DNA of 64,000 nt, from contig JBAWXN010000001.1 of the NCBI GenBank assembly GCA_037144045.1, positions 1,387 to 65,386 of the forward strand. Reading direction: 5' to 3'. Positions within the stretch are counted from its first letter, which is position 1, and each line of letters opens with the position of its first letter. The notes beneath the pieces are model-generated. The model was not told the DNA's origin and searched no databases. It saw nothing but the letters and a program-made list of their open reading frames with translations. Made by a program: the position numbers and the translations under genes. This DNA is from a bacterium. Its GTDB lineage: Bacteria > Patescibacteriota > Minisyncoccia > Phycocordibacterales > UBA1006. This document shows positions 1 through 64,000 of this stretch, piece by piece.

Positions 1-714
1 ACCTTTCCCATCAACGAAGTCTACATCCAACAAACCGGAGGTACCAACTGTACTATCACGAGTACGGGAATCAGTTGTACCTCAGATGAAAACTTGAAGA
101 CCAACATTACTGATCTCAGTAACAACATCTTAGACTCGCTCAGTAGAGTACGTACCGTAACCTACAACTGGAAATCTAGTCCAGGTAGTAACCAAATGAT
201 CGGATTCTTGGCTCAAGACCTTGAACAATACTTCCCACAGTTAGTAACTACTGATAAACAAGGACAGAAGTCAGTAAACTATGCCAATATGACTCCGGTG
301 TTGGTTGAAGCGATTCGGGAATTGAATGTAAAGCTTGCTACTATTCAGACTACGGCTGCAACGGTTACTGATCACACGGGACTTGTTGCGTGGTTTGCTG
401 ATGCAGCGAATGGGATTGGGGATTTGTTTGTAAGCTCAATTCATGCAAAGAATGAAGTATGTATTGATGATGTGTGTGTTACTAAGGCTGATTTGCAGAC
501 ATTGGTAAACCAACGAACGGGTGCAATCCCTGTAGTTCCTCAAGAAGGGGGTACAACCACTGATACTACAAGTTCTACGGGTTCATCACCAGAATCTACC
601 AGTCCAGAACAGGTAATTGAGGATACTTCATCAGATCCGGTTCCTGCGCCACAACCAGTCCCAGAACCTGTGGTTCCAGCTCCTGATCCGGTTATAGATC
701 CTGTTACGCAATAA
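1..714 (+). CDS. C-terminal fragment (5' end outside window) of a secreted fibre-like protein with a Peptidase_S74 / intramolecular-chaperone (endosialidase CIMCD-like) domain and a Pro-rich tail
   Basis: Frame open from nt 1. Motif SDENLK..NITDLS..NYANMTPVLVEAIRELN matches the S74 chaperone domain and the C-termini of the paralogs at 24269 and 26740. Shares the W.ADAANGI...C.DD.C.TK module with them. Confidence 0.6.
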   Translation, partial: TFPINEVYIQQTGGTNCTITSTGISCTSDENLKTNITDLSNNILDSLSRVRTVTYNWKSSPGSNQMIGFLAQDLEQYFPQLVTTDKQGQKSVNYANMTPVLVEAIRELNVKLATIQTTAATVTDHTGLVAWFADAANGIGDLFVSSIHAKNEVCIDDVCVTKADLQTLVNQRTGAIPVVPQEGGTTTDTTSSTGSSPESTSPEQVIEDTSSDPVPAPQPVPEPVVPAPDPVIDPVTQ

Positions 715-725
715 TGCTGTAAAAA

Positions 726-748
726 CTACCCGAAAAGGGTAGTTTTTC
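726..748 (+). terminator. intrinsic terminator (ctaccc-gaaaa-gggtag + T-run)
   Basis: 6-bp GC-containing stem, 5-nt loop, TTTTT tract directly after the stop of the upstream CDS. Confidence 0.6.
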
Positions 749-777
749 TTGACTTTTTACCTAAAACCAGGTACGAT
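749..777 (+). promoter_or_regulatory. sigma70-like promoter for tuf (TTGACT -17- TACGAT)
   Basis: -35 TTGACT 749-754, 17-nt spacer, -10 TACGAT 772-777, about 115 nt upstream of the tuf ATG. Confidence 0.5.
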
Positions 778-892
778 GGGCGGGTTATTATTAATTAATT
801 GAGAGACAGTTTCTCGATGAAGAAATGCAACATTGGCACTTTTTGGTGTCTCCGTTTTTTCAAGGACGCTCCTCTCGCAAAATAACATTTAT

Positions 893-2089
893 ATGGCAGA
901 TTTTGATCGTTCAAAACCTCACGTAAACGTGGGAACCATTGGTCACGTAGACCACGGTAAAACAACATTAACAGCGGCTATTCTTAACGTGCTTGCACGT
1001 GAAGGAAATGGTTACTCAGCTAAATTGGTAGGTATCGATGGAATCGATAAGGCTCCAGAAGAAAAAGCACGTGGAATTACGATTGCGTTGTCACACAACG
1101 AATACGAAACTCCTAAGCGACACTATGCTCACATCGACGCTCCAGGACACGCCGACTACATCAAAAACATGATTACGGGTGCCGCTCAAATGGACGGTGC
1201 GATCATTGTAGTAGCTGCGACTGACGGTGCTATGCCACAAACTCGAGAACACATTTTGTTGGCTAAACAAGTAGGGGTACCAAGTATTATTGTATTCTTG
1301 AACAAATGCGATATGGTTGATGATCCAGAAATGCTTGATTTGGTTGAAATGGAACTCCGAGAATTGTTAACGAAGCAAGGATTTGATGGAGACAACGCTC
1401 CAGTAATCCGAGGTTCAGGTCTTAAAGCTCTTGAATCTGCTGACAATTCAGACCCATATGCACAAAAAATCCTAGAATTGGTTAAGGCTTTGGATGAATA
1501 TATTCCAGAACCAGTTCGAGATCTTGAAAAACCTTTCTTGATGCCTATTGAAGACATCTTCTCAATTGAAGGACGTGGAACAGTAGTAACAGGAAAGATT
1601 GAACGTGGAATCGTTAAAGTAGGTGAAGAAATTGAAATTGTGGGTATCTTTGATACACAAAAGACAACCGTAACAGGTGTTGAAATGTTCAACAAATCAC
1701 TTCCAACAGGACAAGCTGGAGATAACGCTGGAATCTTGCTCCGAGGAGTTAAGAAAGAACAGCTTACTCGAGGACAAGTTCTTGCTAAACCAGGTTCAGT
1801 AACTCCACATACACAATTTGAATGTGAAGTGTACATCTTGAAAAAAGAAGAAGGTGGACGACACACTCCATTTATTCAAGGATACAAACCTCAATTCTAT
1901 ATCCGTACAACTGACGTAACCGGAGAAGTAACCCTTCCAGAAGGAACTCAAATGGTTATGCCAGGAGATACTGTTAAATTGAACGTTAAATTGCTTGCAC
2001 CGGTTGCTCTTGAAGACAACAGTCGATTTGCAATCCGAGAAGGTGGTAAGACCGTAGGAGCTGGAGTTGTTACCAAAATCATCGCTTAA
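893..2089 (+). CDS. tuf: elongation factor Tu
   Basis: [30 protein letters not shown]...DAPGHADY...NKCD G-domain motifs, full-length EF-Tu. Start taken at ATG 893 rather than the upstream ORF-track start. Confidence 0.96.
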
Positions 2090-2229
2090 AGAAGAATTTT
2101 AAAATTGAGCGACTGCTTCGTTGTCATCGCAAAAAATTTACTCAACGTATATTAAATACGTATCATAAATTTTTTGCTCGACTCCTTGCATTCATCTCAA
2201 TTTTGAAAATTCTTTGAAAGCTAAAATCT

Positions 2230-2568
2230 ATGGCAACTAAATCAGAAAAAAAAGAAGGAGCTGTAGGTGGTATCCGTTTGCGAGTACGAGCGTACGAAAG
2301 TAAAATTTTGGACGCTTCAGTAAAACAAATTATGGACGTCGCTGCGCGTCACGAAGCAGTGCTTCGTGGACCAGTTCCTCTTCCTAACGAAATCAAAAAG
2401 TATACCGTTAACCGTTCAACATTCGTTCACAAGGACGCTCGTGAACAGTTTGAAATGCGGGTACACAAACGACTTATCGACATTACTAACCCAAATCCAA
2501 AATTGATTGAAGCATTGGGAACAATGAACCTTCCATCAGGAGTTGAGGTTGATATGAAGATGATGTAG
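2230..2568 (+). CDS. rpsJ: 30S ribosomal protein S10
   Basis: [14 protein letters not shown]...[27 protein letters not shown] signature. Confidence 0.95.
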
Positions 2569-2655
2569 TTATTATTAAAACAATTCACGTTGGTCGTATT
2601 GCAAGATACTCAGCCCTGCATAGCTTTAGCGAAGCAGGGGCCAACCAATGAAACT

Positions 2656-3279
2656 ATGAAATTTATCTTAGGAGAAAAGGTCACTATGACCCAATTCTTC
2701 GATGAGGCCGGGCGCGCTTTTGGTGCAACCGTTGTAAAAGCAGGTCCTGCAGTAGTAACTCAAATCAAAACAGTTGCAACTGATGGATACACCGCAGTAC
2801 AAATCTCATTCGGGGAAAAGAAACAAAAAAACCTTGCGAAAGCACAGGTTGGACATTATAAAGGACTTGGAAACTTCCGTTATTCTCAAGAATTCCGTGT
2901 AGACGAATCTGAAATTGGAAACTATGCCGTAGGTCAAGCAATTGACGCATCAGCATTCGTATCTGGTGACACGATCCGCGTTACAGGTATTTCAAAAGGT
3001 AAAGGATTCCAGGGAGGGGTTAAACGACATGGGTTCCATGGAGGTCCTCGGTCACACGGTCAGAAACACTCTGAACGTGAACCAGGGTCAATTGGTGGAT
3101 CAGGTGGACGTGCCGGAGGGCGTGTAGCGAAAGGTATGCGTATGGCCGGACGAATGGGATCAGATGTGATCACGGTTCGAAACCTAAAAGTGCTGGCAGT
3201 CGACCAAGCTACTAATACATTGGTGATTAAGGGTGCGGTTCCAGGGAAACCAGGAACACTCCTTTCAGTCATTGCATAA
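2656..3279 (+). CDS. rplC: 50S ribosomal protein L3
   Basis: MKFILGEKVTMTQFF... typical L3 N-terminus. ORF-track start 2590 is probably an upstream extension. Confidence 0.9.
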   Translation: MKFILGEKVTMTQFFDEAGRAFGATVVKAGPAVVTQIKTVATDGYTAVQISFGEKKQKNLAKAQVGHYKGLGNFRYSQEFRVDESEIGNYAVGQAIDASAFVSGDTIRVTGISKGKGFQGGVKRHGFHGGPRSHGQKHSEREPGSIGGSGGRAGGRVAKGMRMAGRMGSDVITVRNLKVLAVDQATNTLVIKGAVPGKPGTLLSVIA

Positions 3280-3283
3280 TTCT

Positions 3284-4006
3284 ATGGCAACAAAGAAAAC
3301 AACCAAAACAGTTGATTTGAATGCTGCGGTATACAATATTTCTGGTAAAGAAGTATCTAAAATCGCTCTTCCTGAATCAGTATGGGGAGTGCAATGGAAT
3401 GCTGACCTTGTTCACCAAGTAGTAGTAGGGATGCAGTCAAATGCACGTACAGGTCTTGCAAATGCAAAGATGCGAGGTGAAGTATCAGGTACCGGGAAAA
3501 AGCCATGGCGACAAAAAGGAACTGGTCAAGCACGACACGGTTCTCGCCGATCACCTATTTGGGTAGGAGGTGGAGTTTCTCATGGTCCACGTTCTGATAA
3601 ATCATATGACAAGAAAATTAATCGTAAAATGAAGACAAAGGCGTTGTTTACAGCCCTTTCTCAGAAATTCCGCGATGGAAAAGTATTGTTTGTTGATTCA
3701 CTTGATCTTTCAGCAATCAAAACCAAAGATGCTATGAACGCCTTGGTAAACCTTGCAAAAGTTGAAGGATTCAACACCTTGAACACAAAGAAAGAAAATA
3801 ACATTTTCTTGGTAGTACCTAAGAAGTCAGAAACAACTGCAAAAAGTTTCCGCAACATCGCTCACGTAACCGTGGAAGAAGTTCGTAACCTAAACGCAGT
3901 AGATCTCTTGAACTATCGTTATGTGATCATGGCGAATCCTGAAGCAGTAAACGAAGCATTTGCTTCAAAAACGGTCGCAAAAGAAGTAACCGCGAAGAAC
4001 GCATAA
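3284..4006 (+). CDS. rplD: 50S ribosomal protein L4
   Basis: MATKK...WRQKGTGQARHGSRRSPIWVGGGVSHGP L4 signature. Start at ATG 3284 (ATGGCA context). Confidence 0.9.
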   Translation: MATKKTTKTVDLNAAVYNISGKEVSKIALPESVWGVQWNADLVHQVVVGMQSNARTGLANAKMRGEVSGTGKKPWRQKGTGQARHGSRRSPIWVGGGVSHGPRSDKSYDKKINRKMKTKALFTALSQKFRDGKVLFVDSLDLSAIKTKDAMNALVNLAKVEGFNTLNTKKENNIFLVVPKKSETTAKSFRNIAHVTVEEVRNLNAVDLLNYRYVIMANPEAVNEAFASKTVAKEVTAKNA

Positions 4007-4010
4007 TCAT

Positions 4011-4331
4011 ATGGCAACAAAAAAAGCTAAGAAAGAAGTTTCAGCTGATGTAAAACCAGTTGGAAATTCAGTGGTTATTGGTCCACGTGTTACTGAAAAA
4101 GCAGCCTACGCAAGTGAACGAAATGTATTTGTATTTAACGTTGCAATGGATGCGAACAAAATTCAAATCAAGCAAGCGATTAAAGAACTCTACAAAGTAA
4201 CTCCTATCAAAATTGCAATTGTGGTTACCAAACCAGAAGTTGTAGTTTTCCGAGGAAACCTTGGTAAAAAATCAGCATTCAAAAAAGCGTACGTAACCTT
4301 GAAAAAGGGAGATACGATTGACCTGAACTAA
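4011..4331 (+). CDS. rplW: 50S ribosomal protein L23
   Basis: size, position after rplD and KAAYASERNVFVFNVAMDANKIQIKQAIKELYKV match L23. Confidence 0.9.
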   Translation: MATKKAKKEVSADVKPVGNSVVIGPRVTEKAAYASERNVFVFNVAMDANKIQIKQAIKELYKVTPIKIAIVVTKPEVVVFRGNLGKKSAFKKAYVTLKKGDTIDLN

Positions 4332-4340
4332 TGGTTCAAA

Positions 4341-4364
4341 AAACACCCGCGCGGGTGTTTTTTG
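4341..4364 (+). terminator. intrinsic terminator inside the r-protein cluster (cacccgcgcgggtg + TTTTTT)
   Basis: Perfect GC-rich palindrome 4344-4357 followed by a T6 tract, immediately after the rplW stop. Confidence 0.7.
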
Positions 4365-4382
4365 TTGAGAAAAAATTTAATA

Positions 4383-4802
4383 ATGGCTGCTAGTATGGTC
4401 TCCATGGAATTCCTATTTAAGAAATTTAAAACCTGGTTTCTTCTTAAAGAAAAACTTCATGCTATACACGCAAAGCCGCCTTATTTTAACGAGTCGGATA
4501 TTTGGTGGTGTAGTATGGGTGAAAATATTGGCGTTGAGGTTAATGGAAAGAGTGAGCTTTTTTCAAGACCAGTACTTGTTTTAAGAAAGTTGTCACGAGA
4601 ATCTTTTTTAGGTATTCCTTTAACATCTCAAGAAAAGAAGGGTACTTGGTACGTTCCCATTACTCAAGGAAAAAGTGTTTCCTATGCGTTGTTAAATCAA
4701 GTACGATTACTTTCTACCAAACGTCTTTCTTCCAAGATGGGAAGCCTTGATGAAATAGATTTTAATAAAGTAAAATCAGGTTTTATAGACCTGATTTTGT
4801 AA
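4383..4802 (+). CDS. MazF/PemK-family (CcdB/MazF fold) endoribonuclease toxin-like protein with an N-terminal extension of about 35 aa
   Basis: SDIWWCSMGENIGVEVNGKSELFSRPVLVL aligns to MazF/EndoA GD(L/V)(I/Y)W(V/F)D..P..G.E..G.RP(A/V)(L/V)V(L/I). ALLNQVRLLSTKRL aligns to ILLEQIRTIDKQRL of B. subtilis EndoA. First ATG is 4383; the ORF-track start 4362 is a TTG inside the terminator T-tract. Confidence 0.6.
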   Translation: MAASMVSMEFLFKKFKTWFLLKEKLHAIHAKPPYFNESDIWWCSMGENIGVEVNGKSELFSRPVLVLRKLSRESFLGIPLTSQEKKGTWYVPITQGKSVSYALLNQVRLLSTKRLSSKMGSLDEIDFNKVKSGFIDLIL

Positions 4803-4932
4803 TATTTCCACTACTTGAGTGGACCGCGGGAAATCCCCGAAAGTAATTTAATTATAACCATGACGCTCCTAGTGTCAACATGGTACATTACTTACTTTAT
4901 TAAAAGTTTAGAAATAGCTGATTCAGTATTAG

Positions 4933-4960
4933 TTGACAAAAACCCTTAATTTGCTATAGT
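4933..4960 (+). promoter_or_regulatory. sigma70-like promoter (TTGACA -16- TATAGT) upstream of rplB
   Basis: consensus -35 TTGACA 4933-4938, 16-nt spacer, -10 TATAGT 4955-4960, about 150 nt upstream of the rplB ATG. Confidence 0.45.
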
Positions 4961-5045
4961 TTCCCAGTCACAGATCATCTTTTTACAGTGGTTGTTGGGA
5001 CAGAGACTTAGGCAATCTCATATTAAAAACTATCTTACCGGAAAG

Positions 5046-5096
5046 CCTTATCGGTAATTGAGTCCGACAAAGACGGACGAAGATCCGCCGATAAGG
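5046..5096 (+). promoter_or_regulatory. conserved-looking stem-loop in the rplB 5' leader (ccttatcgg ... ccgataagg with an inner gtccg/cggac hairpin)
   Basis: Perfect 9-bp inverted repeat 5046-5054 / 5088-5096 enclosing a second 5-bp hairpin, ends 13 nt before the rplB ATG. Candidate autoregulatory r-protein leader or processing site. Confidence 0.35.
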
Positions 5097-5109
5097 CGGA
5101 TGGACACAT

Positions 5110-5958
5110 ATGAAACACTATAAACCAACATCAAAGTCACGACGAATGATGTCAGTAGTAACTTACAAAGGAGTTATTACTACTAACGAACCTCACAAGG
5201 CGTTAACATTCGGACGTGCAAAACATGCAGGACGTAACAATCGAGGGATTGTTACCGTTCCCCACCAAGGAGGAGGAAACAAAAATCTTTACCGAATGGT
5301 GGACTTCAAATTTAACAAGAAAAACATCCCTGCTAAAGTTGAAACGATTGAATACGATCCAAACCGAACTGCATTCATCGCTCTTATTTGTTACCGTGAC
5401 GGTGAACGACGCTACATGCTCGTTCCTGCAACGGTTGCAGTAGGTGATGTTATTACTGTAGCAGCTGACGCACCATTGAAACCAGGAAACCGGTTACCAT
5501 TGCGATCAATTCCAGTAGGAACATTTATTTACAACATTGAATTGTATCCAGAAGCAGGTGCTAAATTAGTACGTTCAGCTGGAAACTTTGCTCAAGTACA
5601 AGGTCACGATAACGGAAAAGTTCAAATTAAATTACCTTCAGGTGAAATTCGAACCGTTTCTGACACGTGTTGGGCATCAGTGGGAACCGTATCAAACGGT
5701 GAACACCAATTAGTAAACCGAGGTAAAGCTGGTAAGTCACGATGGCTTGGAATTCGTCCAACCGTTCGTGGTACTGCTATGAACCCAGTAGACCACCCAC
5801 ACGGAGGAGGGGAAGGAGTTCAAGGAATTGGACTTCGCCGAGGACCAAAAACTCGACACGGGAAACAAGCGTACGGTGTTAAAACACGACGACCAAAGAA
5901 ATACTCAAATTACGCTATTATCACTCGTCGCAAGACGAAGCGAAATACGCCAAAATAA
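5110..5958 (+). CDS. rplB: 50S ribosomal protein L2
   Basis: MKHYKPTSKSRR...TFGRAKHAGRNNRG...PHGGGEG L2 signature. Confidence 0.95.
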   Translation: MKHYKPTSKSRRMMSVVTYKGVITTNEPHKALTFGRAKHAGRNNRGIVTVPHQGGGNKNLYRMVDFKFNKKNIPAKVETIEYDPNRTAFIALICYRDGERRYMLVPATVAVGDVITVAADAPLKPGNRLPLRSIPVGTFIYNIELYPEAGAKLVRSAGNFAQVQGHDNGKVQIKLPSGEIRTVSDTCWASVGTVSNGEHQLVNRGKAGKSRWLGIRPTVRGTAMNPVDHPHGGGEGVQGIGLRRGPKTRHGKQAYGVKTRRPKKYSNYAIITRRKTKRNTPK

Positions 5959-5975
5959 TTTGGTATTCACAAATC

Positions 5976-5996
5976 ATCCCTACGGGGATTTTTTGT
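5976..5996 (+). terminator. intrinsic terminator after rplB (atccc-tacg-gggat + T-run)
   Basis: hairpin followed by TTTTTTG. Confidence 0.6.
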
Positions 5997-6011
5997 TGGA
6001 AAAAATATGTA

Positions 6012-6038
6012 ATAAAAAACCACCCTATTACAGGTGGC
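6012..6038 (-). terminator. intrinsic terminator for the convergent minus-strand gene (ccacc-tattacag-ggtgg, A-run on plus = T-run on minus)
   Basis: hairpin 6020-6037 preceded on the plus strand by AAAAAA. Confidence 0.5.
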
Positions 6039-6063
6039 TCAAGACCGCGAGATCCTTGATTAA

Positions 6064-7665
6064 TTATGTAGTTTTTTTAGTTCTGAGCACAAACGTAAGT
6101 GATACATACCGTTTGCCTACAGGTAGCCCTGTTTTGGCAACAGTAGTAACTTCTTGTGCAGTGGCTAATGCTTTATCACCTAAACGAGTACTAATATACG
6201 TTGCTCGGTTCAATGCTAAGTCCTCATTTTTTGCATAAGGAAGGACATCTGCAGTGCCGGTAACAATAATACTAAACCGCATCGGCATTTGAGCTGATAT
6301 GTCACTTAATTCTTCACTTACTACGTTGCTGCAGTAATAGAAAAAATTAGCAATGGTGGGTATTTCGAATTCACCAACAGGAAACAGTTGTTGAGTGGTA
6401 TCGCACCCGTTAAGTAATACTTCATAAGTAGTATCGTTAATAGCTCGAGCACTTAAACACGTGCCACGAAGTTCTTTCCTGTTACTCAGTTCAACTTCAA
6501 GATTGCGACTCACTGCTTTTTCCAGGGAATAGGCAGTATAGCTTACTTTTTTGCCGTACCGTGGTTTTGGTTGAACCACTACAGTGTCCGATGATTGTAG
6601 CTTTTCAGTAGGGATAACCGATTGAGGAGCAACTGATTTCGGTCGCGCCACTACCTTGGTAAGACCAAGGACACAGCTGTAATATGACTCAAGGTTTGCA
6701 ATCGTCCCTTTGGTAAGACCGAGGTCTTTCAAGTACCCATTCGACTGAAATTTTTCCCCCGCATCCCATAGGTCGAGGAGGTTGATCTTCATTTGGATAT
6801 TCATAGGTGCCTCACCTAATGTTGCTAGTTGCAAGAAACAGAGTTCCTTTACAATATCAGCATTAACATTACCCCATACATTCAATCGTTGCGCATTCGC
6901 CTCCTTAAATATATCAGTATTTCCCGCATTTAATGCAACCAGTACTTTCGTAGCTGGTGCCGCTTCAACGGATTCCGGATGTAATATGAGTTCTTTCGTT
7001 GCGGTGCAGTTGGGAAACTCACTAATCGTTTGTTTCTTGCCACCGCATGTGCAGGTACGCATGTCTTGCTTGTGGTAGTAACAATTCACTTGTTCCTGCC
7101 AAAGCGCCATGTAACCTTGTGCTTTTAAGCTGTCTTGGTCCCATGTATTCAATGAATTATACAAACGCATAATGTGTTCATAATGATCTTGAATACGCAC
7201 ATTTTCGGAATAGAATAATTCGCCCTGGATCTTCACCGTATAGTAATAGATTTGTCCCAGGACGTTAGTTGGTGGAACTGCTTTCACATTCATCTCTATT
7301 TCATCAATAGTAATACCTTTACCAATATCAGTAGTAAAAGAAAACAGACTAATATGCTTTTCAGCAGCTGTTTGCTCATACCAAGCACCAATGCCGGGGA
7401 ACACTTCTTCAAGTTTCTTTTTCATATTCGGGCACAATGCCTCGTATTTCCAGATTTGTTTCTGGATGGTTGGGTTTTTGCCGGCTTCGAAAGTAATTTT
7501 CTCCGCAGCGAATTTTTCTTGTGCGGAAATTGATCCAAGTTTCTGTAACGCAGCGTACTTACCGCTGGCGTCCTTCTTGGAAAGATAAATAGCGCGTACA
7601 TTTTGCGCATACGTGGTTGCAATGCTTATAGTGCATAGCAAGAGAATAAGCCCTAATTTTTTCAT
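6064..7665 (-). CDS. secreted Cys-rich hypothetical protein (signal peptide) with a possible degenerate OmpA-like C-terminal motif
   Basis: N-terminal MKKLGLILLLCTISIATTYA signal peptide; many Cys (CTCGGKK, PNCTATKE). C-terminal IVTGTADVLPYAKNEDLALNRATYISTRLGD resembles the OmpA_C core (GHTD..G....N..LS..RA..V..YL). No other recognisable domain. Confidence 0.55.
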   Translation of the reverse strand: MKKLGLILLLCTISIATTYAQNVRAIYLSKKDASGKYAALQKLGSISAQEKFAAEKITFEAGKNPTIQKQIWKYEALCPNMKKKLEEVFPGIGAWYEQTAAEKHISLFSFTTDIGKGITIDEIEMNVKAVPPTNVLGQIYYYTVKIQGELFYSENVRIQDHYEHIMRLYNSLNTWDQDSLKAQGYMALWQEQVNCYYHKQDMRTCTCGGKKQTISEFPNCTATKELILHPESVEAAPATKVLVALNAGNTDIFKEANAQRLNVWGNVNADIVKELCFLQLATLGEAPMNIQMKINLLDLWDAGEKFQSNGYLKDLGLTKGTIANLESYYSCVLGLTKVVARPKSVAPQSVIPTEKLQSSDTVVVQPKPRYGKKVSYTAYSLEKAVSRNLEVELSNRKELRGTCLSARAINDTTYEVLLNGCDTTQQLFPVGEFEIPTIANFFYYCSNVVSEELSDISAQMPMRFSIIVTGTADVLPYAKNEDLALNRATYISTRLGDKALATAQEVTTVAKTGLPVGKRYVSLTFVLRTKKTT

Positions 7666-7790
7666 TCTTAAGTTTTAAATGTTTGGTAATATAATTCTTA
7701 ATCATAATAACAGACTTATTAAAAAAGTCAAGTGAGTACAGGGTCTTTTAGAACGAGATTAACTATAGGTCGCATTTCCCAAGGAACCCC

Positions 7791-7819
7791 TTGACAAAAA
7801 AACTTAAAAATGCTTTAAT
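7791..7819 (+). promoter_or_regulatory. candidate promoter (TTGACA -17- TTTAAT) for the flotillin-like gene
   Basis: consensus -35 with a weak -10, about 190 nt upstream of the ATG at 8009 in the divergent intergenic region. Confidence 0.3.
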
Positions 7820-8008
7820 AGCCCGGAATGGTTCGTTGAACACTCGTGATTTTCTGTGCCTTATAGGTACACAAACTCACCGAACATGATTTACCGCTTG
7901 CTTTAGCAAGGTTCATCACTCAGGTAATCAGAGCTGATCACTCTTAGAAAATGGTCTGGTATCATTGCACCAGAAGCAATAAATCTTCAAAACATCAATT
8001 AATTTTAG

Positions 8009-10387
8009 ATGATAGCAACAATTTTGAGCTTCATAGCTCATTTCATAATACCTTTGGCGATACTCGCACTGGTATTGTTTGTATTGTATAACTCCGTAAC
8101 TATTGCCGGTGGTGATGAAATTATTACCCTGGAAAGAAAGTATTTCGGAAAACACATGCCAGATGGTAGAACCGTAGCGCTTAGTGATGAGGTAGGTATG
8201 CAGGCCCGTGTTTTAGGACCAGGAGTGCATTGGCTTATTCCATTTATTTATTCTACAAAGAAACACAAGTTTTTGGTTATACCTAAGAACAAGGTGGGAG
8301 TAGTAAGAGCGATTACCGGTGCGCCAATTCCTTCAGGCTCGTTTATGGCGAAAGCGGTAGACTGTGACCTGTTTCAGGATGGTGAAAAGTTCCTTAAAAA
8401 TGGCGGTGAAAAAGGTGCTCAGTTGGCTATTTTGCCGGAAGGTGAATACAAAATCAACCCGCACTTATTTCAGGTCGTTGAAGAGGATGCTATCCTGGTA
8501 GAAGACAATGAAGTAGCGGTGATTGAATCTATTGCCGGTCAGCAAGTAAAACGCTCAGGTGGTAACTTTGGTTCCCCTGTAGAATGCGATAACTTCCAAA
8601 ACGCACAAATGTTCTTGGAAAATGGCGGTCAGAAGGGTCCACAGATAGCATTCCTTACGCCTGGTATTTATCGTATTAATACTATTTTGTTCTCGGTAGT
8701 TAAGAAACCAATTACGGTTATTCCGGGTGGTATGATGGGGCTTGTAGAAGCAACGGACGGTGCCCAAATTTCGGCTGGTCGACTTCTTGCAAAAGAGGTA
8801 GATGGCCATAACAACTTCTTCGATGGCGAGGCATTTATTAAAAATGGCGGTGAAAAAGGTAGACAACTTCAGGTGTTAAAACCAGGAACTTACCGTTTGA
8901 ATCCACTATTGTTCCGCGTTGTGGAGAAGGTTGAATGGACACACATTGATTCGAACCAGGTTGGTATCGTTACGGTAAACGAAGGTGAGCCGGTAAAAGG
9001 TGAAGCTATTGCTGCCGATAAGGTGCCATTAGCTGACCATAATAGTTACCAAGATCCTGCAAAATACCTTGCGGTAAAAGGCCAAAAAGGTTTGCAGCAA
9101 GAAGTGCTTCGTGCTGGTAACTACATCATAAACCCATGGTTTGCGAGCGTAGAAAAAACACCAATGACGGAAATTCTGATTGGTACTTGTGGTGTTGTAA
9201 CAAGTTTCGTAGGAGAAGAAGGTGAGGATTTAACTAAAGACGACAAGAACGTTAACGCGAAAATTGTTGCAAATGGTAAGAAGGGTATATGGACAGAACC
9301 ATTAAGCCCGGGCTTGCATCCGATTAATACTCGTGTGTGCAAGATTACTATTGTACCTACCACACAAATTTTGTTGAGCTGGGCGGATGATACCTCCAGT
9401 GCACACAAGTTTGATGAAGGTTTGAAAACAATTGAACTACTTACCGCTGATGCATTCAAAGTAAACATGGATGTGCGTGTGATCATTCACATTGCCATGG
9501 CTGATGCTTCAAAAGTGGTAGCGAACCTGGGTTCGGTGCAGAACATGATTGCGCAAGTTCTTGAGCCTGCTATTTCTTCGCATTTCCGTAACGCAGCGCA
9601 AAAAGTCCAAGCATTGAAATTGCTTGACGAGCGTAGCGAATTACAGGAAGCTGCTAAGATACATATTCAGGGAATTTTGAAATCGCATAACATCGAGTCG
9701 AAAGACACTATGATTGCAGCGATAGTATTACCTCCGGCATTGACCAAAACAGTAACTGATCGTCAGTTGGCTGAACAGGAGAAGAAAACCTACCAAACTC
9801 AAAAAGAGGCTCAATTTGAAAAACGAGAACTGGAAAACGCAACAGCTCAAGCAAATGCTCAGGCTGACGTTGTGAAATCTGAGCGTGATGTTGAAATTCA
9901 AAAGAACATCGCGGCTGGTAAGGTAGAAGCTGCAACTGGTGCGAAAGAAGCGGCAGTATTGGATGCTACCGGTAAGGCAGAAGCGAGAAAACTTTCGGCA
10001 ACTGCTGAGGCAGAAGCTGTAAAGGTTACTGCGAATGCGAATGCTGAGGCTACCAAGGTGAATGCAATTGCAGATGCTGAGGCTAAGGAGAAAGTAGGTC
10101 TTGCAGAAGCGAAGGTTATCCTTGAAAAGGGTAAATCTACTGCAGAGGCTTACAAGCTGGAAGTAGGTGCGATGGGACAAGAAAACTTCGGTAGAATTAA
10201 TGCTCTGAAAGAGATTAAGGATCTGAAGTTGAAACTGGTTCCTGATGTGCTTATTGTGGGCGGTGGCGAAGGCGGTGGCTCTATTGATAATTTCATGAAG
10301 TTAAACCTGCTTGAAAAAGTAACTGGTAAAGACTTCTTGGAGTTAGCAAAACCTGCTGGCGACACAACTGAAGCCCCAAAGGCCTAA
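8009..10387 (+). CDS. flotillin/YqiK-like SPFH-domain membrane protein with five tandem N-terminal repeats and a C-terminal Ala/Glu-rich flotillin domain
   Basis: N-terminal TM helix. Five repeats of the unit F.DGE.FLKNGGEKG.QL..L.PG.Y.INP.LF.VV. SPFH core (KVNMDVRVIIHIAMAD...) aligns to E. coli YqiK. EA-rich coiled-coil repeats (AEAEAVKVTANANAEATKVNAIADAEAKEK) are typical of flotillins. Confidence 0.75.
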   Translation: MIATILSFIAHFIIPLAILALVLFVLYNSVTIAGGDEIITLERKYFGKHMPDGRTVALSDEVGMQARVLGPGVHWLIPFIYSTKKHKFLVIPKNKVGVVRAITGAPIPSGSFMAKAVDCDLFQDGEKFLKNGGEKGAQLAILPEGEYKINPHLFQVVEEDAILVEDNEVAVIESIAGQQVKRSGGNFGSPVECDNFQNAQMFLENGGQKGPQIAFLTPGIYRINTILFSVVKKPITVIPGGMMGLVEATDGAQISAGRLLAKEVDGHNNFFDGEAFIKNGGEKGRQLQVLKPGTYRLNPLLFRVVEKVEWTHIDSNQVGIVTVNEGEPVKGEAIAADKVPLADHNSYQDPAKYLAVKGQKGLQQEVLRAGNYIINPWFASVEKTPMTEILIGTCGVVTSFVGEEGEDLTKDDKNVNAKIVANGKKGIWTEPLSPGLHPINTRVCKITIVPTTQILLSWADDTSSAHKFDEGLKTIELLTADAFKVNMDVRVIIHIAMADASKVVANLGSVQNMIAQVLEPAISSHFRNAAQKVQALKLLDERSELQEAAKIHIQGILKSHNIESKDTMIAAIVLPPALTKTVTDRQLAEQEKKTYQTQKEAQFEKRELENATAQANAQADVVKSERDVEIQKNIAAGKVEAATGAKEAAVLDATGKAEARKLSATAEAEAVKVTANANAEATKVNAIADAEAKEKVGLAEAKVILEKGKSTAEAYKLEVGAMGQENFGRINALKEIKDLKLKLVPDVLIVGGGEGGGSIDNFMKLNLLEKVTGKDFLELAKPAGDTTEAPKA

Positions 10388-10420
10388 GTTAATAATTGAA
10401 TACTAGTGCTCACGCACGGA

Positions 10421-10452
10421 CCCGTTCCAATTTGGAACGGGTTTTTTATTTT
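10421..10452 (+). terminator. intrinsic terminator after the flotillin-like gene (cccgttcc-aattt-ggaacggg + T-run)
   Basis: 8-bp stem then TTTTTTATTTT. Confidence 0.65.
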
Positions 10453-10460
10453 ATAACATG

Positions 10461-10496
10461 CAAAAAATAAACCCTGTCGCAATGACAGGGTTTTTG
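10461..10496. terminator. bidirectional intrinsic terminator (A-run, ccctgtc-gcaat-gacaggg, T-run)
   Basis: 7-bp stem flanked by AAAAAATAA upstream and TTTTT downstream; serves the convergent minus-strand gene ending at 10507. Confidence 0.6.
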
Positions 10497-10506
10497 GGTA
10501 ATTAAA

Positions 10507-12303
10507 TTATGACCAGAACATATACCAAGGCTTAGGATAGAATGATGCAAGTTTTGTTACTACTTTTGCCCACTCAGTACTTCTTCTTGGAAATAATTCA
10601 AGTAACGCCTCACATGGTTGTGGTTGACGCGCATTGGATAATTCCGATTCAAGTAATGTGCAGGCACGTTTGTAACATAGAACAGCATATTCTGATTCTG
10701 GAGGAAATAAGTACATTTGCTTCATTGCTACAGCTACAGTGCTGTATTTTGAAATTTTATGTTTTGTTTCCTCGTCTTGTAGGCGTAATTCGTTCATTTG
10801 CTTATTACGTAACCGTTCTTCCTCTGCGGGGTCGGTTGCTGGAGCTTCTTCTGTTACTACAAGAGGAGCAATGACTACAGGTTGAACCGCTGCTGGGGTA
10901 GATTGAGTTACTTTCGGTCCAAAGCGTTGTGCGAGGCGATACATGGCGAACGAGGCGTCTCTGATGCGGTAATCGCGCGCGTCACTTTCATTAGTGAATA
11001 ACTCAACTAAACGCAAATCAAGAAGGTCTTCTTCAGTGCTTGGTGAGTCTACATAATTTTCAAAGCCGGTAAGCTCCTTCACTGATCGTGCGCGTGACTG
11101 TTCTTCTTTTAATAGTCGAGACAGTTTTGTTTGTGCAAGGTTGCCAATGTAGGTATCGGTATCAACCAGGTTATGAAGGTCATCCTTGGTTTGTATAAGG
11201 TTAACAATCCGTTCGGTAACCTGCTTTTTTAACGGATCGCCAAATTCAAGGTCCTCAAGGTGATTTTCAAGTTCAGATACATCAGTAGTTTTTTCCAGAT
11301 ACTGTGCAAGTAGTATGTGTTCACGCTTAGCAGCCATTCTGCCTATACGTGAATCGCTGCTGAATGATTCCTGGATACTACCCAAAACTTCAATAACAGT
11401 ATCAGTAAATGCATTGCACTGATTAATAGCGCCTTGGGCAAGTACTTCTTGAGCTTCAGAGCCGTCATTGAACGAATCGTGATGTTCCCAAATTTTTTCA
11501 GGATCACGTCCGCACAATTGTACGATCTGTTGAGCCAAGTAAACATTTGAATCGTCCTCTGAATCAATGAAGTCATCCAAATCGTTCACATCGTTCAGGG
11601 AACGAATATTATTGATGGCTCGTTGAACCAGTTCACGATGTTTATTCTGTACCAAGTAATATTCCAAACTGTCTTCCGAAAACACATCATTAATCAATTC
11701 GTGGGTTTCTGAAGGGGAAGTGCACGTATTAATAAGCTTCTGTGCCAAATACTGCATTGATTCCTTACGGTATGCATCGTTTTGATATAATGAAACAAGG
11801 TCATCAAAGTCCTTAGTTTCGTTAATAATGCGTTGCTCAAGGGTTTTAATCTTTGCAAAAATTGCTAACTCTTCAGCACTACCGTCAGGAGTGTATTTAT
11901 TTAACTCCTCCAAATCGTCTAAATCATCAGTCGCAGAGAGCTTTTGAGCAATAATACGTACTAATTTTTCATACGCAATGATAAATTCACCATCGGTGTA
12001 GTCGAGTTGTTCAAGGATTCCATAAAGTTCCTCAGGATCCTCCGTGTCTGCAATTTCTTGCAACGTGGTGACCCCTGGTTCTTCCTCCCATTCAGGACCT
12101 TTGTAGTGATTTTTGGGTTCTACTACCGTAGACGGCATATTTTTAGTACCTTGTTGCAGTTGGTCAAAGATAGTTACTGGTTTATCAGTTAAAAAGTAGG
12201 GTCGTTGGGACTGATAGGTCCCATCGAGTATCTTTTTCAGTTCAGACACGGAAATACCGGTATCTTCTGAAAGTTTACGTAAATGAACGTCTTTACTGGT
12301 CAT
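10507..12303 (-). CDS. hypothetical protein with an N-terminal helix-turn-helix-like segment followed by about five acidic 35-aa repeats
   Basis: N-terminal LRKLSEDTGISVSELKKIL is HTH-like. Repeats share D(L/F)DDL..L......AQKL(I/S) / YLAQ(K/Q)(L/I)(I/V) spacing; very acidic. No database family recognisable from sequence alone. Confidence 0.5.
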   Translation of the reverse strand: MTSKDVHLRKLSEDTGISVSELKKILDGTYQSQRPYFLTDKPVTIFDQLQQGTKNMPSTVVEPKNHYKGPEWEEEPGVTTLQEIADTEDPEELYGILEQLDYTDGEFIIAYEKLVRIIAQKLSATDDLDDLEELNKYTPDGSAEELAIFAKIKTLEQRIINETKDFDDLVSLYQNDAYRKESMQYLAQKLINTCTSPSETHELINDVFSEDSLEYYLVQNKHRELVQRAINNIRSLNDVNDLDDFIDSEDDSNVYLAQQIVQLCGRDPEKIWEHHDSFNDGSEAQEVLAQGAINQCNAFTDTVIEVLGSIQESFSSDSRIGRMAAKREHILLAQYLEKTTDVSELENHLEDLEFGDPLKKQVTERIVNLIQTKDDLHNLVDTDTYIGNLAQTKLSRLLKEEQSRARSVKELTGFENYVDSPSTEEDLLDLRLVELFTNESDARDYRIRDASFAMYRLAQRFGPKVTQSTPAAVQPVVIAPLVVTEEAPATDPAEEERLRNKQMNELRLQDEETKHKISKYSTVAVAMKQMYLFPPESEYAVLCYKRACTLLESELSNARQPQPCEALLELFPRRSTEWAKVVTKLASFYPKPWYMFWS

Positions 12304-12438
12304 AATGTAAGTATGTTGTTTTTGGTGTACGAAATGGTTATTACTGTAGCATTGATTGATTGTTTTGTCAAAAAATAGTGTTTTGAATTTACTAGAGTGA
12401 AATAAGTTAAAATTTGCAGGGGAGTGTATGGTTTTTTA

Positions 12439-12467
12439 TTGACATATAAGGATTTTCTTGCTATATT
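12439..12467 (+). promoter_or_regulatory. near-consensus sigma70-like promoter (TTGACA -17- TATATT) restarting transcription of rpsS to rplE
   Basis: -35 TTGACA 12439-12444, 17-nt spacer, -10 TATATT 12462-12467, followed by a leader of about 150 nt containing an inverted repeat gtatctcg/cgagatac. Confidence 0.55.
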
Positions 12468-12616
12468 GCTCCTTGTCTTGTTTCTCACCCGAGACAGTAT
12501 CTCGATAAATTTTTGGACCGTTACTTCCTAAAAATTTGGACGAGATACACCTATTAATCAGCCCTTATCGTGCACTGCTAAACAGTACCTGTTTTAGTAT
12601 CACACAAAATATTTAG

Positions 12617-12967
12617 ATGACACGTTCACTTAAAAAAGGCCCTTATATCGACATTAAATTGTTGAAAAAAGTAGAAGGGAAAAAGCCGCTTGAAACCGGC
12701 GTTATCAAGACTTGGGCTCGCGCATGCGTGATCTGCCCGGAAATGATTGGTTTCACATTTGGTGTACATAACGGACGCAAGCACCTTGAAGTGCTGGTAT
12801 CTGAAGACATGGTCGGACACCGCCTGGGTGAATTTTCTCCAACTCGAACCTTCCACAAACACGGAGGTAAGATGCAAAAAGAAATTGAACAAAAGGCTCG
12901 AGAATCAGAAATTGCATCAGCCAAAGCCGCTAAAGCGTCTCCAGCTGCCGCTCCAAAGAAAAAATAG
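12617..12967 (+). CDS. rpsS: 30S ribosomal protein S19 with a Lys/Ala-rich C-terminal extension
   Basis: [19 protein letters not shown]...[12 protein letters not shown]...[14 protein letters not shown]19 signature; extra 25-aa KA-rich tail. Confidence 0.93.
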
Positions 12968-12970
12968 TAT

Positions 12971-13342
12971 ATGAAAGCAGAACTTAAAAACTATCGACAA
13001 TCTCCTCGTAAGGTTCGCCTTGTGGCCGACGTTGTTCGAGGCAAGAAAGTAGCAAACGCCCTTGTGGAATTACAATTCCTCGGGAAACGAGCTGCGCTTC
13101 CATTTGCTAAATTGATTGCTTCAGCAGTTGCAAACGCTTCACATAATCACAAGACTTCATCAGAAGACCTTGTAGTAAAAAGTGTTTCTGTAACTAAGGG
13201 TCCTACATTAAAACGAATCAAACCACGGTCACGAGGTATGGCAAATCGTATTAATAAGCGAACCAGTGTTCTCAAGGTCGAGCTTGCGGTACAAGCACCT
13301 AAAAAAGCAAAATCACCTAAACCGGTTAAAGCCGCTCAATAA
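12971..13342 (+). CDS. rplV: 50S ribosomal protein L22
   Basis: MKAELKNYRQSPRKVRLVADVVRGKKV L22 signature. Confidence 0.92.
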   Translation: MKAELKNYRQSPRKVRLVADVVRGKKVANALVELQFLGKRAALPFAKLIASAVANASHNHKTSSEDLVVKSVSVTKGPTLKRIKPRSRGMANRINKRTSVLKVELAVQAPKKAKSPKPVKAAQ

Positions 13343-13344
13343 TT

Positions 13345-14016
13345 ATGTCAAAAATTGTACATCCTTATGCACATCGACTCCCTTTGATCCGAGATTGGAA
13401 ATCTCGTTGGTTTAAGATGGGTAAAGAATATCGTGATTTGCTCCGAGCAGACACATTAGTGCGAGAATATCTAGAAAAGAAACTCCGAGGAAGTTATGTT
13501 GCGGATATTGAATTCGAACGAAATCAAAAATCTACCAAGATCATGATTTCAACATCACGACCAGGTATGTTGATTGGACGAAACGGAGAAGGTGCTACTG
13601 CGCTTAAAAATGACCTTGTGAAATTCATGAAGTCTAAAGCAGTAACTCTTCCTGAAGACCTCAAAATCGACATTATTGAAGTTACCAACCCTGATGCTAA
13701 CGCTAAGATTGTCGCGTATTCAATCGCAGAAATGCTTGAGAAACGAATGACCTTCCGACGTGTTATGAAAACAACTCTTGAAAAAATCATGCAAGCGCGT
13801 GGAGTAAAAGGTGCCAAGATCGTTCTTTCTGGACGATTGGGAGGTGCTGATATGGCTCGACGTGAAGAATTGAAAATGGGAGGAATTCCACTCCAGTTCA
13901 TGCGCGCAGACGTAGATTACGCTACAGAAACGGCTCGAATGACATACGGAGGAGTTGGTATCAAAGTTTGGATTTATAAGGGTGACACACTCCTAACCCG
14001 AGCTAATCAAAAATAA
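13345..14016 (+). CDS. rpsC: 30S ribosomal protein S3
   Basis: KH domain plus S3 C-terminal domain, LIGRNGEGATALK. Confidence 0.93.
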   Translation: MSKIVHPYAHRLPLIRDWKSRWFKMGKEYRDLLRADTLVREYLEKKLRGSYVADIEFERNQKSTKIMISTSRPGMLIGRNGEGATALKNDLVKFMKSKAVTLPEDLKIDIIEVTNPDANAKIVAYSIAEMLEKRMTFRRVMKTTLEKIMQARGVKGAKIVLSGRLGGADMARREELKMGGIPLQFMRADVDYATETARMTYGGVGIKVWIYKGDTLLTRANQK

Positions 14017-14022
14017 ACCTTT

Positions 14023-14448
14023 ATGTTATTTCCAAAAAAAGTAAAACACCGAAAATGGCAAACTGATCGACGAAATCCTAACAAGAAAATTGTTGCGACT
14101 CGTGGAACAGAACTCCAATTCGGATCATTTGGACTTCGCGCACTTTCAAGTGAACGAGTTAAATCAAATCAAATCGAAGCTGCTCGTAAAGTAGTTTCGC
14201 GAACTCTTGGTAAAACAGGAAAATATTGGATTCGTATCTTCCCAGATCGACCTATTACAGCAAAAGCTGCTGAAGTAGGTATGGGTAAGGGTAAGGGGGA
14301 TCCACAAGGATTCTGTTTCGAAGTAGAACCAGGTCGAATCATTTTCGAAGTTGATGGAGTACCTGATGCAGTAGCAAAAGAAGCACTCCGCAAAGCTGGT
14401 TGTAAGCTTCCTATCAAAGTTCGTATTATCAGTCGCAACGACATGTAA
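14023..14448 (+). CDS. rplP: 50S ribosomal protein L16
   Basis: MLFPKKVKHRKWQ...RLEAARKV...EVEPGRIIFEV L16 signature. Confidence 0.93.
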   Translation: MLFPKKVKHRKWQTDRRNPNKKIVATRGTELQFGSFGLRALSSERVKSNQIEAARKVVSRTLGKTGKYWIRIFPDRPITAKAAEVGMGKGKGDPQGFCFEVEPGRIIFEVDGVPDAVAKEALRKAGCKLPIKVRIISRNDM

Positions 14449-14451
14449 TGT

Positions 14452-14712
14452 ATGAAAAAAACAGTAACTACAGAAACACAAGTAAATAAGAAAACATTAC
14501 AGGGTGTTGTTGTGTCAGATAAGATGCAAAAAACATTGGTAGTGAATGTGCAACGTTTCGTTAAAGATGCTAAGTACGGTAAGTACATGAAAATCTCTAA
14601 GAAATACAAAGCGCATTACGAAGGTTCAGATATCAAAATTGGTGACAAAGTTACCATTGTTGAATGTCGCCCACGGTCGAAAGATAAACACTTTGAAGTA
14701 ACATCAATCTAA
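14452..14712 (+). CDS. rpsQ: 30S ribosomal protein S17 (directly follows rplP; no rpmC between them)
   Basis: [33 protein letters not shown]...[20 protein letters not shown]. Confidence 0.92.
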
Positions 14713-14716
14713 TTAT

Positions 14717-15085
14717 ATGATTCAAGTAGGAACAAATGTTACCATCGCTGATAACACCGGAGCTAAAAAAGCTCGCGTGTTTAAGGTATTAGGTGGTTCA
14801 AAACGACGCTATGCGAGTTTAGGTGATGTGGTTATTCTTTCGATTAAATCAGCAGAACCTCGTAAAGCGGTTAAGAAAAAAGGAGTTCACAAAGCTGTGA
14901 TTGTTCGTCAAAAAATGGCGTACCGACGTAAAGACGGTTCGTACATTCGATTTGATGACAACGCGGTAGTGATTCTTGAAAAAGGACAAGAACCAAAAGG
15001 AGGTCGAATCTTCGGTCCTATTCCCCGAGAACTCGGAGAAAAAGGTTATCAGAAAATCGTATCACTTGCCCCAGAGGTATTGTAA
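14717..15085 (+). CDS. rplN: 50S ribosomal protein L14
   Basis: [27 protein letters not shown]. Confidence 0.93.
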
Positions 15086-15090
15086 GCTTT

Positions 15091-15306
15091 ATGATTAAAA
15101 AAGGAGACAATGTTGTGGTGATTGCTGGATCTGACAAAGGAAAGAAGGGAACTGTGGTTAAAGCACTTCCTAAGACTTCCCAAGTTGTGATTGAAGGCAT
15201 CAACATAAAGAAAAAGCATCAGAAAGCGAAAACTACTGATGGTGTTGGAAAAGTGATTGAAGTAGCTAAGCCGGTTCACGTGTCAAACGTGAAGTTGGCG
15301 AAATAA
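15091..15306 (+). CDS. rplX: 50S ribosomal protein L24 (short, KOW domain only, 71 aa)
   Basis: MIKKGDNVVVIAGSDKGKKGTVVKAL...VIEGINIKKKH KOW motif; lacks the usual C-terminal 30 aa or so. Confidence 0.88.
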   Translation: MIKKGDNVVVIAGSDKGKKGTVVKALPKTSQVVIEGINIKKKHQKAKTTDGVGKVIEVAKPVHVSNVKLAK

Positions 15307-15313
15307 TACGCAT

Positions 15314-15895
15314 ATGGAAACACTGAAACAAAAACAAGCAAGTGCCTATGATGTACTGAAAGCTCAATTCGGATACACTAATAAATTGGCAGCGCCTCGC
15401 ATCGAAAAAGTAGTAGTATCAGTTGGTACTGGTTCTGGAATGAAACGAGATCGCAACAAGAATGACTTCGTTATTGATCGTTTAACAAAAATTGTGGGTC
15501 AAAAGCCTTCAGTAAAATCTGCTAAACAATCAATTGCATCATTCAAAATTCGTCAAGGTGATCCAGTTGGAGTGGTAGTTACCCTTCGTGGTGAACGTAT
15601 GTGGTCATTCTTGGATAAATTGGTAAACGTGGCATTGCCTCGAACTAAGGACTTCCGAGGAATCACACGATCATCTGCGGGTGATCTTGGTAACATGACT
15701 ATCGGTATTCGTGAACATACGATCTTCCCAGAAACATCTGATGAAGAAATTTCACAAGTATTTGGTCTTGCTATCACTATCGTGACTACGGCAACTTCTC
15801 GACCAGAAGGTCTCGCATTCTTTGAATATCTTGGATTCCCTCTTAAGAAGGAAGACGAGAAAAAAGCAAAGCGAACTCGAAAACGAGGAAAATAA
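15314..15895 (+). CDS. rplE: 50S ribosomal protein L5
   Basis: LKQKQASAYDVLKAQFGYTN...PRIEKVVVSVG...FRGITRSSAGDLGNMTIGIREHTIFPE. Confidence 0.93.
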   Translation: METLKQKQASAYDVLKAQFGYTNKLAAPRIEKVVVSVGTGSGMKRDRNKNDFVIDRLTKIVGQKPSVKSAKQSIASFKIRQGDPVGVVVTLRGERMWSFLDKLVNVALPRTKDFRGITRSSAGDLGNMTIGIREHTIFPETSDEEISQVFGLAITIVTTATSRPEGLAFFEYLGFPLKKEDEKKAKRTRKRGK

Positions 15896-15902
15896 CAAAT
15901 TG

Positions 15903-15923
15903 CTACCGAAAGGTAGTTTTTTG
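15903..15923 (+). terminator. intrinsic terminator directly after rplE (ctacc-gaaa-ggtag + TTTTTT)
   Basis: tetraloop hairpin plus T6; ends the r-protein transcript before the rest of the spc genes would normally follow. Confidence 0.7.
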
Positions 15924-15952
15924 TTTTGGTAAATTTACGATATACTAGACTC

Positions 15953-18900
15953 ATGAAATTTTTTATACGAATCCTAATACTAGGAATGTTCTTTGTAACT
16001 GCTCACACTGCTTTTGCAGCTACTATTACCGTAAATACAACAACTCCTGGAATAGTAAGTGATGGAGAGTGTTCATTGTCAGAAGCGATTAATAACGTCA
16101 ATGGCAACAATGATACTTCAGGGGGAGATTGTGCATCCGGAGAAGCTCTCCCTGTTGTTGATCGTATCGAATTTGCAATTCCTGGTGCCGGTCCACACAC
16201 CATAGCAACCAATGCCCAGTTTGGGATTATGGAGGCTGTAGTTATTGATGGAACAACACAGCTAGGTACTGCGTGTCCTCTCGAAGGAGGACTGCGTCAG
16301 CTTCAGATTAACATTGACGGAGGGGGTATTTCTTCTTCGTCTAATATTTTTGATATTCCTCCTGGAGCAAACAACGTAACTATTAAGGGGTTAGCAATTT
16401 ATGGAAACGTATTTGGATCAGGTATTACTACGCAAGCAAACAATACTACGGTTCAATGTACAAACATCGGAACTGATAGTGATGGTTTAGTCGCGCATCC
16501 TAACTTGTATGGAATCAGTATTTATAATAACGGATTAGTGGCTACCTCTGGACATATATTTGGTGGTCCCAATCCGGGAGATGGAAATCTTGTCTCAGGT
16601 AATAACGTGACCAATTCAGGTAGTTTTTTTGACGGTACGGGTATTACTTGTTCGGCAAGTAATGTTTTGATTCAGGGAAACTGGATTGGAATTGATAGTA
16701 CGGGTCAGTCAATTCTAGCAAACAAAAATACAGGTATTCAGTGTGGTAATTCTGGTTCAGAGTTGATTACTTACGAGAATATTCAGATTCTCGACAATGT
16801 TATTTCTGGTAATGGAACAACGGGTGGTCAAAGTTTTTCTCCAGGTATTAATATTGGAGGTGCTGAAATTGGGGGAACCAACGAATTAATTACTAATTTG
16901 GTAATTAAAAGAAATATCATAGGTCTATCTGCTGATGGTTTGACTGCTATTCCCAATGAAGGCGATGGAATTTTTGTAGGAACTACTTCTTCTGCAGTGA
17001 CTATTGGTGGAATTGGTGATGGAAATATTCTTTCAGGGAACGGGGGGAACGGTTTAACATTGGGGTATGATGTTTCAAATATTCAGGTGCTAGGAAACAC
17101 TATCGGATTAAATGCTTTGGGTCTGGCCGCTATTCCTAATAGCCTGCAAGGTATTAGTTTTTCCCCACCCCTCTTTGTGGGTGGTGGTACTGTAACCAAT
17201 GTTACTATTGGAGGAACAAATATCGGAGAGGGAAATACGATTTCTTGCAACAACTCTGGCGGTATCAATATTCCTGCAAATACTAGTAATATCTCTATTA
17301 TCGGGAATACAATTGGTCCCAATAGTAGCGGACAGAATTGCGATACAGGATTACAAAGCGTTGGAATTTATGCTACTGGTACAACCAATCTTACTATTGA
17401 CGCTAACATAATTAAATATCGGTATCTAGCAATACGGATGTATGCACTTGGTGGTTCGTCCGCGATAAAAAATAATACTATTACAGACAACAATACGGGT
17501 ATTTCAATTGTTTCTTCTTCAACAGTCAATCCCATGGTGAGTGTTACGGGAAATAGTATTACAAATAATACTAATATGGGTATTGATCTTTCAATAGATG
17601 CGGACGACAATGGTGTCGGCGACAATATAGGAATTCAAAATACAAATGATATCAATGACACGGACAGTGGGCCAAATAATTATTTAAATCATCCTGTTGT
17701 TCTCATGACGTTACAAAATGGGGCAGATACGAGCGTCTTGTATGGGCTTGATGTCCCCGTGGGATACTATCGGGTAGAATTTTTCATCAACCCAACCAAC
17801 GGAGTAGATGCATCCGGATATGGAGAAGGAGAAGTATATAAAGGATTTTCAGTTATTACGAAATCAGCTTTGGGTTTTGAAACCTATAGCAAGATATTAA
17901 CGAATACAAATCTGAATGATGGTGTAACGGCGACAGTTACCGAATGTACTGATGCGTCTTGTACGAACTATATTGGCACTTCAGAATTTTCAAACACTGC
18001 ACCTCCAGGAGTTGACTACGATGCAACTGATTATACAGCGTCACACGTACTTAATACGGTTTACTTGGGTGCCTGTGTAAACGGTGATAATGGATCAAGT
18101 AGTAATACTGATGCCGATGGTCCCAATCAGGCTGGTGCGTATTTGGGTACGGGGCCGTGTATTGATGACCGAGATGGTGTAGTATTTGGTAGTTCGACTT
18201 CTGGTGGTATTACCCCAGCGTCAATATCTGGAGTCACTCTGTTTTCACAAGGTGGTGATTTTAGTGGAGCACTCAATGATATGACAGTTTCAGGAACATA
18301 TACGGGTGCGGATCATGTGAATGTGTTAGTTTTGATATTCTCTGTTTCTCCTGGGAATTCAGACGATGCAGATTATTTCCTTCCAGTGTTTAACATAGGA
18401 AGTGACTATTTAACTGGTTCTCCTACTAAAATTACTCCAGGAATTCCACAATCAATTGGATCAGGCGTATCTATCATGTTTCAAAATGGTACTGGTCACA
18501 CAGCATTTGATACTGGCTCAGGCACAGGTCCAGTTTTAGTTTTTAGTGCTAATAGTGAGAGCGAAGCATTTACTTTTACTCAAAATACGGGAACATTTCT
18601 TCCTGGAGCTACTACTGCTGTCCAAACTACCGCATCAGCAAATGGATATGTACATGTATGGTTAGATAGTAACAACGATGGCGATTTTCTAGACACGGGG
18701 GAACAGGTTGTTGAGAGTACTATCATAACTTCTGGAGAACATATTGTTAATTTTACTGCACCGATCCAGGCGGGAACCTATCCTGTACGGGTGCGGTATA
18801 CTTCATATGAAGATACCAATCTTGGTCCGACAGGACTTGCAAATGATGGTGAAGTAGAAGATTATCAACTTACGGTAGCTGTCCCGGTTTCTACTGCAGG

Positions 18901-19312
18901 AGGGTCTACGGGGTATCTTCCAAGGCTTGCATTTAAACCGGTTACAGTGCCGGCAGGTGTTTCATCAAATAATTCAGCAGAAGATATTTTGGGTTCAGGT
19001 ATCTGTTCAACAGAGCTTATTATTAAAGATCTTATGAAACAAGGAGATAGAAATGGTAAATATGGTGCTTATAATAAAAAAACAGTGAAAGACGTGAACC
19101 TTCTTCAAGTTCATATTAATCGAATACTTGCCGCCCAATACAACCAGGCAGCAGGTCCAACGGATGGAATTTTTGGAAAACTCACTAAGCGCGGGGTGGA
19201 ACGGTTGCAAACTGCACTCAATAGTTTCCTAAAGCCAGCACCAAAACTGAAAATAGATGGTGTTGTGGGTCCTTTTACTCGAGATGCGATTAATAATAGT
19301 TGTGGTAAATAA
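15953..19312 (+). CDS. giant secreted right-handed parallel beta-helix repeat protein with a GEVED domain and a C-terminal PG_binding_1-type peptidoglycan-binding domain
   Basis: Signal peptide MKFFIRILILGMFFVTAHTAFA. About 20 PbH1-like repeats (N..I.GN.IG.....G). ...DGEVEDYQLTV (GEVED motif). C-terminal LLQVHINRILAAQYNQAAGPTDGIFGKLTKRGVERLQ...IDGVVGPFTRDAIN resembles PG_binding_1. Confidence 0.7.
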   Translation: MKFFIRILILGMFFVTAHTAFAATITVNTTTPGIVSDGECSLSEAINNVNGNNDTSGGDCASGEALPVVDRIEFAIPGAGPHTIATNAQFGIMEAVVIDGTTQLGTACPLEGGLRQLQINIDGGGISSSSNIFDIPPGANNVTIKGLAIYGNVFGSGITTQANNTTVQCTNIGTDSDGLVAHPNLYGISIYNNGLVATSGHIFGGPNPGDGNLVSGNNVTNSGSFFDGTGITCSASNVLIQGNWIGIDSTGQSILANKNTGIQCGNSGSELITYENIQILDNVISGNGTTGGQSFSPGINIGGAEIGGTNELITNLVIKRNIIGLSADGLTAIPNEGDGIFVGTTSSAVTIGGIGDGNILSGNGGNGLTLGYDVSNIQVLGNTIGLNALGLAAIPNSLQGISFSPPLFVGGGTVTNVTIGGTNIGEGNTISCNNSGGINIPANTSNISIIGNTIGPNSSGQNCDTGLQSVGIYATGTTNLTIDANIIKYRYLAIRMYALGGSSAIKNNTITDNNTGISIVSSSTVNPMVSVTGNSITNNTNMGIDLSIDADDNGVGDNIGIQNTNDINDTDSGPNNYLNHPVVLMTLQNGADTSVLYGLDVPVGYYRVEFFINPTNGVDASGYGEGEVYKGFSVITKSALGFETYSKILTNTNLNDGVTATVTECTDASCTNYIGTSEFSNTAPPGVDYDATDYTASHVLNTVYLGACVNGDNGSSSNTDADGPNQAGAYLGTGPCIDDRDGVVFGSSTSGGITPASISGVTLFSQGGDFSGALNDMTVSGTYTGADHVNVLVLIFSVSPGNSDDADYFLPVFNIGSDYLTGSPTKITPGIPQSIGSGVSIMFQNGTGHTAFDTGSGTGPVLVFSANSESEAFTFTQNTGTFLPGATTAVQTTASANGYVHVWLDSNNDGDFLDTGEQVVESTIITSGEHIVNFTAPIQAGTYPVRVRYTSYEDTNLGPTGLANDGEVEDYQLTVAVPVSTAGGSTGYLPRLAFKPVTVPAGVSSNNSAEDILGSGICSTELIIKDLMKQGDRNGKYGAYNKKTVKDVNLLQVHINRILAAQYNQAAGPTDGIFGKLTKRGVERLQTALNSFLKPAPKLKIDGVVGPFTRDAINNSCGK

Positions 19313-19313
19313 A

Positions 19314-19333
19314 AAGCACCTACGGGTGTTTTT
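19314..19333 (+). terminator. intrinsic terminator (gcacc-tac-gggtg + TTTTTT)
   Basis: short GC hairpin plus T6 after the stop at 19312. Confidence 0.55.
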
Positions 19334-19392
19334 TGACTTACAGGAACGATTTTAGGTATAATAATCCTGTTTATCAAGATAACTAAAAAAAT

Positions 19393-20394
19393 ATGAAAGA
19401 AGCAATATCACTCGGTTCTGGTGCAGGAAACGAACAATTTAAACATACTCAAGACGGCAAAAAGTATTTATACGAAAAAGATGGTACTTTTTATGGAGGT
19501 GATTATATGGACGAACCACCGCAAGAACTTTTTATCGATGTTGGTTCGGCACCAGCAAGCCCTGCAAAATCATATCGCGAAATTGGTGCAGCTAACCGTG
19601 CAGCATTTAATGAAAAAATCGAGAAGAAAAAAACTTGGTTGAGTGGACTGTTTTCACGGTTTGGATCTAAAGTTAAAGATACTAAAGAATCAGCAATAGA
19701 TCATGCTTTTGCAACACGCCAGATGGCAGCTGATGGATATGAAGCAGTAGACAAGGGGATTCAAAAGATGGAAGACAAGATTGTATTTGGAAGTGAGGTT
19801 GCAGGTCGCGCAGCAGAACTTGCGGGTGCGTATGCAGCATACAAGGCCAAGGAAGGAATGGCTTCAGCTAACAAATTCATTGATAATCGTATTGTGAATC
19901 CTATTGATGCAAAAGTGCAAAAATTAGATGCGTACGTTGATAAAAAATGGGAACAAGGAAAAAACTATGCAGAACTTAAAAAACAACAAGGAGCTGCATG
20001 GATGAAAGACAAGGCGGAAACAGCTGCTGCAGTAGGAATTATTGGAGGATACATTGCAAAAGGGGTTGCAGGATCAATTAAAGAAGGATTCACTCAAAAA
20101 GTTGCAGAAGCGAAAGAAAAAGTTTCTCAAGGATATGAAAATGTTCTGGGAATGGGAGCTGCTGCTATTGCATCTGCTGAACAAAAACGAAAATCGTTGA
20201 TTTCTGGAGCGCGCGATAAATGGAACCAGATTCAACTCGGTTTCCTTAATCGACAACTTGCTAATGAACGAGCAAAAGCAGAAATGGCTCGAGAAGAACT
20301 CGAATCACGAGAAGCTAAAGCAAAGCTTATTGAACAAAAAATGGCACTTCTTAATACAGACTTCGTGGGGAATGCTCAGGAAGCAACTGCATAA
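19393..20394 (+). CDS. hypothetical Ala/Lys-rich helical protein
   Basis: long ORF with periodic A/K/E composition (apolipoprotein/LEA-like helices), no TM helices, no recognisable motif. Confidence 0.45.
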   Translation: MKEAISLGSGAGNEQFKHTQDGKKYLYEKDGTFYGGDYMDEPPQELFIDVGSAPASPAKSYREIGAANRAAFNEKIEKKKTWLSGLFSRFGSKVKDTKESAIDHAFATRQMAADGYEAVDKGIQKMEDKIVFGSEVAGRAAELAGAYAAYKAKEGMASANKFIDNRIVNPIDAKVQKLDAYVDKKWEQGKNYAELKKQQGAAWMKDKAETAAAVGIIGGYIAKGVAGSIKEGFTQKVAEAKEKVSQGYENVLGMGAAAIASAEQKRKSLISGARDKWNQIQLGFLNRQLANERAKAEMAREELESREAKAKLIEQKMALLNTDFVGNAQEATA

Positions 20395-20399
20395 TATAT

Positions 20400-20774
20400 A
20401 TGACAATACAAGAACTCATTCAAAAAATTACAGACAGTGTCCTTTCAGAAAGTGCTAAAAAGCAGATTATTGACCTTGCGGGTACTTATTCTGAAGTAAC
20501 TCCTGACCTTGAAGACCAGGTAAAAGCACTTATTCAAGAAGATATTGATCGCGACTTGGCTGCGCTTGGAGCTGACGAAAACAGTCCTGAAATTCAGGCA
20601 GTCCAAGCAGAACTCGAAGCTGGTTTGGCTGAAGTTGATGCTGAACTTGATCAAGATATGACCTATGTAGACCAAGAACTTAAAGAGCTTGATGCTATGC
20701 GCCTTGAAATTACTCGAGCCGAAGAAGCGCTTAAAATTGAACAATTACGGAATGATTTGACCGCTGGGTCATAA
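20400..20774 (+). CDS. hypothetical acidic coiled-coil protein
   Basis: 124 aa, very acidic, starts 6 nt after the upstream stop (likely co-transcribed). Confidence 0.4.
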   Translation: MTIQELIQKITDSVLSESAKKQIIDLAGTYSEVTPDLEDQVKALIQEDIDRDLAALGADENSPEIQAVQAELEAGLAEVDAELDQDMTYVDQELKELDAMRLEITRAEEALKIEQLRNDLTAGS

Positions 20775-20783
20775 TTCACCAAA

Positions 20784-20807
20784 AACCTCCTTGAAAAGAG
20801 GTTTTTG
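20784..20807 (+). terminator. intrinsic terminator (aacctc-cttgaaaag-gaggtt + TTTTT)
   Basis: 6-bp stem plus T5. Confidence 0.55.
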
Positions 20808-20819
20808 TGTAGGAAATAC

Positions 20820-20848
20820 TTGCCTTTTTTAGGAAAATAAGGTATGGT
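20820..20848 (+). promoter_or_regulatory. candidate promoter (TTGCCT -17- TATGGT) for rpsL-rpsG
   Basis: -35/-10-like hexamers with 17-nt spacing, about 185 nt upstream of rpsL. Confidence 0.3.
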
Positions 20849-21033
20849 GGTACGGTCTTTATATGGTAACTGTGGTTAATCCATGGATCATATGCTGGAC
20901 GATTTGAGGGGTATTGCTCCAAAAAATCAGTTTATACGCAACGAATAGTACTGAGGTGAGTACAAAAGGTAGTTTTAATTACTTATCCTTTATTCTCCAT
21001 CTCGTGTTCTCATTCACTAACTAATTAATATTA

Positions 21034-21453
21034 ATGCCAACCGTAAACCAATTAGTACGTAATCGACGAAAAAAGGTATCTACCCGTTCAAAAGCGGTAG
21101 CTCTTCGACGTGGATTCAACGCACTTGAAAACCATCCTACTTTTAACCCATCTCCATTCAAACGAGGAGTATGTACTAAAGTAACTACAACAACCCCTAA
21201 GAAGCCTAACTCTGCGGTTCGAAAGATTGCACGTGTTCGGTTAACGAACGGAATGGAAGTTACTGCATACATCCCAGGAATTGGACACAACCTCCAGGAA
21301 CACTCTGTGGTTATGATCCGAGGTGGACGTGTAAAGGACTTGATCGGGGTACGTTATACCGTAGTTCGAGGAGTTCTCGACGCGCAAGGAGTAGCTAAAC
21401 GAGCAAATGGTCGATCACGATACGGAGTTAAACGACCTAAGGCGGCTAAATAA
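21034..21453 (+). CDS. rpsL: 30S ribosomal protein S12
   Basis: [14 protein letters not shown]...PKKPNSA(V)RK(I)ARVRLTNG...KDLIGVRY S12 signature. Confidence 0.95.
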
Positions 21454-21464
21454 GCTGAAAATAT

Positions 21465-21935
21465 ATGCGAAGAAAAGTAACCAATCGAAATATTCCTAAA
21501 CCAGACTCAGTATACGGATCTGCTAAACTTGCAAAGTTTACTAACGTAGTAATGTGGGATGGTAAAAAGGAAACCGCTCAAAAAATCATTAATGACGCTT
21601 TCAAAGTAATCAAGGAGAAAACAGAAACTGAAAACCCTCTTGAAATCTTCGAATTAGCTCTTAAAAACGCTGGTCCAACTGTAGAAGTACGATCACGACG
21701 AATCGGTGGTGCAAACTACCAAGTTCCTCGAGATGTACGTCCAGAACGACGACTTGCGCTTGCAACACGATGGATTATTGAAGCAGCTCGCTTGAAAAAG
21801 GGAGCACCAATGCACATTAAACTTGCTGATGAATTAATTGCAGCTTCAAAAAATGAAGGTTCTGCAGTTACTAAGCGAGACAACACCCACAAAATGGCAG
21901 AAGCTAACAAAGCATTTGCACACTTTACGTGGTAA
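21465..21935 (+). CDS. rpsG: 30S ribosomal protein S7
   Basis: position after rpsL; VMWDGKKETAQKIINDAF...VEVRSRRIGGANYQVP. Confidence 0.93.
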   Translation: MRRKVTNRNIPKPDSVYGSAKLAKFTNVVMWDGKKETAQKIINDAFKVIKEKTETENPLEIFELALKNAGPTVEVRSRRIGGANYQVPRDVRPERRLALATRWIIEAARLKKGAPMHIKLADELIAASKNEGSAVTKRDNTHKMAEANKAFAHFTW

Positions 21936-21944
21936 TGGAATAAA

Positions 21945-21967
21945 GTCCTCATGCGAGGGCTTTTTTC
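21945..21967 (+). terminator. intrinsic terminator between rpsG and fusA (gtcctc-atgc-gagggc + TTTTTT)
   Basis: 6-bp stem (one G.U) with tetraloop and T6. Confidence 0.55.
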
Positions 21968-22047
21968 TTGCAAAAATGCCTTTTTTACGGTACAGTGGTT
22001 GTCTTATTAGAGATTTTCAGGCCCGAATTATTACTTAAATTATACTT

Positions 22048-24198
22048 ATGAACCGAGATTACCCATTGGAAAAGACACGAAACTTTGGAGTTATTGCCCA
22101 CATCGATGCGGGTAAAACAACTACTTCAGAACGTATTTTGTTCTACACCGGAATGTCCCACAAAATTGGAGAAGTGCATGAAGGTGCAGCAACCATGGAC
22201 TGGATGGAACAAGAAAAAGAACGAGGAATTACTATTACGTCAGCAGCGACGACTTGTTTTTGGACGCCTACTTATGTGGCAGACAAAAAAGACACTGCTA
22301 AAAAATTCCGATTTAACGTAATCGATACCCCAGGTCACATCGACTTTACTATTGAAGTACGACGATCACTCCGCGTGCTCGACGGTGCTCTCGTAGTATT
22401 CGACGGAGTAGCTGGAGTAGAACCTCAATCAGAAACTAACTGGCGTTATGCCGATGAAGGAAAAGTTCCTCGCATTTGTTTCATTAACAAACTCGACCGA
22501 ACAGGAGCTTCATTTGAACGTTCATACGCATCTATTCTTGATCGTTTGACTAAAAGTGCGGTTCGATTCCAAATTCCAATTGGTGAAGAAGAAAAAATGG
22601 AAGGAGTAGTAGATCTTTTGAAAATGAAGGCGTACTATTTCGAAGGAAACATGGGAACTGATGTGATTGAAAAAGAAATCCCTGAAAATCTTAAAGCTGA
22701 TGCTGAAAAGTATCATGCAATCCTCGTTGAAAAAATCGTTGAACACGATGAAACTATGATGATGGAATTCCTTGATGGGAAAACAGATTTCGATATTGAA
22801 GCTCTTAAAAAAGTAGCTCGAAAAGCAACCATTGCGAACGATATTGTTCCTGTATTTGCAGGAACAGCGCTTAAAAATAAAGGGGTACAACTTGCACTCG
22901 ATGCGGTGGTAGATTATTTGCCAGCACCGACAGATTTGAAAGATAACAAAGGGGTTAATCCAGATACTGGAGCAGAAGAAACCCGAAAAGCATCAGATAA
23001 TGAACCGCTTTCTGCGCTTGCCTTTAAAATTGCAACGGACCCATTCGTAGGACAATTGGTATTCTTCCGTGTCTATTCAGGTACGCTTGAAGCAGGTTCA
23101 TATGTGTTAAACACTCGAACAGGTAACAAGGAACGTATTGGACGTATTTTGCGAATGCATGCCAACGAACGTGAAGAAGTGAAAAAGGTGTTTGCAGGGG
23201 AAATTGCTGCAGCAGTAGGACTTAAAGAAACTACTACTTCAGACACGCTCTGTGACCCAGCTCACCCAATCGTTCTCGAAGAAATCAAGATTCCAGAACC
23301 AGTAGTAAGTCTTAAGATTGAACCAAAAACAAAGGCAGACCAAGAAAAAATGGGTATGGCTTTGAACCGATTGGCAGCAGAAGACCCAACCTTCCGAGTA
23401 ACTACTGATCCTGAAACTGCAGATACTATTATCTGGGGAATGGGAGAACTTCACTTGGATATTATTGTGGATCGTATGAAGCGAGAATTTACCGTTGAAG
23501 CAAACGTGGGACGACCACAAGTAGCTTACAAGGAAACCATTACGGGAACTGCTGAAGTGGATAACAAATATGTTAAACAATCAGGAGGTAAAGGACAGTA
23601 CGGTCATGTTAAAATCCGTATCAAGCCTATGGACCTTACGGTAGATCCAGCTGATCTTCCTAAGAACACGAAGCGTTCAGAAGGATTTGAATTCATCAAC
23701 AACATTAAAGGAGGGGTTATTCCACAAGAATTTATCGCTCCTGTTGAAAAGGGATTGAAAGAAGGAATGCAGCGAGGTGTCCTTGCTGGATACCAAATGG
23801 TAAACATTTCAGCGGACTTGTTTGATGGGTCATACCACGATGTAGACTCAAGTGAAATTGCCTTTAAGGTTGCAGCGTCACAAGCAATGCAAGAAGCGCT
23901 TGCGAAAGCGTCTCCGGTTATCCTTGAACCGATGATGAAAGTTGAAGTAACCATCCCAGAAAAATTCTTGGGAGATATTACCGGAAACGTATCATCTAAA
24001 CGTGGAATGATTGAAGGGGTAGACGATCGAGGAATGGTGAAAGCGGTTCGTGCGATTATGCCACTTTCAGAAATGTTCGGATATATGAACTCACTTCGAT
24101 CAATGACCGAAGGACGAGGATCATTCACTATGGAATTTACCCGTTATGACATCGTTCCTAAGAACGTTGCTGACGAAATTATTTCAAAGCGAAAATAA
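22048..24198 (+). CDS. fusA: elongation factor G
   Basis: [20 protein letters not shown]...DTPGHIDF...NKLDR G-domain plus full-length EF-G domains II-V. Confidence 0.95.
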
Positions 24199-24268
24199 TC
24201 CTGCCTCGCGTAAAGCTACGCAGGACACAAAATTTCCCATTGGGGGATTTTTTGTTACACTTATAAAT

Positions 24269-26656
24269 ATGACATTTGGTCGGAAAACTCTTTTTTCTGT
24301 TATTACGATTCTTTCAATCATTGGATATGGTTTTGTAGTTTTTGCGGTGGCACCAGTTGGAGGATATACTCCTGCTCAAACATTAAATCCTGCATGTGCA
24401 CCAGGTGATATTGATTGTGTGGTTCAAATGGCGGTAGTCATTGGGTCTTCTGTGATAAGCGGAATGCCGAATCAGGTGCTCTATACTGATACGGATGGTA
24501 AGGTTTTTGGTGATTCACAATTTACTCGTGACTCGACAACAGGAAATACAATTATTGGTGTGGCAAATGGGGTAGTTGCTTCGAATATGAGTATTTTGAA
24601 TACAGGGAATGTGCTCACTTGGGACGCAGATGTGAATGATTCAATCACAGATGGACTCATTCAAGGAAATAACCTAAATGGAGTTGGGATAAAAGGAAGT
24701 GCATTGGCTCATAGCAATACATCAACTTTTGAGTCAGCATCTTTCTTTGCTGGAGACACTACTGCTGTTGGTGGTAATCCATATGAAGCAAGTATGGCTT
24801 ATGTTCTTCCAGGAGGAATCAACGGGGCTTTTGCATATACTGTTAATGAAGAAGGATTAAAAGCAGACTACTATGATAGTGTAGGAAATATCAAAAGTCA
24901 GATTCTTCAAGAGGCAACAGGAAACACTATTTTATGGGATGCGGATACTACAGATGATATACAAGACTTGTTTGCGCAAAACCAAAACATTGGAGGTTCA
25001 CCCTTCAAAGGAAATGGTATTGCCCATGTTAATACAGCTACAGGAGAAAATGTTTATTTAGGAATTGGTGACGCAAGTGGTGTTGGGCAACGTCCTTTTA
25101 CAGGAATCATTGGATATCAAAATGCTGGTGGTACTCTTTTAAATGCATTAAGAGTGGATGATAGAGGTGCTGTAATAAGTCATCGTGACAGTGTTGCGAA
25201 TACGCAAGGATTCATGACCACATTTGGAGGTGGGAACCTGTCAGTTTGGAAGGCTGACACAACTGACACGATAATTACAAAACTTGAACAGACACAAGAC
25301 ATATTAGGACTTGGTGCTTTCTCAGGATCGGCTCTCACTTGGCAAGATACAGGTACTCAAGTAACAGGACTGGTGGGTGCTGTTGATGGAACTGGAACTG
25401 GACTTTTCCCGGGAAGTACTATTATGGCAACAACTAATGATGCATCTCTTGCGTCAGCAAGCCTTTCTACAAATTATGATACGTTAAGCTTGCAAGCAAC
25501 ACTTATAGCAAATGTTGCTAATGGGCCTGGTGATACAGGATTTGAGTTTGATAGGACGCGGGGAATTATTCGACGTAGAGACTACGGAACAGGTTTTGAG
25601 TCAGCATTTGAAGTTAATGGAAATAATGCGATCGCAAAATATACACTTAACGGTACCAATGAATACCAGACACAACTGGGTGATGGTACGTTCGCATTCC
25701 TGAATACAACTACAAATGATAAGTATCTATCGCTGGATTCAGTGTCAGGAATCATGAAGATAGCGCCACCAACAGGAGGAGATTTCGAAGTTAATACACT
25801 TACAACGAACAAAGTCGCATTTACAGTAATTCCTGATAACTTCTATGTGAAAATGGGAGATGGTGATAATGTTGCAAATCATACGTCATTGACAGTAGAC
25901 GACGCTTCACAAGCAATTACATTTGGTTATACTGGAAGTAGTTATACTTTCCCAGTTGGTGACGGTACTACTAACTACCTTCTTGCAACGGATGGCACAG
26001 GACAACTTTTCTGGCAAGATCCAACGATGGTCCCATCGGATCGATCACTCAAATCAAACATAGGTGGATTGTCGTATGGACTTGATACGTTAATGCAATT
26101 AAATCCAGTGTCTTATACCATGAATTCAAGTGGTAAAGAACAAATTGGATTCATTGCCCAAGAAGTAGAATCGTTAGTGCCAGAGCTGGTAGGGGAAGTT
26201 GCAAATGGTAAGAAAGGATTAGCCTACGGACAGATGACAGCAGTGATTGTAAAATCAGTTCAGCAGCTCAATTTGAAAATAGTCAACATTGAAAACTTTG
26301 CTGACGCTGAAAACAAAACATTCTTGAATAATTTGATTGCGTGGTTAGGTAGTGCAGCTAACGGTCTCGGAAAATTATTTGCCGGTGAAGTAGAAACAAA
26401 AAAACTTTGTATTGCTGACGATACAGGGAGTACTACGTGTATTACTAAATCACAGTTAGACGAATTTCTTACTCATCAAAATAATAGTCCAGGATCGAGT
26501 GTTGCACCTATTCCGCCTTTGGATAATCAGGGTGACAACTCGATACCAGTTCCAGGTCCAGATTTAGTATCTGATTCAGTACCAGAAACAGGACCAGGTC
26601 CACTACCTGTCGCACCAGATCCAATATCTGATCCGGTAATTGAAGAGGTTAATTAA
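24269..26656 (+). CDS. secreted fibre-like protein with a conserved N-terminal module and a C-terminal Peptidase_S74 / intramolecular chaperone (CIMCD-like) domain and Pro-rich tail
   Basis: Signal peptide ...IGYGFVVFA|VAPVGGYTPAQTLNPACAPGDIDCVV. C-terminal DRSLKSNIGGLSYGLDTLMQLNPVSYTMNSSGKEQIGFIAQEVESLVPELV (Ser/Lys dyad context) then WLGSAANGLGKLFAG..KKLCIADDTGSTTCITKSQLDEFL. Start chosen at ATG 24269; the ORF-track start 24146 overlaps the fusA 3' end. Confidence 0.7.
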   Translation: MTFGRKTLFSVITILSIIGYGFVVFAVAPVGGYTPAQTLNPACAPGDIDCVVQMAVVIGSSVISGMPNQVLYTDTDGKVFGDSQFTRDSTTGNTIIGVANGVVASNMSILNTGNVLTWDADVNDSITDGLIQGNNLNGVGIKGSALAHSNTSTFESASFFAGDTTAVGGNPYEASMAYVLPGGINGAFAYTVNEEGLKADYYDSVGNIKSQILQEATGNTILWDADTTDDIQDLFAQNQNIGGSPFKGNGIAHVNTATGENVYLGIGDASGVGQRPFTGIIGYQNAGGTLLNALRVDDRGAVISHRDSVANTQGFMTTFGGGNLSVWKADTTDTIITKLEQTQDILGLGAFSGSALTWQDTGTQVTGLVGAVDGTGTGLFPGSTIMATTNDASLASASLSTNYDTLSLQATLIANVANGPGDTGFEFDRTRGIIRRRDYGTGFESAFEVNGNNAIAKYTLNGTNEYQTQLGDGTFAFLNTTTNDKYLSLDSVSGIMKIAPPTGGDFEVNTLTTNKVAFTVIPDNFYVKMGDGDNVANHTSLTVDDASQAITFGYTGSSYTFPVGDGTTNYLLATDGTGQLFWQDPTMVPSDRSLKSNIGGLSYGLDTLMQLNPVSYTMNSSGKEQIGFIAQEVESLVPELVGEVANGKKGLAYGQMTAVIVKSVQQLNLKIVNIENFADAENKTFLNNLIAWLGSAANGLGKLFAGEVETKKLCIADDTGSTTCITKSQLDEFLTHQNNSPGSSVAPIPPLDNQGDNSIPVPGPDLVSDSVPETGPGPLPVAPDPISDPVIEEVN

Positions 26657-26693
26657 TAACTTACATGTAGCGTGCCTTTAAAACAATAAAAAA

Positions 26694-26720
26694 CCAAACG
26701 CTCTTGCGCTTGGTTTTTTA
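26694..26720 (+). terminator. intrinsic terminator (ccaaacgc-tctt-gcgcttgg + TTTTTT)
   Basis: 8-bp stem (one mismatch) plus T6. Confidence 0.55.
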
Positions 26721-26739
26721 TATATGTTAGTATGATTAT

Positions 26740-28272
26740 GTGAAAATTCTAAAAAACAAAAAATTAGCAGTCGCAATGAGTATTGCATCTGTAATCGGTT
26801 ATGGAACACTTGCTTTTGCAGTTGCGCCAGTAGGGGGATACATTCCAGGTCAAACCCTTAATCCTACGTGTACTCCTGGAAGTACAGACTGTTCAGTTGC
26901 ATCAGCGTGGAGTATTGATACGGTGAATGAACTAATTAGTAATAATTTTAATAACATAACCATAGCGGGAAATACAGAGTTACTTGGAAACACAACATCC
27001 CTGAATGAATTTTCAGGCTCACGCTTTGGCATAATTCAAAATGGACCCAGCACAACTCTTGGAACAAGTGCTTTTGAGAACGGGCTTAACTTACGTTTTA
27101 TTGACGATCAGAAATCAGCTGGTATTTTTATGGGTGATTTAAGTGGACTCCTTCCTGGTAATACGAATACTATTTATATAAATAATACTAACGATGCTAC
27201 CGGTGATTCTGCATATGCATTTTTTAATGCAGATGGTAGTCTCATGCTCGCAGCCCAAGATGCAAACAAGCATTCAAATATTAATGTTTTTAAACAAGGT
27301 TTCAGACTTCGTCATGCAGGTGGTCCGGATAGTAGTCCAACGGGTGATTGGCATTCCCGAATAGATATAGAAGACAATCGAGTGCTAAGTACGTTTCAGA
27401 GAGGTGGTGGTACTGATCCAGGAGTAACACTCACTACTTGGACAGAGACACAATTAGATGAAAACGGGTTTGCTATAAAAGGAATTGATGATAGTGGCCT
27501 CAATCAAGCGTTTTTAGTTAAAAATAACACTGGATTACAAGCGTTGCGTGTCATGAACGATGGTGCGGTACGTATCGGAGCCCTTGCTGGAGGCATCTGC
27601 CCACTCGAGGTAGATGTGACGGGTACTATTATTTGTAGTACTCCTTCCGATGCAAATCTTAAGCATGATATTACTGATTTATCCTATGGACTTGATACTA
27701 TTATGAAACTGCGACCGGTTTCGTATCAGTATAACGATGCAAAATACGGATCAGGAAACCAGATTGGTTTCGTGGCTCAAGAAGTTCAAGAAGTTATTCC
27801 GGAAGTAGTATTCAGAAGTCAGGGACACTTGGGAATTAACTATGCATTACTTACATCAGTTAACACAAAGGCGATTCAAGAACTTGAACTAAGGCTCACA
27901 GCTCTCGAAGGGGTTGCACAGTCAGTTAACAGTTCAGGACTCTCGCTGATTCGTAATTGGTTAGCAGATGCAACCAATGGAATTACAGAAATTATTGCTG
28001 GAAAAATATCTACTCATGAATTATGTATAGATGGACAATGTCTCACAAAAGACGATGTGCAGCAATTACTCATATTAAAAAATCAATTACAGAATACCGA
28101 ATCCATCCCTCCGAGTAGTGCCAGTACTCCAGTAGAAACCCCAAGTCCTGCTGATGTGCTGCCAGAGGTGGTACTAACTACCGAAAGTTCAACCGAAATA
28201 ACACCAGACGAGGGAGTAACTCCCGATGCTACACCAGAAACAGGTACGAGCAGTGATACGGTAGCGAATTAA
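26740..28272 (+). CDS. paralogous secreted fibre-like protein with the same N-terminal module and a C-terminal Peptidase_S74 chaperone domain
   Basis: ...IGYGTLAFA|VAPVGGYIPGQTLNPTCTPGSTDCSV. C-terminal SDANLKHDITDLSYGLDTIMKLRPVSYQYNDAKYGSGNQIGFVAQEVQEVIPEVV then NWLADATNGITEIIAG...CIDGQCLTKDDVQQL and a Pro/Thr-rich tail. Confidence 0.7.
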   Translation: MKILKNKKLAVAMSIASVIGYGTLAFAVAPVGGYIPGQTLNPTCTPGSTDCSVASAWSIDTVNELISNNFNNITIAGNTELLGNTTSLNEFSGSRFGIIQNGPSTTLGTSAFENGLNLRFIDDQKSAGIFMGDLSGLLPGNTNTIYINNTNDATGDSAYAFFNADGSLMLAAQDANKHSNINVFKQGFRLRHAGGPDSSPTGDWHSRIDIEDNRVLSTFQRGGGTDPGVTLTTWTETQLDENGFAIKGIDDSGLNQAFLVKNNTGLQALRVMNDGAVRIGALAGGICPLEVDVTGTIICSTPSDANLKHDITDLSYGLDTIMKLRPVSYQYNDAKYGSGNQIGFVAQEVQEVIPEVVFRSQGHLGINYALLTSVNTKAIQELELRLTALEGVAQSVNSSGLSLIRNWLADATNGITEIIAGKISTHELCIDGQCLTKDDVQQLLILKNQLQNTESIPPSSASTPVETPSPADVLPEVVLTTESSTEITPDEGVTPDATPETGTSSDTVAN

Positions 28273-28277
28273 TAAAA

Positions 28278-28299
28278 AACTCCGTAAAGGAGTTTTTTA
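28278..28299 (+). terminator. intrinsic terminator (aactcc-gtaaa-ggagtt + TTTTTT)
   Basis: 6-bp stem plus T6. Confidence 0.6.
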
Positions 28300-28341
28300 T
28301 GTGCTATACTATAGTCACGACTACTCATTAATCATAACTCT

Positions 28342-29061
28342 ATGAAAGAATACCTACAACAAAAATCATCAATTATTACCGCAGGAGCAATTATTATTGC
28401 TGTTATTATAGGTGGTGTGTTTTATACCACCAAGACATCAGGGACGAATACACTTACGGTTACAGGATCAGCAAAACAAAGTGTTGTCGCAGATAATGCT
28501 ATTTGGCGATCATCTATTACTCGAAATGTATTAGCTTCTGAAGTGAAAATAGGATATACCCAACTTGCTGGGGACCTTAAAATTGTCGAAGCGTTTATGG
28601 CAAAGAATGGTATTACGGATAAGCAAATCATTGTGTTACCGGTGTCGCTTATGCAGGATTACTCACAAAATGCGAATGATCCGAAACGATATACATTGAC
28701 CCAAAGTATTGAAATCGATACTACTGATGTTACAAAAATTACTGCAATTGCAAAAAATGTAGACAGTATTGTAAACCAAGGAGTATTGTTTCAATCAAAT
28801 CCTGTTGAATATTATTATTCACAACTAGACAAGGCGCGTGTTGAATTACTTACCGCTGCAACCGCCGATGCCCAAGCACGCGCTGCAGCTATGGCTAAAT
28901 CATCTGGTCAGTCAGTAGGGAAATTACAATCAGCTTCATCAGGAGTTGTTCAAGTATTATCAAAAGGAGCTATTGATAATGGTGATTACGGACAATACGA
29001 TACTTCAAAAATTGATAAAGATATTTCGGTAACCGTACGCGCTACGTTCAAACTTAAATAG
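28342..29061 (+). CDS. SIMPL-domain (DUF541, YggE-like) protein with an N-terminal membrane anchor
   Basis: TLTVTGSAKQSVVADNAIW..., ...DKARVELLTAATADAQARAAAMAKSSGQSVGKL pattern matches the YggE/SIMPL family. Confidence 0.6.
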   Translation: MKEYLQQKSSIITAGAIIIAVIIGGVFYTTKTSGTNTLTVTGSAKQSVVADNAIWRSSITRNVLASEVKIGYTQLAGDLKIVEAFMAKNGITDKQIIVLPVSLMQDYSQNANDPKRYTLTQSIEIDTTDVTKITAIAKNVDSIVNQGVLFQSNPVEYYYSQLDKARVELLTAATADAQARAAAMAKSSGQSVGKLQSASSGVVQVLSKGAIDNGDYGQYDTSKIDKDISVTVRATFKLK

Positions 29062-29071
29062 TTATATACAA

Positions 29072-29102
29072 AGAACCCTGCGTTGTGCAAGGTTCTTTTT
29101 AT
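29072..29102 (+). terminator. intrinsic terminator (agaacc...ggttct + TTTTT)
   Basis: 6-bp outer stem with an inner ctgcg/tgcaag pairing, then T-run. Confidence 0.5.
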
Positions 29103-29120
29103 TTGTATACTAATCGGTAT

Positions 29121-29687
29121 ATGCAATCACTAGAAAGTGGCGTCTATTATTCATTTGGCCCTAAGAGTTTCATTGCAAAAATAGTGCAAGGGCTTATTGC
29201 TCCTGTTGCTATTTTGCTGTTAACCGCCGGTGCATTTTTCATTCAAGACACTGCTTTTGCAGTCATGGTTGAATCGTTTATTAAATTAAACCTGGTTGCG
29301 GTTCTGGTTTCATCAGGGGTAATCCTTGCCGTATTAGTTGCCCTCGCACAACTTATTGTTGCTTGGCTGTATTATCGCAATACACATTTTATGATTAGTG
29401 ATAATGCGTTGTATATTCGCACAGGAATCATTCAGCGCAATGAAATAAGTATTCCATTGCGACATATTAATAATATCCTTCAGCAACAGAGCATTACCGA
29501 TCGTATGTTTCAAGTGTGTACCTGTACTATTGAAATTCAAGAAGACGAAGTGTCACAAACGGCAGGTACTCCTACTTCGTCTGATAATGTAGTACTGTAT
29601 CAACTCGATTTGGAATATGCTACACCACTGCGTGAATTACTGCTCAGTCGTTCAAATACGCAACGTATGGTTATGGTAACTAAATAA
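29121..29687 (+). CDS. membrane-flanked bacterial PH domain (bPH_2, YdbS/YdbT-like) protein
   Basis: two TM helices then RNTHFMISDNALYIRTGIIQRNEISIPLRHINNI...; start at ATG 29121 (ATG 29085 lies inside the upstream terminator). Confidence 0.55.
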   Translation: MQSLESGVYYSFGPKSFIAKIVQGLIAPVAILLLTAGAFFIQDTAFAVMVESFIKLNLVAVLVSSGVILAVLVALAQLIVAWLYYRNTHFMISDNALYIRTGIIQRNEISIPLRHINNILQQQSITDRMFQVCTCTIEIQEDEVSQTAGTPTSSDNVVLYQLDLEYATPLRELLLSRSNTQRMVMVTK

Positions 29688-29708
29688 ACCGCTCGGCGGT
29701 TTTTTTAT
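29688..29708. terminator. bidirectional intrinsic terminator between convergent genes (accgc-tcg-gcggt, A-run / T-run)
   Basis: GC hairpin flanked by AAATAAA and TTTTTTT. Confidence 0.6.
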
Positions 29709-30343
29709 TAATTGGCTAATGTCCATGCAATGACGCGCTGTGCTCCTGCTTTAATAAGGACGTGGCGTGCTTCGCTAAGAGTAGATCCGGTAGTTACAAT
29801 ATCATCAACAAGGATAATATTTTTACCTTGAATGAGATGCTGATGGTCTATAGAAAACGAACCAGTTATATTTTGGGCGCGTTCCTCGCGTGATCGTGCA
29901 GTACCTTGTTTCTTGGTATGGTGTGTTTTCACTAATACTGAAGTGAGTAGTTGAATGGTGAACTGGCGCGACATGGCATAAGCAATAAGCTCTGACTGAT
30001 TAAAGCCTCGCTGTCGAAACCTGGTTGGTGCAATGGGAATAGGAATAATAACCCATAAGTCTGGATTACGGGGTCTATTTAGAATTCGATCTGAAAAGAG
30101 CTTTGCACAATAGTGCGCAATACGGTCGTTCGGCATGGATTTAATGTGTCGGAGCACGATTTCTGCGTGAGGATCTCTGTAATTCCAAAAACTCGTAATC
30201 CATTTCTTTTTTTGATACTTGGGCCACGTGAAGGTATGGCTACATGATGTGCAAATATCTGACCCATACGTTCCGCAGAGTAAGCAAGAAACAGGGAATA
30301 GTTGATTAAAAAACCATGAACAGACAGTAATAATAGTGCTCAT
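29708..30343 (-). CDS. comFC: ComF-family competence protein (zinc-ribbon plus phosphoribosyltransferase domain)
   Basis: N-terminal CLLCG...CTSCSH zinc ribbon; C-terminal PRTase motif IILVDDIVTTGSTLSEA. Confidence 0.8.
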   Translation of the reverse strand: MSTIITVCSWFFNQLFPVSCLLCGTYGSDICTSCSHTFTWPKYQKKKWITSFWNYRDPHAEIVLRHIKSMPNDRIAHYCAKLFSDRILNRPRNPDLWVIIPIPIAPTRFRQRGFNQSELIAYAMSRQFTIQLLTSVLVKTHHTKKQGTARSREERAQNITGSFSIDHQHLIQGKNIILVDDIVTTGSTLSEARHVLIKAGAQRVIAWTLAN

Positions 30344-30378
30344 GGTGTAAGTCTACCTATTATGAATCAAGACTTGCT

Positions 30379-31527
30379 TTGAAAATGATAAATTATGATA
30401 TAATTGCGTATATGTCATTTTTCCAAGACCTTATTCAAAAGAGTCAAAATTTTATAAAGCTCGCGAAACCAGTAAATAGTATTGTAGGAATTGATGTGGG
30501 AACATCGGCTATTAAGGTAGTTCAGGTAAAGCGTGAAGGGGGTAAAATCCAGCTTGAAACGTATGGTGAACTAGGATTGGGTACTTATGCTAATGAGAAA
30601 CTCGGTAAGGTAGTAACCCTAGGTCCTGATGTTATTGCAACAGCAATTAAAGACATTTTGCGAGAAGCAAATGTGACAACTACTACGGCGGTATTATCCA
30701 TTCAATCGCAGGCAACATTGATTTTCTTGGTTGAACTCCCACAGGTGAAAGAATCAGAGCTTGCAGAAATTATTCCGAACGAAGCGCGAAAGTATATTCC
30801 GGTACCTTTGACCGAAGTATCCCTTGATTGGTATGTGGTGCCCCAGAAACAAACCTACAGCGAAGAACAAGCAGCTCCTGCAGCACAACCAAAAATGGAA
30901 ATCGTAGTGGTTGCGGTGCGTAACGAAACCTTGTCACAGTATCGTGATATTACTCAAAAAGCGGGTATTGAAACTCGAGGAAACGAAATTGAAATATTTA
31001 GTGCTATTCGTTCGGTATTTCATCGTGAAATTGCCCCAGTATTAGTAGTCGATTACGGTGCAGGAACCACGAAGGTGTCAGTGGTAGAATATGGAGTAGT
31101 CCGCGCCTATCACGTGATCAATCGCGGATCGGCATTCATTACTGAGTCGGTTGCACGTACGATGAATATTGATTTTGATAAAGCTGAGGAACTCAAAAGA
31201 ACTATCGGAATGAATATGGTTGCTGGACAGGAAAAAGTAGCAGAATCAATTGCCGCAAATACTCAGTATGTAATTAACGAGATTCAAACTATTCTGCTGC
31301 AATACGAACGACAATCACATAAAGCAATTACTAAAATTATCTTGTGTGGTGGGGGATCAAGTATGCCAGGATTTATAGAAAAAATGGTTGCTTCATTTGG
31401 GGTTGAAACTATTTTCGGAGATCCTTTTGATAAAGCAGAAGCTCCAGAATTTATGAAACCAGTACTCGTAAAGGCAGGTCCTGAATTTACCGTTGCGATG
31501 GGCTTGGCGCTTAAAGAATTTATATAG
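30379..31527 (+). CDS. pilM: type IV pilus assembly protein PilM (actin-like ATPase fold); exact start uncertain (alternative ATG 30412)
   Basis: IVGIDVGTSAIKVVQVK...ETYGELGLG, size and position before the pilN/pilO-like genes. Confidence 0.75.
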   Translation: MKMINYDIIAYMSFFQDLIQKSQNFIKLAKPVNSIVGIDVGTSAIKVVQVKREGGKIQLETYGELGLGTYANEKLGKVVTLGPDVIATAIKDILREANVTTTTAVLSIQSQATLIFLVELPQVKESELAEIIPNEARKYIPVPLTEVSLDWYVVPQKQTYSEEQAAPAAQPKMEIVVVAVRNETLSQYRDITQKAGIETRGNEIEIFSAIRSVFHREIAPVLVVDYGAGTTKVSVVEYGVVRAYHVINRGSAFITESVARTMNIDFDKAEELKRTIGMNMVAGQEKVAESIAANTQYVINEIQTILLQYERQSHKAITKIILCGGGSSMPGFIEKMVASFGVETIFGDPFDKAEAPEFMKPVLVKAGPEFTVAMGLALKEFI

Positions 31528-31565
31528 TATACTAAATGCGATACGTGATATAGTAAAGAGAACAT

Positions 31566-32180
31566 ATGGAGAATCAATTTACAACAACTTTCATTCCCAA
31601 AAAACCAATGGTTCAAGAAACCGCTTCATCAAGTGCGCCGGTATCACGACCTGTTGGTATTTTGTCGTCTCTTTCTTTAGTGATTTTTTTCATCACGATT
31701 GCACTAGGAGGTGGTGTCTATTTTTGGGAACAATATGAAACAAGTAATGTAGCATTGCTTGCCGACTCTGTTAAAAAAGTAGAAAAAGAATTTGAACCAC
31801 AACTAATTACTCAACTCCAGTCACTTGATAAGCAGTTACGTAATGCGAATATTTTGGTTAAAAACCATACAGTCGCAAGTCCACTTTTTGACCTTCTTGA
31901 ATCAACAACTCTGAAACAAGTTCAATTCGGAAAATTTGATTATTCAGTAGATGAAAAATCAGGAGTACAGGTGCGTATGTCAGGAATTGCCGATGGGTAC
32001 CAATCAATTGCCCAGCAGGCTGACGTCCTTGGGGCAAGTACCTTCCTGAAAAATGTTATTTTCTCGAACTTCTTCTTGAATCAACAAGGAAAAGTATCTT
32101 TTGATTTATCGTTTGGGATAACTCCCGATTTCCTTAACTTCCAGACAGCACCATTAGCAAGTAGAGCCGTTACTAATTAA
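31566..32180 (+). CDS. pilN: PilN-like type IV pilus inner-membrane assembly protein
   Basis: single N-terminal TM helix, about 200 aa, directly after pilM. Confidence 0.5.
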   Translation: MENQFTTTFIPKKPMVQETASSSAPVSRPVGILSSLSLVIFFITIALGGGVYFWEQYETSNVALLADSVKKVEKEFEPQLITQLQSLDKQLRNANILVKNHTVASPLFDLLESTTLKQVQFGKFDYSVDEKSGVQVRMSGIADGYQSIAQQADVLGASTFLKNVIFSNFFLNQQGKVSFDLSFGITPDFLNFQTAPLASRAVTN

Positions 32181-32198
32181 TTATTTGAGCACACTATT

Positions 32199-32750
32199 AT
32201 GAGACTCATCCTTTCCATTTTAATGCTTCTAGCGTCAATTGCGGGATTCGCAGTCTTTATCGTGCCTCATTATAATACAATCTCGACATTGCGAGCTCAG
32301 GAAGCAGATTATCAGACCGTCCTTACTAATGCTCGTAAACTGAAAGAACAACGAAACGCTCTGGTTAAAAAATATAATTCATTCGATCAAAATAAATTAG
32401 GTCAGTTGGCAACCATGTTACCGACGAATCCTGAAAACATGAAGTTAATATTGTCACTGCAGTCAGTGGCGTCACAATACGGTATGGTACTGCAGAACGT
32501 GAAAATTGAAGATCCTACTACTGATCCCGCAGCTCAAAATAAGCCAGGATCCCAAGGAAATAGTGAATTAGGAATGCTTACGATTAATTTCTCGGTTGCA
32601 GGTTCGTATGCTTCATTTACTAACTTTATTCGCACCATAGAAAAAAGTCTTCGAGTAATTGAAATTCAAAAGGTGTCATTCTCTGCATCGGATCCAAAAT
32701 CGCAAAATTATCAGTATTCAGTAGCCGTGAAGACGTATTGGCTCAAATAA
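32199..32750 (+). CDS. pilO: PilO-like type IV pilus inner-membrane assembly protein
   Basis: N-terminal TM helix, coiled coil, C-terminal ...VIEIQKVSFSAS...YSVAVKTYWL pattern typical of PilO. Confidence 0.5.
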   Translation: MRLILSILMLLASIAGFAVFIVPHYNTISTLRAQEADYQTVLTNARKLKEQRNALVKKYNSFDQNKLGQLATMLPTNPENMKLILSLQSVASQYGMVLQNVKIEDPTTDPAAQNKPGSQGNSELGMLTINFSVAGSYASFTNFIRTIEKSLRVIEIQKVSFSASDPKSQNYQYSVAVKTYWLK

Positions 32751-32757
32751 TATTATT

Positions 32758-33207
32758 ATGAAATCAAAATCATCAACATTCATATTGATCGTAGTCATCC
32801 TCCTTGTGGTAGGTGGTTTGGTGTACTTCTTTGTGATAAAAGGTGATTCGGGTAGTACAGCGCCTAAGACTGGACTTGTTTCTACAAACACAGGAAAGGC
32901 GACTGGTATAGCGGTTGCAACCACTGGTGGTGGAACGGGTGATCAAGTAGTGTCATTGCTCCGTAACTTGTCAGTTATTCAGCTCAGTGATGCTATTTTC
33001 CAAAATCCATCATTTAGTATGTTGCAAGATATTAGTATTACGCTTCCTCCGGTAACGAACCAAGGACGTAGAAATCCATTTGCAGTAGTAAGTGGAGACA
33101 ATGCGGCACTACCCGTAACGACAGGTACTGCTTCAGTCTCTGGTACTCCTGCGGTAATTACGCCAAGTACTGGTTCAAGTGCTTCAGGTACTCCAGCAGT
33201 TCAATAA
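32758..33207 (+). CDS. membrane-anchored Thr/Gly/Ser-rich hypothetical protein (possible PilP-like accessory)
   Basis: N-terminal TM helix, low-complexity TGTASVSGTP tail; position only. Confidence 0.4.
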   Translation: MKSKSSTFILIVVILLVVGGLVYFFVIKGDSGSTAPKTGLVSTNTGKATGIAVATTGGGTGDQVVSLLRNLSVIQLSDAIFQNPSFSMLQDISITLPPVTNQGRRNPFAVVSGDNAALPVTTGTASVSGTPAVITPSTGSSASGTPAVQ

Positions 33208-33240
33208 ATCCTCCTTGGGGGATTTTCTTGTTTTTATTCT
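33208..33240 (+). terminator. intrinsic terminator (atcctcc...gggggat + T-rich)
   Basis: hairpin plus TTTTCTTGTTTTT. Confidence 0.45.
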
Positions 33241-33261
33241 AAATGGGTTTATACTATAGGC

Positions 33262-33408
33262 ATGACACAAGAAGAAATGGAATTATTAGCTGCAAAAGTT
33301 GCAGATGGAACCGCAACTGATGAGGAAGAACTCGCCTTTTATCAGGAATTAAATAAGGAAGCCGACGAATTATTAGCCTTAGCAGAAGACATGCCTGATC
33401 AAGAATAA
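33262..33408 (+). CDS. small acidic protein (48 aa), copy 1 of a duplicated module
   Basis: MTQEEMELLAAKVADGTATDEEELAFYQELNKEADELLALAEDMPDQE; paralog of 33758..33922; not in the ORF track because it is under 60 aa. Confidence 0.45.
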   Translation: MTQEEMELLAAKVADGTATDEEELAFYQELNKEADELLALAEDMPDQE

Positions 33409-33412
33409 TTAT

Positions 33413-33742
33413 ATGAAAACTCCAGATAATAGAGCTCCGTCTTCACCAGACAAGTCAAAAACTAAACCAAAGCCAAAGCAAGAAGCGGCACCGGGTCCTG
33501 CTAAAAAAATTGAATCACCAGCCGTAAAAGCAGAAAAGGAAAAATTTGAGAAAAAATCTGAAACCCTTAAAAAGACAGTGGAGAAAAAGGGTGGCGTTTC
33601 TAAGTTTGTCGAAGAAAACAGTACTGGAATTGCCAGTGGTGGATTATTTCTTCTTGGATTGCTCACAGGAGCACTCCCGTTTATGTTTTTAGGTGGATGG
33701 TTATTTCACCAAGATTCAAAGTCTAAAGAAAAGAAGGGTTAA
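33413..33742 (+). CDS. basic Lys-rich protein with a C-terminal TM helix (109 aa), copy 1
   Basis: KKGGVSKFVEEN then TM GIASGGLFLLGLLTGALPFMFLGGWLF; paralog of 33924..34289. Confidence 0.5.
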   Translation: MKTPDNRAPSSPDKSKTKPKPKQEAAPGPAKKIESPAVKAEKEKFEKKSETLKKTVEKKGGVSKFVEENSTGIASGGLFLLGLLTGALPFMFLGGWLFHQDSKSKEKKG

Positions 33743-33757
33743 TATTTATATAATACT

Positions 33758-33922
33758 ATGTCTGAAGAACGCATGAAGCTTCTGCTGGAAAAGGCAGATA
33801 CTGGGATCATTTCACCCGAAGAAGAACTAGAGCTTCTTGAAGAACTCAATAAGGGGCTCGAAGCATTACAAAAAATAGTTGACCAAATGCCAGATGCAGA
33901 ACCTGGTGCGGTCATTGAATAA
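33758..33922 (+). CDS. small acidic protein (54 aa), copy 2
   Basis: MSEERMKLLLEKADTGIISPEEELELLEELNKGLEALQKIVDQMPDAEPGAVIE; shares M(S/T).EEM.LL..KA....(P/D)EEEL....ELNK...........MPD.E with copy 1. Confidence 0.45.
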   Translation: MSEERMKLLLEKADTGIISPEEELELLEELNKGLEALQKIVDQMPDAEPGAVIE

Positions 33923-33923
33923 T

Positions 33924-34289
33924 ATGGGATTTGAAAACTTTTTTGGGAAAAAGAAAAACAGTAATGAAACCAAAGAGACTATTTGGGATAAGATAGAAAA
34001 AGAGCGAAATAGATATCGCGAGAATGTTTCGAGACTAAAAGATTCTGTTAAGAAAAAAGGAGGTTGGGGCAAAGTTTTTAGTGACAAGATGAGACAAGGG
34101 TATGATTTTTATGCTGAAAAAGTAGCACCTTATGTATATGTTAGTGCTGCTACGATTACGCTTGCCTTGATTATAAGTGGCGCCCCGGTTATGGCTTGGA
34201 TGCCTTATTCAATCATTAATAGTGGTAATTATTTAATACATAGTGGTTGGGAAAAAAGAAATGAAGAGTCGCAACAAAAAGCTGCTTAA
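33924..34289 (+). CDS. basic protein with a TM helix (121 aa), copy 2
   Basis: MGFENFFGKKKN...KKKGGWGKVFSDK then TM VYVSAATITLALIISGAPVMAWM; start at ATG 33924 directly after the stop of 33758..33922 (the ORF-track start 33879 overlaps the upstream gene). Confidence 0.5.
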   Translation: MGFENFFGKKKNSNETKETIWDKIEKERNRYRENVSRLKDSVKKKGGWGKVFSDKMRQGYDFYAEKVAPYVYVSAATITLALIISGAPVMAWMPYSIINSGNYLIHSGWEKRNEESQQKAA

Positions 34290-34324
34290 CTCCTGGAGCA
34301 TACTAAGGAGTGAGCGGTTTTTTG
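34290..34324 (+). terminator. intrinsic terminator (ctcct...aggag, gagcgg + TTTTTT)
   Basis: hairpin followed by T6. Confidence 0.45.
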
Positions 34325-34354
34325 TATGCAAAAGAAAATCGTGTGATACAATAA

Positions 34355-36097
34355 GTGCATATGCAATTTCTAGAACAATTGGTAAAAATGGGAACCATTA
34401 ATCGCTACCAAATGGAAGACATTTTGGAAAAGGCGAAATCAATGAACGGGGACTTGGATAAGGCAATTGAAGCCGAAGGAATTCCGAGTGATGTGGTTCG
34501 CCAAGCTAAAGGTGAATTTTACGGTGTCGCAGAACGAGTAATTAATTTTCAAGACGTGTCGTTAGATGCCTTGAAATATATTCCTGAAGACGCATCGGCT
34601 AACTACCGCATTGTTCCTATTGGAATAAAAAATGGAGTCCTTGAAATTGGAATGCTTGATCCAGGTGATGTTGCTGCAGTAGGGGCGCTCCAGTTTATTT
34701 CCTCAAAAATTAAAATGCCGATCGAGAAATTCGTAATATCCTATGATGACTACAAGAAAGCAGTTGAAGGATATCATGGGGTGAGTGATTTCGTAGAAGA
34801 AGACTCAGGTAACAGAAGTGCAATGGCTGATGAAATCCTTGACGTGCCTAACGATGAAATAGACGAAAACGCAGGAGTAAACAAAGACGGTTCAATCACA
34901 GAAGACGCCCCAGCAACTAAAATGATTGGGGTAATTGTTAAAAATGCTATCGATGGGGGAGCTTCAGATATTCATATCGAACATATTGGAACCGAAGTAC
35001 GGGTTCGGTATCGTGTAGATGGAATTTTGCATACGTCACTGCGTCCTAATAAGTCATTTCACGGAGCATTAGTTGCTAAGATTAAGACCCTTACTGGAAC
35101 GATGAAACTCGATGAAAAACGTAAACCACAAGACGGTCGATTCGTAGCAGTGGTAGACAAGGGAACAGGACGAGAACGTAAGGTAGATTTTCGTGTATCT
35201 ACAATGCCAACATTCTACGGCGAAAAGGTGGTGATTCGTATTTTGGATCCAGAACGAGGAGTAAAAACACTTGAAGACGTAGGACTATCACCAGAGCACC
35301 TTGCCTTAGTACGAGACGTTATTAAACGTCCGCACGGACTCATCCTCATGACAGGACCTACTGGGGAAGGTAAATCAACGACGTTGTACGCAATGATTAA
35401 AGAAATCGATCGTGAAGGACTCAATGTGGTATCACTCGAAGACCCGATCGAATATAACATTCCAGGAATGAGTCAATCACAAGTGAAGCCTGAAATTGGA
35501 TATGATTTCGCTACAGGACTTCGTAGTATTTTGCGACAGGACCCTGATGTAATTATGGTAGGGGAAATTCGTGATAAGGAAACGGCAAAGCTCGCTATTC
35601 AAGCCGCACTTACGGGTCACTTGGTATTTGCCACACTCCACACCAATAGTGCGATTGGGGCAGTGCCTCGTTTGATTGATATGGGAGTGGATCCTTACTT
35701 GATTGCGCCGACATTGCTTATGTCTATGGCACAGCGATTGGTTCAGAAGCTCATTCCAAATACTGGAAAAGCAGTACCAGTAGATGGTTCAATTGCTGAA
35801 ATGATTGGAAAAGAATTCGGTGATTTGCCGCAACAATTCCTTGAACAGCTTCCGATTACTAATACCGTGTATGAAGCACAGCGTTCGGAAGGTTCTGAAT
35901 CAGGTATGCATGGACGTATGCCTGTTGCAGAAATGTTTGTTGTTGATAAAGACATTCAAAATATTATTTTGACCAACCCAGTAGAAAACGCTATTTACGA
36001 ATATGCGCGTAATAAAGGATTCTTGACCATGAAAGACGATGCCGTACTTAAATGTATGGCAGGTAAAATCCCTTGGGATGAAGTAAACACTTTGTAG
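34355..36097 (+). CDS. pilB: type IV pilus assembly ATPase PilB (GspE family)
   Basis: GspE N-domain, GASDIHIE, Walker A GPTGEGKST, Walker B/Asp box, His box. Confidence 0.9.
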   Translation: MHMQFLEQLVKMGTINRYQMEDILEKAKSMNGDLDKAIEAEGIPSDVVRQAKGEFYGVAERVINFQDVSLDALKYIPEDASANYRIVPIGIKNGVLEIGMLDPGDVAAVGALQFISSKIKMPIEKFVISYDDYKKAVEGYHGVSDFVEEDSGNRSAMADEILDVPNDEIDENAGVNKDGSITEDAPATKMIGVIVKNAIDGGASDIHIEHIGTEVRVRYRVDGILHTSLRPNKSFHGALVAKIKTLTGTMKLDEKRKPQDGRFVAVVDKGTGRERKVDFRVSTMPTFYGEKVVIRILDPERGVKTLEDVGLSPEHLALVRDVIKRPHGLILMTGPTGEGKSTTLYAMIKEIDREGLNVVSLEDPIEYNIPGMSQSQVKPEIGYDFATGLRSILRQDPDVIMVGEIRDKETAKLAIQAALTGHLVFATLHTNSAIGAVPRLIDMGVDPYLIAPTLLMSMAQRLVQKLIPNTGKAVPVDGSIAEMIGKEFGDLPQQFLEQLPITNTVYEAQRSEGSESGMHGRMPVAEMFVVDKDIQNIILTNPVENAIYEYARNKGFLTMKDDAVLKCMAGKIPWDEVNTL

Positions 36098-36146
36098 GTG
36101 TTTTTTCATTTACTTCGTAAGGTTGCTCGTGATAGAATACGGTTAT

Positions 36147-37214
36147 ATGCAATCAAGTTTCCAACAACAAGTAGATGCTTTGCTCGATATCGTATTTCAA
36201 AATGGTGCTTCAGACCTTCATTTATCAGTGGGGCGTCACCCGTTTATTCGTGTAAATGGAGCATTGAACGAAGTTACTAATTTCCCAGAACTAACACCGG
36301 ATGACATGGTGGGAATCGTAACCCTTGTTGCAGGTGAAGAAAAATCTGCAAAACTCGCAAACCTTGAAGAAATAGATTTTGCCTACAACTATGCTGATAA
36401 ATTACGCCTCCGAGGAAATGCCTACATTCAATCAGGGAAAGTAACCCTTGCACTCCGCACTATTGAAAAAATTCGAACCCTTGCTGACTTGAAATTGCCT
36501 CAAATATTGCTTCAATTTACCCGTTCTAAACAAGGATTTTTCCTCGTAGTAGGTCCTGTAGGGCAAGGAAAGTCGACGACACTTGCAGCAATGATTGATT
36601 CTATTAACACGGAACGTCGTGAACATATTCTTACTATTGAACACCCTATCGAATATTTACACACAGAAAAACAGTCAATTATCGATCAACGTGAAGTAGG
36701 GCTTGATACTGAATCGTTTCATACAGCACTTGAATCTGCATTCCGAGAAGACGCAAACGTAATTCTGGTAGGTGAAATGCAAAACCCAGAAACGATTGCA
36801 ACTGCCGTAACCGCTGCTGAAACAGGTCACTTGGTATATTCAACACTTCACACTAATAGTGCGGCGCAAACCATTGACCGTATTATCGATTCATTCCCAC
36901 CAGCCCAGCAAGAACAAGTTCGCGTGCAGCTCGCGGCAACACTCCTTGGGGTATTTTCACAACGACTCATCCCAAGTTTGAAAGGAGGTCGTGTAGCAGC
37001 GTACGAATTACTTATTAACACCAAAGGGGTAGCAACCATGATTCGTGAAGGACGCACTCATGAAATTGATACTGCTATCGAAACAGGAAGTGAACACGGC
37101 ATGATTTCCATGAATCGTTCATTAATTGACTTAGTACAGCGGGGTGAAATATCAGTCGATGATGCCCGTATGTTTACGACCAATCCTGATGGATTGACGA
37201 GTATGATGCAATAA
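36147..37214 (+). CDS. pilT: twitching-motility / pilus retraction ATPase PilT
   Basis: GASDLHLSVGRHPFIRVNG, GPVGQGKSTT Walker A, about 355 aa; start at ATG 36147. Confidence 0.88.
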   Translation: MQSSFQQQVDALLDIVFQNGASDLHLSVGRHPFIRVNGALNEVTNFPELTPDDMVGIVTLVAGEEKSAKLANLEEIDFAYNYADKLRLRGNAYIQSGKVTLALRTIEKIRTLADLKLPQILLQFTRSKQGFFLVVGPVGQGKSTTLAAMIDSINTERREHILTIEHPIEYLHTEKQSIIDQREVGLDTESFHTALESAFREDANVILVGEMQNPETIATAVTAAETGHLVYSTLHTNSAAQTIDRIIDSFPPAQQEQVRVQLAATLLGVFSQRLIPSLKGGRVAAYELLINTKGVATMIREGRTHEIDTAIETGSEHGMISMNRSLIDLVQRGEISVDDARMFTTNPDGLTSMMQ

Positions 37215-37228
37215 CCTACAACTAATCT

Positions 37229-38434
37229 ATGAATTTTAATTATAAAGTAATCGACCCAACCGGAAAGGAGGTAGCTGGGCAAATAGATGCGGTAACCAAC
37301 GACGCAGCGGTATCATCACTGCAGCGGCGTGGCTTTATTGTGGTTTCGGTAGTTGCCGACAGTCAAAAAAATATCCTTCAAAAAAGTTTTTCATTTTTTG
37401 ATAAGGTGCCCATGAAAGACGTAGTGATTATGTCACGCCAGCTTTCGGCATTGTTTGATGCTCAGGTATCAGCGCTCAAAGCATTTACCCTGATGTCAGA
37501 ACAGTCTGATAATGGGATGCTTAAATTTGCACTGCAGACCATCAGTCAAGACATTCAAGGAGGTATTTCCATTTCTGGTGCTATGGAAAAACATCCCAAC
37601 GTATTTTCAAACTTTTATGTAGCCATGGTGCGCGCAGGGGAAGAATCTGGGAAACTCACCGAGACGTTCAAGTATCTTGCGGATTATTTGGAACGACAAT
37701 ATGAATTGGTTGCTAAAACTAAAAATGCCTTGGTATATCCGGCATTCGTAGTAGTAACCTTTATTGCAGTAATTGTTTTGATGCTTACGATTGTAATTCC
37801 ACAGTTATCATCAGTACTCCTTGAAACTGGGCAACAACTTCCAATTTATACACGAATCGTAATTGCATTGTCTGACGTGTTCGTACATTACTGGCCGATT
37901 ATGCTTGTGGTAGTTATTGGGTTAGTTGCATACTTCTCATACCTAGCAAGTCGTGAAAGTGGTAAGCGAACGCTTGATTCATGGAAATTAGCACTTCCTG
38001 CATTCGGAAACTTGTATCAGAAACTCTACCTGTCACGTATTGCAGATAACATGAACACGATGCTTTCTGCAGGTATTCCGGTACTCCATGCGCTTGAAAT
38101 TACGGGTGCGGTAGTAGACAACAAAATCTACGAAGAGGTCCTTAAACAAGCCGTAGACGATGTACGCGGAGGAAACCTTATTTCTGCATCATTTGAAAAG
38201 ACTCAATACATTCCGGCAATTATGGTTCAAATGGTAAAAGTAGGAGAAGAAACCGGATCGCTCGGACAAATCCTTTCAACATTGGCTCGTTTCTATAAAC
38301 GAGAAGTAGACAACGCGGTAGACACGTTAATCGGATTGATCGAACCGGTAATGATTGTGGGACTCGGGGTTGGGGTAGGGTTCTTGCTCACCGCCATCCT
38401 TATTCCTATTTATAACATTGCAGGGTCGCTCTAG
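37229..38434 (+). CDS. pilC: type IV pilus platform protein PilC (GspF family, two T2SSF domains)
   Basis: about 400 aa, 3 TM segments, duplicated GspF domain pattern. Confidence 0.88.
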   Translation: MNFNYKVIDPTGKEVAGQIDAVTNDAAVSSLQRRGFIVVSVVADSQKNILQKSFSFFDKVPMKDVVIMSRQLSALFDAQVSALKAFTLMSEQSDNGMLKFALQTISQDIQGGISISGAMEKHPNVFSNFYVAMVRAGEESGKLTETFKYLADYLERQYELVAKTKNALVYPAFVVVTFIAVIVLMLTIVIPQLSSVLLETGQQLPIYTRIVIALSDVFVHYWPIMLVVVIGLVAYFSYLASRESGKRTLDSWKLALPAFGNLYQKLYLSRIADNMNTMLSAGIPVLHALEITGAVVDNKIYEEVLKQAVDDVRGGNLISASFEKTQYIPAIMVQMVKVGEETGSLGQILSTLARFYKREVDNAVDTLIGLIEPVMIVGLGVGVGFLLTAILIPIYNIAGSL

Positions 38435-38486
38435 GGGTAGTATACTATTATCAGTTATTATTTAATTACAAAACAGGTACGCATTT

Positions 38487-38930
38487 ATGAAAAAAAATAT
38501 CTTACAAAAAGGATTTACATTGATCGAACTCCTCGTGGTAGTAGCTATTATTGCTATCCTCTCAGGAACGATCTTGGTAGCGCTTAACAGTGCTCGTGCA
38601 AAAGCGAAAGACGCGCGTATTCAAGCAGAATTGCAACAATTGAAATCGCAAATGGAATTGTATTACACGAGTAATAATAATGGGTATGGATCAGCAACAG
38701 ACTGTACTTCTGGTACCGGTAATCCATTTACTTCTACAGGTGGGACGAACAACGCAGCTACTTTAATTACAGGTCTCGAAATAGATAATGGGTCTGCTTC
38801 ACTAAGTTGTCAAGCAAGCTCAGCTAGTTGGGCTGTTTCATCTCCGTTATCATCAGCAAGTTCAACTTGGTGCGTAGATTCAAATGGAAAATCAAATACA
38901 GGTACCGCTACTGGAGGTTCATGTATCTAA
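38487..38930 (+). CDS. type IV major pilin paralog 1 (class III signal peptide)
   Basis: MKKNILQKG|FTLIELLVVVAIIAILSG... prepilin leader, cleavage after Gly, Glu+5; C-terminal Cys pair. Confidence 0.85.
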   Translation: MKKNILQKGFTLIELLVVVAIIAILSGTILVALNSARAKAKDARIQAELQQLKSQMELYYTSNNNGYGSATDCTSGTGNPFTSTGGTNNAATLITGLEIDNGSASLSCQASSASWAVSSPLSSASSTWCVDSNGKSNTGTATGGSCI

Positions 38931-38985
38931 ACAACTAACTGCTTCGGCGGTTTTTGTTTTAGATAAAACGGGTTATACTACGGTT

Positions 38986-39471
38986 ATGAAAAAAATCTCG
39001 GCAGGGTTTACCTTAATTGAATTACTGGTAGTGGTTGCAATTATTGCGATATTATCAGGAACAATACTGGTTGCTCTGAACAGTGCTCGTACAAAAGCAA
39101 AAGAAGCACGTATTCAAGCTGAAATGCAGCAATTAAAATCACAAATGGAGCTCTACTACACAACAAATGGTGGTTATGGTTCAACCAGTGGGGATTGTAC
39201 GACAGGTGCTTTTGCAAACGGTACTGATAATCCTTCAACGCTTATTAATGGCCTTACTCTAGATATTTGTGGAGCGCTAGGATACTGCAATAAATTAGCT
39301 TGTTATTCAGGTACTGATTGGTGGGTAACTGCGGTGCAAATGCCTAGTGGTTCAACTACGTGGTGTGCGGATTCTAATGGAGCTTCAAAACCTGGAGTAG
39401 ATTCCAATGGAGCACCAAGCGCATCACCATTGTGGGTAATTTCAAACACTCCTAATAAATACTGCTGGTAG
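38986..39471 (+). CDS. type IV major pilin paralog 2
   Basis: MKKISAG|FTLIELLVVVAIIAILSGTILVALNSARTKAKEARIQ...; start at ATG 38986 (the ORF-track start 38884 overlaps pilin 1). Confidence 0.85.
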   Translation: MKKISAGFTLIELLVVVAIIAILSGTILVALNSARTKAKEARIQAEMQQLKSQMELYYTTNGGYGSTSGDCTTGAFANGTDNPSTLINGLTLDICGALGYCNKLACYSGTDWWVTAVQMPSGSTTWCADSNGASKPGVDSNGAPSASPLWVISNTPNKYCW

Positions 39472-39503
39472 CAGTTTTTTTAGTGACTTGGTATACTACA
39501 TAC

Positions 39504-40004
39504 ATGAAAAAAGCCTCAGGATTTACATTGATCGAGCTCCTCGTGGTAGTAGCTATTATTGCTATTCTCTCAGGAACGATCTTGGTAGCACTGAACAGTG
39601 CTCGTGCAAAAGCGAAAGACGCGCGTATTCAATCCCAGTTACAACAAATAAAAGCTCAAGCAGAACTCTATTATACGAACCATGGCAATGCGTATTCAAC
39701 CTACTGGTCAACCTTCACCGGAAACACGGAATCGTTATGTGGAACAGCTGGATATGGGGTGTTTGATGCAACTGATCCGGATTCATCATTTAGGCTTTTG
39801 AAAGACGCAGTCTATGAATACGATGGGCAATGGAATGGTGGTGCTGGGTGGTGTTTCCTAGGCGCAGGAGGGGAAAGTTGGATGGCGCTTGCCGCATTAC
39901 ATTCAGGGGGATATTGGTGCGTAGATTCCAATGGGTCTTCTAAAAATTTTACAGGAAATCCTTGGTCTATTACCTATACTGGGGGTCAAATAAATTGTCC
40001 TTAA
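39504..40004 (+). CDS. type IV major pilin paralog 3
   Basis: MKKASG|FTLIELLVVVAIIAILSGTILVALNSARAKAKDARIQ...; N-terminal 110 nt are about 96 percent identical to paralog 1. Confidence 0.85.
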   Translation: MKKASGFTLIELLVVVAIIAILSGTILVALNSARAKAKDARIQSQLQQIKAQAELYYTNHGNAYSTYWSTFTGNTESLCGTAGYGVFDATDPDSSFRLLKDAVYEYDGQWNGGAGWCFLGAGGESWMALAALHSGGYWCVDSNGSSKNFTGNPWSITYTGGQINCP

Positions 40005-40010
40005 TACATT

Positions 40011-40562
40011 ATGAAAAAAAATAACTTACAAAAAAATAGTGGATTTACCGTACTAGAACTCCTGGTTATTTTAGGAATTATTACTATTTTAATCGGATTA
40101 GTACTTACTGGTTTAAATGCGGCACGAAAACATTCAAACGATGAACGAAAAGTAGCGACCCTTAAGACGGTAGCCCTTGGACTCCGTGAATACTTTAACA
40201 TTTGTCGTGCCTATCCAGTAACCATGGCAGCTAATGAAGCGTGTCCCGCACTTGCAAACCAGGTACCGGCTCGACAATTGAGCGACGTGATTCCTGGAAT
40301 TGTTGGCCTTGATATAAACGGTGCGACTTCAAAATATCATTATGTAAGTCTAGTTGATACGACCTCAAATGGACAAGGCGCTACCGACTGTACCAATTTC
40401 CATGTATGGGTTGACCTTGATGCGGATGGAGCTTCTCTTGCAGCTCAAAAAAGTAACAAGACATCAGCAGATTACGCAACGCTTGGACTCGTTCAGTGTT
40501 CAGGTAATACCGTGGTACCACTTGCAACTCAAGACAACACGGTGTATGACATCTTAAAGTAA
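40011..40562 (+). CDS. type IV pilin-like protein (divergent fourth pilin)
   Basis: MKKNNLQKNSG|FTVLELLVILGIITILIG... prepilin motif. Confidence 0.8.
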   Translation: MKKNNLQKNSGFTVLELLVILGIITILIGLVLTGLNAARKHSNDERKVATLKTVALGLREYFNICRAYPVTMAANEACPALANQVPARQLSDVIPGIVGLDINGATSKYHYVSLVDTTSNGQGATDCTNFHVWVDLDADGASLAAQKSNKTSADYATLGLVQCSGNTVVPLATQDNTVYDILK

Positions 40563-40570
40563 TTACTATT

Positions 40571-41317
40571 ATGAATATTCTTATTACTATTCTCGCAGGA
40601 ATCCTCGGCCTTATTATTGGTAGTTTTTTAAATGTGGTTATTTTACGAATGAATACAGGGCGAGGACTCGGCGGGCGATCAAAATGTTTTTCATGTAATA
40701 AAACACTTGCGTGGTATGAATTACTACCGGTAGTAAGCTATCTTGTTCAAGGTGGGAAATGTCGAAATTGTAAAACACCTATTTCAAAGCAGTATGCGTT
40801 AGTTGAAGGAGTAACGGCACTGCTATTCGCCGGGGTTGCAGCACAAATGAATGTATTGACACAACCAATAACGGTGTTGTTGTGGTTAGTGCTTGTTTCG
40901 CTAGGAATGATTATTGCGGTTTACGATATTCGTCATTATGTAATTCCTGAAATGCCACTCATTTTATTTTTAGGTACTACGATTGCTATTGGATTTCATG
41001 GGATTGCTTTTCTGCTGGTTCCATTACCATTTTTGTTGTTATGGGTTGTTTCAAGGGGTGCTTGGATTGGTTTTGGAGATATAGAACTTATGGCATGCGC
41101 TGGAATGTTGCTTGGGATTACAGGAGGAATTGCAGCAGTAGTAAGTTCTTTTTGGATTGCGTGTATCGTGATCCTTCCCTGGTATGCACTCCAAAAATTA
41201 CGAAAGAAAAACGTATCGCACAAAGTTCCGTTTGGTCCATTTCTCTTGGCGGGAATGTATTTAGTGGGAATCTTTGGAATAAATGTTTTAACAATGATAA
41301 TGGGTATGGTAAAATAA
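40571..41317 (+). CDS. pilD: prepilin peptidase / N-methyltransferase (A24 family)
   Basis: CFSCNKTLAWYELLPVVSYLVQGGKCRNCKTPIS zinc motif, multi-TM, conserved Asp residues. Confidence 0.88.
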   Translation: MNILITILAGILGLIIGSFLNVVILRMNTGRGLGGRSKCFSCNKTLAWYELLPVVSYLVQGGKCRNCKTPISKQYALVEGVTALLFAGVAAQMNVLTQPITVLLWLVLVSLGMIIAVYDIRHYVIPEMPLILFLGTTIAIGFHGIAFLLVPLPFLLLWVVSRGAWIGFGDIELMACAGMLLGITGGIAAVVSSFWIACIVILPWYALQKLRKKNVSHKVPFGPFLLAGMYLVGIFGINVLTMIMGMVK

Positions 41318-41321
41318 CCTT

Positions 41322-41975
41322 ATGAAACACAAAGGGTTCACACTTATAGAATTCATTGTTATTATCAGTATTTTTGCAGTGATGGCATCAGTTGCATTGT
41401 TTAACTTTAATGGATTTAGAAGTAATGTAGGATTAAACAACCTTGCACACGACATTGGACTTACGATTCGCCAAGCTCAAGTATTTGGGTGGGTAACGCA
41501 GTCAGCGTCGTCATCAGGAGCAATTGCGCTTGATAGTCTAGATCCGATTACGGGAAACCCGGTTCGATTCGCAGACGGAGTATTTTTTGATAGTGCGACA
41601 TTAGGTACAGAATTTATCTTGTATCGAAAAACAAACGAAAATAATCCTAAAAATTACGAAACAGGATTAGATTCACGAATTGATACCATTAAAATTAATG
41701 GTCCGTATATTATTGAGAAAATATTATCGTCTCCCAATAAGGCTGACCTTAAAATTACATCAGCAAACCTGGTTCCAACCACAGGTCTCATTACGACCAT
41801 GTCTGATGTATCTATTGCATTTACTCGTCCAAAACCTGAAGCAGCATTCTTTAGTGGAGTTGCACCTAGTGCTGATACTTATGTTGCTATTTATATTCGT
41901 GGAACAACTGACCCACTAGGAAGCGCGAGTCATGTCGTGATCGTTTCTCGTACGGGTGAAATTGATGTACAATAA
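41322..41975 (+). CDS. minor pilin / pseudopilin (prepilin-type N-terminal cleavage domain)
   Basis: MKHKG|FTLIEFIVIISIFAVMASVA. Confidence 0.75.
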   Translation: MKHKGFTLIEFIVIISIFAVMASVALFNFNGFRSNVGLNNLAHDIGLTIRQAQVFGWVTQSASSSGAIALDSLDPITGNPVRFADGVFFDSATLGTEFILYRKTNENNPKNYETGLDSRIDTIKINGPYIIEKILSSPNKADLKITSANLVPTTGLITTMSDVSIAFTRPKPEAAFFSGVAPSADTYVAIYIRGTTDPLGSASHVVIVSRTGEIDVQ

Positions 41976-41987
41976 TACTATTCTCTT

Positions 41988-42542
41988 ATGTTTTCTCAAT
42001 CTCGATTAACAACAAAACGACACGCAGGATTTACCTTGATGGAGGTGATGGTTTCGGTTTCCATTTTTACTATTGTCGTTGTTGTGGGGATTGGGTCATT
42101 GCTTACTATTAATGAAACATATCGTAAATCACAAACTGACCGTAAAGCAGTAGATAGTCTCACGTACAACCTCGAGGCTATGAGTCGCCGTATTAGAACG
42201 GCTCAGACATGGAGCGGGGTAATCGGAACACCTGCTAATTCATTTTCATTTAAAGATCAAGACGGTGTAGATGTGAGTTATCAATACGATGCACTTATCC
42301 CTGATCATATTGCGGTTACGGAAACACCTCCAGGTGGGACTGCAGCTACGTATGATATTACCCCTGATGGGGTGCATATCGATAGCTCAGTTCCTGGTGG
42401 TGGTATGTGGTTTACTCAATATCAAACAGGAGTAACGGGTCAAAAATATCTCCAAATTAACATTGGAGGACGGGTTGAAAATGGAAAGCAGACATCACAA
42501 TTCATGTTTCAAACGTCAGTATCGAAACGAACTTTTGAATAA
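41988..42542 (+). CDS. minor pilin / pseudopilin
   Basis: ...KRHAG|FTLMEVMVSVSIFTIVVVVG. Confidence 0.75.
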   Translation: MFSQSRLTTKRHAGFTLMEVMVSVSIFTIVVVVGIGSLLTINETYRKSQTDRKAVDSLTYNLEAMSRRIRTAQTWSGVIGTPANSFSFKDQDGVDVSYQYDALIPDHIAVTETPPGGTAATYDITPDGVHIDSSVPGGGMWFTQYQTGVTGQKYLQINIGGRVENGKQTSQFMFQTSVSKRTFE

Positions 42543-42544
42543 TT

Positions 42545-43102
42545 ATGCAACGACTCAATCGACAAAAACATAGTCTTGAATCTTCTCGACATAACGGGTT
42601 TACTTTGATTGAGACCCTTTTTGCAATTCTAATCTTTTCGGCAGCGTTAATTTCTCTTCTTGCAATTTCAAGTAAAGGTATTAGTGCAACGAATGAAGTA
42701 AAAAATGAAACCACGGCATATTATTTAGCTCAAGAAGGCCTTGAGGTGGTGCGTAATATTCGTGATAATAATTTCCTCCTCATTCAAGCAGGAGGATCAG
42801 GTAGTTGGACTGATGGATTTTTGAATAACCCTGACTGTAGTACTACCCCGTGTCATGTGGTGTACTCCCCAGGATCCGTTCCAGTGCTTGCTCAAAATAG
42901 TGGACAACTATCGAATGAAATTTATTTGAATGCTGGCCAATATGCAAATACAGGAACAGACGATACAGGATTTTCTCGGGATATTACGGTTGCGGTAGGT
43001 GCGGGTCTAGATGAATATATTATTACGTCAACGGTAAACTGGCAGGCAAAAACTATTAAGAAAACGGTGACCCTACAAACATTTCTTAAGAAGTGGCAAT
43101 AA
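42545..43102 (+). CDS. minor pilin / pseudopilin (PilV-like)
   Basis: ...SRHNG|FTLIETLFAILIFSAALISL. Confidence 0.75.
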   Translation: MQRLNRQKHSLESSRHNGFTLIETLFAILIFSAALISLLAISSKGISATNEVKNETTAYYLAQEGLEVVRNIRDNNFLLIQAGGSGSWTDGFLNNPDCSTTPCHVVYSPGSVPVLAQNSGQLSNEIYLNAGQYANTGTDDTGFSRDITVAVGAGLDEYIITSTVNWQAKTIKKTVTLQTFLKKWQ

Positions 43103-43110
43103 ATTATCAT

Positions 43111-43644
43111 ATGAAAAAGAACACTCATCACAAGGGATTTGTTATATTGTTTACGATTCTTATTGCAGCCATTATTATGGTGATTGGTCTTGGTATTTAT
43201 TCAATTGCATCACGGGAAACCGTGCTTTCAGGTACGGCTCGCGAAGCTCAATATGCGTTTTATGCTGCTGATGCAGGAGTGGAATGTGCGCTTTATGCAC
43301 AAAATCAAGACAATACTACGGCAAATCCCAAATTGTACGATCCTAACCTTAGTGTTGGGCCTTACTTTAACTGTGGTGCAGCTTTGGTTGCAATTTCTGG
43401 ACAAGGAACTCTTGCGAGTCCTTTTACTATGAACATAGTAGTGGATACTAATCATAAAACGTGTGCCAAAGTAAGTGTTTTTGAATCAGGTTCAACTCGA
43501 CGTATCATTTCTCAAGGATATAACTTGTGTAATATTTCAACAGGGTTACCCCTCCTTTCAAACCCTATTCTTGTAGAACGTGACTTGGATACTCGGTATA
43601 ACATTACGGGCGGAAACCTTTCTGCGACCGGAACTAATCCGTAA
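43111..43644 (+). CDS. minor pilin (PilX-like)
   Basis: MKKNTHHKG|FVILFTILIAAIIMVIGLGIY...EAQYAFYAADAGVE. Confidence 0.65.
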   Translation: MKKNTHHKGFVILFTILIAAIIMVIGLGIYSIASRETVLSGTAREAQYAFYAADAGVECALYAQNQDNTTANPKLYDPNLSVGPYFNCGAALVAISGQGTLASPFTMNIVVDTNHKTCAKVSVFESGSTRRIISQGYNLCNISTGLPLLSNPILVERDLDTRYNITGGNLSATGTNP

Positions 43645-43663
43645 TATGGTATACTAGGCTTAT

Positions 43664-45679
43664 ATGGCAACGTCCCATCGGATTTCTCAACTTAAAAAAC
43701 TCATTGCACATCACGCAGAGCAGTATCACACCCATGATGCGCCAGAAATTTCTGACGAAGCATACGACGCTTTGGTGCGTGAACTCATCTCCTTAGAAGG
43801 GGATTTTTCTGGTTCGTCGCCAAGTCAAAAGGTGGGAGGTAAAATCCTTGAAGGATTTACTAAAACAAAACACTTATTACCGCAATGGTCGTATGATAAT
43901 GTATTTGGTTTTAACGAATTAAAACAATGGGATGAACGTAATAGAAAAATATTAGAAAAGGAAGGTAGTACCCTTGCACGAGCACCATGGAAATACTGTT
44001 GCGAACTTAAAATTGATGGACTTAAAATTGTGCTTACGTATAACCATGGCGAATTACAAGTAGGTGCAACACGGGGCGATGGAGTGGTCGGTGAAGATAT
44101 TACTGAAAACATTCGCATGATTCAAACGATTCCGCAAAGGATTGCTGATAAGCGACATTTAGTAATAGTAGGCGAGGTGTGGATGAAGAAGAGTGATTTG
44201 GAAATGATAAATACCGAGCGGCAAACCGCAGGTTTGCCGCTCTATGCAAATCCTCGTAACCTTGCCGCTGGAACATTACGACAACTAGACACTTCAATTG
44301 TTGCGGCACGTGACCTACAAGTATTTTGTTACGATATTGATGTACTTGGAGAGCGTAATGCTTTTCCAACACATCACAAAGAACTTGAACATCTTAAAAA
44401 ATTAGGATTTCAAGTAAATCAAGAAACAAAAATAGTTACCACGTTACAAGACATTGAGCACTTTGTTGAACAGTGGATTCCGCTCAGGAATCATGAAGAA
44501 TACGCAGTGGATGGAGTAGTTATTAAACTTGATGGTACGTCATTACGCGAACCGCTTGGTTATACTGCAAAATCACCTCGATTTGGAGTTGCATATAAAT
44601 TTCCCGCAGAAGAAGTTACTACTATTGTCGAGAATATCGATATTCAAGTAGGGCGCACCGGGGTGCTTACTCCAGTAGCGCATGTGCGACCTGTGTTAGT
44701 TGCAGGTTCTACCGTTTCGCGGGCTACATTACATAACCAAGACGAAATTGATCGACTCGATGTACGTATTGGTGACACGGTAATTTTACGTAAAGCAGGG
44801 GATATTATCCCTGAAATTTTGGAAGTGGTTACAGAACTTCGTCCTCAAAAGACAAAAAAATACACTATTCCTAAAGAATGTCCGGTGTGTGGCACTTTGG
44901 TTTCAAAAAAAGTTGGAGGATTAGGTGATGATTCGGTGGCATTATATTGTACGAATCGTAAATGTCCGGCTCAGTCATTGGAAAACCTCATCCATTTCGC
45001 ATCGAAAAAAGCGATGAATATTGTTGGAATGGGTGAAAAAATTGTTGAAAAATTAGTTGATCAAGGACTTGTTCAGACGTTTGCAGATATTTACTCTTTA
45101 AAAAAATCTGATTTAGAATCACTTGAAAAATTTGGTGACCTTTCTGCTTCAAACATTATTCAATCAGTTGAAGCAAGTAAAAAAACAACGCTTTCAAAAT
45201 TCTTGTTTGCGTTAGGAATTCATCATGTAGGTGAAGAAACAGCAGACTTGATTGCCGGATTATATTCATGGAAAACCAATAAAGAGTTATTTAAAAAAAT
45301 AATTTCTACGAGTAATGCTGATCTTATGGTGATTAACGGAATCGGAAAAACGGTAGCGGAGTCATTTGTTGATTACGTCAATGATTCAGAACGACAGCAG
45401 GTTATTGCGCAGTTGTTTGAAATACTTACCTTCGCACAAATTGAAGCGGCGAGTCAAACATTTATTGGAAAAACTTTTGTAGTAACTGGTACTCTTGAAA
45501 CATTATCACGTGATGAAGTTAAGGCGCTCATTAAATCGCATGGGGGCAAGGTTGCGTCAGCAGTCTCAAAAAATACTGATTATGTTGTGGCAGGGGAAAG
45601 TGCTGGGTCCAAATATGATGAGGCAGTACGGTTAGGGGTGGCTATTATTTCCGAGCAAGAATTCAAAAAAATGCTATAA
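43664..45679 (+). CDS. ligA: NAD-dependent DNA ligase
   Basis: adenylation motif KIDG, OB fold, Zn finger CPVCG...C, HhH repeats and C-terminal BRCT. Confidence 0.93.
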   Translation: MATSHRISQLKKLIAHHAEQYHTHDAPEISDEAYDALVRELISLEGDFSGSSPSQKVGGKILEGFTKTKHLLPQWSYDNVFGFNELKQWDERNRKILEKEGSTLARAPWKYCCELKIDGLKIVLTYNHGELQVGATRGDGVVGEDITENIRMIQTIPQRIADKRHLVIVGEVWMKKSDLEMINTERQTAGLPLYANPRNLAAGTLRQLDTSIVAARDLQVFCYDIDVLGERNAFPTHHKELEHLKKLGFQVNQETKIVTTLQDIEHFVEQWIPLRNHEEYAVDGVVIKLDGTSLREPLGYTAKSPRFGVAYKFPAEEVTTIVENIDIQVGRTGVLTPVAHVRPVLVAGSTVSRATLHNQDEIDRLDVRIGDTVILRKAGDIIPEILEVVTELRPQKTKKYTIPKECPVCGTLVSKKVGGLGDDSVALYCTNRKCPAQSLENLIHFASKKAMNIVGMGEKIVEKLVDQGLVQTFADIYSLKKSDLESLEKFGDLSASNIIQSVEASKKTTLSKFLFALGIHHVGEETADLIAGLYSWKTNKELFKKIISTSNADLMVINGIGKTVAESFVDYVNDSERQQVIAQLFEILTFAQIEAASQTFIGKTFVVTGTLETLSRDEVKALIKSHGGKVASAVSKNTDYVVAGESAGSKYDEAVRLGVAIISEQEFKKML

Positions 45680-45742
45680 AAATACCTTGTTTATAGAGGG
45701 TATTTTTTATGCAAAAAAGCTCAAATATGCTAGGATAAACCC

Positions 45743-46021
45743 ATGATTACTTCAGAAGAAATAAAGAAATTGGCGCATTTGGCACGTATTTCAGTAACAG
45801 ATGACGAAGTTGCTGCGTACGCTAAGGATTTCGAGGCTATTTTAGGTTATGTTGATCAAATTAATAATGTGAATGTTTCAGAACTTGAAACCGTAACGAT
45901 TCAAGACAATATTGCCCGTCTCGATGAAAATCCACATGAACCAGGACATTATGTAACAGGAATGCTAGCAGATGCACCTGAATCACAGGATGGATTTTAT
46001 AAGGTTCCTAAGATTCTCTAG
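45743..46021 (+). CDS. gatC: Asp/Glu-tRNA amidotransferase subunit C
   Basis: ITSEEIKKLAHLARISVTDDEVAAYAKDFEAILGYVDQI. Confidence 0.88.
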   Translation: MITSEEIKKLAHLARISVTDDEVAAYAKDFEAILGYVDQINNVNVSELETVTIQDNIARLDENPHEPGHYVTGMLADAPESQDGFYKVPKIL

Positions 46022-46024
46022 TAT

Positions 46025-47446
46025 ATGATTGATATTACAACACTTACCATTGAACACGCACATGAGTCACTCATGAAAAAAGAAATTTCTGTTAAAGAAC
46101 TTGTTTTTGCCTATACAGAGAATGCAAAAAAGCAAAATCCTGAAATTCATGCATTTCTCGAATTTTTTACTACTGACGATGCAATACACCGAGCCCAGCA
46201 AATGATAGATTCAGGAACGGCTCACGTACTCTGTGGTATTCCTTATGCCGTAAAAGACAATATTTTAGTCGAAGGACATATAGCGAGCGCGTCATCTAAA
46301 ATGCTTGAAAATTATGTTGCAACTTATAATGCAACCGTAATTGATAAATTAAATACTGCGGGTGCCATCTGCATCGGAAGAACTAACATGGATGAATTCG
46401 CCATGGGTTCAAGTACCGAAAACAGTGCCTACGGAGTTACTAAAAACCCTATTGACCCTACGCGAGTACCAGGAGGTTCATCAGGAGGTTCAGCAGCAGC
46501 AGTCGCTATGAATAGCTGTTTGTTTGCACTAGGAACTGACACAGGTGGCTCTATTCGACAACCAGCGGCATTTTGTGGGATTGTAGGTATGTATCCAACG
46601 TATGGATGTGTTTCTCGATCTGGATCAATTGCCATGGGATCGTCACTTGACCAAATTGGACCTTTTGCTAAAAATGTTCGCGATGCACAACTCGTACTTG
46701 ATTGCATTAAAGGTGTCGACGTAATGGATGCAACGACATTGAGTAATGAAACTCGAGAACGATTAGCATCTAAAAGTATTAAAAAAGTAATTGGCGTACC
46801 TCGACACTTGCTTAACCTTCAAGGTATTGAGGAAGATGTAAAAGTAAATTTTGAATTAGCGCTTAAAACATTAATCGATGCTGGGTATGAAATTCGCGAT
46901 ATAGAACTACCTCATGCTCATTTAGGACTTGCCGTGTATTACATTGTCATGCCAGCGGAAGTATCATCAAATCTTTCACGATTTGATGGAATGCGCTATG
47001 GACTTCGTAAGTCAGGTGAAAACCTCCTTGATACGTACCTTAATTCACGACATGATGGATTTGGCCCAGAAACACGTCGTCGTATTATGTTGGGAACCTA
47101 TGTACTTTCGGCAGGATATTATGATGCGTATTATACTAAAGCACTTAAAGTACGTGAATTAATTAAAAAAGACTTTGAAAACGTTTTTGCAACAGGGGTC
47201 GATGCAGTACTTACTCCTACGACACCATCAGTAGCATTTAGACCAGGTGAAAAAGTGGATCCGTTATCAATGTACTTAGCTGATATATTTACGGTTACTG
47301 CTAACTTGTGTCATATGCCAGCAATATCAGTACCTTCGGGAATAAATCGGGACGGTATGCCTTTCGGTATTCAATTTACAACATCATGGGGTAAGGAAGA
47401 CAATTTATTCATGGTTGCGAGTGATTTTGAAAAAAACAATAAATAG
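46025..47446 (+). CDS. gatA: Glu-tRNA(Gln)/Asp-tRNA(Asn) amidotransferase subunit A
   Basis: amidase signature GGSSGGSAAAVA, Ser-cisSer-Lys triad context, about 470 aa. Confidence 0.92.
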   Translation: MIDITTLTIEHAHESLMKKEISVKELVFAYTENAKKQNPEIHAFLEFFTTDDAIHRAQQMIDSGTAHVLCGIPYAVKDNILVEGHIASASSKMLENYVATYNATVIDKLNTAGAICIGRTNMDEFAMGSSTENSAYGVTKNPIDPTRVPGGSSGGSAAAVAMNSCLFALGTDTGGSIRQPAAFCGIVGMYPTYGCVSRSGSIAMGSSLDQIGPFAKNVRDAQLVLDCIKGVDVMDATTLSNETRERLASKSIKKVIGVPRHLLNLQGIEEDVKVNFELALKTLIDAGYEIRDIELPHAHLGLAVYYIVMPAEVSSNLSRFDGMRYGLRKSGENLLDTYLNSRHDGFGPETRRRIMLGTYVLSAGYYDAYYTKALKVRELIKKDFENVFATGVDAVLTPTTPSVAFRPGEKVDPLSMYLADIFTVTANLCHMPAISVPSGINRDGMPFGIQFTTSWGKEDNLFMVASDFEKNNK

Positions 47447-47461
47447 GCGATAATAGAAGGC

Positions 47462-48079
47462 ATGGATACTGGAAACGTGCCTTTTATTAATCTCGAATAT
47501 ATATTTGTTAAGATCTATGATTTTTTCATCTACCTTCAAAATGTTCTGGTAACCGGAAGCTTTCTCGCACCTTCTGGTGGAACCAGTGATTACGCTCAAA
47601 GTTTTGGGAATGCCTTTTCATGGCTCGCAACAATTCTTACATTTGCGTTCATTGGATTTATTATCTGGGCAGTATACATTCGTATTAGGGTGTATGAAGT
47701 TGATGAATTACTGAATGGTGCTTATTCATCACATTTCGTAAAGCCAGAAATTGTGGCTAAGCGAATAAATCCAAAATGGGAACAAATTCGTAATCATTTT
47801 GAATCAACGAATCCTAATGATTGGCGCGCTGCAATTATTGACGCAGATGCATTACTTGAAGAACTGGTAACCGGTCTTGGGTATACTGGAGAATCGCTCG
47901 GAGCAAAACTCACATCAATTCGAGTTAATGATTTTCCAACCCTGCAGTCCGCTTGGGAAGGGCATAAAATGCGAAATATTATTGCCCACGAAGGGAGTAA
48001 TTTCACCCTTACAGAACGGCAGAAGGAGATCACGCGAAGGCATTTTGAAGCAGTATTTCACGATGCTGGAGTTATATAA
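47462..48079 (+). CDS. hypothetical membrane-anchored protein
   Basis: one TM helix (LATILTFAFIGFIIWAVYI) then a soluble domain; no recognisable motif. Confidence 0.4.
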   Translation: MDTGNVPFINLEYIFVKIYDFFIYLQNVLVTGSFLAPSGGTSDYAQSFGNAFSWLATILTFAFIGFIIWAVYIRIRVYEVDELLNGAYSSHFVKPEIVAKRINPKWEQIRNHFESTNPNDWRAAIIDADALLEELVTGLGYTGESLGAKLTSIRVNDFPTLQSAWEGHKMRNIIAHEGSNFTLTERQKEITRRHFEAVFHDAGVI

Positions 48080-48099
48080 AACATAGATATAACAAAAAA

Positions 48100-48120
48100 C
48101 TACCCTGCGGTAGTTTTTTG
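48100..48120 (+). terminator. intrinsic terminator (ctacc-ctgc-ggtag + TTTTTT)
   Basis: tetraloop hairpin plus T6. Confidence 0.6.
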
Positions 48121-48127
48121 TTTCTTG

Positions 48128-48198
48128 TTGCGGGGCCCGGATTCGAACCGGGGTCTTCAGGTTATGAGCCTGACGAGATACCATTACTCTACCCCGCG
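48128..48198 (-). tRNA. tRNA-Met (anticodon CAU); C1xA72 mismatch suggests the initiator type
   Basis: Cloverleaf readable on the minus strand: acceptor CGCGGGG/CCCCGCA with a C1-A72 mismatch, anticodon loop CUCAUAA, T-loop TTCGAAT; CCA not encoded. Confidence 0.75.
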
Positions 48199-48259
48199 AT
48201 GCCTCAAAATAATGAGGCTTTCAGTATACTCTTAATAAATTAAAAATCAAGCAATGGTT

Positions 48260-48481
48260 TTATTGTCCTGTCTGTAATTGCTGTTTTGCTGATATGAGTG
48301 CTTCTAGCATTACACGGAGGGTTTCTGATTCTTCATCGGTGGTAATTTTAGTTTTATTACCAAGATGTTGAATTCTTATTTTAAACATCGCATGGGAATC
48401 CTGAAATAAATGATCAAGGTGTTGTTGACTTGATTTATCACGTATTAAGAAAAAACGGGGAGTTAGGGAATAAGTGTTCAT
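48260..48481 (-). CDS. small hypothetical protein (73 aa)
   Basis: ORF only; ends 6 nt after the radC stop. Confidence 0.3.
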   Translation of the reverse strand: MNTYSLTPRFFLIRDKSSQQHLDHLFQDSHAMFKIRIQHLGNKTKITTDEESETLRVMLEALISAKQQLQTGQ

Positions 48482-48486
48482 GGTGA

Positions 48487-49227
48487 TTATTTATTTTCAA
48501 TAATACTTTTAAATCCTTGTTCTGAAACGATAACATGGTCGATCAAATCGATGCCCAGTAGTTTACTTGCTTGGATGAGTTGTTCGGTAATAGTGAGATC
48601 GTCGTTACTCGGTTCTAAATTCCCTGATGGGTGATTATGAACAAGTATTACGGCTGCAGCCGCATATTCGAGAGCAGGACGGAATACTTCACGAGGGTGA
48701 ATAATATTTGCATCAATAGTTCCAATAGAAATAGTTTCATCATGAATTACCTTGTAGTGGCTATTAAGGTAAATACCGCGAAGGTGTTCTTTAGGGAGGT
48801 CACGCATTCCTTTGGTGTATTCATAGACGTCATGCGCCGTGCGAATAATTTTTGCTCCAGTGGGATTGCGTTCAAAGAGACGTTTACCGAGCTCCACTAC
48901 TGCGATAATCTGAGTTGCTTTCCCGAGAGGGATTGATAATTCCTCAGCAAGTTTTTTAGGATTGGTTTCGCGCGTAATACTTCGTTCCCCGTATTCCTTA
49001 AGGATACGGTTGCTCATGGTAATAATGTCTTCGCGTTTAGTACCCAGGTTTAAAATAATTGCCCAGAGTTCTGCAATATTAAGCACAGTAGGACCTTCGC
49101 GGAGAAGTTTTTCCCGAGGTTTTTGATCTACAGGAATATCGCGAATTGTAAGTCGATACGGTTTTAAAACCGTGTTAGTAATAATAGGAACATAGGTTGA
49201 TCGGGTATAGTTCTTTTCCATGCGCAA
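48487..49227 (-). CDS. radC: RadC-like JAB-domain protein
   Basis: HhH N-terminal part plus JAMM motif HNHPSGNLEPSNDDLTIT. Confidence 0.85.
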   Translation of the reverse strand: MRMEKNYTRSTYVPIITNTVLKPYRLTIRDIPVDQKPREKLLREGPTVLNIAELWAIILNLGTKREDIITMSNRILKEYGERSITRETNPKKLAEELSIPLGKATQIIAVVELGKRLFERNPTGAKIIRTAHDVYEYTKGMRDLPKEHLRGIYLNSHYKVIHDETISIGTIDANIIHPREVFRPALEYAAAAVILVHNHPSGNLEPSNDDLTITEQLIQASKLLGIDLIDHVIVSEQGFKSIIENK

Positions 49228-49305
49228 ACTATATCATTTTTTACTCCAAGAAAAAATACCTTGAGAGCCAAGGTTTATTTTTTCTTTATCTTTAGATAAT
49301 TCGTG

Positions 49306-49379
49306 CGCAGCCGAAGGGACTTGAACCCTCAACCTCTCGCGTGACAGGCGAGTGCTCTAACCAGTTGAGCTACGGCTGC
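49306..49379 (-). tRNA. tRNA-Asp (anticodon GUC)
   Basis: acceptor GCAGCCG/CGGCTGC, anticodon loop CUGUCAC, T-loop TTCAAGT. Confidence 0.85.
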
Positions 49380-49450
49380 AATGCTTGGTATCGTATCACA
49401 AACAAGGATAAAAACCAAGAGGTCCTTCCTCGCTCAGGCTACGAAGGACG

Positions 49451-49527
49451 TGGTGTCAGAGGTGGGAGTTGAACCCACGACCTCGGCGTTATGAATGCCG
49501 CGCTCTTACCAACTGAGCTACTCTGAC
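49451..49527 (-). tRNA. tRNA with CAU anticodon (elongator Met or lysidine-modified Ile2), CCA encoded
   Basis: acceptor GTCAGAG/CTCTGAC, D-loop AGTTGGTAA, anticodon loop UUCAUAA with an A31-C39 mismatch in the stem, T-loop TTCAACT, genomic CCA. Confidence 0.8.
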
Positions 49528-49596
49528 AAGAACTCCAGTATACTTATTTTCTTGAAAATTTCAAGATTTGTGGTACGATGACTTGGCGTTTGAAGT

Positions 49597-49669
49597 GCCG
49601 TTGTAGCTCAGCTGGTAGAGCACGTCATTGGTAATGACGAGGTCTCGGGTTCGATTCCCGACAATGGCT
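49597..49669 (+). tRNA. tRNA-Thr (anticodon GGU)
   Basis: acceptor GCCGTTG/CAATGGC, anticodon loop UUGGUAA, T-loop TTCGATT. Confidence 0.85.
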
Positions 49670-49695
49670 CAATTTTCCTAAAATACAAAGACTTG

Positions 49696-49995
49696 CTAAG
49701 CAGCAAGTCTTTGTTCGTCTTCTTCAGGCACGTATTCAAATCGTGACTCCGTTTTCCCTTTGTGGTAACTAATAGTAAGGACTGCTTTGCGGGCACGAGT
49801 CTCGTTTTCTAGAATGTCAGTTCCCGTAATAACATAAGTACAATTTTCCGGAGTCGCGCAAGTCTTTGAATAGTTGAGTGCGTGAAATTCTCGATGAAGG
49901 TCCTCATGATGAATAAGTTCTCCAAATACTTCTCGAGGCATATTGGTTCGAGTAAGCTTATTTTCGTTATGTGCAAATGGTTCAAATAGTTCCAT
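49696..49995 (-). CDS. hypothetical protein (99 aa)
   Basis: ORF only. Confidence 0.3.
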   Translation of the reverse strand: MELFEPFAHNENKLTRTNMPREVFGELIHHEDLHREFHALNYSKTCATPENCTYVITGTDILENETRARKAVLTISYHKGKTESRFEYVPEEDEQRLAA

Positions 49996-50114
49996 AGAAT
50001 AATAATATCACAGCAGTATAATATATTAAATATTTTATAGAGTTAATGAGGTATTTGACGCTGGATTGCCTTTTGGTAGTGTTTCCTATAGTATGAATTT
50101 AAATCTTAATAAGA

Positions 50115-50660
50115 ATGAAACAAATTACTTTTATTACTGGTAATCCTGGTAAAGCTGAACGTATTCGTAAGCATCTTCCTATAGAATTACTCCATCAAGC
50201 AATAGATTTAAATGAAATCCAATCGCTTAACTTACAAGAAGTAGCTGGACACAAGGCTCAAGAAGCGTACAAATTCGTACAGGGACCAGTTCTTGTTGAA
50301 GACGTTTCCTTAGTGTTTAATGCATTAGGTGCTTTACCGGGACCACTTATTAAATGGTTCCTGAAAGAATTGGATAACCCAGGTTTGTGTAAATTACTAG
50401 ATGGGTATACTGATCGGTCTGCGGTGGCAAAAGTATGTTTCGCATTATTTGACGGGAAGGAAACATATTTTTTTGAAAACGAACGATCAGGTACTATTGT
50501 GCTCGAACCAAGAGGTAAAAAACTATTCGGTTGGGATACTATTTTCGTTCCAGATGGTTATGAAAAAACCTGGGGTGAAATGACAGAAGAAGAAACCGTT
50601 CCCAGTTCGATGCGTCGTCCAGCACTTAAGAAACTTCAAGAATTTCTTACTACAACATAA
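50115..50660 (+). CDS. non-canonical purine NTP pyrophosphatase (Ham1/RdgB/ITPase family)
   Basis: ITFITGNPGKAERI...E..ETY.ENA..KA motif pattern, about 180 aa. Confidence 0.8.
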   Translation: MKQITFITGNPGKAERIRKHLPIELLHQAIDLNEIQSLNLQEVAGHKAQEAYKFVQGPVLVEDVSLVFNALGALPGPLIKWFLKELDNPGLCKLLDGYTDRSAVAKVCFALFDGKETYFFENERSGTIVLEPRGKKLFGWDTIFVPDGYEKTWGEMTEEETVPSSMRRPALKKLQEFLTTT

Positions 50661-50671
50661 TTACAAATAAG

Positions 50672-50697
50672 CCACCCGATGAGGTGGTTTTATATTT
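50672..50697 (+). terminator. intrinsic terminator (ccacc-cgatga-ggtgg + T-run)
   Basis: hairpin plus TTTTATATTT. Confidence 0.5.
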
Positions 50698-50740
50698 ATG
50701 GACAAAAAAGTTAAAGCAGGTATGATAGTCTTGTTTCCAA

Positions 50741-50816
50741 GCCAAAGTAGCTCAGTTGGTAGAGCACGTCTTTCGTAAAGACGGGGTCGCCGGTTCAATC
50801 CCGGCCTTTGGCTCCA
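50741..50816 (+). tRNA. tRNA-Thr (anticodon CGU), CCA encoded
   Basis: acceptor GCCAAAG/CTTTGGC, anticodon loop UUCGUAA, T-loop TTCAATC, CCA. Confidence 0.85.
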
Positions 50817-50852
50817 AATAAAAACTAGTCGCAATGAGTACGACTAGTTTAT
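50817..50852. terminator. bidirectional terminator (ctagtcg-caatgagta-cgactag flanked by A- and T-runs)
   Basis: 7-bp stem; AATAAAAA upstream and TTTATAGTATT downstream. Confidence 0.5.
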
Positions 50853-50856
50853 AGTA

Positions 50857-51597
50857 TTACCGGTAATGAGTAGTTTTCTTTATAGATGTTACATGGCGCA
50901 TAACGGTCCACATACTTACGTAATTAATCATATAGCGGTAAGCAGTGATAACTATTCCTCCTTGAGCAAATCTGCGTGATGACGTTTCAACTATAACACC
51001 GGGATCATAAGCAATAATCCCTTTTTTCCCAAGCAGGAGTGCGGTGTGTGCATCATCACCATAAAACGCGATGTCGGTGTTGAATCCTCCGATTGATTCA
51101 AGTGCTGATCTGCGAAACCAAGCATTAGCAGCTGGCATGATAGCTCGTGCGTGGAGTACTCGATGAAACAACCAATGGAAGAACCTCATGAGATAATCAG
51201 TAGCAATAATGAGTGCAATACGCAGCGATTTTTTACCATCAAATCTGCACACTCCTGTAATACCTACAACATGTTGATTAGTAAAGTGAGGTAGTGCACT
51301 CGTAATCCAGTCCTTGGGAACAACGCAATCAGCATCAAGTGTTGCAACAATTTCACCGTGTGAGACACGGAGTGCTTTTTGGCGTGCAGCATTAGGTCCT
51401 ACTATAGTTTCGTGAACAAGTATTACATTGGGATACTTTTCTACAATTGCACAGGTCGCATCCGTACTATTATTGTTGCACACAACAATTTCTAGGCCAG
51501 GGTAGTTAAGGGCGCATAAGGAATCGAGGCAGGCCGCAATATAAGCTTCCTCGTTATGGGCCGGAATAAGTATTGAGACAGTGGGTATATATGTCAT
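50857..51597 (-). CDS. family 2 glycosyltransferase
   Basis: VSILIPAHNEEAYIAACLDSL...VVCNNNSTDAT...LDADC GT2 (GT-A, DxD) pattern. Confidence 0.8.
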   Translation of the reverse strand: MTYIPTVSILIPAHNEEAYIAACLDSLCALNYPGLEIVVCNNNSTDATCAIVEKYPNVILVHETIVGPNAARQKALRVSHGEIVATLDADCVVPKDWITSALPHFTNQHVVGITGVCRFDGKKSLRIALIIATDYLMRFFHWLFHRVLHARAIMPAANAWFRRSALESIGGFNTDIAFYGDDAHTALLLGKKGIIAYDPGVIVETSSRRFAQGGIVITAYRYMINYVSMWTVMRHVTSIKKTTHYR

Positions 51598-51655
51598 TGT
51601 TTTTATTTTACCATACCATATTTGAATATAGGAGTAAATTTGCTATGGTAGAGTT

Positions 51656-52345
51656 ATGAACAATGATTTGGCATGGGAACGAGAATATCAAAACCCACAA
51701 TTTTTAACCCTAGGAACCGAGCCTTTGGCAGACGTACGTGATTTTATTAAATGGCTCCGTCGCAAGCAAAAAGTTGATACCACAGAATTTACGGTGCTTG
51801 ACCTTGGGTGTGGTAATGGAAAAAATCTTAATTATATAATCGACCTGTTTGCGAAACAGGGTATCGGGTATGATATTTCGTCAACCGCTATTAACCATGC
51901 ACAGGAACTTGCTGGGACATTGCCAGTTACGTATGAAGTACGTTCAATAAGCGATCCATTTCCATTAGAAAATAAGAGTATTGATTTAGTATTAGATGTC
52001 ACCGCTTCTAATTCATTAAGTGAAGCAGAACGCGCGAAATTTCTGAAAGAAATTTCGCGCGTTCTCAAGCCAGGAAGTTACTGTTTCACTCGCGCACTGT
52101 GTAAGGATGGCGATGATAATGCCAAAAACCTGATTAAAGATTTTCCTGGACTTGAATACGATACTTATGTTCTTGCAGAAACGGGTATTACCGAACGCGT
52201 ATTTTCAAAGCAAGATTTTATTGATACGTACAACTCTTATTTTGAGATTATTGAACTTGAGAAAAAGTCTGGATATCAGCGATGGGGGAATCAGAAATAT
52301 AAACGGAATTACTGGCTTGCGTACTTGAAGATAAAGAAAAACTAA
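51656..52345 (+). CDS. class I SAM-dependent methyltransferase
   Basis: motif I VLDLGCGNGKN, acidic post-I LDVTASN. Confidence 0.7.
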   Translation: MNNDLAWEREYQNPQFLTLGTEPLADVRDFIKWLRRKQKVDTTEFTVLDLGCGNGKNLNYIIDLFAKQGIGYDISSTAINHAQELAGTLPVTYEVRSISDPFPLENKSIDLVLDVTASNSLSEAERAKFLKEISRVLKPGSYCFTRALCKDGDDNAKNLIKDFPGLEYDTYVLAETGITERVFSKQDFIDTYNSYFEIIELEKKSGYQRWGNQKYKRNYWLAYLKIKKN

Positions 52346-52420
52346 ACGATTGGTCACAAGCTTATCAAATCAGGTTCTGTAAATATTGATTACGCCTCAT
52401 TCAGTTATTAGAATAGTGTT

Positions 52421-52714
52421 ATGAATAGTAAGGAGCTAGAAAAGAGAATAAATGACGGAAAAGAAATTTCTCTAAACGAATTAGGAAAATTAATTATCAT
52501 TAAGCAAAAAGAAACAAAGGAAGCAACAAGGCGCTTGATTTTAGGATTAGATAGAAAATTATCAGACGAAATACGTATTGCTAAAGAAGAGGTGGTATAT
52601 AAAGTTGAAGATGTACACATCAAGCTTACTACTAAAATAAATAACGTTGATGCGAAATTTACTCGGAAAACAGATAGTGAAGAAGTGAAAGTAAAAATAC
52701 AAAAACTCGCCTGA
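52421..52714 (+). CDS. hypothetical small coiled-coil protein
   Basis: ORF with a TGA stop inside a terminator hairpin; no motif. Confidence 0.35.
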   Translation: MNSKELEKRINDGKEISLNELGKLIIIKQKETKEATRRLILGLDRKLSDEIRIAKEEVVYKVEDVHIKLTTKINNVDAKFTRKTDSEEVKVKIQKLA

Positions 52715-52726
52715 GGGCGGGTTTTT
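52705..52726 (+). terminator. intrinsic terminator (ctcgcc-tgag-ggcggg + TTTTTT)
   Basis: 6-bp GC stem, tetraloop, T6. Confidence 0.65.
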
Positions 52727-52741
52727 TGCTAGACTGCGGGC

Positions 52742-53617
52742 ATGAATAAGGAACAGATTGCGCAACAGGTTGCAGAACTCGAAACGCTTATGTATAGCGC
52801 TGATTTTTGGAATGATAAAGAAAAAGCACAATCGGTGTTGCGCGAAATTGAAGAACTTAAGACAAAACTTGAAGGAGGCGGGAAGTTCGACAAGGGCGAT
52901 GCGGTACTTTCTATTTTTACGGGTGCAGGTGGTGACGACGCTGAGGATTTTTCGCGAATGCTCTATGAAATGTATTTGGCATTTATTGAAACAAAAGGGT
53001 GGAAGACCATCCTTCTTGATAAAAACGAAAACGGTAATGGTGGATTTAGAAGTATCGCGATTGAGGTTCATGGGAAAAATGCGTATGGAACATTGAAGAA
53101 CGAATCAGGGGTGCATCGACTCGTGCGCATGAGTCCATTCAATGCAAAAGGAAAACGCAATACGAGTTTTTCAATGATAGAAGTATTGCCTAAATTTGAA
53201 CTCGCTGAATTTTCAATTCCGGAAACAGACCTTGAAATGTCATTTGCTAAATCAGGCGGCAAGGGTGGCCAAAATGTTAACAAGCGCGAAACGGCGGTAC
53301 GTATTACGCATATTCCTACTGGGCTTACCGCACACGCGACTGCTGAACGATCACAAGAAGCAAATCGCGAAGAAGCGATTCGTATGGTTTCGGCAAAGGT
53401 GTGGAAACATGAAGAAGAAAAGCAAAAAGCCGCTGAGCGCGGTATGGCGATTTCTACAACAACCGACAACGAATGGGGAAGTCAGATTCGTTCCTATGTA
53501 CTGCATCCATACAAAATGGTTAAAGACCATCGTACTGGGGTAGAAACTGGGAATGTTGAAAAGGTGTTAGAACGCGGGGAGCTCGATGAATTCATTGAAG
53601 CAGAAAAAGATTTATAA
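52742..53617 (+). CDS. prfB: peptide chain release factor 2 (short form, no programmed frameshift)
   Basis: SPF tripeptide motif (RMSPFNAKGKR) and GGQ (SGGKGGQNVNKRETAVRITHIPTG). Aligns to E. coli RF2 from about residue 45; no upstream frame-0 leader or CUU UGA C site. Confidence 0.85.
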   Translation: MNKEQIAQQVAELETLMYSADFWNDKEKAQSVLREIEELKTKLEGGGKFDKGDAVLSIFTGAGGDDAEDFSRMLYEMYLAFIETKGWKTILLDKNENGNGGFRSIAIEVHGKNAYGTLKNESGVHRLVRMSPFNAKGKRNTSFSMIEVLPKFELAEFSIPETDLEMSFAKSGGKGGQNVNKRETAVRITHIPTGLTAHATAERSQEANREEAIRMVSAKVWKHEEEKQKAAERGMAISTTTDNEWGSQIRSYVLHPYKMVKDHRTGVETGNVEKVLERGELDEFIEAEKDL

Positions 53618-53622
53618 AAATT

Positions 53623-53650
53623 ACCCACCAATTGCTTGGTGGGTTTTTTA
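53623..53650 (+). terminator. intrinsic terminator (cccaccaa-ttgc-ttggtggg + TTTTTT)
   Basis: 8-bp stem, tetraloop, T6. Confidence 0.7.
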
Positions 53651-53693
53651 AAATCGGGACCTTTGTTACGAACCGGCTGTTTCATTTAGTTGT

Positions 53694-53933
53694 TTACGGG
53701 TTTATTAATAGGTGTTTAACTGAGTCACAAGGAACGCAGGTAATCGAGGTTACTTGATAGGTACCATTCGTCATGCTGTTGACCATTCCGAAACATAGAT
53801 TTACACGGTGATCTTTGGTGTAAGTGATGTTTTCGGTGTTGTCTGACGCTTGATCGGTCGATGGCTTAGTTGTGTAGTTACAACTAGATAAAAAAAGTAT
53901 GCTCAGTGCTATAAAACAAAACTTCTTTTTCAT
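53694..53933 (-). CDS. small putative lipoprotein (79 aa)
   Basis: MKKKFCFIALSILFLSSC lipobox-like signal, four further Cys. Confidence 0.4.
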   Translation of the reverse strand: MKKKFCFIALSILFLSSCNYTTKPSTDQASDNTENITYTKDHRVNLCFGMVNSMTNGTYQVTSITCVPCDSVKHLLINP

Positions 53934-54026
53934 ATTAGATTTTTTATTTGATTACATATATATTATCACGAAAATCACTAAAAGTCAAGTACCATCGAAA
54001 AACCCTTATGATATAATACTATTACT

Positions 54027-54656
54027 ATGATTATCACTCACCACGGCAAGCAATTTTTTAAATTACAGACAGGGGATTTCGTAATCGCCTTGAACCCTAT
54101 TTCCAAAGAATCTAAGTTTAAAACCAATGGTTTTGGTGCAAATATTGCCATGATTACCACTGATTACGTTGATTATAATGGTGCTGAATTAGTTGATTAC
54201 GCAGGAAAAACCCCGTTTGTTATCAAAAGTCCAGGTGAATACGAAGTTTCAGATATTATGATTCAAGGGTTTATCTCAAAAGGAACCGATGGAAAAACAG
54301 ACTTAATAAACAGTATTTACTATTTCGAGTTCGATGGTATTAAAATCCTATATTTAGGGGCGATGTACCAATCTGAGCTTTCGGTAGAAGTTCGTCAAAG
54401 TATCGGTGATGTAGATATGTTATTTGTCCCTATTGGAGGTAAAACAGTATTGAGTCCTGAAGCAGCCCACAAAATTGCAGTGTCATTCGGGCCTAAGGTG
54501 ATCATTCCTATGGATTATGGTGCAGATCAAGAAAAAGATGCACTCAAATCCTTCCTTAAGGAGTCAGGTGCAGAAAAAGTTTCACCCCTTGATAAACTTA
54601 CGGTGAAATCAAAAGACTTATCAGGAAAAGAACAAGAAGTAATGGTTATTGAATAA
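54027..54656 (+). CDS. MBL-fold metal-dependent hydrolase (UPF0173/YtkL-like)
   Basis: MIITHHGKQFFKLQ.GDFVIALNPIS N-terminus and about 210 aa size typical of the family. Confidence 0.6.
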   Translation: MIITHHGKQFFKLQTGDFVIALNPISKESKFKTNGFGANIAMITTDYVDYNGAELVDYAGKTPFVIKSPGEYEVSDIMIQGFISKGTDGKTDLINSIYYFEFDGIKILYLGAMYQSELSVEVRQSIGDVDMLFVPIGGKTVLSPEAAHKIAVSFGPKVIIPMDYGADQEKDALKSFLKESGAEKVSPLDKLTVKSKDLSGKEQEVMVIE

Positions 54657-54661
54657 TTATT

Positions 54662-54994
54662 ATGAGAAGAATCATTCACAAAATTAGATTGCAACCGCCA
54701 GAATTTCGAGTAATGATTGCCGTGATTGCCGCATTTATGGTTACTGCAGTAATTGCAGTTTTTTGGGCATCGACGCTCTCTGTGGGAATATTTCAACAAG
54801 AAAAAACAGATACGACCCCTGGCCCTATCTCAGCACTCGTTTCAAATATTAAAGGAGTAATAAGTAATACTAGCCCTGAAAATGACATGACTAATAAATC
54901 AGGGAATTCTGTACAGGTGATTGATTCTGGATCGTCAGTACAATCTGATTTTGATGAATCACGCCCTGCAAATTCGGTTACCACTACTCAATAA
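54662..54994 (+). CDS. small hypothetical membrane protein
   Basis: one TM helix (VMIAVIAAFMVTAVIAVFWA), no motif. Confidence 0.35.
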   Translation: MRRIIHKIRLQPPEFRVMIAVIAAFMVTAVIAVFWASTLSVGIFQQEKTDTTPGPISALVSNIKGVISNTSPENDMTNKSGNSVQVIDSGSSVQSDFDESRPANSVTTTQ

Positions 54995-55013
54995 TTAATA
55001 TCTAGATATATTT

Positions 55014-57476
55014 ATGGCAAAAGAACAAGAAACAACTCCATCAGAAGTTCCTGCTCACGATAAAATGGTTGGCATGAATATTTCAAAAGAAATGCGCGAT
55101 TCGTTTATCGCGTATTCGATGTCCGTAATTACGTCACGTGCGCTTCCTGATGTACGCGACGGTTTGAAACCAGTACATCGACGTATTTTGTACGCGATGA
55201 GTGAACTGGGATTGTATTCAAATGCAAAATTCCGTAAGTCAGCCCTAGTAGTAGGGGAAGTGCTCGGTAAGTATCACCCACACGGGGATTCTTCAGTGTA
55301 CGAAGCCATGGTAAACCTTGCTCAGGATTTTTCGACTCGGTATCCATTAGTATGGGGACAAGGAAACTTTGGTTCGATCGATGGGGATAGTGCTGCGGCT
55401 ATGCGTTATACCGAAGCCAAGATGTCTAAAATGGCTGGTGAAATCCTTCGTGATATTGAAAAAGAAACCGTCGATTTTCGTCCAAACTACGATGCGACGC
55501 AACACGAACCAAGCGTGATGCCAACTGCAGTGCCGACACTCCTATTAAACGGAACTTTGGGTATTGCGGTAGGTATGGCAACGAATATTCCACCTCATAA
55601 CTTGGGTGAAATTATCGATGCAACCACAGCGATTATTGATGATGGGAAAGTTACTAATGAAGACCTTATGCAATATGTAAAAGGTCCTGACTTTCCAATC
55701 GGAGGAATTATTTACAACAAAAAAGACATTGCACACGCGTATGCTACCGGACGTGGTCCAGTAGTTACTCGAGGTGAAGCGGAAATTGTAGAACTTAAAA
55801 ACGGATCATTTCAAATTGTGGTGACGTCTATTCCGTTTCGTGTTAACAAAACAAGCCTTATCGAGAAAATTGCAGAACTGGTTCAAGAAAAGAAATTGCC
55901 GGAAATTCGAGCCATGCGTGATGAATCTACGAAGGAAATGCGTGTAGTGTTTGACTTGAAAGCAGGAACCAATCCACAAAAAGTATTAAACTATTTGTAT
56001 AAGCACACCGAACTGGAAACCAATTTTAACTTTAACTTGGTGGCACTGGTTGATGGAACACCGCAGACGTTGTCATTGAAAGACTTCCTTACTAATTTCA
56101 TTGCGCATCGCCAAGAAATCGTAAAACGACGTACCGAATTTGATTTACGTAAAGCAGAAGCGCGTGCCCATATCTTAGAAGGGTTGAAGATTGCCCTTGA
56201 TCATATTGATGAAGTAATTAAATTGATCCGAGCATCAAAAGATACGCTTGAAGCAAAACTTGGACTTATGAAGAAATTCAAACTGTCTGAAATTCAAGCA
56301 TTAGCCATTCTTGATATGAAACTGCAGAAGCTTGCAGGATTGGAACGTGAAAAAGTGGAAAACGAATTAAAAGAAGTGAAAGCATTCATTAAAGAACTTA
56401 TGGATTTGCTTGCAAGTCCAAAGAAAATGCTTGGAGTAATCCGAGGTGAACTCCTTGAAATCAAAGACAAGTATAACGACGATCGTCGTACCAAAGTAGT
56501 TGCAAAGGCAGTAGGTAATATTTCTGATGAAGACTTGATTCCTGATACTAATGCAGCGTTGGTATATACCGCAGGTGGATACATTAAACGAACCGATCCT
56601 TCAGAATACAAATCACAAAAACGAGGAGGCGTTGGAGTTGTAGACCTTGATACTAAGGAAGAAGATGTGGTAACTCATTTACTCACTACGTCTACACACA
56701 GTGACCTGTTGTTCTTTACCGACCTCGGTAAGGTGTATCAAATGAAGATGTATGATATTCCAGAAGGACGTCGTGCAACGAAAGGTAAATCAATTGTGAA
56801 CTTCCTTGATTTGAAAGACGGAGAACGAGTAACGACCATCCTTCCGGTTCCTAAAGGTTCTGAAGTAGCTGGTAAATCAATCTTTTTTGTAACGAAACAA
56901 GGAACCATTAAGAAGGTTCCTGCAGATTCATTCGCGTCAGTACGACGCAGTGGATTAATCGCTATTAACCTTCATGATGGTGATACCCTCCTTGGAACGG
57001 TTATGTCACAATCAGGCGATAGTATTTGTTTGATTACGTCTGAAGGACAATCAATCAGGTTTGCTGAATCTGATGTGCGTGACATGGGACGAACGGCTGC
57101 CGGAGTTCGAGGAATTGACCTTGATAAAAAAGACTTCGTAGTAGGTCTTGGAGTAGTGTCACCTGATATGAAGAATCCGACCTTGATGGTGATGTCAGAT
57201 CATGGATTTGGTAAACGAACCGATATTGATGAATATAAGATCCAAAAACGAGGAGGTTCAGGAATTAAAACGGCAAACGTAACTGATAAAACAGGGGCGA
57301 TTGTAGGAGCAAAAATTGTAACTGATGATCATTCAGAATTAATTGCTATTTCTGCAAAATCTCAAGTGATTCGTACTGAGTTGGAATCTATTCCCGTGTT
57401 GTCACGAGCTACTCAAGGAGTACGCGTGATGAAACTACGAGAAGGTGACCGATTAGCAAGTCTTACATTACTCTAG
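55014..57476 (+). CDS. gyrA: DNA gyrase subunit A
   Basis: [13 protein letters not shown] active-site Tyr context, QRDR-like region, C-terminal beta-pinwheel repeats; gyrB not adjacent. Confidence 0.93.
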
Positions 57477-57486
57477 TAAGTCCAAT

Positions 57487-57516
57487 ATAAAACCCCGCGA
57501 AATGCGGGGTTTGTTG
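57487..57516. terminator. bidirectional terminator (ccccgc-gaaat-gcgggg flanked by A- and T-runs)
   Basis: 6-bp GC stem between convergent gyrA and the minus-strand gene. Confidence 0.6.
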
Positions 57517-57527
57517 GTATTAATTTG

Positions 57528-58610
57528 TTATCCGATGATCGGAGTAGTGCGCCTTGTTTCTTCGAATAGCTTCATGCTTTTCATGTAGTGAAGAGTACCA
57601 GAGTGTTCTTGAATCAGCTTCAAATTACTTTCCAATATTTTTTTGCCAAGTTCAGCAAGGGAAATTTTTCGCTTGCGGCTTGCAGCAAGCGCTGTCCGGA
57701 ATTCGGCATGACTTATCCAAATTACTGGATTAGTAATGTGAAGTGACGAATGCATAATCATAACCCCTTCCGGAGTTGGAGAAAATACATCATGGCTATA
57801 ATTTTCAGCAATGATTCGTTTACCCTGATGGATATGCTTATCACGTTGTTTCCAGTCGCTGCCATATTCGTTATGAGTAAGGAACCTTGTTTTTATTTCA
57901 ACGGATTTATCGAATTTCTTTTCAAAATAACCAAGACTCAGTGAACTGGTGTAACAATATCCCATGTGACTCAACAGAAAAAAGTTTTTATTAACCATTC
58001 CTGGCTTGCCAAATAAGTGAAGCTGCGGATAAAGTTCATCGAATAGTTTTGAATTACGTGATTCAAATGTCGGGAATTTCTTCCCGTACTCGTCAGGCTT
58101 AATCATATTTGCATGAAGTTCCAGGGTGTACACGCATTTTTTCTGATGTACCCCAGCAATGGTTGCCATGGTTTTCAGAGTCTTAACGGCAAAACGTTTT
58201 TCAATTTTGGTAAGTTTGAATTTATTTTTCGGGTAAATCGTACCTGCAAATTCATGCAATGCTAAATCAGGTACCTGTTCGTTAAGGGTATTGATTTGTT
58301 GAAGAAGTGCCTGGGTTTGTTGGTGAAACGTACGCGCATCTTTTGGATCATATCCGAACCGTAATTGAGTAACCTGGTGTGGTCGTTCAATCATTTGTAT
58401 GAAATGGCGAGCAAGAGTATCTACGTGTCCTGCATAAACAAGTTCGATAGGTTTCTTCTGTTCTTGAGCTGCATCAGCAATGAGTCTAACCGTGGTAAGT
58501 ACTTCGGGATTAATGTCCCGTGAAGGAGTCTTATCGAGCCTTCGTGATAGGGGGCAATGAGTGCATCCTGCAGCGCATGATGCGGTAGTTGGAAATACTT
58601 CTATAGTCAT
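57528..58610 (-). CDS. hypothetical protein with an N-terminal CxxxCxxC motif (possible radical-SAM-like Fe-S enzyme)
   Basis: SCAAGCTHCPL at residues 11-21 fits CX3CX2C; the rest lacks obvious radical-SAM glycine-rich or TIM-barrel motifs. Confidence 0.35.
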   Translation of the reverse strand: MTIEVFPTTASCAAGCTHCPLSRRLDKTPSRDINPEVLTTVRLIADAAQEQKKPIELVYAGHVDTLARHFIQMIERPHQVTQLRFGYDPKDARTFHQQTQALLQQINTLNEQVPDLALHEFAGTIYPKNKFKLTKIEKRFAVKTLKTMATIAGVHQKKCVYTLELHANMIKPDEYGKKFPTFESRNSKLFDELYPQLHLFGKPGMVNKNFFLLSHMGYCYTSSLSLGYFEKKFDKSVEIKTRFLTHNEYGSDWKQRDKHIHQGKRIIAENYSHDVFSPTPEGVMIMHSSLHITNPVIWISHAEFRTALAASRKRKISLAELGKKILESNLKLIQEHSGTLHYMKSMKLFEETRRTTPIIG

Positions 58611-58747
58611 AACTCTGTTTTTTCAAACAATATCACATATATATGAAAAGTCAATAATTAAGTCAAGTGAATTATTGACAATAATAGATGTATATGATAT
58701 AAAAAGTATGTAATTTATATTGTTCATTAATCTAAATATTAGAGCTT

Positions 58748-59023
58748 ATGGCTGAGCACGTACCAGCGAAAACCCCTAAGGAGGTTTTCGATCAAAGTCC
58801 AGTGGCAAAAAAATTTATAGGGGATACTCATGTTGAATTATTGGGAGCAAAGAGGGAAATGGCGCTTCCGGCTGACTACCCTGAAGATTTTGTTTTGCGC
58901 ACTATTTTACACTTCCAACAATCGGGCTGGGATGTAGAGCACGATGGATTGGGTAAAAAACTGAAGTTTACTGCCGGTAAACCAAAGCCGCCCAAGAAAA
59001 GTTTTCTTGATATTTTCGGGTAA
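58748..59023 (+). CDS. hypothetical protein (91 aa)
   Basis: ORF only. Confidence 0.3.
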   Translation: MAEHVPAKTPKEVFDQSPVAKKFIGDTHVELLGAKREMALPADYPEDFVLRTILHFQQSGWDVEHDGLGKKLKFTAGKPKPPKKSFLDIFG

Positions 59024-59081
59024 CCGATACGTAATTATAAAAGTAGGGATGCGTCCTTACTTTTTTTGTTATACTAAATAT

Positions 59082-59687
59082 ATGGCAAAGAAACCTATTA
59101 AGATCAAATATCATATTGGTATCGATGAGGTAGGGCGCGGGCCACTTGCAGGTCCAGTGACAGTGTGCGCATTCGCAATTCTGGAAAAAGACCTTCATAT
59201 CCTTGATGGGGTGGGTGCCAAAGACTCAAAAGTACTTTCAGAGCAAAAGCGAGATATTATTTCAGGAAAACTAAAAGACTTGGTTAGGCAAGGGGTGTGT
59301 ACATTTCAAGTAGCTTCAACATCATCACAAGGTATTGATGAAAAGGGTCTTACGAGGGCTATTGCTGAAGCTATAGCAGCAGCGCTCAAAAAACTAAACA
59401 TTCATCCTGAGCATGCTGATATTTACTTAGATGGAGGACTCAAAGCACCTGTTTCGTTTTTTAGACAACATACGATTATAAAAGGTGATGGACTGATACC
59501 AGTTATTTCATGCGCGTCAGTACTTGCAAAAGTACATCGAGATCGATTAATGAATCAATATGACTTAAAATTTCCTGAATATGGTTTTATAAACCATAAA
59601 GGATACGGGACGCCTGAGCATTATAAGGCAATACGTAAGTATGGTATGACCGAAATACATCGAAGGAGGTTCTTGAAAGACTTGTAG
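59082..59687 (+). CDS. rnhB: ribonuclease HII
   Basis: IGIDEVGRGPLAGPV catalytic motif; start at ATG 59082. Confidence 0.88.
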   Translation: MAKKPIKIKYHIGIDEVGRGPLAGPVTVCAFAILEKDLHILDGVGAKDSKVLSEQKRDIISGKLKDLVRQGVCTFQVASTSSQGIDEKGLTRAIAEAIAAALKKLNIHPEHADIYLDGGLKAPVSFFRQHTIIKGDGLIPVISCASVLAKVHRDRLMNQYDLKFPEYGFINHKGYGTPEHYKAIRKYGMTEIHRRRFLKDL

Positions 59688-59707
59688 TTCTATGTTAGGG
59701 TGACGGT

Positions 59708-59782
59708 ATGTCAGCAGATTTTACCCAAGCAATTCATGCCATCCTTGTTTTTGGCATTTTATACGCTGTCCTTTGGAAATAA
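59708..59782 (+). CDS. candidate micro-ORF encoding a 24-aa hydrophobic peptide
   Basis: MSADFTQAIHAILVFGILYAVLWK; single predicted TM; no own promoter seen. Confidence 0.2.
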   Translation: MSADFTQAIHAILVFGILYAVLWK

Positions 59783-59809
59783 GGCTATTTGAGGAGTACT
59801 GAGAGGCAC

Positions 59810-59838
59810 TTGACAAATATTACATATTGTGCTAATAT
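59810..59838 (+). promoter_or_regulatory. consensus sigma70-like promoter (TTGACA -17- TAATAT) driving a leaderless micro-ORF
   Basis: -35 TTGACA 59810-59815, 17-nt spacer, -10 TAATAT 59833-59838; ATG at 59839/59845 coincides with the expected transcription start. Confidence 0.5.
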
Positions 59839-59844
59839 ATGTAT

Positions 59845-59925
59845 ATGGAACCAAATTTTCTAGGAGCCGCACTCTTGATTGGAGGATTTTATTATCTCTT
59901 CTTCCACGAGTCAAAAGCTAAGTAA
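59845..59925 (+). CDS. candidate leaderless micro-ORF encoding a 26-aa hydrophobic peptide (in-frame alternative start at 59839)
   Basis: MEPNFLGAALLIGGFYYLFFHESKAK; flanked by the consensus promoter and a strong terminator. Confidence 0.3.
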   Translation: MEPNFLGAALLIGGFYYLFFHESKAK

Positions 59926-59960
59926 TCAAGATTATCACTAATTTATTAGTAATTATAAAA

Positions 59961-59995
59961 GAAGTGTGAGCAGCAATGCTTGCACTTCTTTTTTA
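59961..59995 (+). terminator. intrinsic terminator (gaagtg...cacttc + TTTTTT)
   Basis: 6-bp outer stem with inner pairing, T6 tract; followed by TATAAT at 60002-60007 just upstream of rpmF. Confidence 0.55.
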
Positions 59996-60016
59996 TTTGT
60001 GTATAATAATCTCATT

Positions 60017-60226
60017 ATGGTAGTACGAATGCGTCACACAAAATCTCATACAGCAAATCGTCGAAGTCATCACGCACTCAAAGCCCCGAAAGTAGTTACT
60101 GATGCAAAGACTGGATCAGTTCGATTGAACCACCGCGTAGATATGACTACAGGTATGTACAAGGGACGTAAAGTCATTGACGTAGTTGCTAAAGTTGCTA
60201 AAAAACAAGCAAAAGCTAAAAAATAA
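60017..60226 (+). CDS. rpmF: 50S ribosomal protein L32
   Basis: MVVRMRHTKSHTANRRSHHALKAP matches the bL32 N-terminus (..KSR.RRDMRRSHDAL.AP). Confidence 0.8.
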   Translation: MVVRMRHTKSHTANRRSHHALKAPKVVTDAKTGSVRLNHRVDMTTGMYKGRKVIDVVAKVAKKQAKAKK

Positions 60227-60287
60227 TCTGACTCGTTATTAGTTATTTTTTTATTCACGTTCTTTAATCTTTCTTTTACTTTATTCT

Positions 60288-61193
60288 ATGGCACATCGAC
60301 ATCTTGCGCGATCTATTATTATGCAGGCACTCTTTGAACTCGATTTTAACGGGTTTGACGAAGCGCGTGTAGAATCTGCACTTGACCATAGTTTAGGCGA
60401 ATTTGGATCCGGCATTGATAATCCGGATTTTATTCGTGAGACAACTCGTAATGTGGTTAAAAAACGAAAAGTCCTTGATGAAATTATTGAAAAAGCAGCA
60501 CCCGATTGGCCACTTGATAAGATTTCAGTAACTGATCGAAACATCCTTCGATTGGGATTGTACGAACTCCTTTTTGGTGATCGTGAACAAGTACCTCCAA
60601 AGGTGGCTATTAACGAAGCGATTGAACTCGGTAAATCATTCGGTGGTGAAAAATCTGGACCGTTTATTAACGGAGTGCTTGGTGCGATTTATAAAGAAAT
60701 CGGTGAACCAGGTAAAGATCAGGTTTCAAAAAAGAAGCGCCCTCATGTACCCCTTGACCCATCACAATACCCAGTAGAAATTAAAGGAGGAGCTATTGTT
60801 TTTTCTAAAGACGATGCTGGTGCAATTCGGTTCGCAATGGTACATGACGTGTTCGGGTATTGGACCTTATCTAAAGGAGGGATCGATCCGGAACTGGGTG
60901 AAATCGAAGGAACCAAGAAAAAGATTAAAGAAGAAATTGGTATTGATATTACTATCCTCGAAAAACTCGGAGAAAATGAATACATTGCGCATCACCCTGA
61001 AAAAGGACCGATTCGTAAACATGTACTCTATTTCCTTGCTCAAGCAAATTATGAACCGCTTACCTTGAAAGAGAACCCAGGGGGGCTTGATCAAGTAAAA
61101 TGGTTTGAAATGCAGGAAGTAGTAGATCTTACGATGTATGACGATGTGACCCAGTTGATGGCGATGGCTATTGAAAAAATCATGGCAATATAA
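60288..61193 (+). CDS. nusB: NusB (transcription antitermination factor) fused to a C-terminal NUDIX-hydrolase-like domain
   Basis: Residues 1-145 align to NusB (...PPKVAINEAIELGKSFGGEKSGPFINGVLG). Residues 165-301 carry a Nudix-box-like GGIDPELGEIEGTKKKIKEEIGI (G.....E.......KK(I).EE.G(I)). Confidence 0.7.
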   Translation: MAHRHLARSIIMQALFELDFNGFDEARVESALDHSLGEFGSGIDNPDFIRETTRNVVKKRKVLDEIIEKAAPDWPLDKISVTDRNILRLGLYELLFGDREQVPPKVAINEAIELGKSFGGEKSGPFINGVLGAIYKEIGEPGKDQVSKKKRPHVPLDPSQYPVEIKGGAIVFSKDDAGAIRFAMVHDVFGYWTLSKGGIDPELGEIEGTKKKIKEEIGIDITILEKLGENEYIAHHPEKGPIRKHVLYFLAQANYEPLTLKENPGGLDQVKWFEMQEVVDLTMYDDVTQLMAMAIEKIMAI

Positions 61194-61196
61194 AAA

Positions 61197-61219
61197 CTCT
61201 TACATGGTAAGGGTTTTTA
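61197..61219 (+). terminator. intrinsic terminator (cttac-atg-gtaag + T-run)
   Basis: 5-bp stem plus GGGTTTTT. Confidence 0.45.
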
Positions 61220-61293
61220 TATATTGACTTTCATAATATATTATGTTATAATGTATTAAATGTTAACTTTTTAAACCCGTAAACCCATAGCGT

Positions 61294-61836
61294 ATGTTGA
61301 AAAAAATCACAAGCTTTGTCGAATTATATCGAACTCAGGACAATGTTCGAGAATTTAATGAGGTACGAGAAGAAAGAAAATCACTATTTTTCTGTGCAGG
61401 ATTATTGTATCGAATAAACCAATCAGGTGAGTATGAAGTACTCATAATTGATTACCGTGCAGATGGAGTAGGGGAAGTTCAAATCAAGTTTCCGGGTGGG
61501 AGAAGTTCGCTAGGCGAAACTCCAAAAGACACATTGTGGAATAGTTTGAGAAGAGAAGTGGCTTATAAGTATCAATCTCGCAAGTTAAGAATTGTCTTTT
61601 ATGACACCTGGTTTAAAAAAGGTAGTAAGGAAGATATTGATCATGTGAAAATTTTCTTTAGTGAGGAGGTACCGTTTAGTCGGTCATATTTCTTTAGTGA
61701 AATACAGAAGAGTGATTATTCGGAAACTACTAATCCTCGTTGGGAGAAGATCTCTCGCAAGCTCATTGAGAGTGTGTTTTATACCCATCAGAGACCTTTA
61801 ATGTGCCTGGCGAAGTTCTTAAATATAACCCTTTAG
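61294..61836 (+). CDS. hypothetical protein with a degenerate NUDIX-like motif
   Basis: FPGGRSSLGETPKDTLWNSLRREVAY has the G.....E start of a Nudix box but lacks the canonical RE..EE. Confidence 0.35.
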   Translation: MLKKITSFVELYRTQDNVREFNEVREERKSLFFCAGLLYRINQSGEYEVLIIDYRADGVGEVQIKFPGGRSSLGETPKDTLWNSLRREVAYKYQSRKLRIVFYDTWFKKGSKEDIDHVKIFFSEEVPFSRSYFFSEIQKSDYSETTNPRWEKISRKLIESVFYTHQRPLMCLAKFLNITL

Positions 61837-61840
61837 ATAA

Positions 61841-61878
61841 ATACCTCTTTTGCGGCAGCAAGAGAGGTATATTTTTTA
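61841..61878 (+). terminator. intrinsic terminator (atacctct...agaggtat + TTTTTT)
   Basis: 8-bp stem with a 14-nt loop, T6. Confidence 0.55.
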
Positions 61879-61916
61879 TTGAAAAAAACCTATAAATATG
61901 GTATTTTGGGAACATT

Positions 61917-62609
61917 ATGAAAGACTATCCGGCACTCGAAGCACAATTGAATATTACCTTTATAGACAAGAACCTTTTGACACAGGCTTTTTTGCACCGT
62001 TCGTATTTGAACGAAAACAGTGGACTCGGGATGGGGCATAACGAACGCCTTGAATTTTTGGGTGATGCAGTACTAGAACTTGTGGTAACTGACTATTTAT
62101 TTGAAACCTATAAGGAAAAACCAGAAGGGGAACTCACCGCATTTCGTGCGTCACTCGTAAATACGAATACTATTTCCGATGCGGCTAAAAAACTTGGGTT
62201 TGATGAATATCTTTTATTATCAAAAGGTGAATCAAAAGACACAGGAAAAGCGCGGGCATATATCCTCGCAAACACATTTGAAGCATTTACGGGTGCGTTG
62301 TACCTCGATCAAGGATACGATGCTGCGAAGAACTTTATTCATGCGCATTTACTCCCCGAACTCAAAACGATTATTGATCAAGGATTGTGGCGTGATGCTA
62401 AGTCCTATGTTCAAGAAAAATCACAAGAGGTTGAAGGAGTAACCCCGTCATACAAGGTAATGCATGACACGGGTCCTGATCACGATAAGGTGTTTACGGT
62501 TGGTATTTATTTCCGAGACGAGAAAATCGCAGAAGGCAAAGGATCTTCTAAACAAGAAGCAGAAACGGCTGCGGCTCGCAAAGCCCTGGAAGTACGGGGA
62601 TGGAATTAA
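61917..62609 (+). CDS. rnc: ribonuclease III
   Basis: ERLEFLGDAVLELVVTDYLF RNase III signature plus C-terminal dsRBD. Confidence 0.9.
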   Translation: MKDYPALEAQLNITFIDKNLLTQAFLHRSYLNENSGLGMGHNERLEFLGDAVLELVVTDYLFETYKEKPEGELTAFRASLVNTNTISDAAKKLGFDEYLLLSKGESKDTGKARAYILANTFEAFTGALYLDQGYDAAKNFIHAHLLPELKTIIDQGLWRDAKSYVQEKSQEVEGVTPSYKVMHDTGPDHDKVFTVGIYFRDEKIAEGKGSSKQEAETAAARKALEVRGWN

Positions 62610-62617
62610 GTGAAACG

Positions 62618-62645
62618 AAGGGATGCATGCTGCATCCTTTTTTGT
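62618..62645 (+). terminator. intrinsic terminator (aagggatgca-tgc-tgcatcctt + TTTTTT)
   Basis: 9-bp stem, T-run. Confidence 0.6.
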
Positions 62646-62674
62646 TATAATAATCGTATTATTTTATGCACGCT

Positions 62675-64000
62675 ATGACACTGAAACGCCTTGAAATGCA
62701 CGGTTTTAAATCATTTGCCAAGAAGGCGGTTTTTGATTTTTCTGCACCGGTAACAGCAATCGTGGGTCCAAACGGTTCTGGAAAATCAAATGTAGTTGAA
62801 TCAATTCGGTTCGTACTTGGAGAGCAGTCTACAAAGTCACTTCGATCAAAATCAGGAGCAGATCTTATTTTTAAAGGTTCAGGACAAATTGGAAAAATGT
62901 CTCGTGCGAGTGTTTCTATTACGTTTGATAATGCAGGACGTATTTTTTCGCTTCCTACTGTTGAAGACCAAAACCTGTCACTTGATTTTGATGAAATTAC
63001 GATTACTCGTGAAGTGTTCGCCGATGGGGGAAATAAGTATTCTTTGAATGGAAACGAAGTGCGATTAAAAGACATTCATGAATTGATTGCATCAGTGAAT
63101 ATTGGTTCATCAGGACATCACATTATTTCCCAAGGTGAAGCAGATCGGTTGTTGAATTCAAAGCCAGCTGAACGCCGTGAAATGCTTGAAGAATCACTTG
63201 GCTTGAAACTCTATCATTACCGTATCAAGGAGTCTGAACGTAAACTTGAAAAGACTCGCGAACACATGCGTGAAGCTGAATCGATTCGTCGTGAACTTGC
63301 GCCTCATATTAAATTCCTTAAGAAACAAGTTGAAAAAATAGAGAAAGCTCGAGAAATCGAAATTGCACTTCAGGAATTATATGGAACTTATTTGGTACAA
63401 GAACAATCATTACTTGCGCGCAAACAAGGCGAATTACAATTTGAATCAGGACTCCTGGAGCAGCAACTTACTGATGTTGAACAAGAACTCTCACAGGTAG
63501 CGAAAACCGATCATTCTGAAATTCAAAAACTTGAAAACGAAATAAATGAAACGCGGGCATTCCTTCGTGACCTTGCACGTAGTCGCGATGATATTGGTCG
63601 TCAGATGGGACGCGTAGAGGGAATGATTGAATCAGCGACCCGTATTATTCCTGCAAAACAAGGTTCTGTTGCTGTTGCTATGCATGAAATCGAAGCACTC
63701 ATTCATGAACTTGAACAAGGTGTATTTGCGGTTCCTGAAATCATTGCACGATTGAAATCATTTATTGCGAGTAAAAAGGGAAGTCCTGAAACGAAAATCA
63801 CTGTGGATACTTCAGAATTCGAAGCCACGAAACGTGAACTCGACCAGCAAATTGCCGCAATCGATGCGCAGGTAATTGCGAAAGAATCTACAATTCAATT
63901 TTTGGAATCGCAAATTGCGGATGCACGATTGGCTACTGCAGATCGTGAACGTGCATTCTATACCGCTCAAGCTCGTAAAAATGAATTAACCGCAAAGCAG
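62675..64000 (+). CDS. smc: chromosome partition protein SMC, N-terminal part (continues beyond the window)
   Basis: MTLKRLEMHGFKSFAKKAVFDFSAPVTAIVGPNGSGKSNVVESIRFVLGEQS Walker A head, then coiled coil; frame open to nt 64000 (not in the ORF track because no stop is reached). Confidence 0.88.
   Translation, partial: MTLKRLEMHGFKSFAKKAVFDFSAPVTAIVGPNGSGKSNVVESIRFVLGEQSTKSLRSKSGADLIFKGSGQIGKMSRASVSITFDNAGRIFSLPTVEDQNLSLDFDEITITREVFADGGNKYSLNGNEVRLKDIHELIASVNIGSSGHHIISQGEADRLLNSKPAERREMLEESLGLKLYHYRIKESERKLEKTREHMREAESIRRELAPHIKFLKKQVEKIEKAREIEIALQELYGTYLVQEQSLLARKQGELQFESGLLEQQLTDVEQELSQVAKTDHSEIQKLENEINETRAFLRDLARSRDDIGRQMGRVEGMIESATRIIPAKQGSVAVAMHEIEALIHELEQGVFAVPEIIARLKSFIASKKGSPETKITVDTSEFEATKRELDQQIAAIDAQVIAKESTIQFLESQIADARLATADRERAFYTAQARKNELTAKQ

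Follow-up and report, generated by a model that had tools for sequence, protein, structure and literature searches.

A fragmented str-S10-spc supercluster with variable gap genes, probably inherited throughout a Paceibacteria-like CPR clade

Introduction

The genes of the str-S10-spc supercluster in the DNA studied here (the window, the whole 64-kb stretch analysed) are separated from one another by terminators, promoters and accessory genes, which raises the question of when and how the cluster was broken. The original prediction read the arrangement as local insertions into a conserved operon and considered accessory genes in this locus to be rare. Based on a comparison with relatives at three depths, we propose that the layout most probably reflects a lineage-level reorganisation of the supercluster in a small Paceibacteria-like clade of the ultra-small CPR (Patescibacteria), from which the window comes, and that the islands of accessory genes fill old gaps at fixed positions.

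Five transcription units

The described gene order is present in full: tuf-rpsJ-rplC-rplD-rplW, rplB, rpsS to rplE, rpsL-rpsG and fusA, with every gene call backed by Pfam (Table 1). The families matched (tuf, S10, L3, L4, L23, L2, S19, L22, S3, L16, S17, L14, L24, L5, S12, S7 and EF-G) are the ribosomal-protein (r-protein) and elongation-factor families of the canonical supercluster. As predicted, terminators and promoters separate the units at each junction; they were recognised as consensus matches and are conserved in relatives, and the terminator after rplW, read from the sequence as a hairpin with a T-run, was also recovered as repeat family D2. Base composition is uniform along the window. 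The canonical order S12-S7-fusA-tuf upstream of S10 is not found, S12-S7-fusA lying after L5 instead, and the contiguity of L23, L2 and S19, with spacers below about 150 bp, is replaced by spacers of 779 bp and 6659 bp. The same L2 query also retrieved about 110 non-CPR loci, in which the spacer between L2 and S19 reaches at most 401 bp and is mostly below 60 bp, so that the arrangement in the window is beyond chance.

The spc continuation is missing after rplE, as had been noted. Queries for S14, S8, L6, L18, S5, L15, SecY and L29 from four canonical relatives gave no tblastn match in the 64-kb window or in the clade loci, and the remaining open reading frames of the window contain no additional r-protein by Pfam.

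Two further oddities lie within the rpsS-rplE unit. The gene rpmC (L29) is absent at the locus, as only 3 nt separate the end of rplP (14448) from the start of rpsQ (14452), and rplX (uL24) is shortened to 71 aa, its match to the TIGR01079 model spanning positions 4-73 of 104.

Table 1. Coordinates of genes, signals and gaps in the window (gaps are named after the r-proteins on either side)
Feature	Position	Strand	Details
Unit 1, tuf to rplW	749..4365	+	promoter TTGACT-17-TACGAT 749-777; terminator 4340-4365
tuf	833/895-2089	+	Pfam
rpsJ	2230-2568	+	Pfam
rplC	2590/2656-3279	+	Pfam
rplD	3233/3314-4006	+	Pfam
rplW	4011-4331	+	Pfam
Cassette in L23–L2 gap	4366..4932	+	~570 bp between rplW terminator and rplB promoter; PemK/MazF-like gene
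PemK/MazF-like gene, 132 aa	4362/4404-4802	+	PF02452, E 1.2e-11, 45.2 bits vs cut-off 23.1
Convergent promoter and predicted antisense RNA	4762..4878	-	promoter TTGACA-16-TATAAT, 12/12, 4878..4851
Unit 2, rplB alone	4933..5995	+	gene 5110-5958 (Pfam); promoter TTGACA-16-TATAGT, 11/12 match, with TG, 4933-4960; terminator 5976-5995
Second terminator past rplB	6017-6040	-	
L2–S19 gap	5996..12438	.	variable; three genes, each with own promoter and terminator; 6.66 kb between rplB and rpsS
Secreted 533-aa protein	6064-7665	-	L2–S19 gap
Membrane SPFH/flotillin-like 792-aa protein	8009-10387	+	L2–S19 gap; 222-bp internal repeats
Acidic 598-aa protein	10507-12303	-	L2–S19 gap
Unit 3, rpsS-rplV-rpsC-rplP-rpsQ-rplN-rplX-rplE	12439..15925	+	Pfam; rpsS from 12617, rplE to 15895; promoter TTGACA-17-TATATT, 11/12 match, with TG, 12439-12467; terminator 15902-15925
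L5–S12 gap	15926..20819	+	variable; three genes; 5.1 kb between rplE and rpsL
Secreted 1128-aa beta-helix/GEVED/PG-binding protein	15953-19312	+	L5–S12 gap
Terminator, then promoter	19303-19335, 19333-19362	+	L5–S12 gap; own 11/12 promoter of the 333-aa gene
Coiled-coil pair, 333 aa and 124 aa	19393-20394, 20400-20774	+	L5–S12 gap
Unit 4, rpsL-rpsG	20820..21969	+	promoter TTGCCT-17-TATGGT 20820-20848; terminator 21942-21963 and T-run
rpsL leader	20849-21033	+	~185 nt, conserved
rpsL	21034-21453	+	Pfam
rpsG	21465-21935	+	Pfam
Unit 5, fusA	21968..24253	+	gene 22048-24198; promoter TTGCAA-17-TACAGT 21968-21996; terminator 24234-24247 and T-run

The backbone is shared by relatives

The backbone of tuf-S10-L3-L4-L23, L2, S19 to L5, S12-S7 and fusA is common to at least seven species-level relatives from independent assemblies (seen in the window, in loci L161, L163, L165, L168, L185-189 and L192, and in L167 and L169 over the stretches covered). 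Their r-proteins are 85-98% identical to those of the window, and they likewise lack L29 and the S14-SecY genes after L5. The relatives' contigs come from Logan, ENA and JGI assemblies made independently, and the L23–L2, L2–S19, L5–S12 and S7–fusA junctions recur across projects and assemblers, on contigs that include ones of 746 kb, 128 kb and 53 kb. Apart from the unusual layout itself, nothing speaks for an assembly or binning chimera; given the recurrent junctions and the uniform composition, its probability is practically negligible, and the original statement that the layout is not an artefact stands.

More distant loci indicate when the breaks arose. In the sister group (S3 70-76% identical) the S19-L5 block is already isolated and lacks L29, and the canonical order is found in more distant Paceibacteria (loci L001, L006, L008, L012 and L015), where S14-S8-L6-L18-S5-L15-SecY follows L5. 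Extra DNA between L2 and S19 is nevertheless widespread and, contrary to the original prediction, accessory genes in this locus are not rare in the phylum: of 18 Paceibacteria-like loci in which L2 is at least 56% identical, 13 have 0.5-4 kb there, the contents in distant relatives including MazE-MazF, an IS200-like Y1 transposase (L012), DAG kinase and DUF5674.

These comparisons bear directly on the idea that an intact S10-spc operon of the window genome was recently broken by local insertions, the terminators and promoters being carried in or newly formed with each insert. The gap contents are indeed genome-specific, and the MazF-like cassette is compact, self-contained and located at the L23–L2 site in just two of seven lineages. 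However, the breakpoints and the str relocation are common to all relatives, the S19-L5 block was isolated already in the sister group, and the empty L23–L2 spacers of L165, L168 and L169 (172-223 bp) still keep the terminator, the promoter and the rplB leader. Recent local insertion is thus highly unlikely, the backbone (str after rplE, no S14-SecY, no L29) being inherited clade-wide. A layout shared by close relatives had been named in advance as the sign of an ancestral trait, and it is shared throughout the clade, but the missing spc genes, expected in that case downstream of fusA, are not found there in the relatives either. The breaks came before the inserts seen today.

Conserved leaders precede rplB and rpsS

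Both the rplB leader (4961-5109) and the rpsS leader (12469-12616) are structured. The conserved motif of the former (4961-5064) consists of two hairpins with the loops CNUAGGCAA and GAAAGCCUUAU, and that of the latter (12469-12560) of a 20-bp hairpin with the loop GGA-CCGUUACU-UCC. Compensatory changes affect 6 of 11 pairs in the rplB leader and 13 of 20 in the rpsS leader, where 98% are paired, a level reached in neither case by any of 500 shuffles; each structure rests on 7-8 distinct sequences. The rpsS leader model (R1) gave a single match per clade locus and none elsewhere, and matches of the rplB leader model (R2) were limited to clade loci, upstream of rplB and one per locus. Both leaders therefore show what defines an r-protein leader, a conserved 5' UTR RNA with a covariation-backed structure, and their position and covariation suggest a regulatory role. 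They had no match in Rfam, neither at the gathering threshold nor at E values up to 5, and their loops gave weak matches at most to the 16S, 23S and 5S rRNA of E. coli, which stood in for the host's own rRNA. Since the leaders are conserved with covariation clade-wide, they predate the present inserts, which further counts against local insertion.

Gap contents change at fixed positions

Across the clade the L23–L2 gap measures 172-1327 bp, the L2–S19 gap 798 to more than 9300 bp, the L5–S12 gap 1435 to more than 7964 bp and the S7–fusA gap 44-2332 bp. Their contents differ in nearly every relative, and the few shared families are just 25-66% identical. The gap genes are dispensable and variable, in line with their original description as accessory. 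The 533-aa family, found again in L161 and L168 (30-42% identical), is the sole recurring family of the window's L2–S19 gap, whose proteins had no PADLOC or NCBIfam match. From the L5–S12 gap, the coiled-coil pair has counterparts in L168 and L169 and, in part, in L161 (26-66% identical), and the 1128-aa gene occurs in the window only among the clade loci compared.

Variable content at fixed positions would also be expected if the gaps were landing sites targeted by site-specific mobile elements or by defence islands homing to the ribosomal cluster. Recurring toxins (MazF-like in the window, L192 and L168; HicA in L163 and L166; MazEF in L005), the transposase in the L2–S19 gap of L012 and PLD-family proteins in L163 and L185-189 are consistent with such targeting. 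However, no integrase or recombinase was found in any clade gap, PADLOC detected no defence system, and the GC and tetranucleotide composition of the island genes equals that of the rest of the window. The window islands have no flanking direct or inverted repeats, integrase or nearby tRNA, so that variable content at a fixed site is the one genomic-island feature they display. In addition, the DNA from fusA to the SIMPL gene varies as much as the gaps do, which makes the variability look typical of inter-unit spacers in general rather than specifically targeted. We consider targeted landing distinctly unlikely.

Accessory genes could alternatively be kept by hitch-hiking, through read-through from leaky terminators of strong r-protein units. 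In the relatives, most gap genes point the same way as the r-protein genes, and the MazF-like and 1128-aa genes begin 39 nt and 28 nt past the rplW and rplE terminators, respectively, neither with a strong promoter of its own. This is countered by the L2–S19 gap, where two of the three genes run against the r-protein genes and each of the three has a promoter and a terminator to itself, by the promoter of the 333-aa gene, and by a weak extended -10 promoter readable upstream of the MazF-like gene and kept in L192. As an explanation of the islands, hitch-hiking is unlikely; a contribution restricted to the MazF-like and 1128-aa genes, directly behind terminators, is possible.

A solitary MazF-like gene with a predicted antisense RNA

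The MazF-like protein of the window is identical to a 132-aa protein annotated in NCBI (P0121), and the same cassette (73% identical) occupies the same site in L192. It has the PemK/MazF domain of type II MazEF systems but lacks an adjacent protein antitoxin gene: the only adjoining open reading frame in the window is one of 20 aa overlapping the gene start, and no antitoxin frame was found between rplW and rplB in L192 or upstream of the L168 copy on its own strand. Plasmid homologues are solitary too, whereas L005 encodes a true MazE and MazF pair. The convergent promoter 3' of the gene is predicted to drive an antisense RNA of about 80 nt (4844..4762; MFE -23.5, z -4.05), whose terminal hairpin (4772-4798) overlaps the final codons of the MazF-like gene. 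The promoter is at or near consensus in all three copies (window, L192 and L168), which also have conserved downstream DNA and a hairpin, with one compensatory change in the hairpin in L192.

Proposed history

Considering three depth classes of relatives, from which the order of events is deduced, we propose the following scenario, in which (i) the ancestral order was canonical, S12-S7-fusA-tuf-S10-L3-L4-L23-L2-S19...L16-L29-S17-L14-L24-L5-S14-S8...; (ii) on the way to the clade, the cluster would have been cut after L23, L2, L5 and S7, L29 would have vanished from its site, by either relocation or loss, the S14-SecY part would have moved elsewhere and S12-S7-fusA would have been placed after L5; (iii) each fragment would have turned into a unit in its own right, equipped with a sigma-70-type promoter, an intrinsic terminator and a conserved 5' leader, with the rplB and rpsS leaders presumably taking the place of the lost operon-wide autogenous control; (iv) with the fragments freed from co-transcription, the spacers would then behave like ordinary intergenic DNA, gaining, losing and replacing non-essential, fast-evolving genes for toxins, secreted or surface proteins, SPFH and PLD proteins and AAA ATPases. 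According to this scenario, the three islands of the window would be the current, genome-specific fillings of fixed gaps. Each break may have begun with an old insertion, since lost from some of the lineages.

More tentatively, and with appreciable doubt, we hypothesise that the operon break-up forced new leader RNAs on rplB, rpsS and probably rpsL, each recognised by a protein encoded in the same unit, and that the gaps act as a nursery in which selfish and surface genes develop, among them a MazF-fold toxin that would be restrained by an antisense RNA overlapping its 3' end. If true, these leaders would be previously undescribed r-protein leader classes, and the MazF-like gene would represent type I-style control over a classical type II toxin.

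Comparison with known systems

The txpA/RatA and bsrG/SR4 pairs of B. subtilis belong to the type I toxin-antitoxin systems in which an antisense RNA overlaps the 3' end of the toxin gene. The MazF-like locus resembles such systems in its convergent promoter just 3' of the toxin, in the lack of a protein antitoxin gene and in the short structured antisense RNA, predicted here, that overlaps the toxin 3' end. It differs in the toxin, which is a soluble 132-aa protein with the PemK/MazF fold and not a small hydrophobic peptide. The C. jejuni plasmid pVir, on which CjrA is an RNA antitoxin (PMC10470494, PMC7826846), also carries a solitary homologue (35% identical) with a convergent promoter-like site, which may be the toxin partner of CjrA.

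Autogenous r-protein leader RNAs have been surveyed (PMC3616713), with L4 acting at the S10 leader, S8 at spc and S7 at str in E. coli. The rplB and rpsS leaders share with them a structured, conserved 5' UTR RNA and a narrow phylogenetic distribution, but match no Rfam sequence or structure and precede genes that other bacteria keep inside the S10 operon. Among r-proteins lost in CPR, uL1, bL9, bL28, uL29, uL30, bL32 and bL33 have been listed, with uL29 loss, among complete genomes, reported for some Peregrinibacteria alone (PMC9297842). The window is similar in lacking uL29 at its usual site and in encoding shortened r-proteins (uL24), whereas the absence of uL29 described here, seen at the locus level, concerns a Paceibacteria-like clade and its sister group.

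Rearrangements of the str-S10-spc-alpha supercluster have been reconstructed for Gammaproteobacteria and Bacilli (PMC8046335). They involve the same gene families as in the window, and the breaks are likewise tied to insertions of a few genes followed by further separation. The examples detailed there lie mostly between operons (rpoBC and str, str and S10). In contrast, the cuts in the window fall within S10 (between L23 and L2 and between L2 and S19) and, after L5, within spc. They leave rplB as a monocistronic gene, and the gaps of close relatives are hypervariable.

Gene order and transcription units

Open reading frame listing and Pfam place tuf, rpsJ, rplC, rplD and rplW ahead of a PemK/MazF-like gene and rplB, followed, after a 6.66-kb gap between rplB (L2) and rpsS (S19), by rpsS, rplV, rpsC, rplP, rpsQ, rplN, rplX and rplE in succession and, after a 5.1-kb gap between rplE (L5) and rpsL (S12), by rpsL, rpsG (S7) and fusA. 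This is the gene order of the original prediction, and the remaining spc genes are absent from the window, as it had stated: tblastn with S14, S8, L6, L18, S5, L15, SecY and L29 of four canonical relatives gave no match, and Pfam detected no additional ribosomal protein in the remainder of the window outside the cluster. Two further features had gone unnoticed, namely the lack of rpmC (L29), with 3 nt between rplP and rpsQ (14448-14452), and an rplX (L24; 15091-15306) encoding only 71 aa. The terminators and new promoters claimed at the breaks are present at the junctions as predicted signals and are conserved in relatives (Table). The best-scoring promoter-like sites coincide with the required starts of the new units (rplB and rpsS) and also with that of a 333-aa gene. 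Transcription would be expected to start at about 4967 (rplB), 12474 (rpsS), 20855 (rpsL) and 22003 (fusA). The total count of promoter-like matches does not exceed the shuffled expectation, and the argument is built on site position and conservation in relatives, with no weight given to match counts.

Elsewhere, the window encodes Peptidase_S74-domain surface proteins, a complete type IV pilus cluster, ligA, gatCA, five tRNAs, gyrA, rnhB, nusB and rnc. Three of the proteins flanking the cluster (94-714, 24269-26656 and 26740-28272) carry a C-terminal Peptidase_S74 (endosialidase/tail-fibre chaperone) domain and an N-terminal membrane anchor; similar proteins follow fusA in relatives. A release-factor gene (52742-53617) encodes only 291 aa and lacks the N-terminal domain, its PCRF match beginning at profile position 85. 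A programmed prfB frameshift suspected at 52421-53617 was ruled out, as a terminator lies between what are two distinct genes.

Table. Predicted signals and gap contents in the window and in loci from other assemblies (L-numbers)
Feature	Locus	Position	Description
rplB promoter	window	4933-4960	TTGACA-16-TATAGT with TG
rpsS promoter	window	12439-12467	TTGACA-17-TATATT with TG
Promoter of 333-aa gene	window	19333-19362	
rpsL promoter	window	20820-20848	form TTGC(A/C)(A/T)-17-TA(N)(A/G)GT
fusA promoter	window	21968-21996	form TTGC(A/C)(A/T)-17-TA(N)(A/G)GT
Intrinsic terminator after rplW	window	4340-4365	
Intrinsic terminator after rplB	window	5976-5995	
Intrinsic terminator after rplE	window	15902-15925	
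Intrinsic terminator after rpsG	window	21942-21963	
Intrinsic terminator after fusA	window	24234-24247	
L23-L2 gap	L165, L168, L169		empty, 172-223 bp
L23-L2 gap	window, L192		MazF-like cassette
L23-L2 gap	L163		79-aa ORF, HicA, 179-aa ORF
L23-L2 gap	L185-L187		112-aa ORF, minus strand
L2-S19 gap, gene 1	window		secreted 533-aa protein, minus strand
L2-S19 gap, gene 2	window		membrane SPFH/flotillin-like 792-aa protein
L2-S19 gap, gene 3	window		acidic 598-aa protein, minus strand
L2-S19 gap	L005	10898-11493	complete MazE-MazF pair
L2-S19 gap	L012	10941-14735	PKD/CARDB surface protein, IS200-like Y1 transposase
L5-S12 gap, gene 1	window		secreted 1128-aa protein, beta-helix/GEVED/PG-binding
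L5-S12 gap, genes 2 and 3	window		coiled-coil pair, 333 aa and 124 aa
Convergent promoter	window	4878..4851	minus strand, 12/12 match; -10 element 4851-4856
Convergent promoter	L192		TTGACA-16-TATACT
Convergent promoter	L168		TTGACT-16-TATACT; different gap, opposite orientation
Promoter and structured antisense region 3' of MazF-like gene	window	4762-4878	minus strand
Same region	L192	about 1430-1560	
Same region	L168	11498-11625	

The rearrangement is inherited and older than the inserts

Scans of GTDB species genomes and JGI metagenomes with L2 returned Paceibacterota, Kaiserbacteria and Zambryskiibacteria MAGs as nearest matches (57-64% identity) and none closer than 64%; the close relatives forming the window's clade were recovered by S3 protein search only. 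With the type IV pilus cluster and the absent or short ribosomal proteins, these matches are consistent with a CPR/Patescibacteria genome of the Paceibacteria type. In distant Paceibacteria, whose S3 is about 50-57% identical, the canonical order is preserved: S12-S7-fusA-tuf-S10-L3-L4-L23-L2-S19-...-L16-L29-S17-L14-L24-L5-S14-S8-L6-L18-S5-L15-SecY. L2 and S19 are separated by 0.5-4 kb in 13 of 18 of these loci, and several hold extra DNA between S10 and L3, S7 and fusA, or fusA and tuf; the same searches yielded approximately 110 non-CPR loci, none of which has an L2-S19 spacer above 401 bp. Across the distant Paceibacteria, the L2-S19 spacer contains MazE with MazF, a PKD/CARDB protein with a transposase, DAG kinase, DUF5674 or small orphans. 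In the sister group (L170-L173; S3 70-76% identical), S19-L22-S3-L16-S17-L14-L24-L5 is already an isolated block with full-length L24 and without L29, preceded by housekeeping genes and followed after L5 by RuvB and PilB in place of S14; L2 lies 9 kb away in L172.

The window's clade comprises L161, L163, L165, L168, L185-L189 and L192, together with L167 and L169, which span part of the region only. These loci stem from different samples, assembled in Logan, ENA or JGI, and lie on contigs of up to 746 kb; their ribosomal proteins are 85-98% identical to those of the window. Every member spanning the region has the same backbone of separate units, tuf-S10-L3-L4-L23, L2, S19...L5 (no L29), S12-S7 and fusA, with SIMPL and S74-domain genes then following fusA. 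Clade and sister group alike lack L29 at its site between rplP and rpsQ; the rplX product has 71 aa in most clade members, against 100-101 aa in L185-L189 and the sister group. Within 10 kb on either side of the genes queried, neither S14-SecY nor rpmC turned up in the genomes of the clade. Since the same backbone occurs in independent assemblies, the rearrangement is an inherited trait of the clade and not an assembly chimera.

The gap between L23 and L2 is free of inserts in three clade loci (Table), with the rplB promoter and leader within about 10-30 nt of the rplW terminator; the L2-S19 gap is never shorter than 798 bp in the clade. The 570-bp MazF cassette of the window is placed exactly between the rplW terminator and the rplB promoter and leader. 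Because the empty gaps still hold terminator, promoter and leader, the breaks predate the present inserts. The original reading of local insertions thus stands for the contents of the gaps, whereas the breaks themselves, common to the relatives, are an old trait of the clade. Under this explanation each break would have arisen once, in a nested series: L2-S19 first, then the loss of L29 with the break after L5, and then the L23-L2 break together with the move of the str genes.

Turnover of gap contents

ORF-by-ORF comparison across the clade revealed near-complete turnover of the contents of four gaps. The L2-S19 gap is 798 bp at its shortest and exceeds 9.3 kb at its longest. Its contents are of at least seven kinds, and only a secreted 533-586-aa family (30-42% identical between the window, L161 and L168) and an AAA-ATPase group shared by L161 and L167 recur. 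The L5-S12 gap holds mixes of three small sets, namely a 333- and 124-aa pair, a 353-399- and 94-98-aa pair and a PLD-family protein, while the 1128-aa protein is found in the window alone. The S7-fusA gap measures 44-113 bp in L163 and the window and up to 2.3 kb in other clade loci, and that of L168 contains a MazF-like homologue. Identity is 25-66% among those gap proteins that are shared, compared with 85-98% for the flanking ribosomal proteins. GC, GC3 and tetranucleotide composition of the island genes are native, and a repeat search found no flanking repeats, att-like borders or integrase at the window's islands. PADLOC gave no match in the island genes, and the 533-, 598-, 333- and 124-aa proteins had none in PADLOC, NCBIfam or permissive Pfam.

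The N-terminal region of the SPFH protein (8378-8860) is made up of tandem-like repeats, each of 222 bp (74 aa), that carry the motif NGGEKG...L.PG.Y.INP and precede the Band_7 domain. A Band_7 protein in the L167 gap was considered as a resident shared with this protein and rejected, as the similarity is remote (23%, E 0.027). The strains L185-L188, 99.7-99.9% identical, differ by small indels in genes of the L5-S12 and S7-fusA gaps; the resulting truncations (PLD-family gene of 373 versus 297 aa; 401-aa gene reduced to 233 aa in L187) hint at decay of gap genes or assembly error.

Structured leaders of the new units

In the rpsS 5' UTR there is a hairpin of 20 bp whose apex, GGA-CCGUUACU-UCC, does not vary, and neither does a single-stranded UCUCACC. 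Compensatory changes occur in 13 of 20 pairs, with 98% of cells paired across eight distinct sequences; none of 500 column shuffles reached the observed scores, and pairing fell to 31-56% in register-shifted controls. In the rplB 5' UTR, two hairpins carry the conserved loops CNUAGGCAA and GAAAGCCUUAU, and 6 of 11 pairs are compensatory (seven sequences; observed scores reached by 0/500 shuffles). Loop motifs of the leaders include GGACCGUUACUUCC, GAAAGCCUUAU and UAGGCAA. Covariance models of both leaders matched once per clade locus, at the expected place; they matched neither the sister group nor the distant Paceibacteria, and no other site in the window. Rfam, at gathering and permissive thresholds, returned tRNAs and noise only and matched neither leader, and when set against E. 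coli rRNA the loops gave no convincing case of mimicry. Eleven viral contigs matching a 16-mer of the rpsS loop were dismissed as chance (about 18 bits, with the loop alone aligned).

The rpsL leader (20849-21033, about 185 nt) is conserved, with at least one covarying hairpin, the first, as judged by eye, and is shorter in L161, L163 and L186. Past the conserved rpsS leader hairpin and a TTATCGTGCACTGC box, in the region 12561-12616 of the window and its equivalents in L161, L167, L169 and L186, the small hairpin differs from one relative to the next; some of these hairpins precede a T-run, which would fit a transcription attenuator.

We propose that the leaders provide unit-specific, probably autogenous, control. 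Such control would take the place of the operon-wide L4/S10-leader and S8/spc mechanisms, which cannot act across the breaks.

A candidate RNA antitoxin beside the MazF-like gene

No antitoxin ORF lies beside the MazF-like gene in the three copies with DNA (window, L168 and L192). In each copy, a convergent promoter close to consensus lies about 50 nt past the stop codon (Table), and the DNA from stop codon to promoter is more conserved than the coding sequence. A hairpin over the last codons shows a compensatory change in L192, and the antisense RNA predicted at 4844..4762, some 80 nt long, is predicted to fold stably (z -4.05). Judging from these sequence features, the convergent region is a candidate RNA antitoxin of the MazF-like toxin.

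Discussion

Synteny of the S10-spc block is regarded as nearly universal, and the marker sets of 16 ribosomal proteins for phylogeny and CPR binning are built on it. In the clade described here, the marker-contig rule of all 16 proteins on one contig fails, as does the rule that foreign genes inside the block indicate a chimera. Co-transcription of the S10-spc genes appears dispensable once each piece gains its own promoter and leader. The clade thereby offers a natural experiment on how stoichiometric ribosomal-protein synthesis is kept after operon break-up, with two covariation-supported leaders as testable candidates, and its variable gaps offer a simple, alignable system for measuring gene turnover in uncultured ultra-small bacteria. 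The analysis also yielded, as by-products, the leader RNAs as candidates and a MazF-like toxin that may be under RNA control.

Insertions into the ribosomal supercluster and secondary separation of its parts have been documented (PMC8046335); the cases analysed there in detail lie mostly between operons, whereas the cuts reported here fall within the S10 and spc operons. Lineage-specific loss of uL29 and shortened ribosomal proteins are likewise documented in CPR (PMC9297842). In our partial coverage of the literature, we found no paper on intra-operon S10/spc fragmentation in CPR, on monocistronic rplB or on these leaders. On Campylobacterota plasmids, too, homologues of the MazF-like gene stand alone; one of them is located on C. 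jejuni pVir, the plasmid that carries the experimentally validated type I RNA antitoxin CjrA (PMC10470494, PMC7826846). In architecture, the MazF-like cassette resembles 3'-overlapping type I systems; unlike these, it has a toxin of the MazF fold.

Follow-up and report, generated by a model that had tools for sequence, protein, structure and literature searches.

MazF proteins are textbook type II toxins, which are defined by their protein antitoxin, and the occurrence of a MazF-like gene standing alone between rplW and rplB, within the S10 operon of a member of the Patescibacteriota, raises the question of what keeps its product in check. The gene lies in a window of 64,000 nt (the whole stretch of DNA analyzed here; assembly GCA_037144045.1, contig JBAWXN010000001.1, positions 1,387 to 65,386). 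An earlier note on this DNA described an orphan toxin expressed by read-through from the ribosomal operon. On balance, and with some reserve, we favor another answer, in which positions 4388-4878 form a self-contained two-gene module of toxin and small RNA and the small RNA is the presumed antitoxin.

The toxin gene and its surroundings

An intact open reading frame (ORF) on the plus strand, ending at position 4802 in the ORF list of the window, encodes a protein whose proposed membership of the MazF/PemK family has been confirmed by profile, fold and catalytic residues. Pfam recognized PemK_toxin (PF02452) with a score of 45.3 bits (cut-off 23.1; E=1.1e-11), the match covering residues 39-135 of the 139-aa reading and profile positions 4-106 of 109, and this was the sole Pfam match at E<=1. 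When an AlphaFold model of the toxin (pLDDT 84.9) was compared with known structures by Foldseek, the top 50 PDB matches were all MazF, PemK or MoxT proteins (probability 1.0; target-normalised TM 0.6-0.79), the best being MazF of Staphylococcus aureus, Mycobacterium tuberculosis, Bacillus subtilis and Escherichia coli, and the model thus shows the SH3-like beta-barrel of the MazF fold. A PDB search with the single sequence returned a chance match only, and a profile search was needed, in which the profile of the toxin family matched B. subtilis EndoA/MazF (E=2e-7). The Arg of the FSRP motif, invariant in 33/33 aligned members, aligns with R25 of B. subtilis MazF (4MDX), and the first residue of the TSQ motif in LTSQ, which is T or S throughout, aligns with T48; the catalytic pair is R25 and T48 in the B. 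subtilis enzyme and R29 and T52 in that of E. coli. The toxin is not an orthologue of E. coli MazF, since the NCBIfam MazF equivalog was matched below threshold (16.5 bits, cut-off 120), and PADLOC defence-system models gave no match for it. The ORF is a real gene for a MazF/PemK-fold endoribonuclease, with RNase activity and toxicity predicted from its sequence.

The gene probably occupies 4404..4802 (+) and encodes 132 aa. The product of 139 aa given previously begins at ATG 4383, which overlaps the toxin's own -10 box and does not share the reading frame at the sister locus L091, whereas a start at ATG 4404 agrees with the NCBI gene call (P0001) and with every homologue. The N-terminal segment of about 35 aa had been considered unique to this copy and a possible internal antitoxin. 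In fact, it is a conserved signature of the family (F..W..LKEKLH, with W11, L14 and K15 invariant), which forms a helix at residues 2-20 in the AlphaFold model, and more than 300 relatives, nearly all from the ultra-small Patescibacteria (CPR), share this helix; being family-wide, the extension is no special feature of the window copy. It is basic and amphipathic, unlike the acidic tail of MazE, and nothing about it suggests neutralisation. Family-specific loops (GENxGxExNGK) are also strongly conserved, and the N-terminal helix is absent from classical MazF.

The placement of the gene was confirmed by the coordinates of its neighbors, rplW (ribosomal protein L23; 4011..4331, +), which shows 71% identity by tblastn to a counterpart in L091 that matches Pfam Ribosomal_L23, and rplB (ribosomal protein L2; 5110..5958, +), whose product is 92% identical to L2 of L091. 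The rplW-rplB gap of 778 nt is an insertion, judging from its comparison with the CPR loci L078 and L021, where there is no insertion and the gap is at most about 15 nt. The claim that essentially no bacterium has a gene at this junction holds for these two loci but not for L091, in which a 72%-identical toxin occupies the same L23|L2 junction. The best explanation, as part of a reading that we regard as rather probable as a whole, is that the site was inherited by at least two related lineages.

The strong terminator reported before the toxin gene was also verified (4337..4364, +). It has a 12-bp stem and a U-run, contains a perfect 14-nt inverted repeat (-16.3 kcal/mol, z=-3.3), is kept in L091 with differences in the loop only, and would end the tuf-rpsJ-rplCDW transcript. 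An extended -10 promoter read from the sequence, TGcTAGTAT (4388..4396, +), lies just 7 nt before the ATG, so that a leaderless toxin mRNA is predicted; its equivalent in L091 is TGtTAGTTT, 6 nt before the toxin ATG, and TGnTAnnnT peaks 6-8 nt before the start codon in 18/91 modules versus about 0.2 per position elsewhere. With a leaderless promoter of its own behind a strong terminator, the toxin gene appears to be independent of the read-through once invoked for its expression. Further downstream, rplB has its own predicted promoter (4933..4960, +; TTGACA, 16 nt, TGcTATAGT; 11/12 match with TG), of which both boxes are identical in L091 and which probably restores expression of this host gene. 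It is followed by a structured 5' leader of rplB (4967..5109, +; -37.9 kcal/mol, z=-2.4), which belongs to the host gene and lies outside the toxin module; the leader includes a long hairpin with arms at 5045-5054 and 5088-5097, and its stretch ATCTTACCGGAAAGCCTTATCGGTAAT is identical in L091. The upstream terminator and the dedicated rplB promoter may represent compensation by the host for the presence of the module.

The convergent element downstream of the toxin gene

The reported lack of a MazE/PemI-like ORF nearby was corroborated, as no ORF of at least 20 aa is conserved on either side of the toxin. A 44-aa ORF at 4815-4949 (+) and a 25-aa ORF at 4811-4888 (-) were rejected as antitoxins because they are not conserved and their frames are broken by indels in L091, and so were the 31-33-aa ORFs called in the loci L001 and L005, which are not conserved either. 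In minimal copies of the module, the toxin is separated by 3-9 nt from the end of the upstream gene and by 65-75 nt from the start of the next one, and these flanking genes are so close, with a 75-nt RNA element on the downstream side, that there is no room for a protein antitoxin. When the region 4803-5109 was searched on both strands, no conserved micro-ORF was found, but a predicted antisense RNA gene was (4803-4878), beyond which lie only the promoter and leader of rplB. Hence, the proposal of the earlier note that structured RNA downstream might neutralise the toxin was right in direction, except that the candidate RNA is encoded on the opposite strand and comprises about 45-80 nt, not the whole region.

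The predicted RNA gene is headed by a near-consensus sigma-70 promoter that is conserved on the minus strand only. In the window, this promoter matches the consensus at 12/12 positions, with a -35 box TTGACA (4873..4878, -), a 16-nt spacer and a -10 box TATAAT (4851..4856, -). Over 91 modules, the counts at the -35 box are T88 T89 G86 A75 C71 A57, a TAnnnT -10 is present in 86-89/91, and the spacers, which vary, are 16-17 nt long in 77/91; a conserved A is found 7 nt past the -10 in 83/91 modules, the predicted start in the window being A4844. The two promoters of the module are clearly asymmetric, the small RNA having a perfect -35 box in 45/91 modules and the toxin an extended -10 alone, in 18/91 to about a quarter of them.

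The predicted core of the small RNA (4803..4844, -) comprises two hairpins, B and A, and ends at the toxin stop codon; a covariance model of the element matched 4790-4854 (-) with 46.8 bits (E=2e-5) as its single match in the 64-kb window. Hairpin B (4827..4839, -), which is 100% identical in L091, has a 4-bp stem, a conserved AUUU-type loop and near-invariant UU and CG flanks (UU in 90-91/91 rows, G19 in 91/91, CG in 86-89/91); 98.4% of its cells are paired, and pairs alternate between UA (48 rows) and CG (40 rows) at 18:30 and between GC (57) and CG (33) at 21:27. Hairpin A (4807..4823, -) abuts the toxin stop codon and has a GC-rich stem, which varies in sequence, and then an A/U-rich tail, with a minus-strand U-run in alignment columns 77-86, as expected of the usual terminator of the small RNA. 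All of its modelled pairs (6/6) have changed on both sides, 93.7% of its cells are paired, and a stem change in L091 creates a U.G pair that is workable on the minus strand only. In the window, hairpin A is weak and its U-tract poor, so termination would depend on a third, terminator-like hairpin with a U-run within the last toxin codons (4772..4798, -), which persists in L091, where a T-A pair has become C-G in compensation although an amino acid is changed. This third hairpin is likely the real terminator in the lineage of the window; the RNA would then measure about 80 nt (4844 to about 4765), with a fold of -23.1 kcal/mol (z=-3.84). The small-RNA unit is also flanked in the window by a 14-nt perfect inverted repeat (4760-4773 / 4892-4905), which is not conserved in L091 and was set aside as a feature of the module.

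In counts made on a model-fitted alignment, pairing reaches 95.6% of cells versus 73.4% in shuffles, none of which reached the observed value (0/500), and double changes number 208 versus 64, with 49-61% of cells paired in slid controls. The complement on the plus strand folds into the same hairpins (z=-2.5), and G.U wobbles exceed A.C pairs on the minus strand (20 versus 7), which is a moderate asymmetry. These features point to a convergent small RNA of 45-80 nt, whose transcription and overlap with the toxin message are predicted from sequence. At gathering thresholds, Rfam 15 contained no family for the element in the window; at E<=10 across 4300-5150 the element itself was unmatched, weak matches fell elsewhere, mostly on the rplW terminator, and MIR7504 (4764-4806) was the sole weak match reaching its 3' edge. 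No description of the element RNA, or of MazF-RNA pairs in CPR, was found in full-text literature. No tandem repeats were found in 3900-5300, and no complementarity between the small RNA and the toxin 5' end is conserved across loci.

The linkage between toxin and RNA is strict in one direction. In every assessable copy the element follows directly after the toxin stop codon, and toxins without the RNA gene amount to 0/~98 (92 elements were detected by nhmmer and 91 by the covariance model, the rest being resolved by eye), so that the term orphan toxin hardly applies to any assessable member of the family. A reciprocal search starting from the RNA placed a toxin directly upstream in 72/83 genuine elements, whereas 11/83 are orphan elements, of which at least three keep the last toxin codons; these orphans are intact, with promoters, and score up to 70 bits. 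The RNA therefore outlives the toxin and never the reverse, a pattern of loss that would be expected of an antitoxin.

Distribution and relation to known systems

Searches for the toxin yielded 204 homologues in the protein database and 335 in species-representative genomes, and looking up the exact sequence of the window copy of the protein retrieved no contig. Members of the family stand alone within many operons, including the junctions atpA|atpG, rpoB|rpoC and rplB|rpsS and a split transketolase, and the module was also found in pheST, murein and glycosyltransferase operons. The ribosomal context is thus incidental, and the notion of a regulator coupled to ribosome biogenesis is hard to reconcile with the same module in operons for ATP synthase, RNA polymerase and these other functions. 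Several copies may occur per genome, 51/83 modules are co-directional with both neighbors, direct repeats of about 80 nt surround one copy, and some relatives carry a fused N-terminal HTH_3 domain and still keep the RNA. No integrase or transposase was consistently near modules at the inspected loci. Carriage by CPR phages is not supported, as a search of IMG/VR viral contigs found no relative. High copy number, scattered sites and carriage on plasmids or prophages are typical of addiction modules, and the best explanation, within the overall reading that we moderately favor, is that a mobile, addictive module has spread into the intergenic junctions of many CPR operons.

With type II MazEF/PemIK (Kid-Kis) systems the module shares family and fold (PF02452) as well as the catalytic Arg and Thr, but it has no MazE/PemI gene (AbrB or RHH fold) and its toxin bears an extra conserved N-terminal helix; the partner in type II systems is a co-transcribed upstream protein gene, whereas here it would be a convergent downstream small-RNA gene. 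Type I and type III systems were compared from established knowledge. Similar to txpA/RatA and bsrG/SR4 of B. subtilis and the par Fst RNA I/RNA II of pAD1, a predicted cis-encoded small RNA with a strong promoter is directed toward the toxin gene and would overlap the 3' end of its mRNA, with a terminator hairpin at the junction and predicted decay triggered by the duplex. In contrast to these type I systems, the toxin is a soluble RNase of 132 aa instead of a small (<60 aa) hydrophobic membrane peptide, SymE and RalR being known exceptions among type I toxins, and a hairpin is conserved in sequence across distant lineages, which cis-antisense pairing does not need. Type III systems (ToxIN, CptIN, TenpIN) also combine an endoribonuclease of MazF/Kid-like fold with a structured RNA partner, and a terminator helps to set the ratio of toxin to RNA. 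Their RNA lies upstream in the same transcript, whereas the element, present as a single copy, lies downstream and would be read convergently from a promoter of its own; there is no tandem repeat array here, the upstream region being rplW and its terminator, no sign of RNA processing by the toxin, and the toxin is PemK rather than ToxN/AbiQ, CptN or TenpN.

The closest parallels were found in Campylobacterota. The cjrA/cjpT system of the Campylobacter jejuni plasmid pVir was reportedly the subject of a study by Shen et al. in 2016 (Mol Microbiol 101:909). This plasmid carries a solo member of the toxin family (35% identical; NC_008770, 30634-31038), which has the F..W motif near its N-terminus as in the window copy. 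A GC hairpin likewise adjoins its stop codon, and about 90 nt downstream there is an extended -10 promoter that faces the gene. Two articles citing this study describe cjrA of pVir as an RNA antitoxin to the protein toxin cjpT, with the antisense antitoxin validated experimentally (PMC10470494, PMC7826846). That CjpT is the pVir PemK homologue (WP_011117588.1) is a tentative lead, as no database name links it to this ORF. Solo relatives on plasmids and a prophage of Campylobacterota likewise have a GC hairpin at the stop codon and a minus-strand U tail. The covariance model gave no significant match on these relatives, pVir included, so what they share is architecture and not sequence, and their RNAs are candidate homologues only. 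In the C. jejuni prophage CJIE4, the solitary MazF (CJE1470), with 48% identity over 78 residues, also stands alone between co-directional conserved genes, terminase and portal, and shows a minus-strand terminator hairpin at its stop codon, but it is prophage-borne in a cultivated host of proteobacterial type and the sequence of hairpin B is not conserved. This MazF lacks a MazE, and proteomics has detected it as a protein (PMC3995785). MazF-mx of Myxococcus xanthus is comparable in lacking an adjacent mazE gene, with the difference that its antitoxin is a protein encoded elsewhere. This solitary MazF is neutralised by the transcription factor MrpC, and no conserved RNA gene is known next to it.

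Mode of action and competing explanations

The module is best understood as type I-like in its architecture and perhaps type III-like in the way it acts. A leaderless toxin mRNA would arise from the weak extended -10 promoter of the toxin gene, and the small RNA from about 4844 on the opposite strand, back toward the toxin, ending at the toxin stop codon or, in the lineage of the window, at the third hairpin 30 nt inside the ORF. There is no plus-strand terminator between the toxin stop codon and the small-RNA promoter; therefore, the toxin mRNA is expected to traverse the region and to be fully complementary to the small RNA. Most probably, pairing with the 3' end of the toxin transcript would lead to RNase III-type cleavage and decay of the message, which would hold toxin synthesis under the harmful level. 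With about 400 nt between the complementary site and the leaderless start codon, such pairing could act via mRNA decay only, not by blocking initiation. If the module were lost, or small-RNA synthesis dropped, toxin would be made and would cleave cellular RNA. The motif of hairpin B may in addition bind the toxin protein directly, and antisense pairing alone leaves the near-invariance of this hairpin and its flanks across divergent CPR lineages unexplained; moreover, the small RNA of operon-embedded copies would pair with essential polycistronic transcripts as well.

A second reading, which we consider possible but rather doubtful, gives the small RNA a type III-like action: it would bind the MazF-like protein as a pseudo-substrate through hairpin B and its UU/CG flanks, with mRNA complementarity as a by-product. 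MazF proteins bind single-stranded RNA in a sequence-specific manner, ToxN is a type III toxin of related fold that is inhibited by RNA, and the (U)ACAUU at the 5' end of the small RNA resembles UACAU, the site of B. subtilis and S. aureus MazF (a lead only). The invariant sequence and loop of hairpin B, next to the free variation of hairpin A, are what would be expected if a protein reads B alone, the toxin is the only protein always co-occurring with the RNA, and the high-scoring orphan RNA genes fit an inhibitor acting in trans on paralogous toxins. Nevertheless, the repeat array and processing by the toxin that define known type III systems are both missing, the Campylobacterota relatives (toxins 35-48% identical) keep the architecture without the hairpin B sequence, and, as the layout makes antisense pairing unavoidable, direct binding would have to be assumed in addition. 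A similarly tentative idea is an unrecognised class of toxin-antitoxin system, in which direct binding of a single-copy structured RNA from a strong convergent promoter neutralises a MazF-family RNase, a type III-like mechanism without repeats being joined to a type II toxin; this would be the main solution for a MazF partner in CPR, whose modules have entered junctions within essential operons, with a diverged branch on plasmids and prophages of Campylobacterota.

Explanations without an antitoxin RNA fare worse. It is quite unlikely that the element is a device for transcription control (insulation or coupling by interference) or for mobility (an attC/REP-like hairpin site in single-stranded DNA). 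Such a device would suit modules that sit inside operons, mostly co-directionally, at numerous junctions and more than once per genome, as well as the direct repeats around one of them, and covarying hairpins also mark single-stranded-DNA recombination sites; yet recombinase genes are not consistently nearby, the promoter is placed to transcribe exactly two hairpins and then a same-strand U-run, the wobble bias favors a minus-strand RNA, and orphan elements with intact promoters after toxin loss would be odd for a device serving a cassette. Very unlikely, too, is a ribonucleoprotein in which the MazF-like protein processes or binds RNA, taking the small RNA as substrate or cofactor, and which serves the cell or its defence. 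The strict protein-RNA linkage, the conserved loops and helix absent from classical MazF, and a prophage relative expressed constitutively as protein without obvious harm (PMC3995785) would agree with this, but the protein retains the catalytic dyad known from bona fide toxins, a variable single-stranded segment that could serve as a guide is missing from the RNA, toxin genes decay while the RNA persists, and the copy number, scattered sites and plasmid or prophage carriage are those of addiction modules. The least probable explanation is the original one, a true orphan toxin and growth regulator expressed by read-through and checked by its N-terminal extension or by a factor encoded elsewhere. 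Its position in the S10 operon, the missing protein antitoxin, the helix added to the MazF core in the model and the precedent of a trans-encoded antitoxin in MazF-mx/MrpC are consistent with it; it is opposed by the strong terminator and the toxin's own promoter, by modules in many non-ribosomal operons, by a helix that is family-wide and basic rather than acidic, and by the conserved RNA gene that is always present.

Under the favored toxin/small-RNA reading, a whole branch of MazF, with more than 300 species-level representatives mostly from the little-understood CPR, has apparently swapped its protein partner for a small RNA. If confirmed, the element would establish a new and well-supported family of structured RNAs, represented by about 170 examples that covary cleanly; the boundaries between type I, type II and type III systems would blur, and the orphan look of many solitary MazF genes, among them those of Campylobacter plasmids and of prophage CJIE4, would be explained. 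It would also imply that even in minimal genomes selfish modules can establish themselves between co-transcribed genes that are essential, and that their hosts compensate for them.

The toxin gene, its family and its insertion sites

The open reading frame between rplW (4011-4331) and rplB (5110-5958) is intact, lies on the plus strand and ends at 4802. Its product, read from ATG 4383, matches nearly the whole Pfam profile PF02452 (PemK/MazF toxin; E=1.1e-11, 45.3 bits, cut-off 23.1 bits), and an AlphaFold model built on 33 homologues (mean pLDDT 84.9) has only MazF, PemK and MoxT structures among its 50 best PDB matches (probability 1.0), which bears out the MazF/PemK-like assignment of the earlier note. 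The match to the NCBIfam equivalog of E. coli MazF is only sub-threshold, indicating a family member and not an orthologue. In the family profile alignment, the catalytic R25 of B. subtilis MazF/EndoA (4MDX) corresponds to the invariant Arg of FSRP in the toxin, and T48 to the T/S of LTSQ. The family is known, and this protein is a new addition to it. Translation most likely starts at ATG 4404 (132 aa) and not, as formerly placed, at 4383: homologues without exception start at the equivalent of ATG 4404, as does the identical NCBI protein (P0001), the counterpart of ATG 4383 is out of frame in the closest relative of the locus (L091), and ATG 4383 overlies the toxin's own -10 box. The N-terminal 35 residues, once taken for a unique extension, are a conserved family hallmark (F..W..LKEKLH, with W11, L14 and K15 invariant), and residues 2-20 are modelled as a helix with lower confidence.

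Relatives of the toxin number 204 in the protein database and 335 in a scan of one genome per species, nearly all of the latter in Patescibacteria (CPR), including Saccharibacteria, Paceibacteria/Parcubacteria, Peregrinibacteria and Gracilibacteria, often with several copies per genome. No family member has an adjacent protein antitoxin, in agreement with what had been noted for the window. Lone toxin genes were found at the atpA|atpG junction (two genomes), at rpoB|rpoC, 3' of rpoC and within a glycosyltransferase operon, and a Pfam survey of the flanking genes, about 75 per side, revealed further recurrent sites, namely between the halves of a split transketolase (4-7 loci), at pheS|pheT and rplB|rpsS, and at Mur ligase genes. 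Both neighbours lie on the toxin strand in 51 of 83 modules (toxin plus the small-RNA gene described below). Given these many non-ribosomal sites and co-directional modules, the ribosomal setting of this copy is incidental, contrary to the proposed coupling to ribosome biogenesis, and the family behaves as a mobile module settling in intergenic junctions of operons. The location is not unique either, as L091 carries a 72%-identical toxin at the same L23|L2 junction, with an L2 protein 92% identical to that of the window. L23 and L2 are at most about 15 nt apart in two other CPR loci, compared to 778 nt in the window, which together with the shared site in L091 points to a lineage-inherited insertion.

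Several unusual arrangements were observed among the family. Two module copies of one metagenome-assembled genome (L042:3900-4560 and L048:3980-4560) are homologous from 18 nt before the ATG past the small-RNA promoter into the 5' end of a downstream signal-peptide gene, and direct repeats of about 80 nt, which correspond to the promoter and first codons of this gene, lie on both sides of the L042 module; this hints at a mode of module spreading. Five or six diverged modules, one inverted, lie within 8 kb in L029:1-7852 (39-53% identity to the query). An HTH_3 (XRE) domain is fused N-terminally to the toxin in 215-aa variants (L092:2501-3207; P0071, P0098, P0109), which adjoin a Bro-N gene and keep the small-RNA element (54.9 bits). 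The ATP synthase operon of L001 contains, besides its toxin module, a second foreign gene, a member of the 23S_rRNA_IVP four-helix-bundle family between atpG and atpD (L001:5598-5960).

Expression of the toxin and the neighbouring genes

The strong terminator reported before the toxin is present immediately 3' of rplW at 4337-4364 (-16.3 kcal/mol, z=-3.3). It is followed by an extended -10 (TGcTAGTAT, 4388-4396) that ends 7 nt before ATG 4404; L091 has TGtTAGTTT 6 nt before the toxin ATG, and TGnTAnnnT occurs 6-8 nt before the start codon in 18 of 91 modules as a sharp peak, with scattered singles elsewhere. With an extended -10 so close to the ATG and no -35 box in this promoter, the toxin mRNA is predicted to be leaderless. 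Since the upstream operon is terminated before the toxin, the window copy should be independent of read-through from the ribosomal operon, through which it had been supposed to be expressed; other copies, located 3-9 nt from the upstream gene, must depend on operon read-through. In Peribacteria (L046, L057, L060, L066 and L079), a motif TTCAGG..(T)TTCAGGACA followed by TTTTTTATAAT lies 60-20 nt upstream of the toxin ATG and may be a clade-specific operator or promoter.

Downstream, rplB has a strong promoter of its own (TTGACA, 16 nt, TGcTATAGT; 4933-4960), conserved in L091. Its 5' leader of about 145 nt (within 4933-5109) is structured, with a long hairpin (arms 5045-5054 and 5088-5097), and the first part of the leader is also kept in L091. 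The leader has no Rfam match and might be an unrecognised ribosomal-protein leader. The S10-type operon ends after rplB: in the region 5959-7665, a terminator-like hairpin (5976-5989) precedes a minus-strand gene of 533 aa that is convergent with rplB (6064-7665), and rpsS, rplV and rpsC are absent downstream of rplB, an unusual situation in bacteria.

A conserved element predicted to encode a convergent small RNA

Alignment of the DNA 3' of the toxin stop codon from six unrelated insertion sites revealed a conserved block of about 75 nt, comprising a GC-rich hairpin A whose sequence varies among loci with pairing kept, a short hairpin B conserved in sequence, and reverse-complemented -10 and -35 boxes with a non-conserved spacer. 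The element was detected by nhmmer 3' of 92 of about 99 toxin ORFs; the misses are accounted for by one contig end, one ORF with a frameshift, ORFs that read through and copies that have diverged, where it is discernible by eye or with a covariance model. As no assessable toxin gene lacks the element, the toxin is not the orphan that it had been taken for. The minus-strand covariance model gave 91 matches in 654 kb, all adjoining a toxin ORF, and its sole match in the 64-kb window is at 4790-4854 (minus strand; 46.8 bits, E=2e-5). Standard pairs fill 95.6% of cells versus 73.4% in shuffles, none of 500 of which reached this value, and two-sided changes occur in 208 cells versus 64; when partner columns were slid by 1-3, merely 49-61% were paired. 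Each of the six pairs modelled in hairpin A has two-sided changes, and hairpin B has U-A (48 sequences) or C-G (40) as its closing pair and G-C (57) or C-G (33) as its inner pair.

Three independent features, namely promoter, U-tail and wobble pairs, point to the minus strand as the RNA strand. The predicted promoter is near-consensus and fixed in register, with a -35 TTGACA (T88 T89 G86 A75 C71 A57 of 91; 45 perfect), a -10 TAnnnT in 86-89 of 91 modules, a spacer of 16-17 nt in 77 of 91, and a conserved A at the expected start site 7 nt downstream of the -10 in 83 of 91. A U-rich run follows hairpin A on the minus strand only, so that hairpin A is a predicted intrinsic terminator ending at the toxin stop codon. 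Wobbles also favour this strand (20 G.U versus 7 A.C), and in L091 a U.G pair of hairpin A would turn into a mismatched C.A if the plus strand were the RNA. In the window, the minus-strand features are the -35 (4878-4873), the -10 (4856-4851), the predicted start (about 4844), hairpin B (4839-4827), hairpin A (4823-4807) and, inside the last codons of the toxin ORF, a third hairpin with a U-run (4798-4772). Because hairpin A has a poor U-tract here and the third hairpin is kept in L091 by a compensatory T-A to C-G change despite an amino-acid change, a small RNA of about 80 nt is probable for this lineage; this form folds with z=-3.84.

Other features were seen around the element. A perfect 14-nt inverted repeat (4760-4773/4892-4905; TTTTAATAAAGTAA / TTACTTTATTAAAA) encloses the small-RNA transcription unit of the window and is not conserved in L091. 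Of 90 modules, 10 (L006, L012, L031, L042, L047, L048, L051, L053, L058 and L068) have perfect DnaA boxes (TTATCCACA, either orientation; background 0.04 per kb) at 5-20 nt upstream of the -35 box of the small RNA, and the window copy has none there. In about a dozen copies the toxin stop codon is lost and the ORF continues through the element (proteins P0033, P0050, P0054, P0057, P0065 and P0077; loci L006, L011, L020, L024, L032, L036, L052, L059, L063 and L072), giving C-terminal tails such as PP..GGRG..P that are translated hairpins.

Proposed neutralisation by the small RNA, and relatives outside CPR

The strongest evolutionary argument for the small RNA being an antitoxin is an asymmetry of decay. 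A reverse search of metagenome contigs with a 21-nt degenerate hairpin B pattern gave 120 matches, 106 of which have at least 450 nt of upstream sequence; a toxin-family ORF lies directly upstream in 72. Among the 34 others, 23 have no covariance-model match and represent random occurrences of a short pattern, and 11 are complete elements (40.8-70.2 bits). At least three orphan elements keep the last codons of a deleted toxin gene (KFKDLYCP*, ..DFARVRDGFWKLYK* and GFKNLYCFI*), and orphan small-RNA genes with intact promoters occur at L132, L156 and L182, and also at L108, L122, L124, L141, L158, L174, L185 and L188. Toxin genes without the RNA thus amount to about 0 of 98 and RNA genes without a toxin to 11 of 83, as expected if the toxin cannot outlive its antidote whereas the antidote can outlive the toxin. 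The predicted toxin promoter, without a -35 box, is opposed by a consensus small-RNA promoter, which is how such systems usually keep toxin low and antitoxin high.

On this comparative evidence the small RNA is quite probably the neutralising partner. The observations of the earlier note are largely right and its interpretation mostly is not, except for its guess that the downstream RNA might be the partner. The most economical mechanism that we infer is duplex-triggered decay of a type I-like kind, comparable to txpA/RatA, bsrG/SR4 and par of pAD1. No plus-strand terminator lies between the toxin stop codon and the small-RNA promoter, so that every toxin transcript would contain a perfect complement of the small RNA, as would polycistronic transcripts continuing into the next gene in operon copies; abundant small RNA would pair with the toxin transcript, and the duplex would lead to RNase III-type cleavage and decay of the message. 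Two features are hard to square with antisense action: pairing would take place 400 nt away from the start codon of the predicted leaderless mRNA, and hairpin B, together with its loop and the flanking UU/CG, hardly varies over very distant CPR lineages, a constancy that antisense pairing in cis would not demand. Both leave direct, type III-like inhibition of the toxin protein as the main rival, if a rather unlikely one. Antisense as the main mode of neutralisation is itself held tentatively, and the broader statement that the small RNA is an RNA antitoxin, acting mainly as antisense with direct binding possible, is one towards which we lean.

Outside CPR, tblastn identified relatives of 35-48% identity on Campylobacterota plasmids (C. 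jejuni pVir, a 5.8-kb H. suis plasmid and a Nitratiruptor plasmid) and in the C. jejuni prophage CJIE4. All are solo: the H. suis gene (L214:1423-1818) stands alone 3' of a relaxase gene, that of CJIE4 (L216:1411-1845) between conserved co-directional terminase and portal genes, and that of pVir in a gap. The covariance model did not detect an element at these relatives; in each, a GC hairpin borders directly on the stop codon and carries a U-rich tail on the minus strand (the terminator in L216, and folds), and in pVir a convergent promoter (TTGATT, 17 nt, TGnTATAAT) lies about 90 nt downstream. The CJIE4 MazF (CJE1470) has no MazE, and its protein was detected (Clark et al. 2014, PMC3995785). 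An RNA-antitoxin/protein-toxin pair, cjrA/cjpT, has been described on pVir (Shen et al. 2016, as cited in PMC10470494), and the solo pVir PemK homologue may be CjpT; this is a lead, and no database name links the two. Full-text literature searches returned nothing on the element or on MazF-RNA pairs in CPR. Judged by sequence comparison, the pairing of a dedicated convergent small RNA and a toxin of the MazF family would be new among known kinds of toxin-antitoxin systems, and the RNA motif itself, for which Rfam has no matching family, also appears new. If cjrA/cjpT proves to be homologous, it would provide one experimental precedent, and the CPR branch would be its large, unrecognised extension.

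Follow-up and report, generated by a model that had tools for sequence, protein, structure and literature searches.

Introduction

The major vault protein (MVP), which makes up the shell of the eukaryotic vault (PDB 4V60, 9Z4W; R1-R7 crystals 3GNF, 3GF5), is built of tandem small beta-repeat domains followed by an SPFH-like 'shoulder' and a long helix, and among the MVP homologues of Asgard archaea a form with five repeats has been modelled (PMC12962969). Putative bacterial MVP homologues have been described in silico (Daly et al. 2013, PMC3762200; Sokolskyi 2019, bioRxiv 10.1101/872010), examples being Herpetosiphon A9AUD4, which is annotated as a 'band 7 protein', and Saprospira H6L4P8. These are band-7 proteins of Bacteroidota, Myxococcota and Chloroflexota with a predicted MVP-like fold, found by BLAST with MVP, and the two papers report no Patescibacteria member, membrane anchor, partner gene or allelic mosaic among them. 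The Band_7 domain is also present in the flotillins and bacterial FloT/YqiK (SPFH2 subfamily, Hinderhofer et al. 2009, PMC2636767), and the SPFH fold in the cages of HflK/C, prohibitin, stomatin and erlin (7VHQ, 8RRH, 9OH9). Here we describe B792, a membrane-anchored SPFH protein that is predicted to be MVP-like and is encoded inside a ribosomal-protein cluster.

The block between L2 and S19

The window (the whole stretch of DNA analysed, 64,000 nucleotides) comes from a Patescibacteria (CPR) genome whose ribosomal-protein cluster falls into units with promoters and terminators of their own, these being consensus matches only. The L2 gene ends at 5958 and the S19 gene starts at 12617, leaving a gap of 6658 bp, and the 6.6 kb block within it is real, yet it is not a single three-gene unit. 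A sequence-only reading had placed three genes here, and all three are found at its coordinates and on its strands: A533 (533 aa; 6064-7665, minus strand), B792 (792 aa; 8009-10387, plus strand) and C598 (598 aa; 10507-12303, minus strand); none belongs to translation, as that reading also held. The same arrangement was recovered in an independent Logan assembly, in an NCBI MAG and in two related assemblies (L002 and L003), and the layout is therefore not an assembly artefact. The description of these genes as unusual cargo for the locus is apt against bacteria in general, with an L2-S19 gap of 3-298 bp in the sampled non-CPR genomes, but not within the clade: of the 11 nearest CPR genomes that yielded both genes, 10 have an expanded gap (546-4067 bp). 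The ORFs filling these expanded gaps are mutually unrelated and the content differs each time. In a Kaiserbacteria relative the gap holds a pair of genes that reading the sequence by eye identifies as AbrB/MazE-like and PemK/MazF-like.

Promoter-like and terminator-like sites flank each of the three genes. A terminator-like hairpin with a T-run after rplB (L2; 5976-5989, plus strand) stands back-to-back with the hairpin after A533 (6017-6040, minus strand), and the hairpins after B792 (12-bp stem; 10418-10444, plus strand) and C598 (10-bp stem; 10469-10493, minus strand) form a convergent terminator pair. These four were found by scan, as were the promoter-like sites for A533 (TTGACT-16-TATTAT; 7704-7731, minus strand) and C598 (TTGACA-17-TACAGT; 12343-12371, minus strand); that for B792 (TTGACA-17-TTTAAT; 7791-7819, plus strand), which is conserved in L002, L003 and L098, is unlisted in the scan because the -10 hexamer rule excludes TTTAAT. 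A further scanned site (TTGACA-17-TATATT with TG, extended -10, 11/12; 12439-12467, plus strand) is a putative promoter from which transcription of rpsS-rplV-rpsC and the genes downstream would start anew, and homology to L004 and L005 picks up again at this point. The terminators and promoter said to delimit the block are thus located where they had been claimed. Taken over all 10 kb of the region, promoter-like sites are not enriched (18 versus 20.5 in shuffled sequence) and terminator-like sites only slightly so (14 versus 9.0); with counts so near the shuffled background, the sites are informative by position and not by number.

Variable slots in the ribosomal cluster

Slots were defined by blastn breakpoints between the window and four relatives, and four stretches (4364-4932, 7751-12429, 15900-19330 and 24200-28340) are empty or otherwise filled in the relatives. 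A similar terminator hairpin borders every slot: it marks the slot start in three, as after L23 (4332-4364) and after EF-G (24230-24256), and the slot end in the slot after L5, where it follows the 1128-aa gene (19303-19335). The slot at 7751-12429 spans B792 along with its promoter and leader, the terminators of the two genes, and C598 together with its own promoter. Homology between the window and L004 ends at 7750 and returns at 12430, the slot being swapped in L004 for ~9.4 kb with eight other genes, ABC/AAA_21 and AAA+ ATPases included. A solitary MazF/PemK toxin is found in the slot neighbouring the L2-S19 block, and tail-fibre-like Peptidase_S74 proteins are found in other slots.

B792

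The initial description of B792 as a flotillin/YqiK-like, repeat-expanded scaffold holds, in that it is a membrane protein of the SPFH family with a Band_7 domain (Pfam, E 1.1e-27) and expanded repeats. A transmembrane helix (aa 2-29) is followed by five beta-repeat domains (approximately aa 30-403), the SPFH/Band_7 domain (aa 424-602) and long Ala/Glu-rich helices (aa 584-739). The internal repeats, about five of 74 aa, score 237 against a shuffle maximum of 43, and the B792 family profile matches flotillin-2 (2e-8), prohibitin and HflC in the PDB. In the AF2 model, aa 30-400 form five 5-strand repeats with pLDDT 80-95, and the SPFH and helical parts have pLDDT <50. The top 16 matches in a Foldseek search of the PDB are all MVP (E 3.6e-10 to 5e-5); the R1-R7 crystals match at TM 0.51-0.57, and the full-length alignments have an rmsd of ~80 A and TM 0.16-0.27, such that in the modelled likeness to MVP only the repeat match is solid. 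Neither the Pfam Vault nor the MVP_shoulder model matches B792, and MVP was not found in the PDB with the family sequence profile. Lys and Arg are more numerous after the transmembrane helix than before it in 111 of 121 family members, and the positive-inside rule makes the cytoplasmic face the most likely side for the bulk of B792, a placement read from charge bias only and to which L096 is an exception.

A533 and C598

The N-terminus of A533 reads as signal-peptide-like (MKK, a hydrophobic stretch and A-Q-N), and the protein is very probably exported. Its N-domain (aa 21-204) is helical, its Cys-containing middle is of low confidence, and its C-terminal domain (aa 378-530) is alpha/beta; eight of the 11 Cys residues are invariant among six homologues. 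The C-terminal domain is predicted to have an OmpA/MotB-like peptidoglycan-binding fold, with the peptidoglycan-binding domains of Tp0624, MotB, PA0833 and SiiA as best Foldseek matches (E 1e-4 to 1e-2, for a model built from a six-sequence alignment with mean pLDDT 65) and a motif, VTGTAD...N..LA..RA, that is invariant across the family. An OmpA_C-like tail had been proposed for A533, and the predicted fold and the motif agree with it, but the Pfam OmpA model does not match A533, even with the C-terminal 133 residues alone.

C598 is an acidic (pI 4.62), cytoplasmic protein and a member of a rare acidic helical-repeat family for which there is no Pfam or PDB match. An HTH-like N-terminal motif is followed by at least six degenerate helical repeats, a Pro/Glu-rich linker and a C-terminal domain that closes with a conserved aromatic tail, FYPKPWYMFW. 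The repeats are weak but real (self-match score 69 versus a shuffle maximum of 52); where five of 35 aa had been counted, an iterative HMM finds six units with adjacent spacing of 29-39 aa and larger gaps where intervening units go undetected. The HTH-like motif is invariant within the close family but sub-threshold in Pfam (HTH_10 E 0.058, HTH_26 E 0.084), and nothing beyond it speaks for the suggestion that C598 is a possible regulator.

Distribution of the three genes

The block had been put forward as a co-inherited trio, but comparative genomics finds the three genes together only in the close relatives L002 and L003, at the same locus, a case of synteny by descent. Homologues of A533 lacking B792 and C598 lie beside the eight unrelated genes of L004, alone in L005, and at another locus, after IF-2/RbfA, in L006-L008; by this distribution A533 is independent of the other two. 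B792 and C598 are both present in the window, L002 and L003, are found without A533 in L098/L099 and in L096, and are jointly absent from L004 and L005. As judged by these comparisons, which cover few lineages, they travel together, coming and going as one indel (window 7751-12429).

It is rather unlikely that B792 and C598 have been mere neighbours since a common ancestor, as two of three unrelated genes at a permissive junction. The layouts in the window, L002, L003 and L098 could indeed share a single ancestral arrangement, most B792 relatives have no C598 neighbour, and an SPFH gene is missing near two more distant relatives of C598, within +/-8 kb (L103) or on contigs of <=5 kb (L100-L102). 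The two genes are moreover convergent in the window, with separate promoters and terminators, and so are not co-transcribed there. Nonetheless L096 keeps the pair at another locus, beside L19, in tandem with 140-bp spacing and with a C598 of only 31% identity, and the gain or loss of both genes as one indel in L004 and L005 likewise argues for a cassette.

Allele replacement in B792

Within this cassette, B792 has a conserved 5' leader of ~180 nt (7827-8008, plus strand), identified by comparison across relatives, which is better conserved than the coding body and includes the motif TCACTCAGGTAATCAGAG at 7916-7933. In comparison with L002, the leader and codons 1-40 have 94-97% nucleotide identity (pS 0.07), the gene body (window 8133-10332) has 54-78% (pS 0.6-0.9), and the 3' end and terminators have 83-98%, against a genomic background pS of 0.45-0.51. 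The B792 tree conflicts with the genome tree: the L003 allele is nearest to that of L098 (68.7%) and not to that of the window (54%), and the relationships of C598 and L2 are the opposite. The gene body is, on these comparisons, a replaced, divergent allele between conserved flanks (94-98% identical).

The sharp breakpoints and incongruent tree of this replacement between sister genomes are features that a conflict hotspot would show, a slot for phage defence or host interaction with B792 as a fast-turnover arms-race gene whose alleles would be swapped because it is either a phage target or an abortive-infection-type membrane effector. The MazF/PemK toxin of the neighbouring slot, the by-eye toxin-antitoxin-like pair of the Kaiserbacteria relative, the ATPases of L004 and the Peptidase_S74 proteins would fit such a slot. 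We nevertheless consider it improbable, as B792, A533 and the MazF-like gene all go without a PADLOC match, and C598 has only a chance-level match to AbiEii (E 0.009). Close relatives of B792 were not found on viral contigs, and a BFVD search gave nothing beyond ordinary SPFH folds. Outside the lineage the family occurs in many phyla as a stand-alone gene with unrelated neighbours and is extremely conserved (median 75% identity across phyla), unlike typical defence genes, and a dN/dS of ~0.15 shows that B792 is under purifying selection.

Proposed explanation

That the three genes form one cell-envelope or membrane-microdomain module of scaffold, exported partner and regulator is highly improbable and largely refuted by the independent distribution of A533: three related genomes carry the genes side by side, A533 is exported and a probable wall binder, B792 is a membrane scaffold and the HTH-like motif of C598 is invariant in its close family, but each side occurs without the other (L004, L005 and L006-L008 against L098/L099 and L096), B792 is probably for the most part cytoplasmic and A533 outside the membrane, the motif falls below every Pfam threshold in a family lacking Pfam or PDB matches, and promoters and terminators are separate.

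The reading that we favour, with moderate confidence, is that the block fills an accessory-gene slot with a composite of an independent A533 and a B792-C598 cassette, B792 forming a half-vault and undergoing allele exchange. The EF-Tu/S10 ribosomal cluster of this CPR lineage, which is of Paceibacteria type, consists of separate units that each have a putative promoter and terminator, and strain-variable cargo sits at the junctions after terminators (L23|L2, L2|S19, after L5 and after EF-G). At the L2|S19 junction, A533 is a lineage-restricted and very probably exported protein, which its OmpA/MotB-like domain would tether non-covalently to peptidoglycan. The predicted order of B792, from membrane helix through five tandem beta-repeat domains and SPFH 'shoulder' to long helix, copies that of MVP, and by analogy with SPFH domes and the vault half-shell many copies may pack laterally by way of the repeats, with the C-terminal helices closing the structure. 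Such packing would give a tall dome seated on the membrane, or 'half-vault', probably on the cytoplasmic side. C598, to which the linkage is genomic, may be a cytoplasmic partner, either adaptor or cargo, that interacts with it physically. Recombination would exchange the B792 body between its conserved flanks, and sister genomes would for that reason carry deeply different alleles.

Comparison with known systems

The predicted C-terminal fold of A533 is like that of the OmpA_C/MotB-type peptidoglycan-binding domains (PF00691), from whose proteins A533 differs in a 350-residue N-terminal part that has no known relative and in the silence of the Pfam OmpA model.

B792 shares with MVP its domain order, with the shoulder and helix modelled at low confidence, and has no sequence-level match to it. 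It has five repeats of ~74 aa where MVP has nine of ~55 aa and, unlike MVP, an N-terminal transmembrane helix, because of which it cannot form a free particle of two halves. We know of no counterparts of vault RNA, PARP4 or TEP1 for the B792 system. The putative bacterial MVP homologues, compared by description only, come from phyla that overlap the list of B792 homologues, and B792 is undetectable by the BLAST approach through which they were found.

Flotillins and FloT/YqiK have, like B792, an N-terminal membrane anchor and an Ala/Glu-rich C-terminal coiled coil; human flotillin-2 is matched by the family profile (E 2e-8), and B792 relatives are labelled 'YqiK' in several databases. B792 nevertheless has ~370 additional repeat-domain residues between anchor and SPFH domain, has no NfeD partner gene and scores 12 bits with the NCBIfam FloT model against a cut-off of 700. 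The SPFH fold of the HflK/C, prohibitin, stomatin and erlin cages ranks after MVP in the Foldseek list. HflK/C faces the periplasm and B792 is predicted to be cytoplasmic, with no linked partner protease such as FtsH, and the solved domes have no repeat-domain wall; as rings of N-terminally anchored subunits closed by C-terminal helices, they provide the mechanistic template for B792.

Organization of the L2–S19 block

The best-supported reading of the block between rplB (L2) and rpsS (S19) is that it is an accessory slot holding two independent items: A533 (533 aa; 6064–7665, leftwards), and a cassette of B792 (792 aa; 8009–10387, rightwards) and C598 (598 aa; 10507–12303, leftwards). The coordinates and strands of the three ORFs are exactly as the sequence-only reading placed them, as are the back-to-back terminators (5976–5989, +, and 6040–6017, −) and the promoter at 12439 (12439–12467, 11/12). 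The same consensus scan places a convergent terminator pair between B792 and C598, and promoter-like sites for both leftwards-transcribed genes; promoter and terminator sites are no more numerous in this region than expected from shuffled sequence, and it is by their placement, not their number, that these predicted sites count. The block contains no tRNA, integrase, or transposase, its GC content (0.38–0.44) is the same as that of its flanks, and the flanks lack repeats except for generic terminator hairpins, so that the marks of a mobile island (integrase or transposase, direct repeats, deviant composition) are missing from it. An identical arrangement is present in Logan assembly L001 and in an NCBI MAG (locus tag WCG20_), and the block is therefore real.

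By sequence, the genome is that of a member of the Patescibacteria (CPR). Among GTDB species representatives, the L2 proteins nearest to that of the window (57–64% identity, with no close relative) are in Paceibacterota, Zambryskiibacteriota, Kaiserbacteria, and Minisyncoccia MAGs, and the rest of the window codes for a type IV pilus cluster, LigA, GatA, and GyrA. The pilus cluster (30379–43644, +) appears complete, with PilM, PilB-like and PilT-like ATPases, PilC, several N_methyl pilins, and a prepilin peptidase. The ribosomal gene order (833–24198) is unusual and is conserved in the lineage: EF-Tu (833–2089) is followed by S10, L3, L4, and L23 (ending at 4331), a PemK/MazF-like ORF, L2 (5110–5958), the block, S19 (12617–12967), L22, S3, L16, S17, L14, L24, and L5 (ending at 15895), then by a gene for an 1128-aa protein, two unknown ORFs (333 and 124 aa), S12, S7, and EF-G, in place of S14-S8-L6 onward. 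The 333-aa ORF is fast-evolving (77% amino acid identity to its counterpart in L002, a homologous locus from another assembly), and the 124-aa ORF is 99% identical.

Ribosomal protein junctions as cargo slots

Ribosomal protein junctions are normally among the most rigid of bacterial gene orders, and in one Patescibacteria clade they serve as accessory-gene slots. In blastn comparisons with four relatives, the breakpoints are sharp and are common to the relatives. The slot at 4364–4932 holds the MazF-like ORF, is empty in L002, and contains other genes in L003 (358- and 59-aa ORFs) and L004 (a 258-aa ORF) and two glycosyltransferases in L098; the slot at 7751–12429 holds B792 and C598, and eight other genes in L004; that at 15900–19330 holds the 1128-aa protein, absent from L002 and L003; and that at 24200–28340 holds two Peptidase_S74 proteins, absent from L002. 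A similar short GC hairpin with a T-run borders each slot, at its start in three and at its end in the slot after L5, and a promoter-like site precedes the next ribosomal unit. Repeats of att type were sought at the slot borders, and generic terminator hairpins were all that was found.

The cargo genes are diverse. The PemK/MazF-like toxin ORF (146 aa; 4362–4802, +; Pfam E 1.2e-11) is solitary between L23 and L2, the space upstream being too small for an antitoxin, and the 1128-aa protein (15926–19312, +), encoded immediately downstream of L5, looks secreted and has Beta_helix, GEVED, and PG_binding_1 domains. Peptidase_S74, a domain that serves endosialidase and tail-fibre proteins as an intramolecular chaperone, is found in three proteins encoded in the window (94–714, 24146–26656, and 26740–28272, +), and the two genes following EF-G have an internal DNA repeat in common (26069–26116 and 27679–27726).

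In a survey of 80 GTDB genomes, the L2–S19 gap is 3–298 bp in non-CPR bacteria, and 546–1120 bp (once 4067 bp) in ten of the eleven closest CPR genomes in which both genes were found; the ORFs in those CPR gaps are mutually unrelated. The claim that this is an unusual cargo for the locus thus stands for bacteria in general but not for this clade, where it is typical. A literature search found no report of insertions in Patescibacteria ribosomal operons. Judged by eye from sequence, the gap in a Kaiserbacteria MAG (L020) codes for an AbrB/MazE-like and PemK/MazF-like pair, that in L031 for a small membrane protein of 135 aa, and that in L027 for an ORF of 230 aa that looks like a Y1 (IS200/RayT-type) transposase, adjoined by a 1007-aa ORF with PKD and CARDB domains by Pfam. 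Among the cargo proteins of L004 (585–9792) are a 353-aa match to the beta-barrel porin family BBP2 and an OmpA-domain protein of 644 aa, together with an ABC transporter pair (ATPase and permease) and an AAA+ ATPase that has an OB domain of the proteasomal-ATPase type; the first two are unexpected, because CPR bacteria are thought to lack an outer membrane.

Gene contexts of A533, B792, and C598 homologues

The same trio occupies the same place in L002 and L003, whose L2 proteins are 99–100% identical to that of the window, and is incomplete in the other loci compared. In L004 (L2 98.9%), the A533 homologue adjoins L2 and the eight other genes fill the rest of the gap; in L005 (L2 95.6%) the gap holds an A533 homologue alone; and in L006–L008 an A533 homologue (40% identity) is at another locus, downstream of IF-2/RbfA. 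Conversely, L098/L099 (L2 94%) lack A533, and their L2–S19 gap codes, in this order, for a Band_7 protein of 795 aa, a C598 homologue of 605 aa (36% identity; the two genes are convergent, like those of the window), and two small ORFs. A further metagenome contig (L096), recovered by scanning with a seven-sequence C598 alignment, has an 860-aa B792 relative followed after 140 bp by a same-strand 578-aa C598 relative (31% identity), adjoining L19. Homology between L004 and the window ends at 7750 and restarts at 12430, and the indel unit is therefore exactly B792 and C598 with their own promoters and terminators.

From these contexts we conclude that A533 segregates independently, and that B792 and C598 travel together, being gained, lost, and relocated as a pair within this CPR group, with few lineages behind the link. 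B792 relatives in another Patescibacterium, the Chitinophagales, and the Thermoanaerobaculia are single genes with unrelated neighbors, and neither the neighbors of B792 relatives in other phyla nor the L004 cargo proteins have similarity to A533 or C598. Around two more distant C598 relatives (identities of 30% and 22%), the available DNA, ±8 kb at L103 and contigs of at most 5 kb for L100–L102, codes for no SPFH protein; the most distant member examined (L100, 1983–4356; 22%) is convergent to a bpMoxR AAA+ ATPase and VWA pair. The sequence-only reading had joined all three genes as one membrane-microdomain or cell-envelope module; the descriptions of the individual proteins were in part correct, and the module was not. 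In practice, the unit for study is the B792–C598 pair rather than the trio.

A533 and C598

A533 begins with MKK-hydrophobic-AQN and has 11 cysteines, eight of which are invariant in the family; only six homologues were found among 5.8 billion proteins. It has no Pfam, NCBIfam, or PDB sequence match, also when the C-terminus is searched in isolation. The AF2 model derived from these six homologues (mean pLDDT 65) is confident for a helical N-domain (aa 21–204) and for an alpha/beta domain at the C-terminus (aa 378–530), and unreliable between them; Foldseek matches of the C-terminal domain are Tp0624 (1.5e-4), Salmonella MotB (3.9e-4, TM 0.52), PA0833, and SiiA. The family has the invariant motif VTGTAD...N..LA..RA (T471, A472, D473, N480, L483, A484, R487), and the D...R of the OmpA/MotB fold is its conserved peptidoglycan-contact motif; A533 thus has both the predicted fold and the D...R motif. 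The OmpA_C-like tail proposed earlier holds in this respect but not as membership of PF00691, which is silent on the isolated C-terminal 133 aa even at E ≤ 10. The best-supported assignment is of A533 as a putative exported, wall-binding, lineage-specific protein.

C598 is acidic (pI 4.62), with neither a transmembrane segment nor a signal peptide. Its repeats are weak; iterative HMM searching finds six units with adjacent spacings of 29–39 aa, and larger gaps where units are undetected. The HTH-like motif suggested for its N-terminus is below every Pfam threshold: for the isolated N-terminus, the best matches are HTH_10 (E 0.058; 13.7 bits, cut-off 23.1) and HTH_26 (E 0.084), and HTH models match no member of the family. 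Among 1.84 billion representative proteins, profile searching gives a family of only 17 clusters, mostly of 555–605 aa and without Pfam or PDB relatives, with an N-terminal motif (L..LS..TGIS...LK.ILDG), a Pro/Glu-rich linker, and a C-terminal tail (F-Y-P-K-P-W-Y-x-F-W). Single-sequence PDB searches gave chance matches only for C598, and none for B792 and A533. The best-supported description of C598 is as a rare helical-repeat protein and putative partner of B792, a vault-like SPFH scaffold as described below.

Divergence and apparent replacement of the B792 gene body

Between the window and L002, ordinary genes (SIMPL, bPH_2, S74 protein) have dS values of 0.70–0.80, and A533 (0.79), C598 (0.86), and the 333-aa ORF (0.81) are at this background. 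Values for most ribosomal genes and EF-Tu are 0.03–0.11 (L24, 0.25), with EF-G and the 124-aa ORF intermediate (0.20–0.25). This contrast between ribosomal and ordinary genes, up to about 25-fold, is probably due to synonymous constraint on genes with high expression, a well-established effect. The notion that the island genes are hyperdivergent was rejected, since ordinary genes have the same dS and B792 is the sole outlier; it alone is saturated (pS 0.70, 64% amino acid identity).

The divergence is confined to the gene body. Nucleotide identity to L002 is 94–97% over the leader and codons 1–40 (7833–8132; pS 0.07), 54–78% over the body (8133–10332; pS 0.6–0.9), and 83–98% over the 3′ end and terminators (10333–10532); a second divergent patch (10533–10732; 51–53%) covers the last ~75 C598 codons. 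The L003 copy of B792 is closest to that of L098 (68.7%) and is 54% identical to that of the window, whereas C598 is 63% identical between window and L003 and 34% between L003 and L098, and L2 is 98.9% and 93.3%, respectively. B792 relationships, as read from these alignments, contradict the genome relationships, and the simplest reading is that the gene body has been homologously replaced between conserved flanks; in one cargo gene, alleles thus appear to have been replaced with intragenic breakpoints. The alleles have a dN/dS of about 0.15 and so are still under purifying selection.

A conflict hotspot is a rival reading of what drives this allele turnover, but no defence model matches B792 in PADLOC, which gives no match to A533 either and only AbiEii at chance level (E 0.009) for C598. 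A PHROGs scan of the three proteins gave nothing useful, a viral-contig scan found no B792 relative, and a BFVD fold search returned ordinary SPFH proteins only. Searches of plasmids and phages by tblastn yield only distant B792 relatives (≤40% identity), carried by megaplasmids of Ralstonia and by an uncultured phage of 642 kb, and thus give no indication of mobile elements as carriers of the 65%-identity family.

The promoter and ~180-nt leader of B792 (7791–8008, +) are more conserved than the body, and both are recognizable in L098, whose C598 homologue has only 36% identity; the leader motif TCACTCAGNTAATCNGAG is found in five loci only. RNAalifold reports nine pairs with compensatory changes, from four sequences only, and the minimum free energy of the leader fold is unremarkable (z = −0.84). 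Rfam has no match in window positions 1–30000 at E ≤ 1, and the leader is thus not a known RNA family.

The B792 family and its resemblance to the major vault protein

B792 has a Band_7 domain (PF01145; aa 424–602; 97.7 bits against a cut-off of 23.6, E 1.1e-27), a hydrophobic segment (aa 1–29), and modelled helices (584–739), and its family profile matches the flotillin-2 coiled coil (E 2e-8); a membrane anchor and a coiled-coil region are thus both present. Internal repeats have a 74-aa period (score 237, shuffle maximum 43), and the units are also similar to the strands with which the SPFH domain begins. There are more than 2700 relatives, and thousands of B792-type database entries are labelled only 'SPFH/YqiK'. 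The best 120 are all of 730–830 aa with Band_7 as their only annotation, and their source MAGs are labelled Bacteroidota, Verrucomicrobiota, Acidobacteriota, Myxococcota, Gammaproteobacteria, and Patescibacteria. Their median pairwise identity across phyla is 75%; a Patescibacteria and a Thermoanaerobaculia copy are 82% identical. Neighboring genes are unrelated in each genome (e.g. L009, L012, L015), and the extraordinary conservation of this ~780-aa SPFH family across phyla suggests either lateral transfer or very strong constraint. In the Chitinophagales, the SPFH gene is just downstream of the rpoA-L17 ribosomal cluster.

A monomer AF2 model of B792 built on 70 sequences has a transmembrane helix (aa 2–29) and five repeat domains, each five-stranded and most with a short helix, at pLDDT 80–95 through aa 400; much of the SPFH and helical part is below 50. 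The top 16 Foldseek matches in the PDB are all major vault protein (MVP; E 3.6e-10 to 5e-5), including crystals of R1–R7 only (TM 0.51–0.57, target-normalized), followed by HflK/C, prohibitin, stomatin, flotillin, and erlin. By sequence, the family profile finds flotillin-2 (2e-8), prohibitin (6.5e-5), HflC, and QmcA; it does not find MVP, and the Pfam Vault models are silent. The flotillin/YqiK label first given to B792 holds at the level of the SPFH superfamily but not for FloT/YqiK: NCBIfam FloT (NF058507) scores 12.3 bits against a cut-off of 700, and of an adjacent NfeD-type partner gene, a feature of FloT/YqiK (SPFH2) proteins (PMC2636767), there is no sign, A533 and C598 having no Pfam match and the related loci having no NfeD gene. 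On the sequence and fold results together, B792 is therefore filed under SPFH, as neither FloT/YqiK nor MVP.

By analogy, we infer that B792 may work like a membrane-anchored MVP. In the vault, the MVP N-termini are at the open waist of the shell; in B792 the N-termini at the rim would insert in the membrane, the repeat domains would pack laterally into a wall with the SPFH domain as its shoulder, and the cap would be closed by the C-terminal helices, an assembly proposed from the templates of solved SPFH domes and the vault shell. Lysine and arginine are more frequent C-terminal than N-terminal of the transmembrane helix in 111 of 121 family members, and this charge bias suggests that the dome would be cytoplasmic. 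A wider proposal, which we regard as speculative and rather doubtful, is that B792-type proteins are a large class of membrane-anchored half-vaults spread across bacteria, tall SPFH domes with walls of MVP-type repeat domains that would link SPFH cages structurally to the free eukaryotic vault; in this CPR lineage, on that view, C598 would be a dedicated partner or cargo docking through its aromatic tail, and recombination would swap the cage body between strains.

The origin of vaults is an open question in eukaryogenesis, and the B792 family, if vault-like, would add examples from bacteria by the thousand, in part from orders that include cultivable species, e.g. the Chitinophagales, or from Myxococcota lineages. 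The membrane anchor would then suggest a route from an SPFH membrane dome to a free particle. Bacterial band-7 proteins have previously been predicted in silico to have an MVP-like fold (PMC3762200; bioRxiv 10.1101/872010), and a 2026 report modelled five-repeat Asgard MVPs and stated that prokaryotic homologues are known in a few Bacteria only (PMC12962969). B792 has the same predicted domain order as MVP, with Band_7 present and with the shoulder and helix modelled at pLDDT below 50; MVP forms a soluble, closed particle whose two half-shells enclose RNA and minor proteins, whereas the N-terminal transmembrane helix of B792 argues against a free particle.
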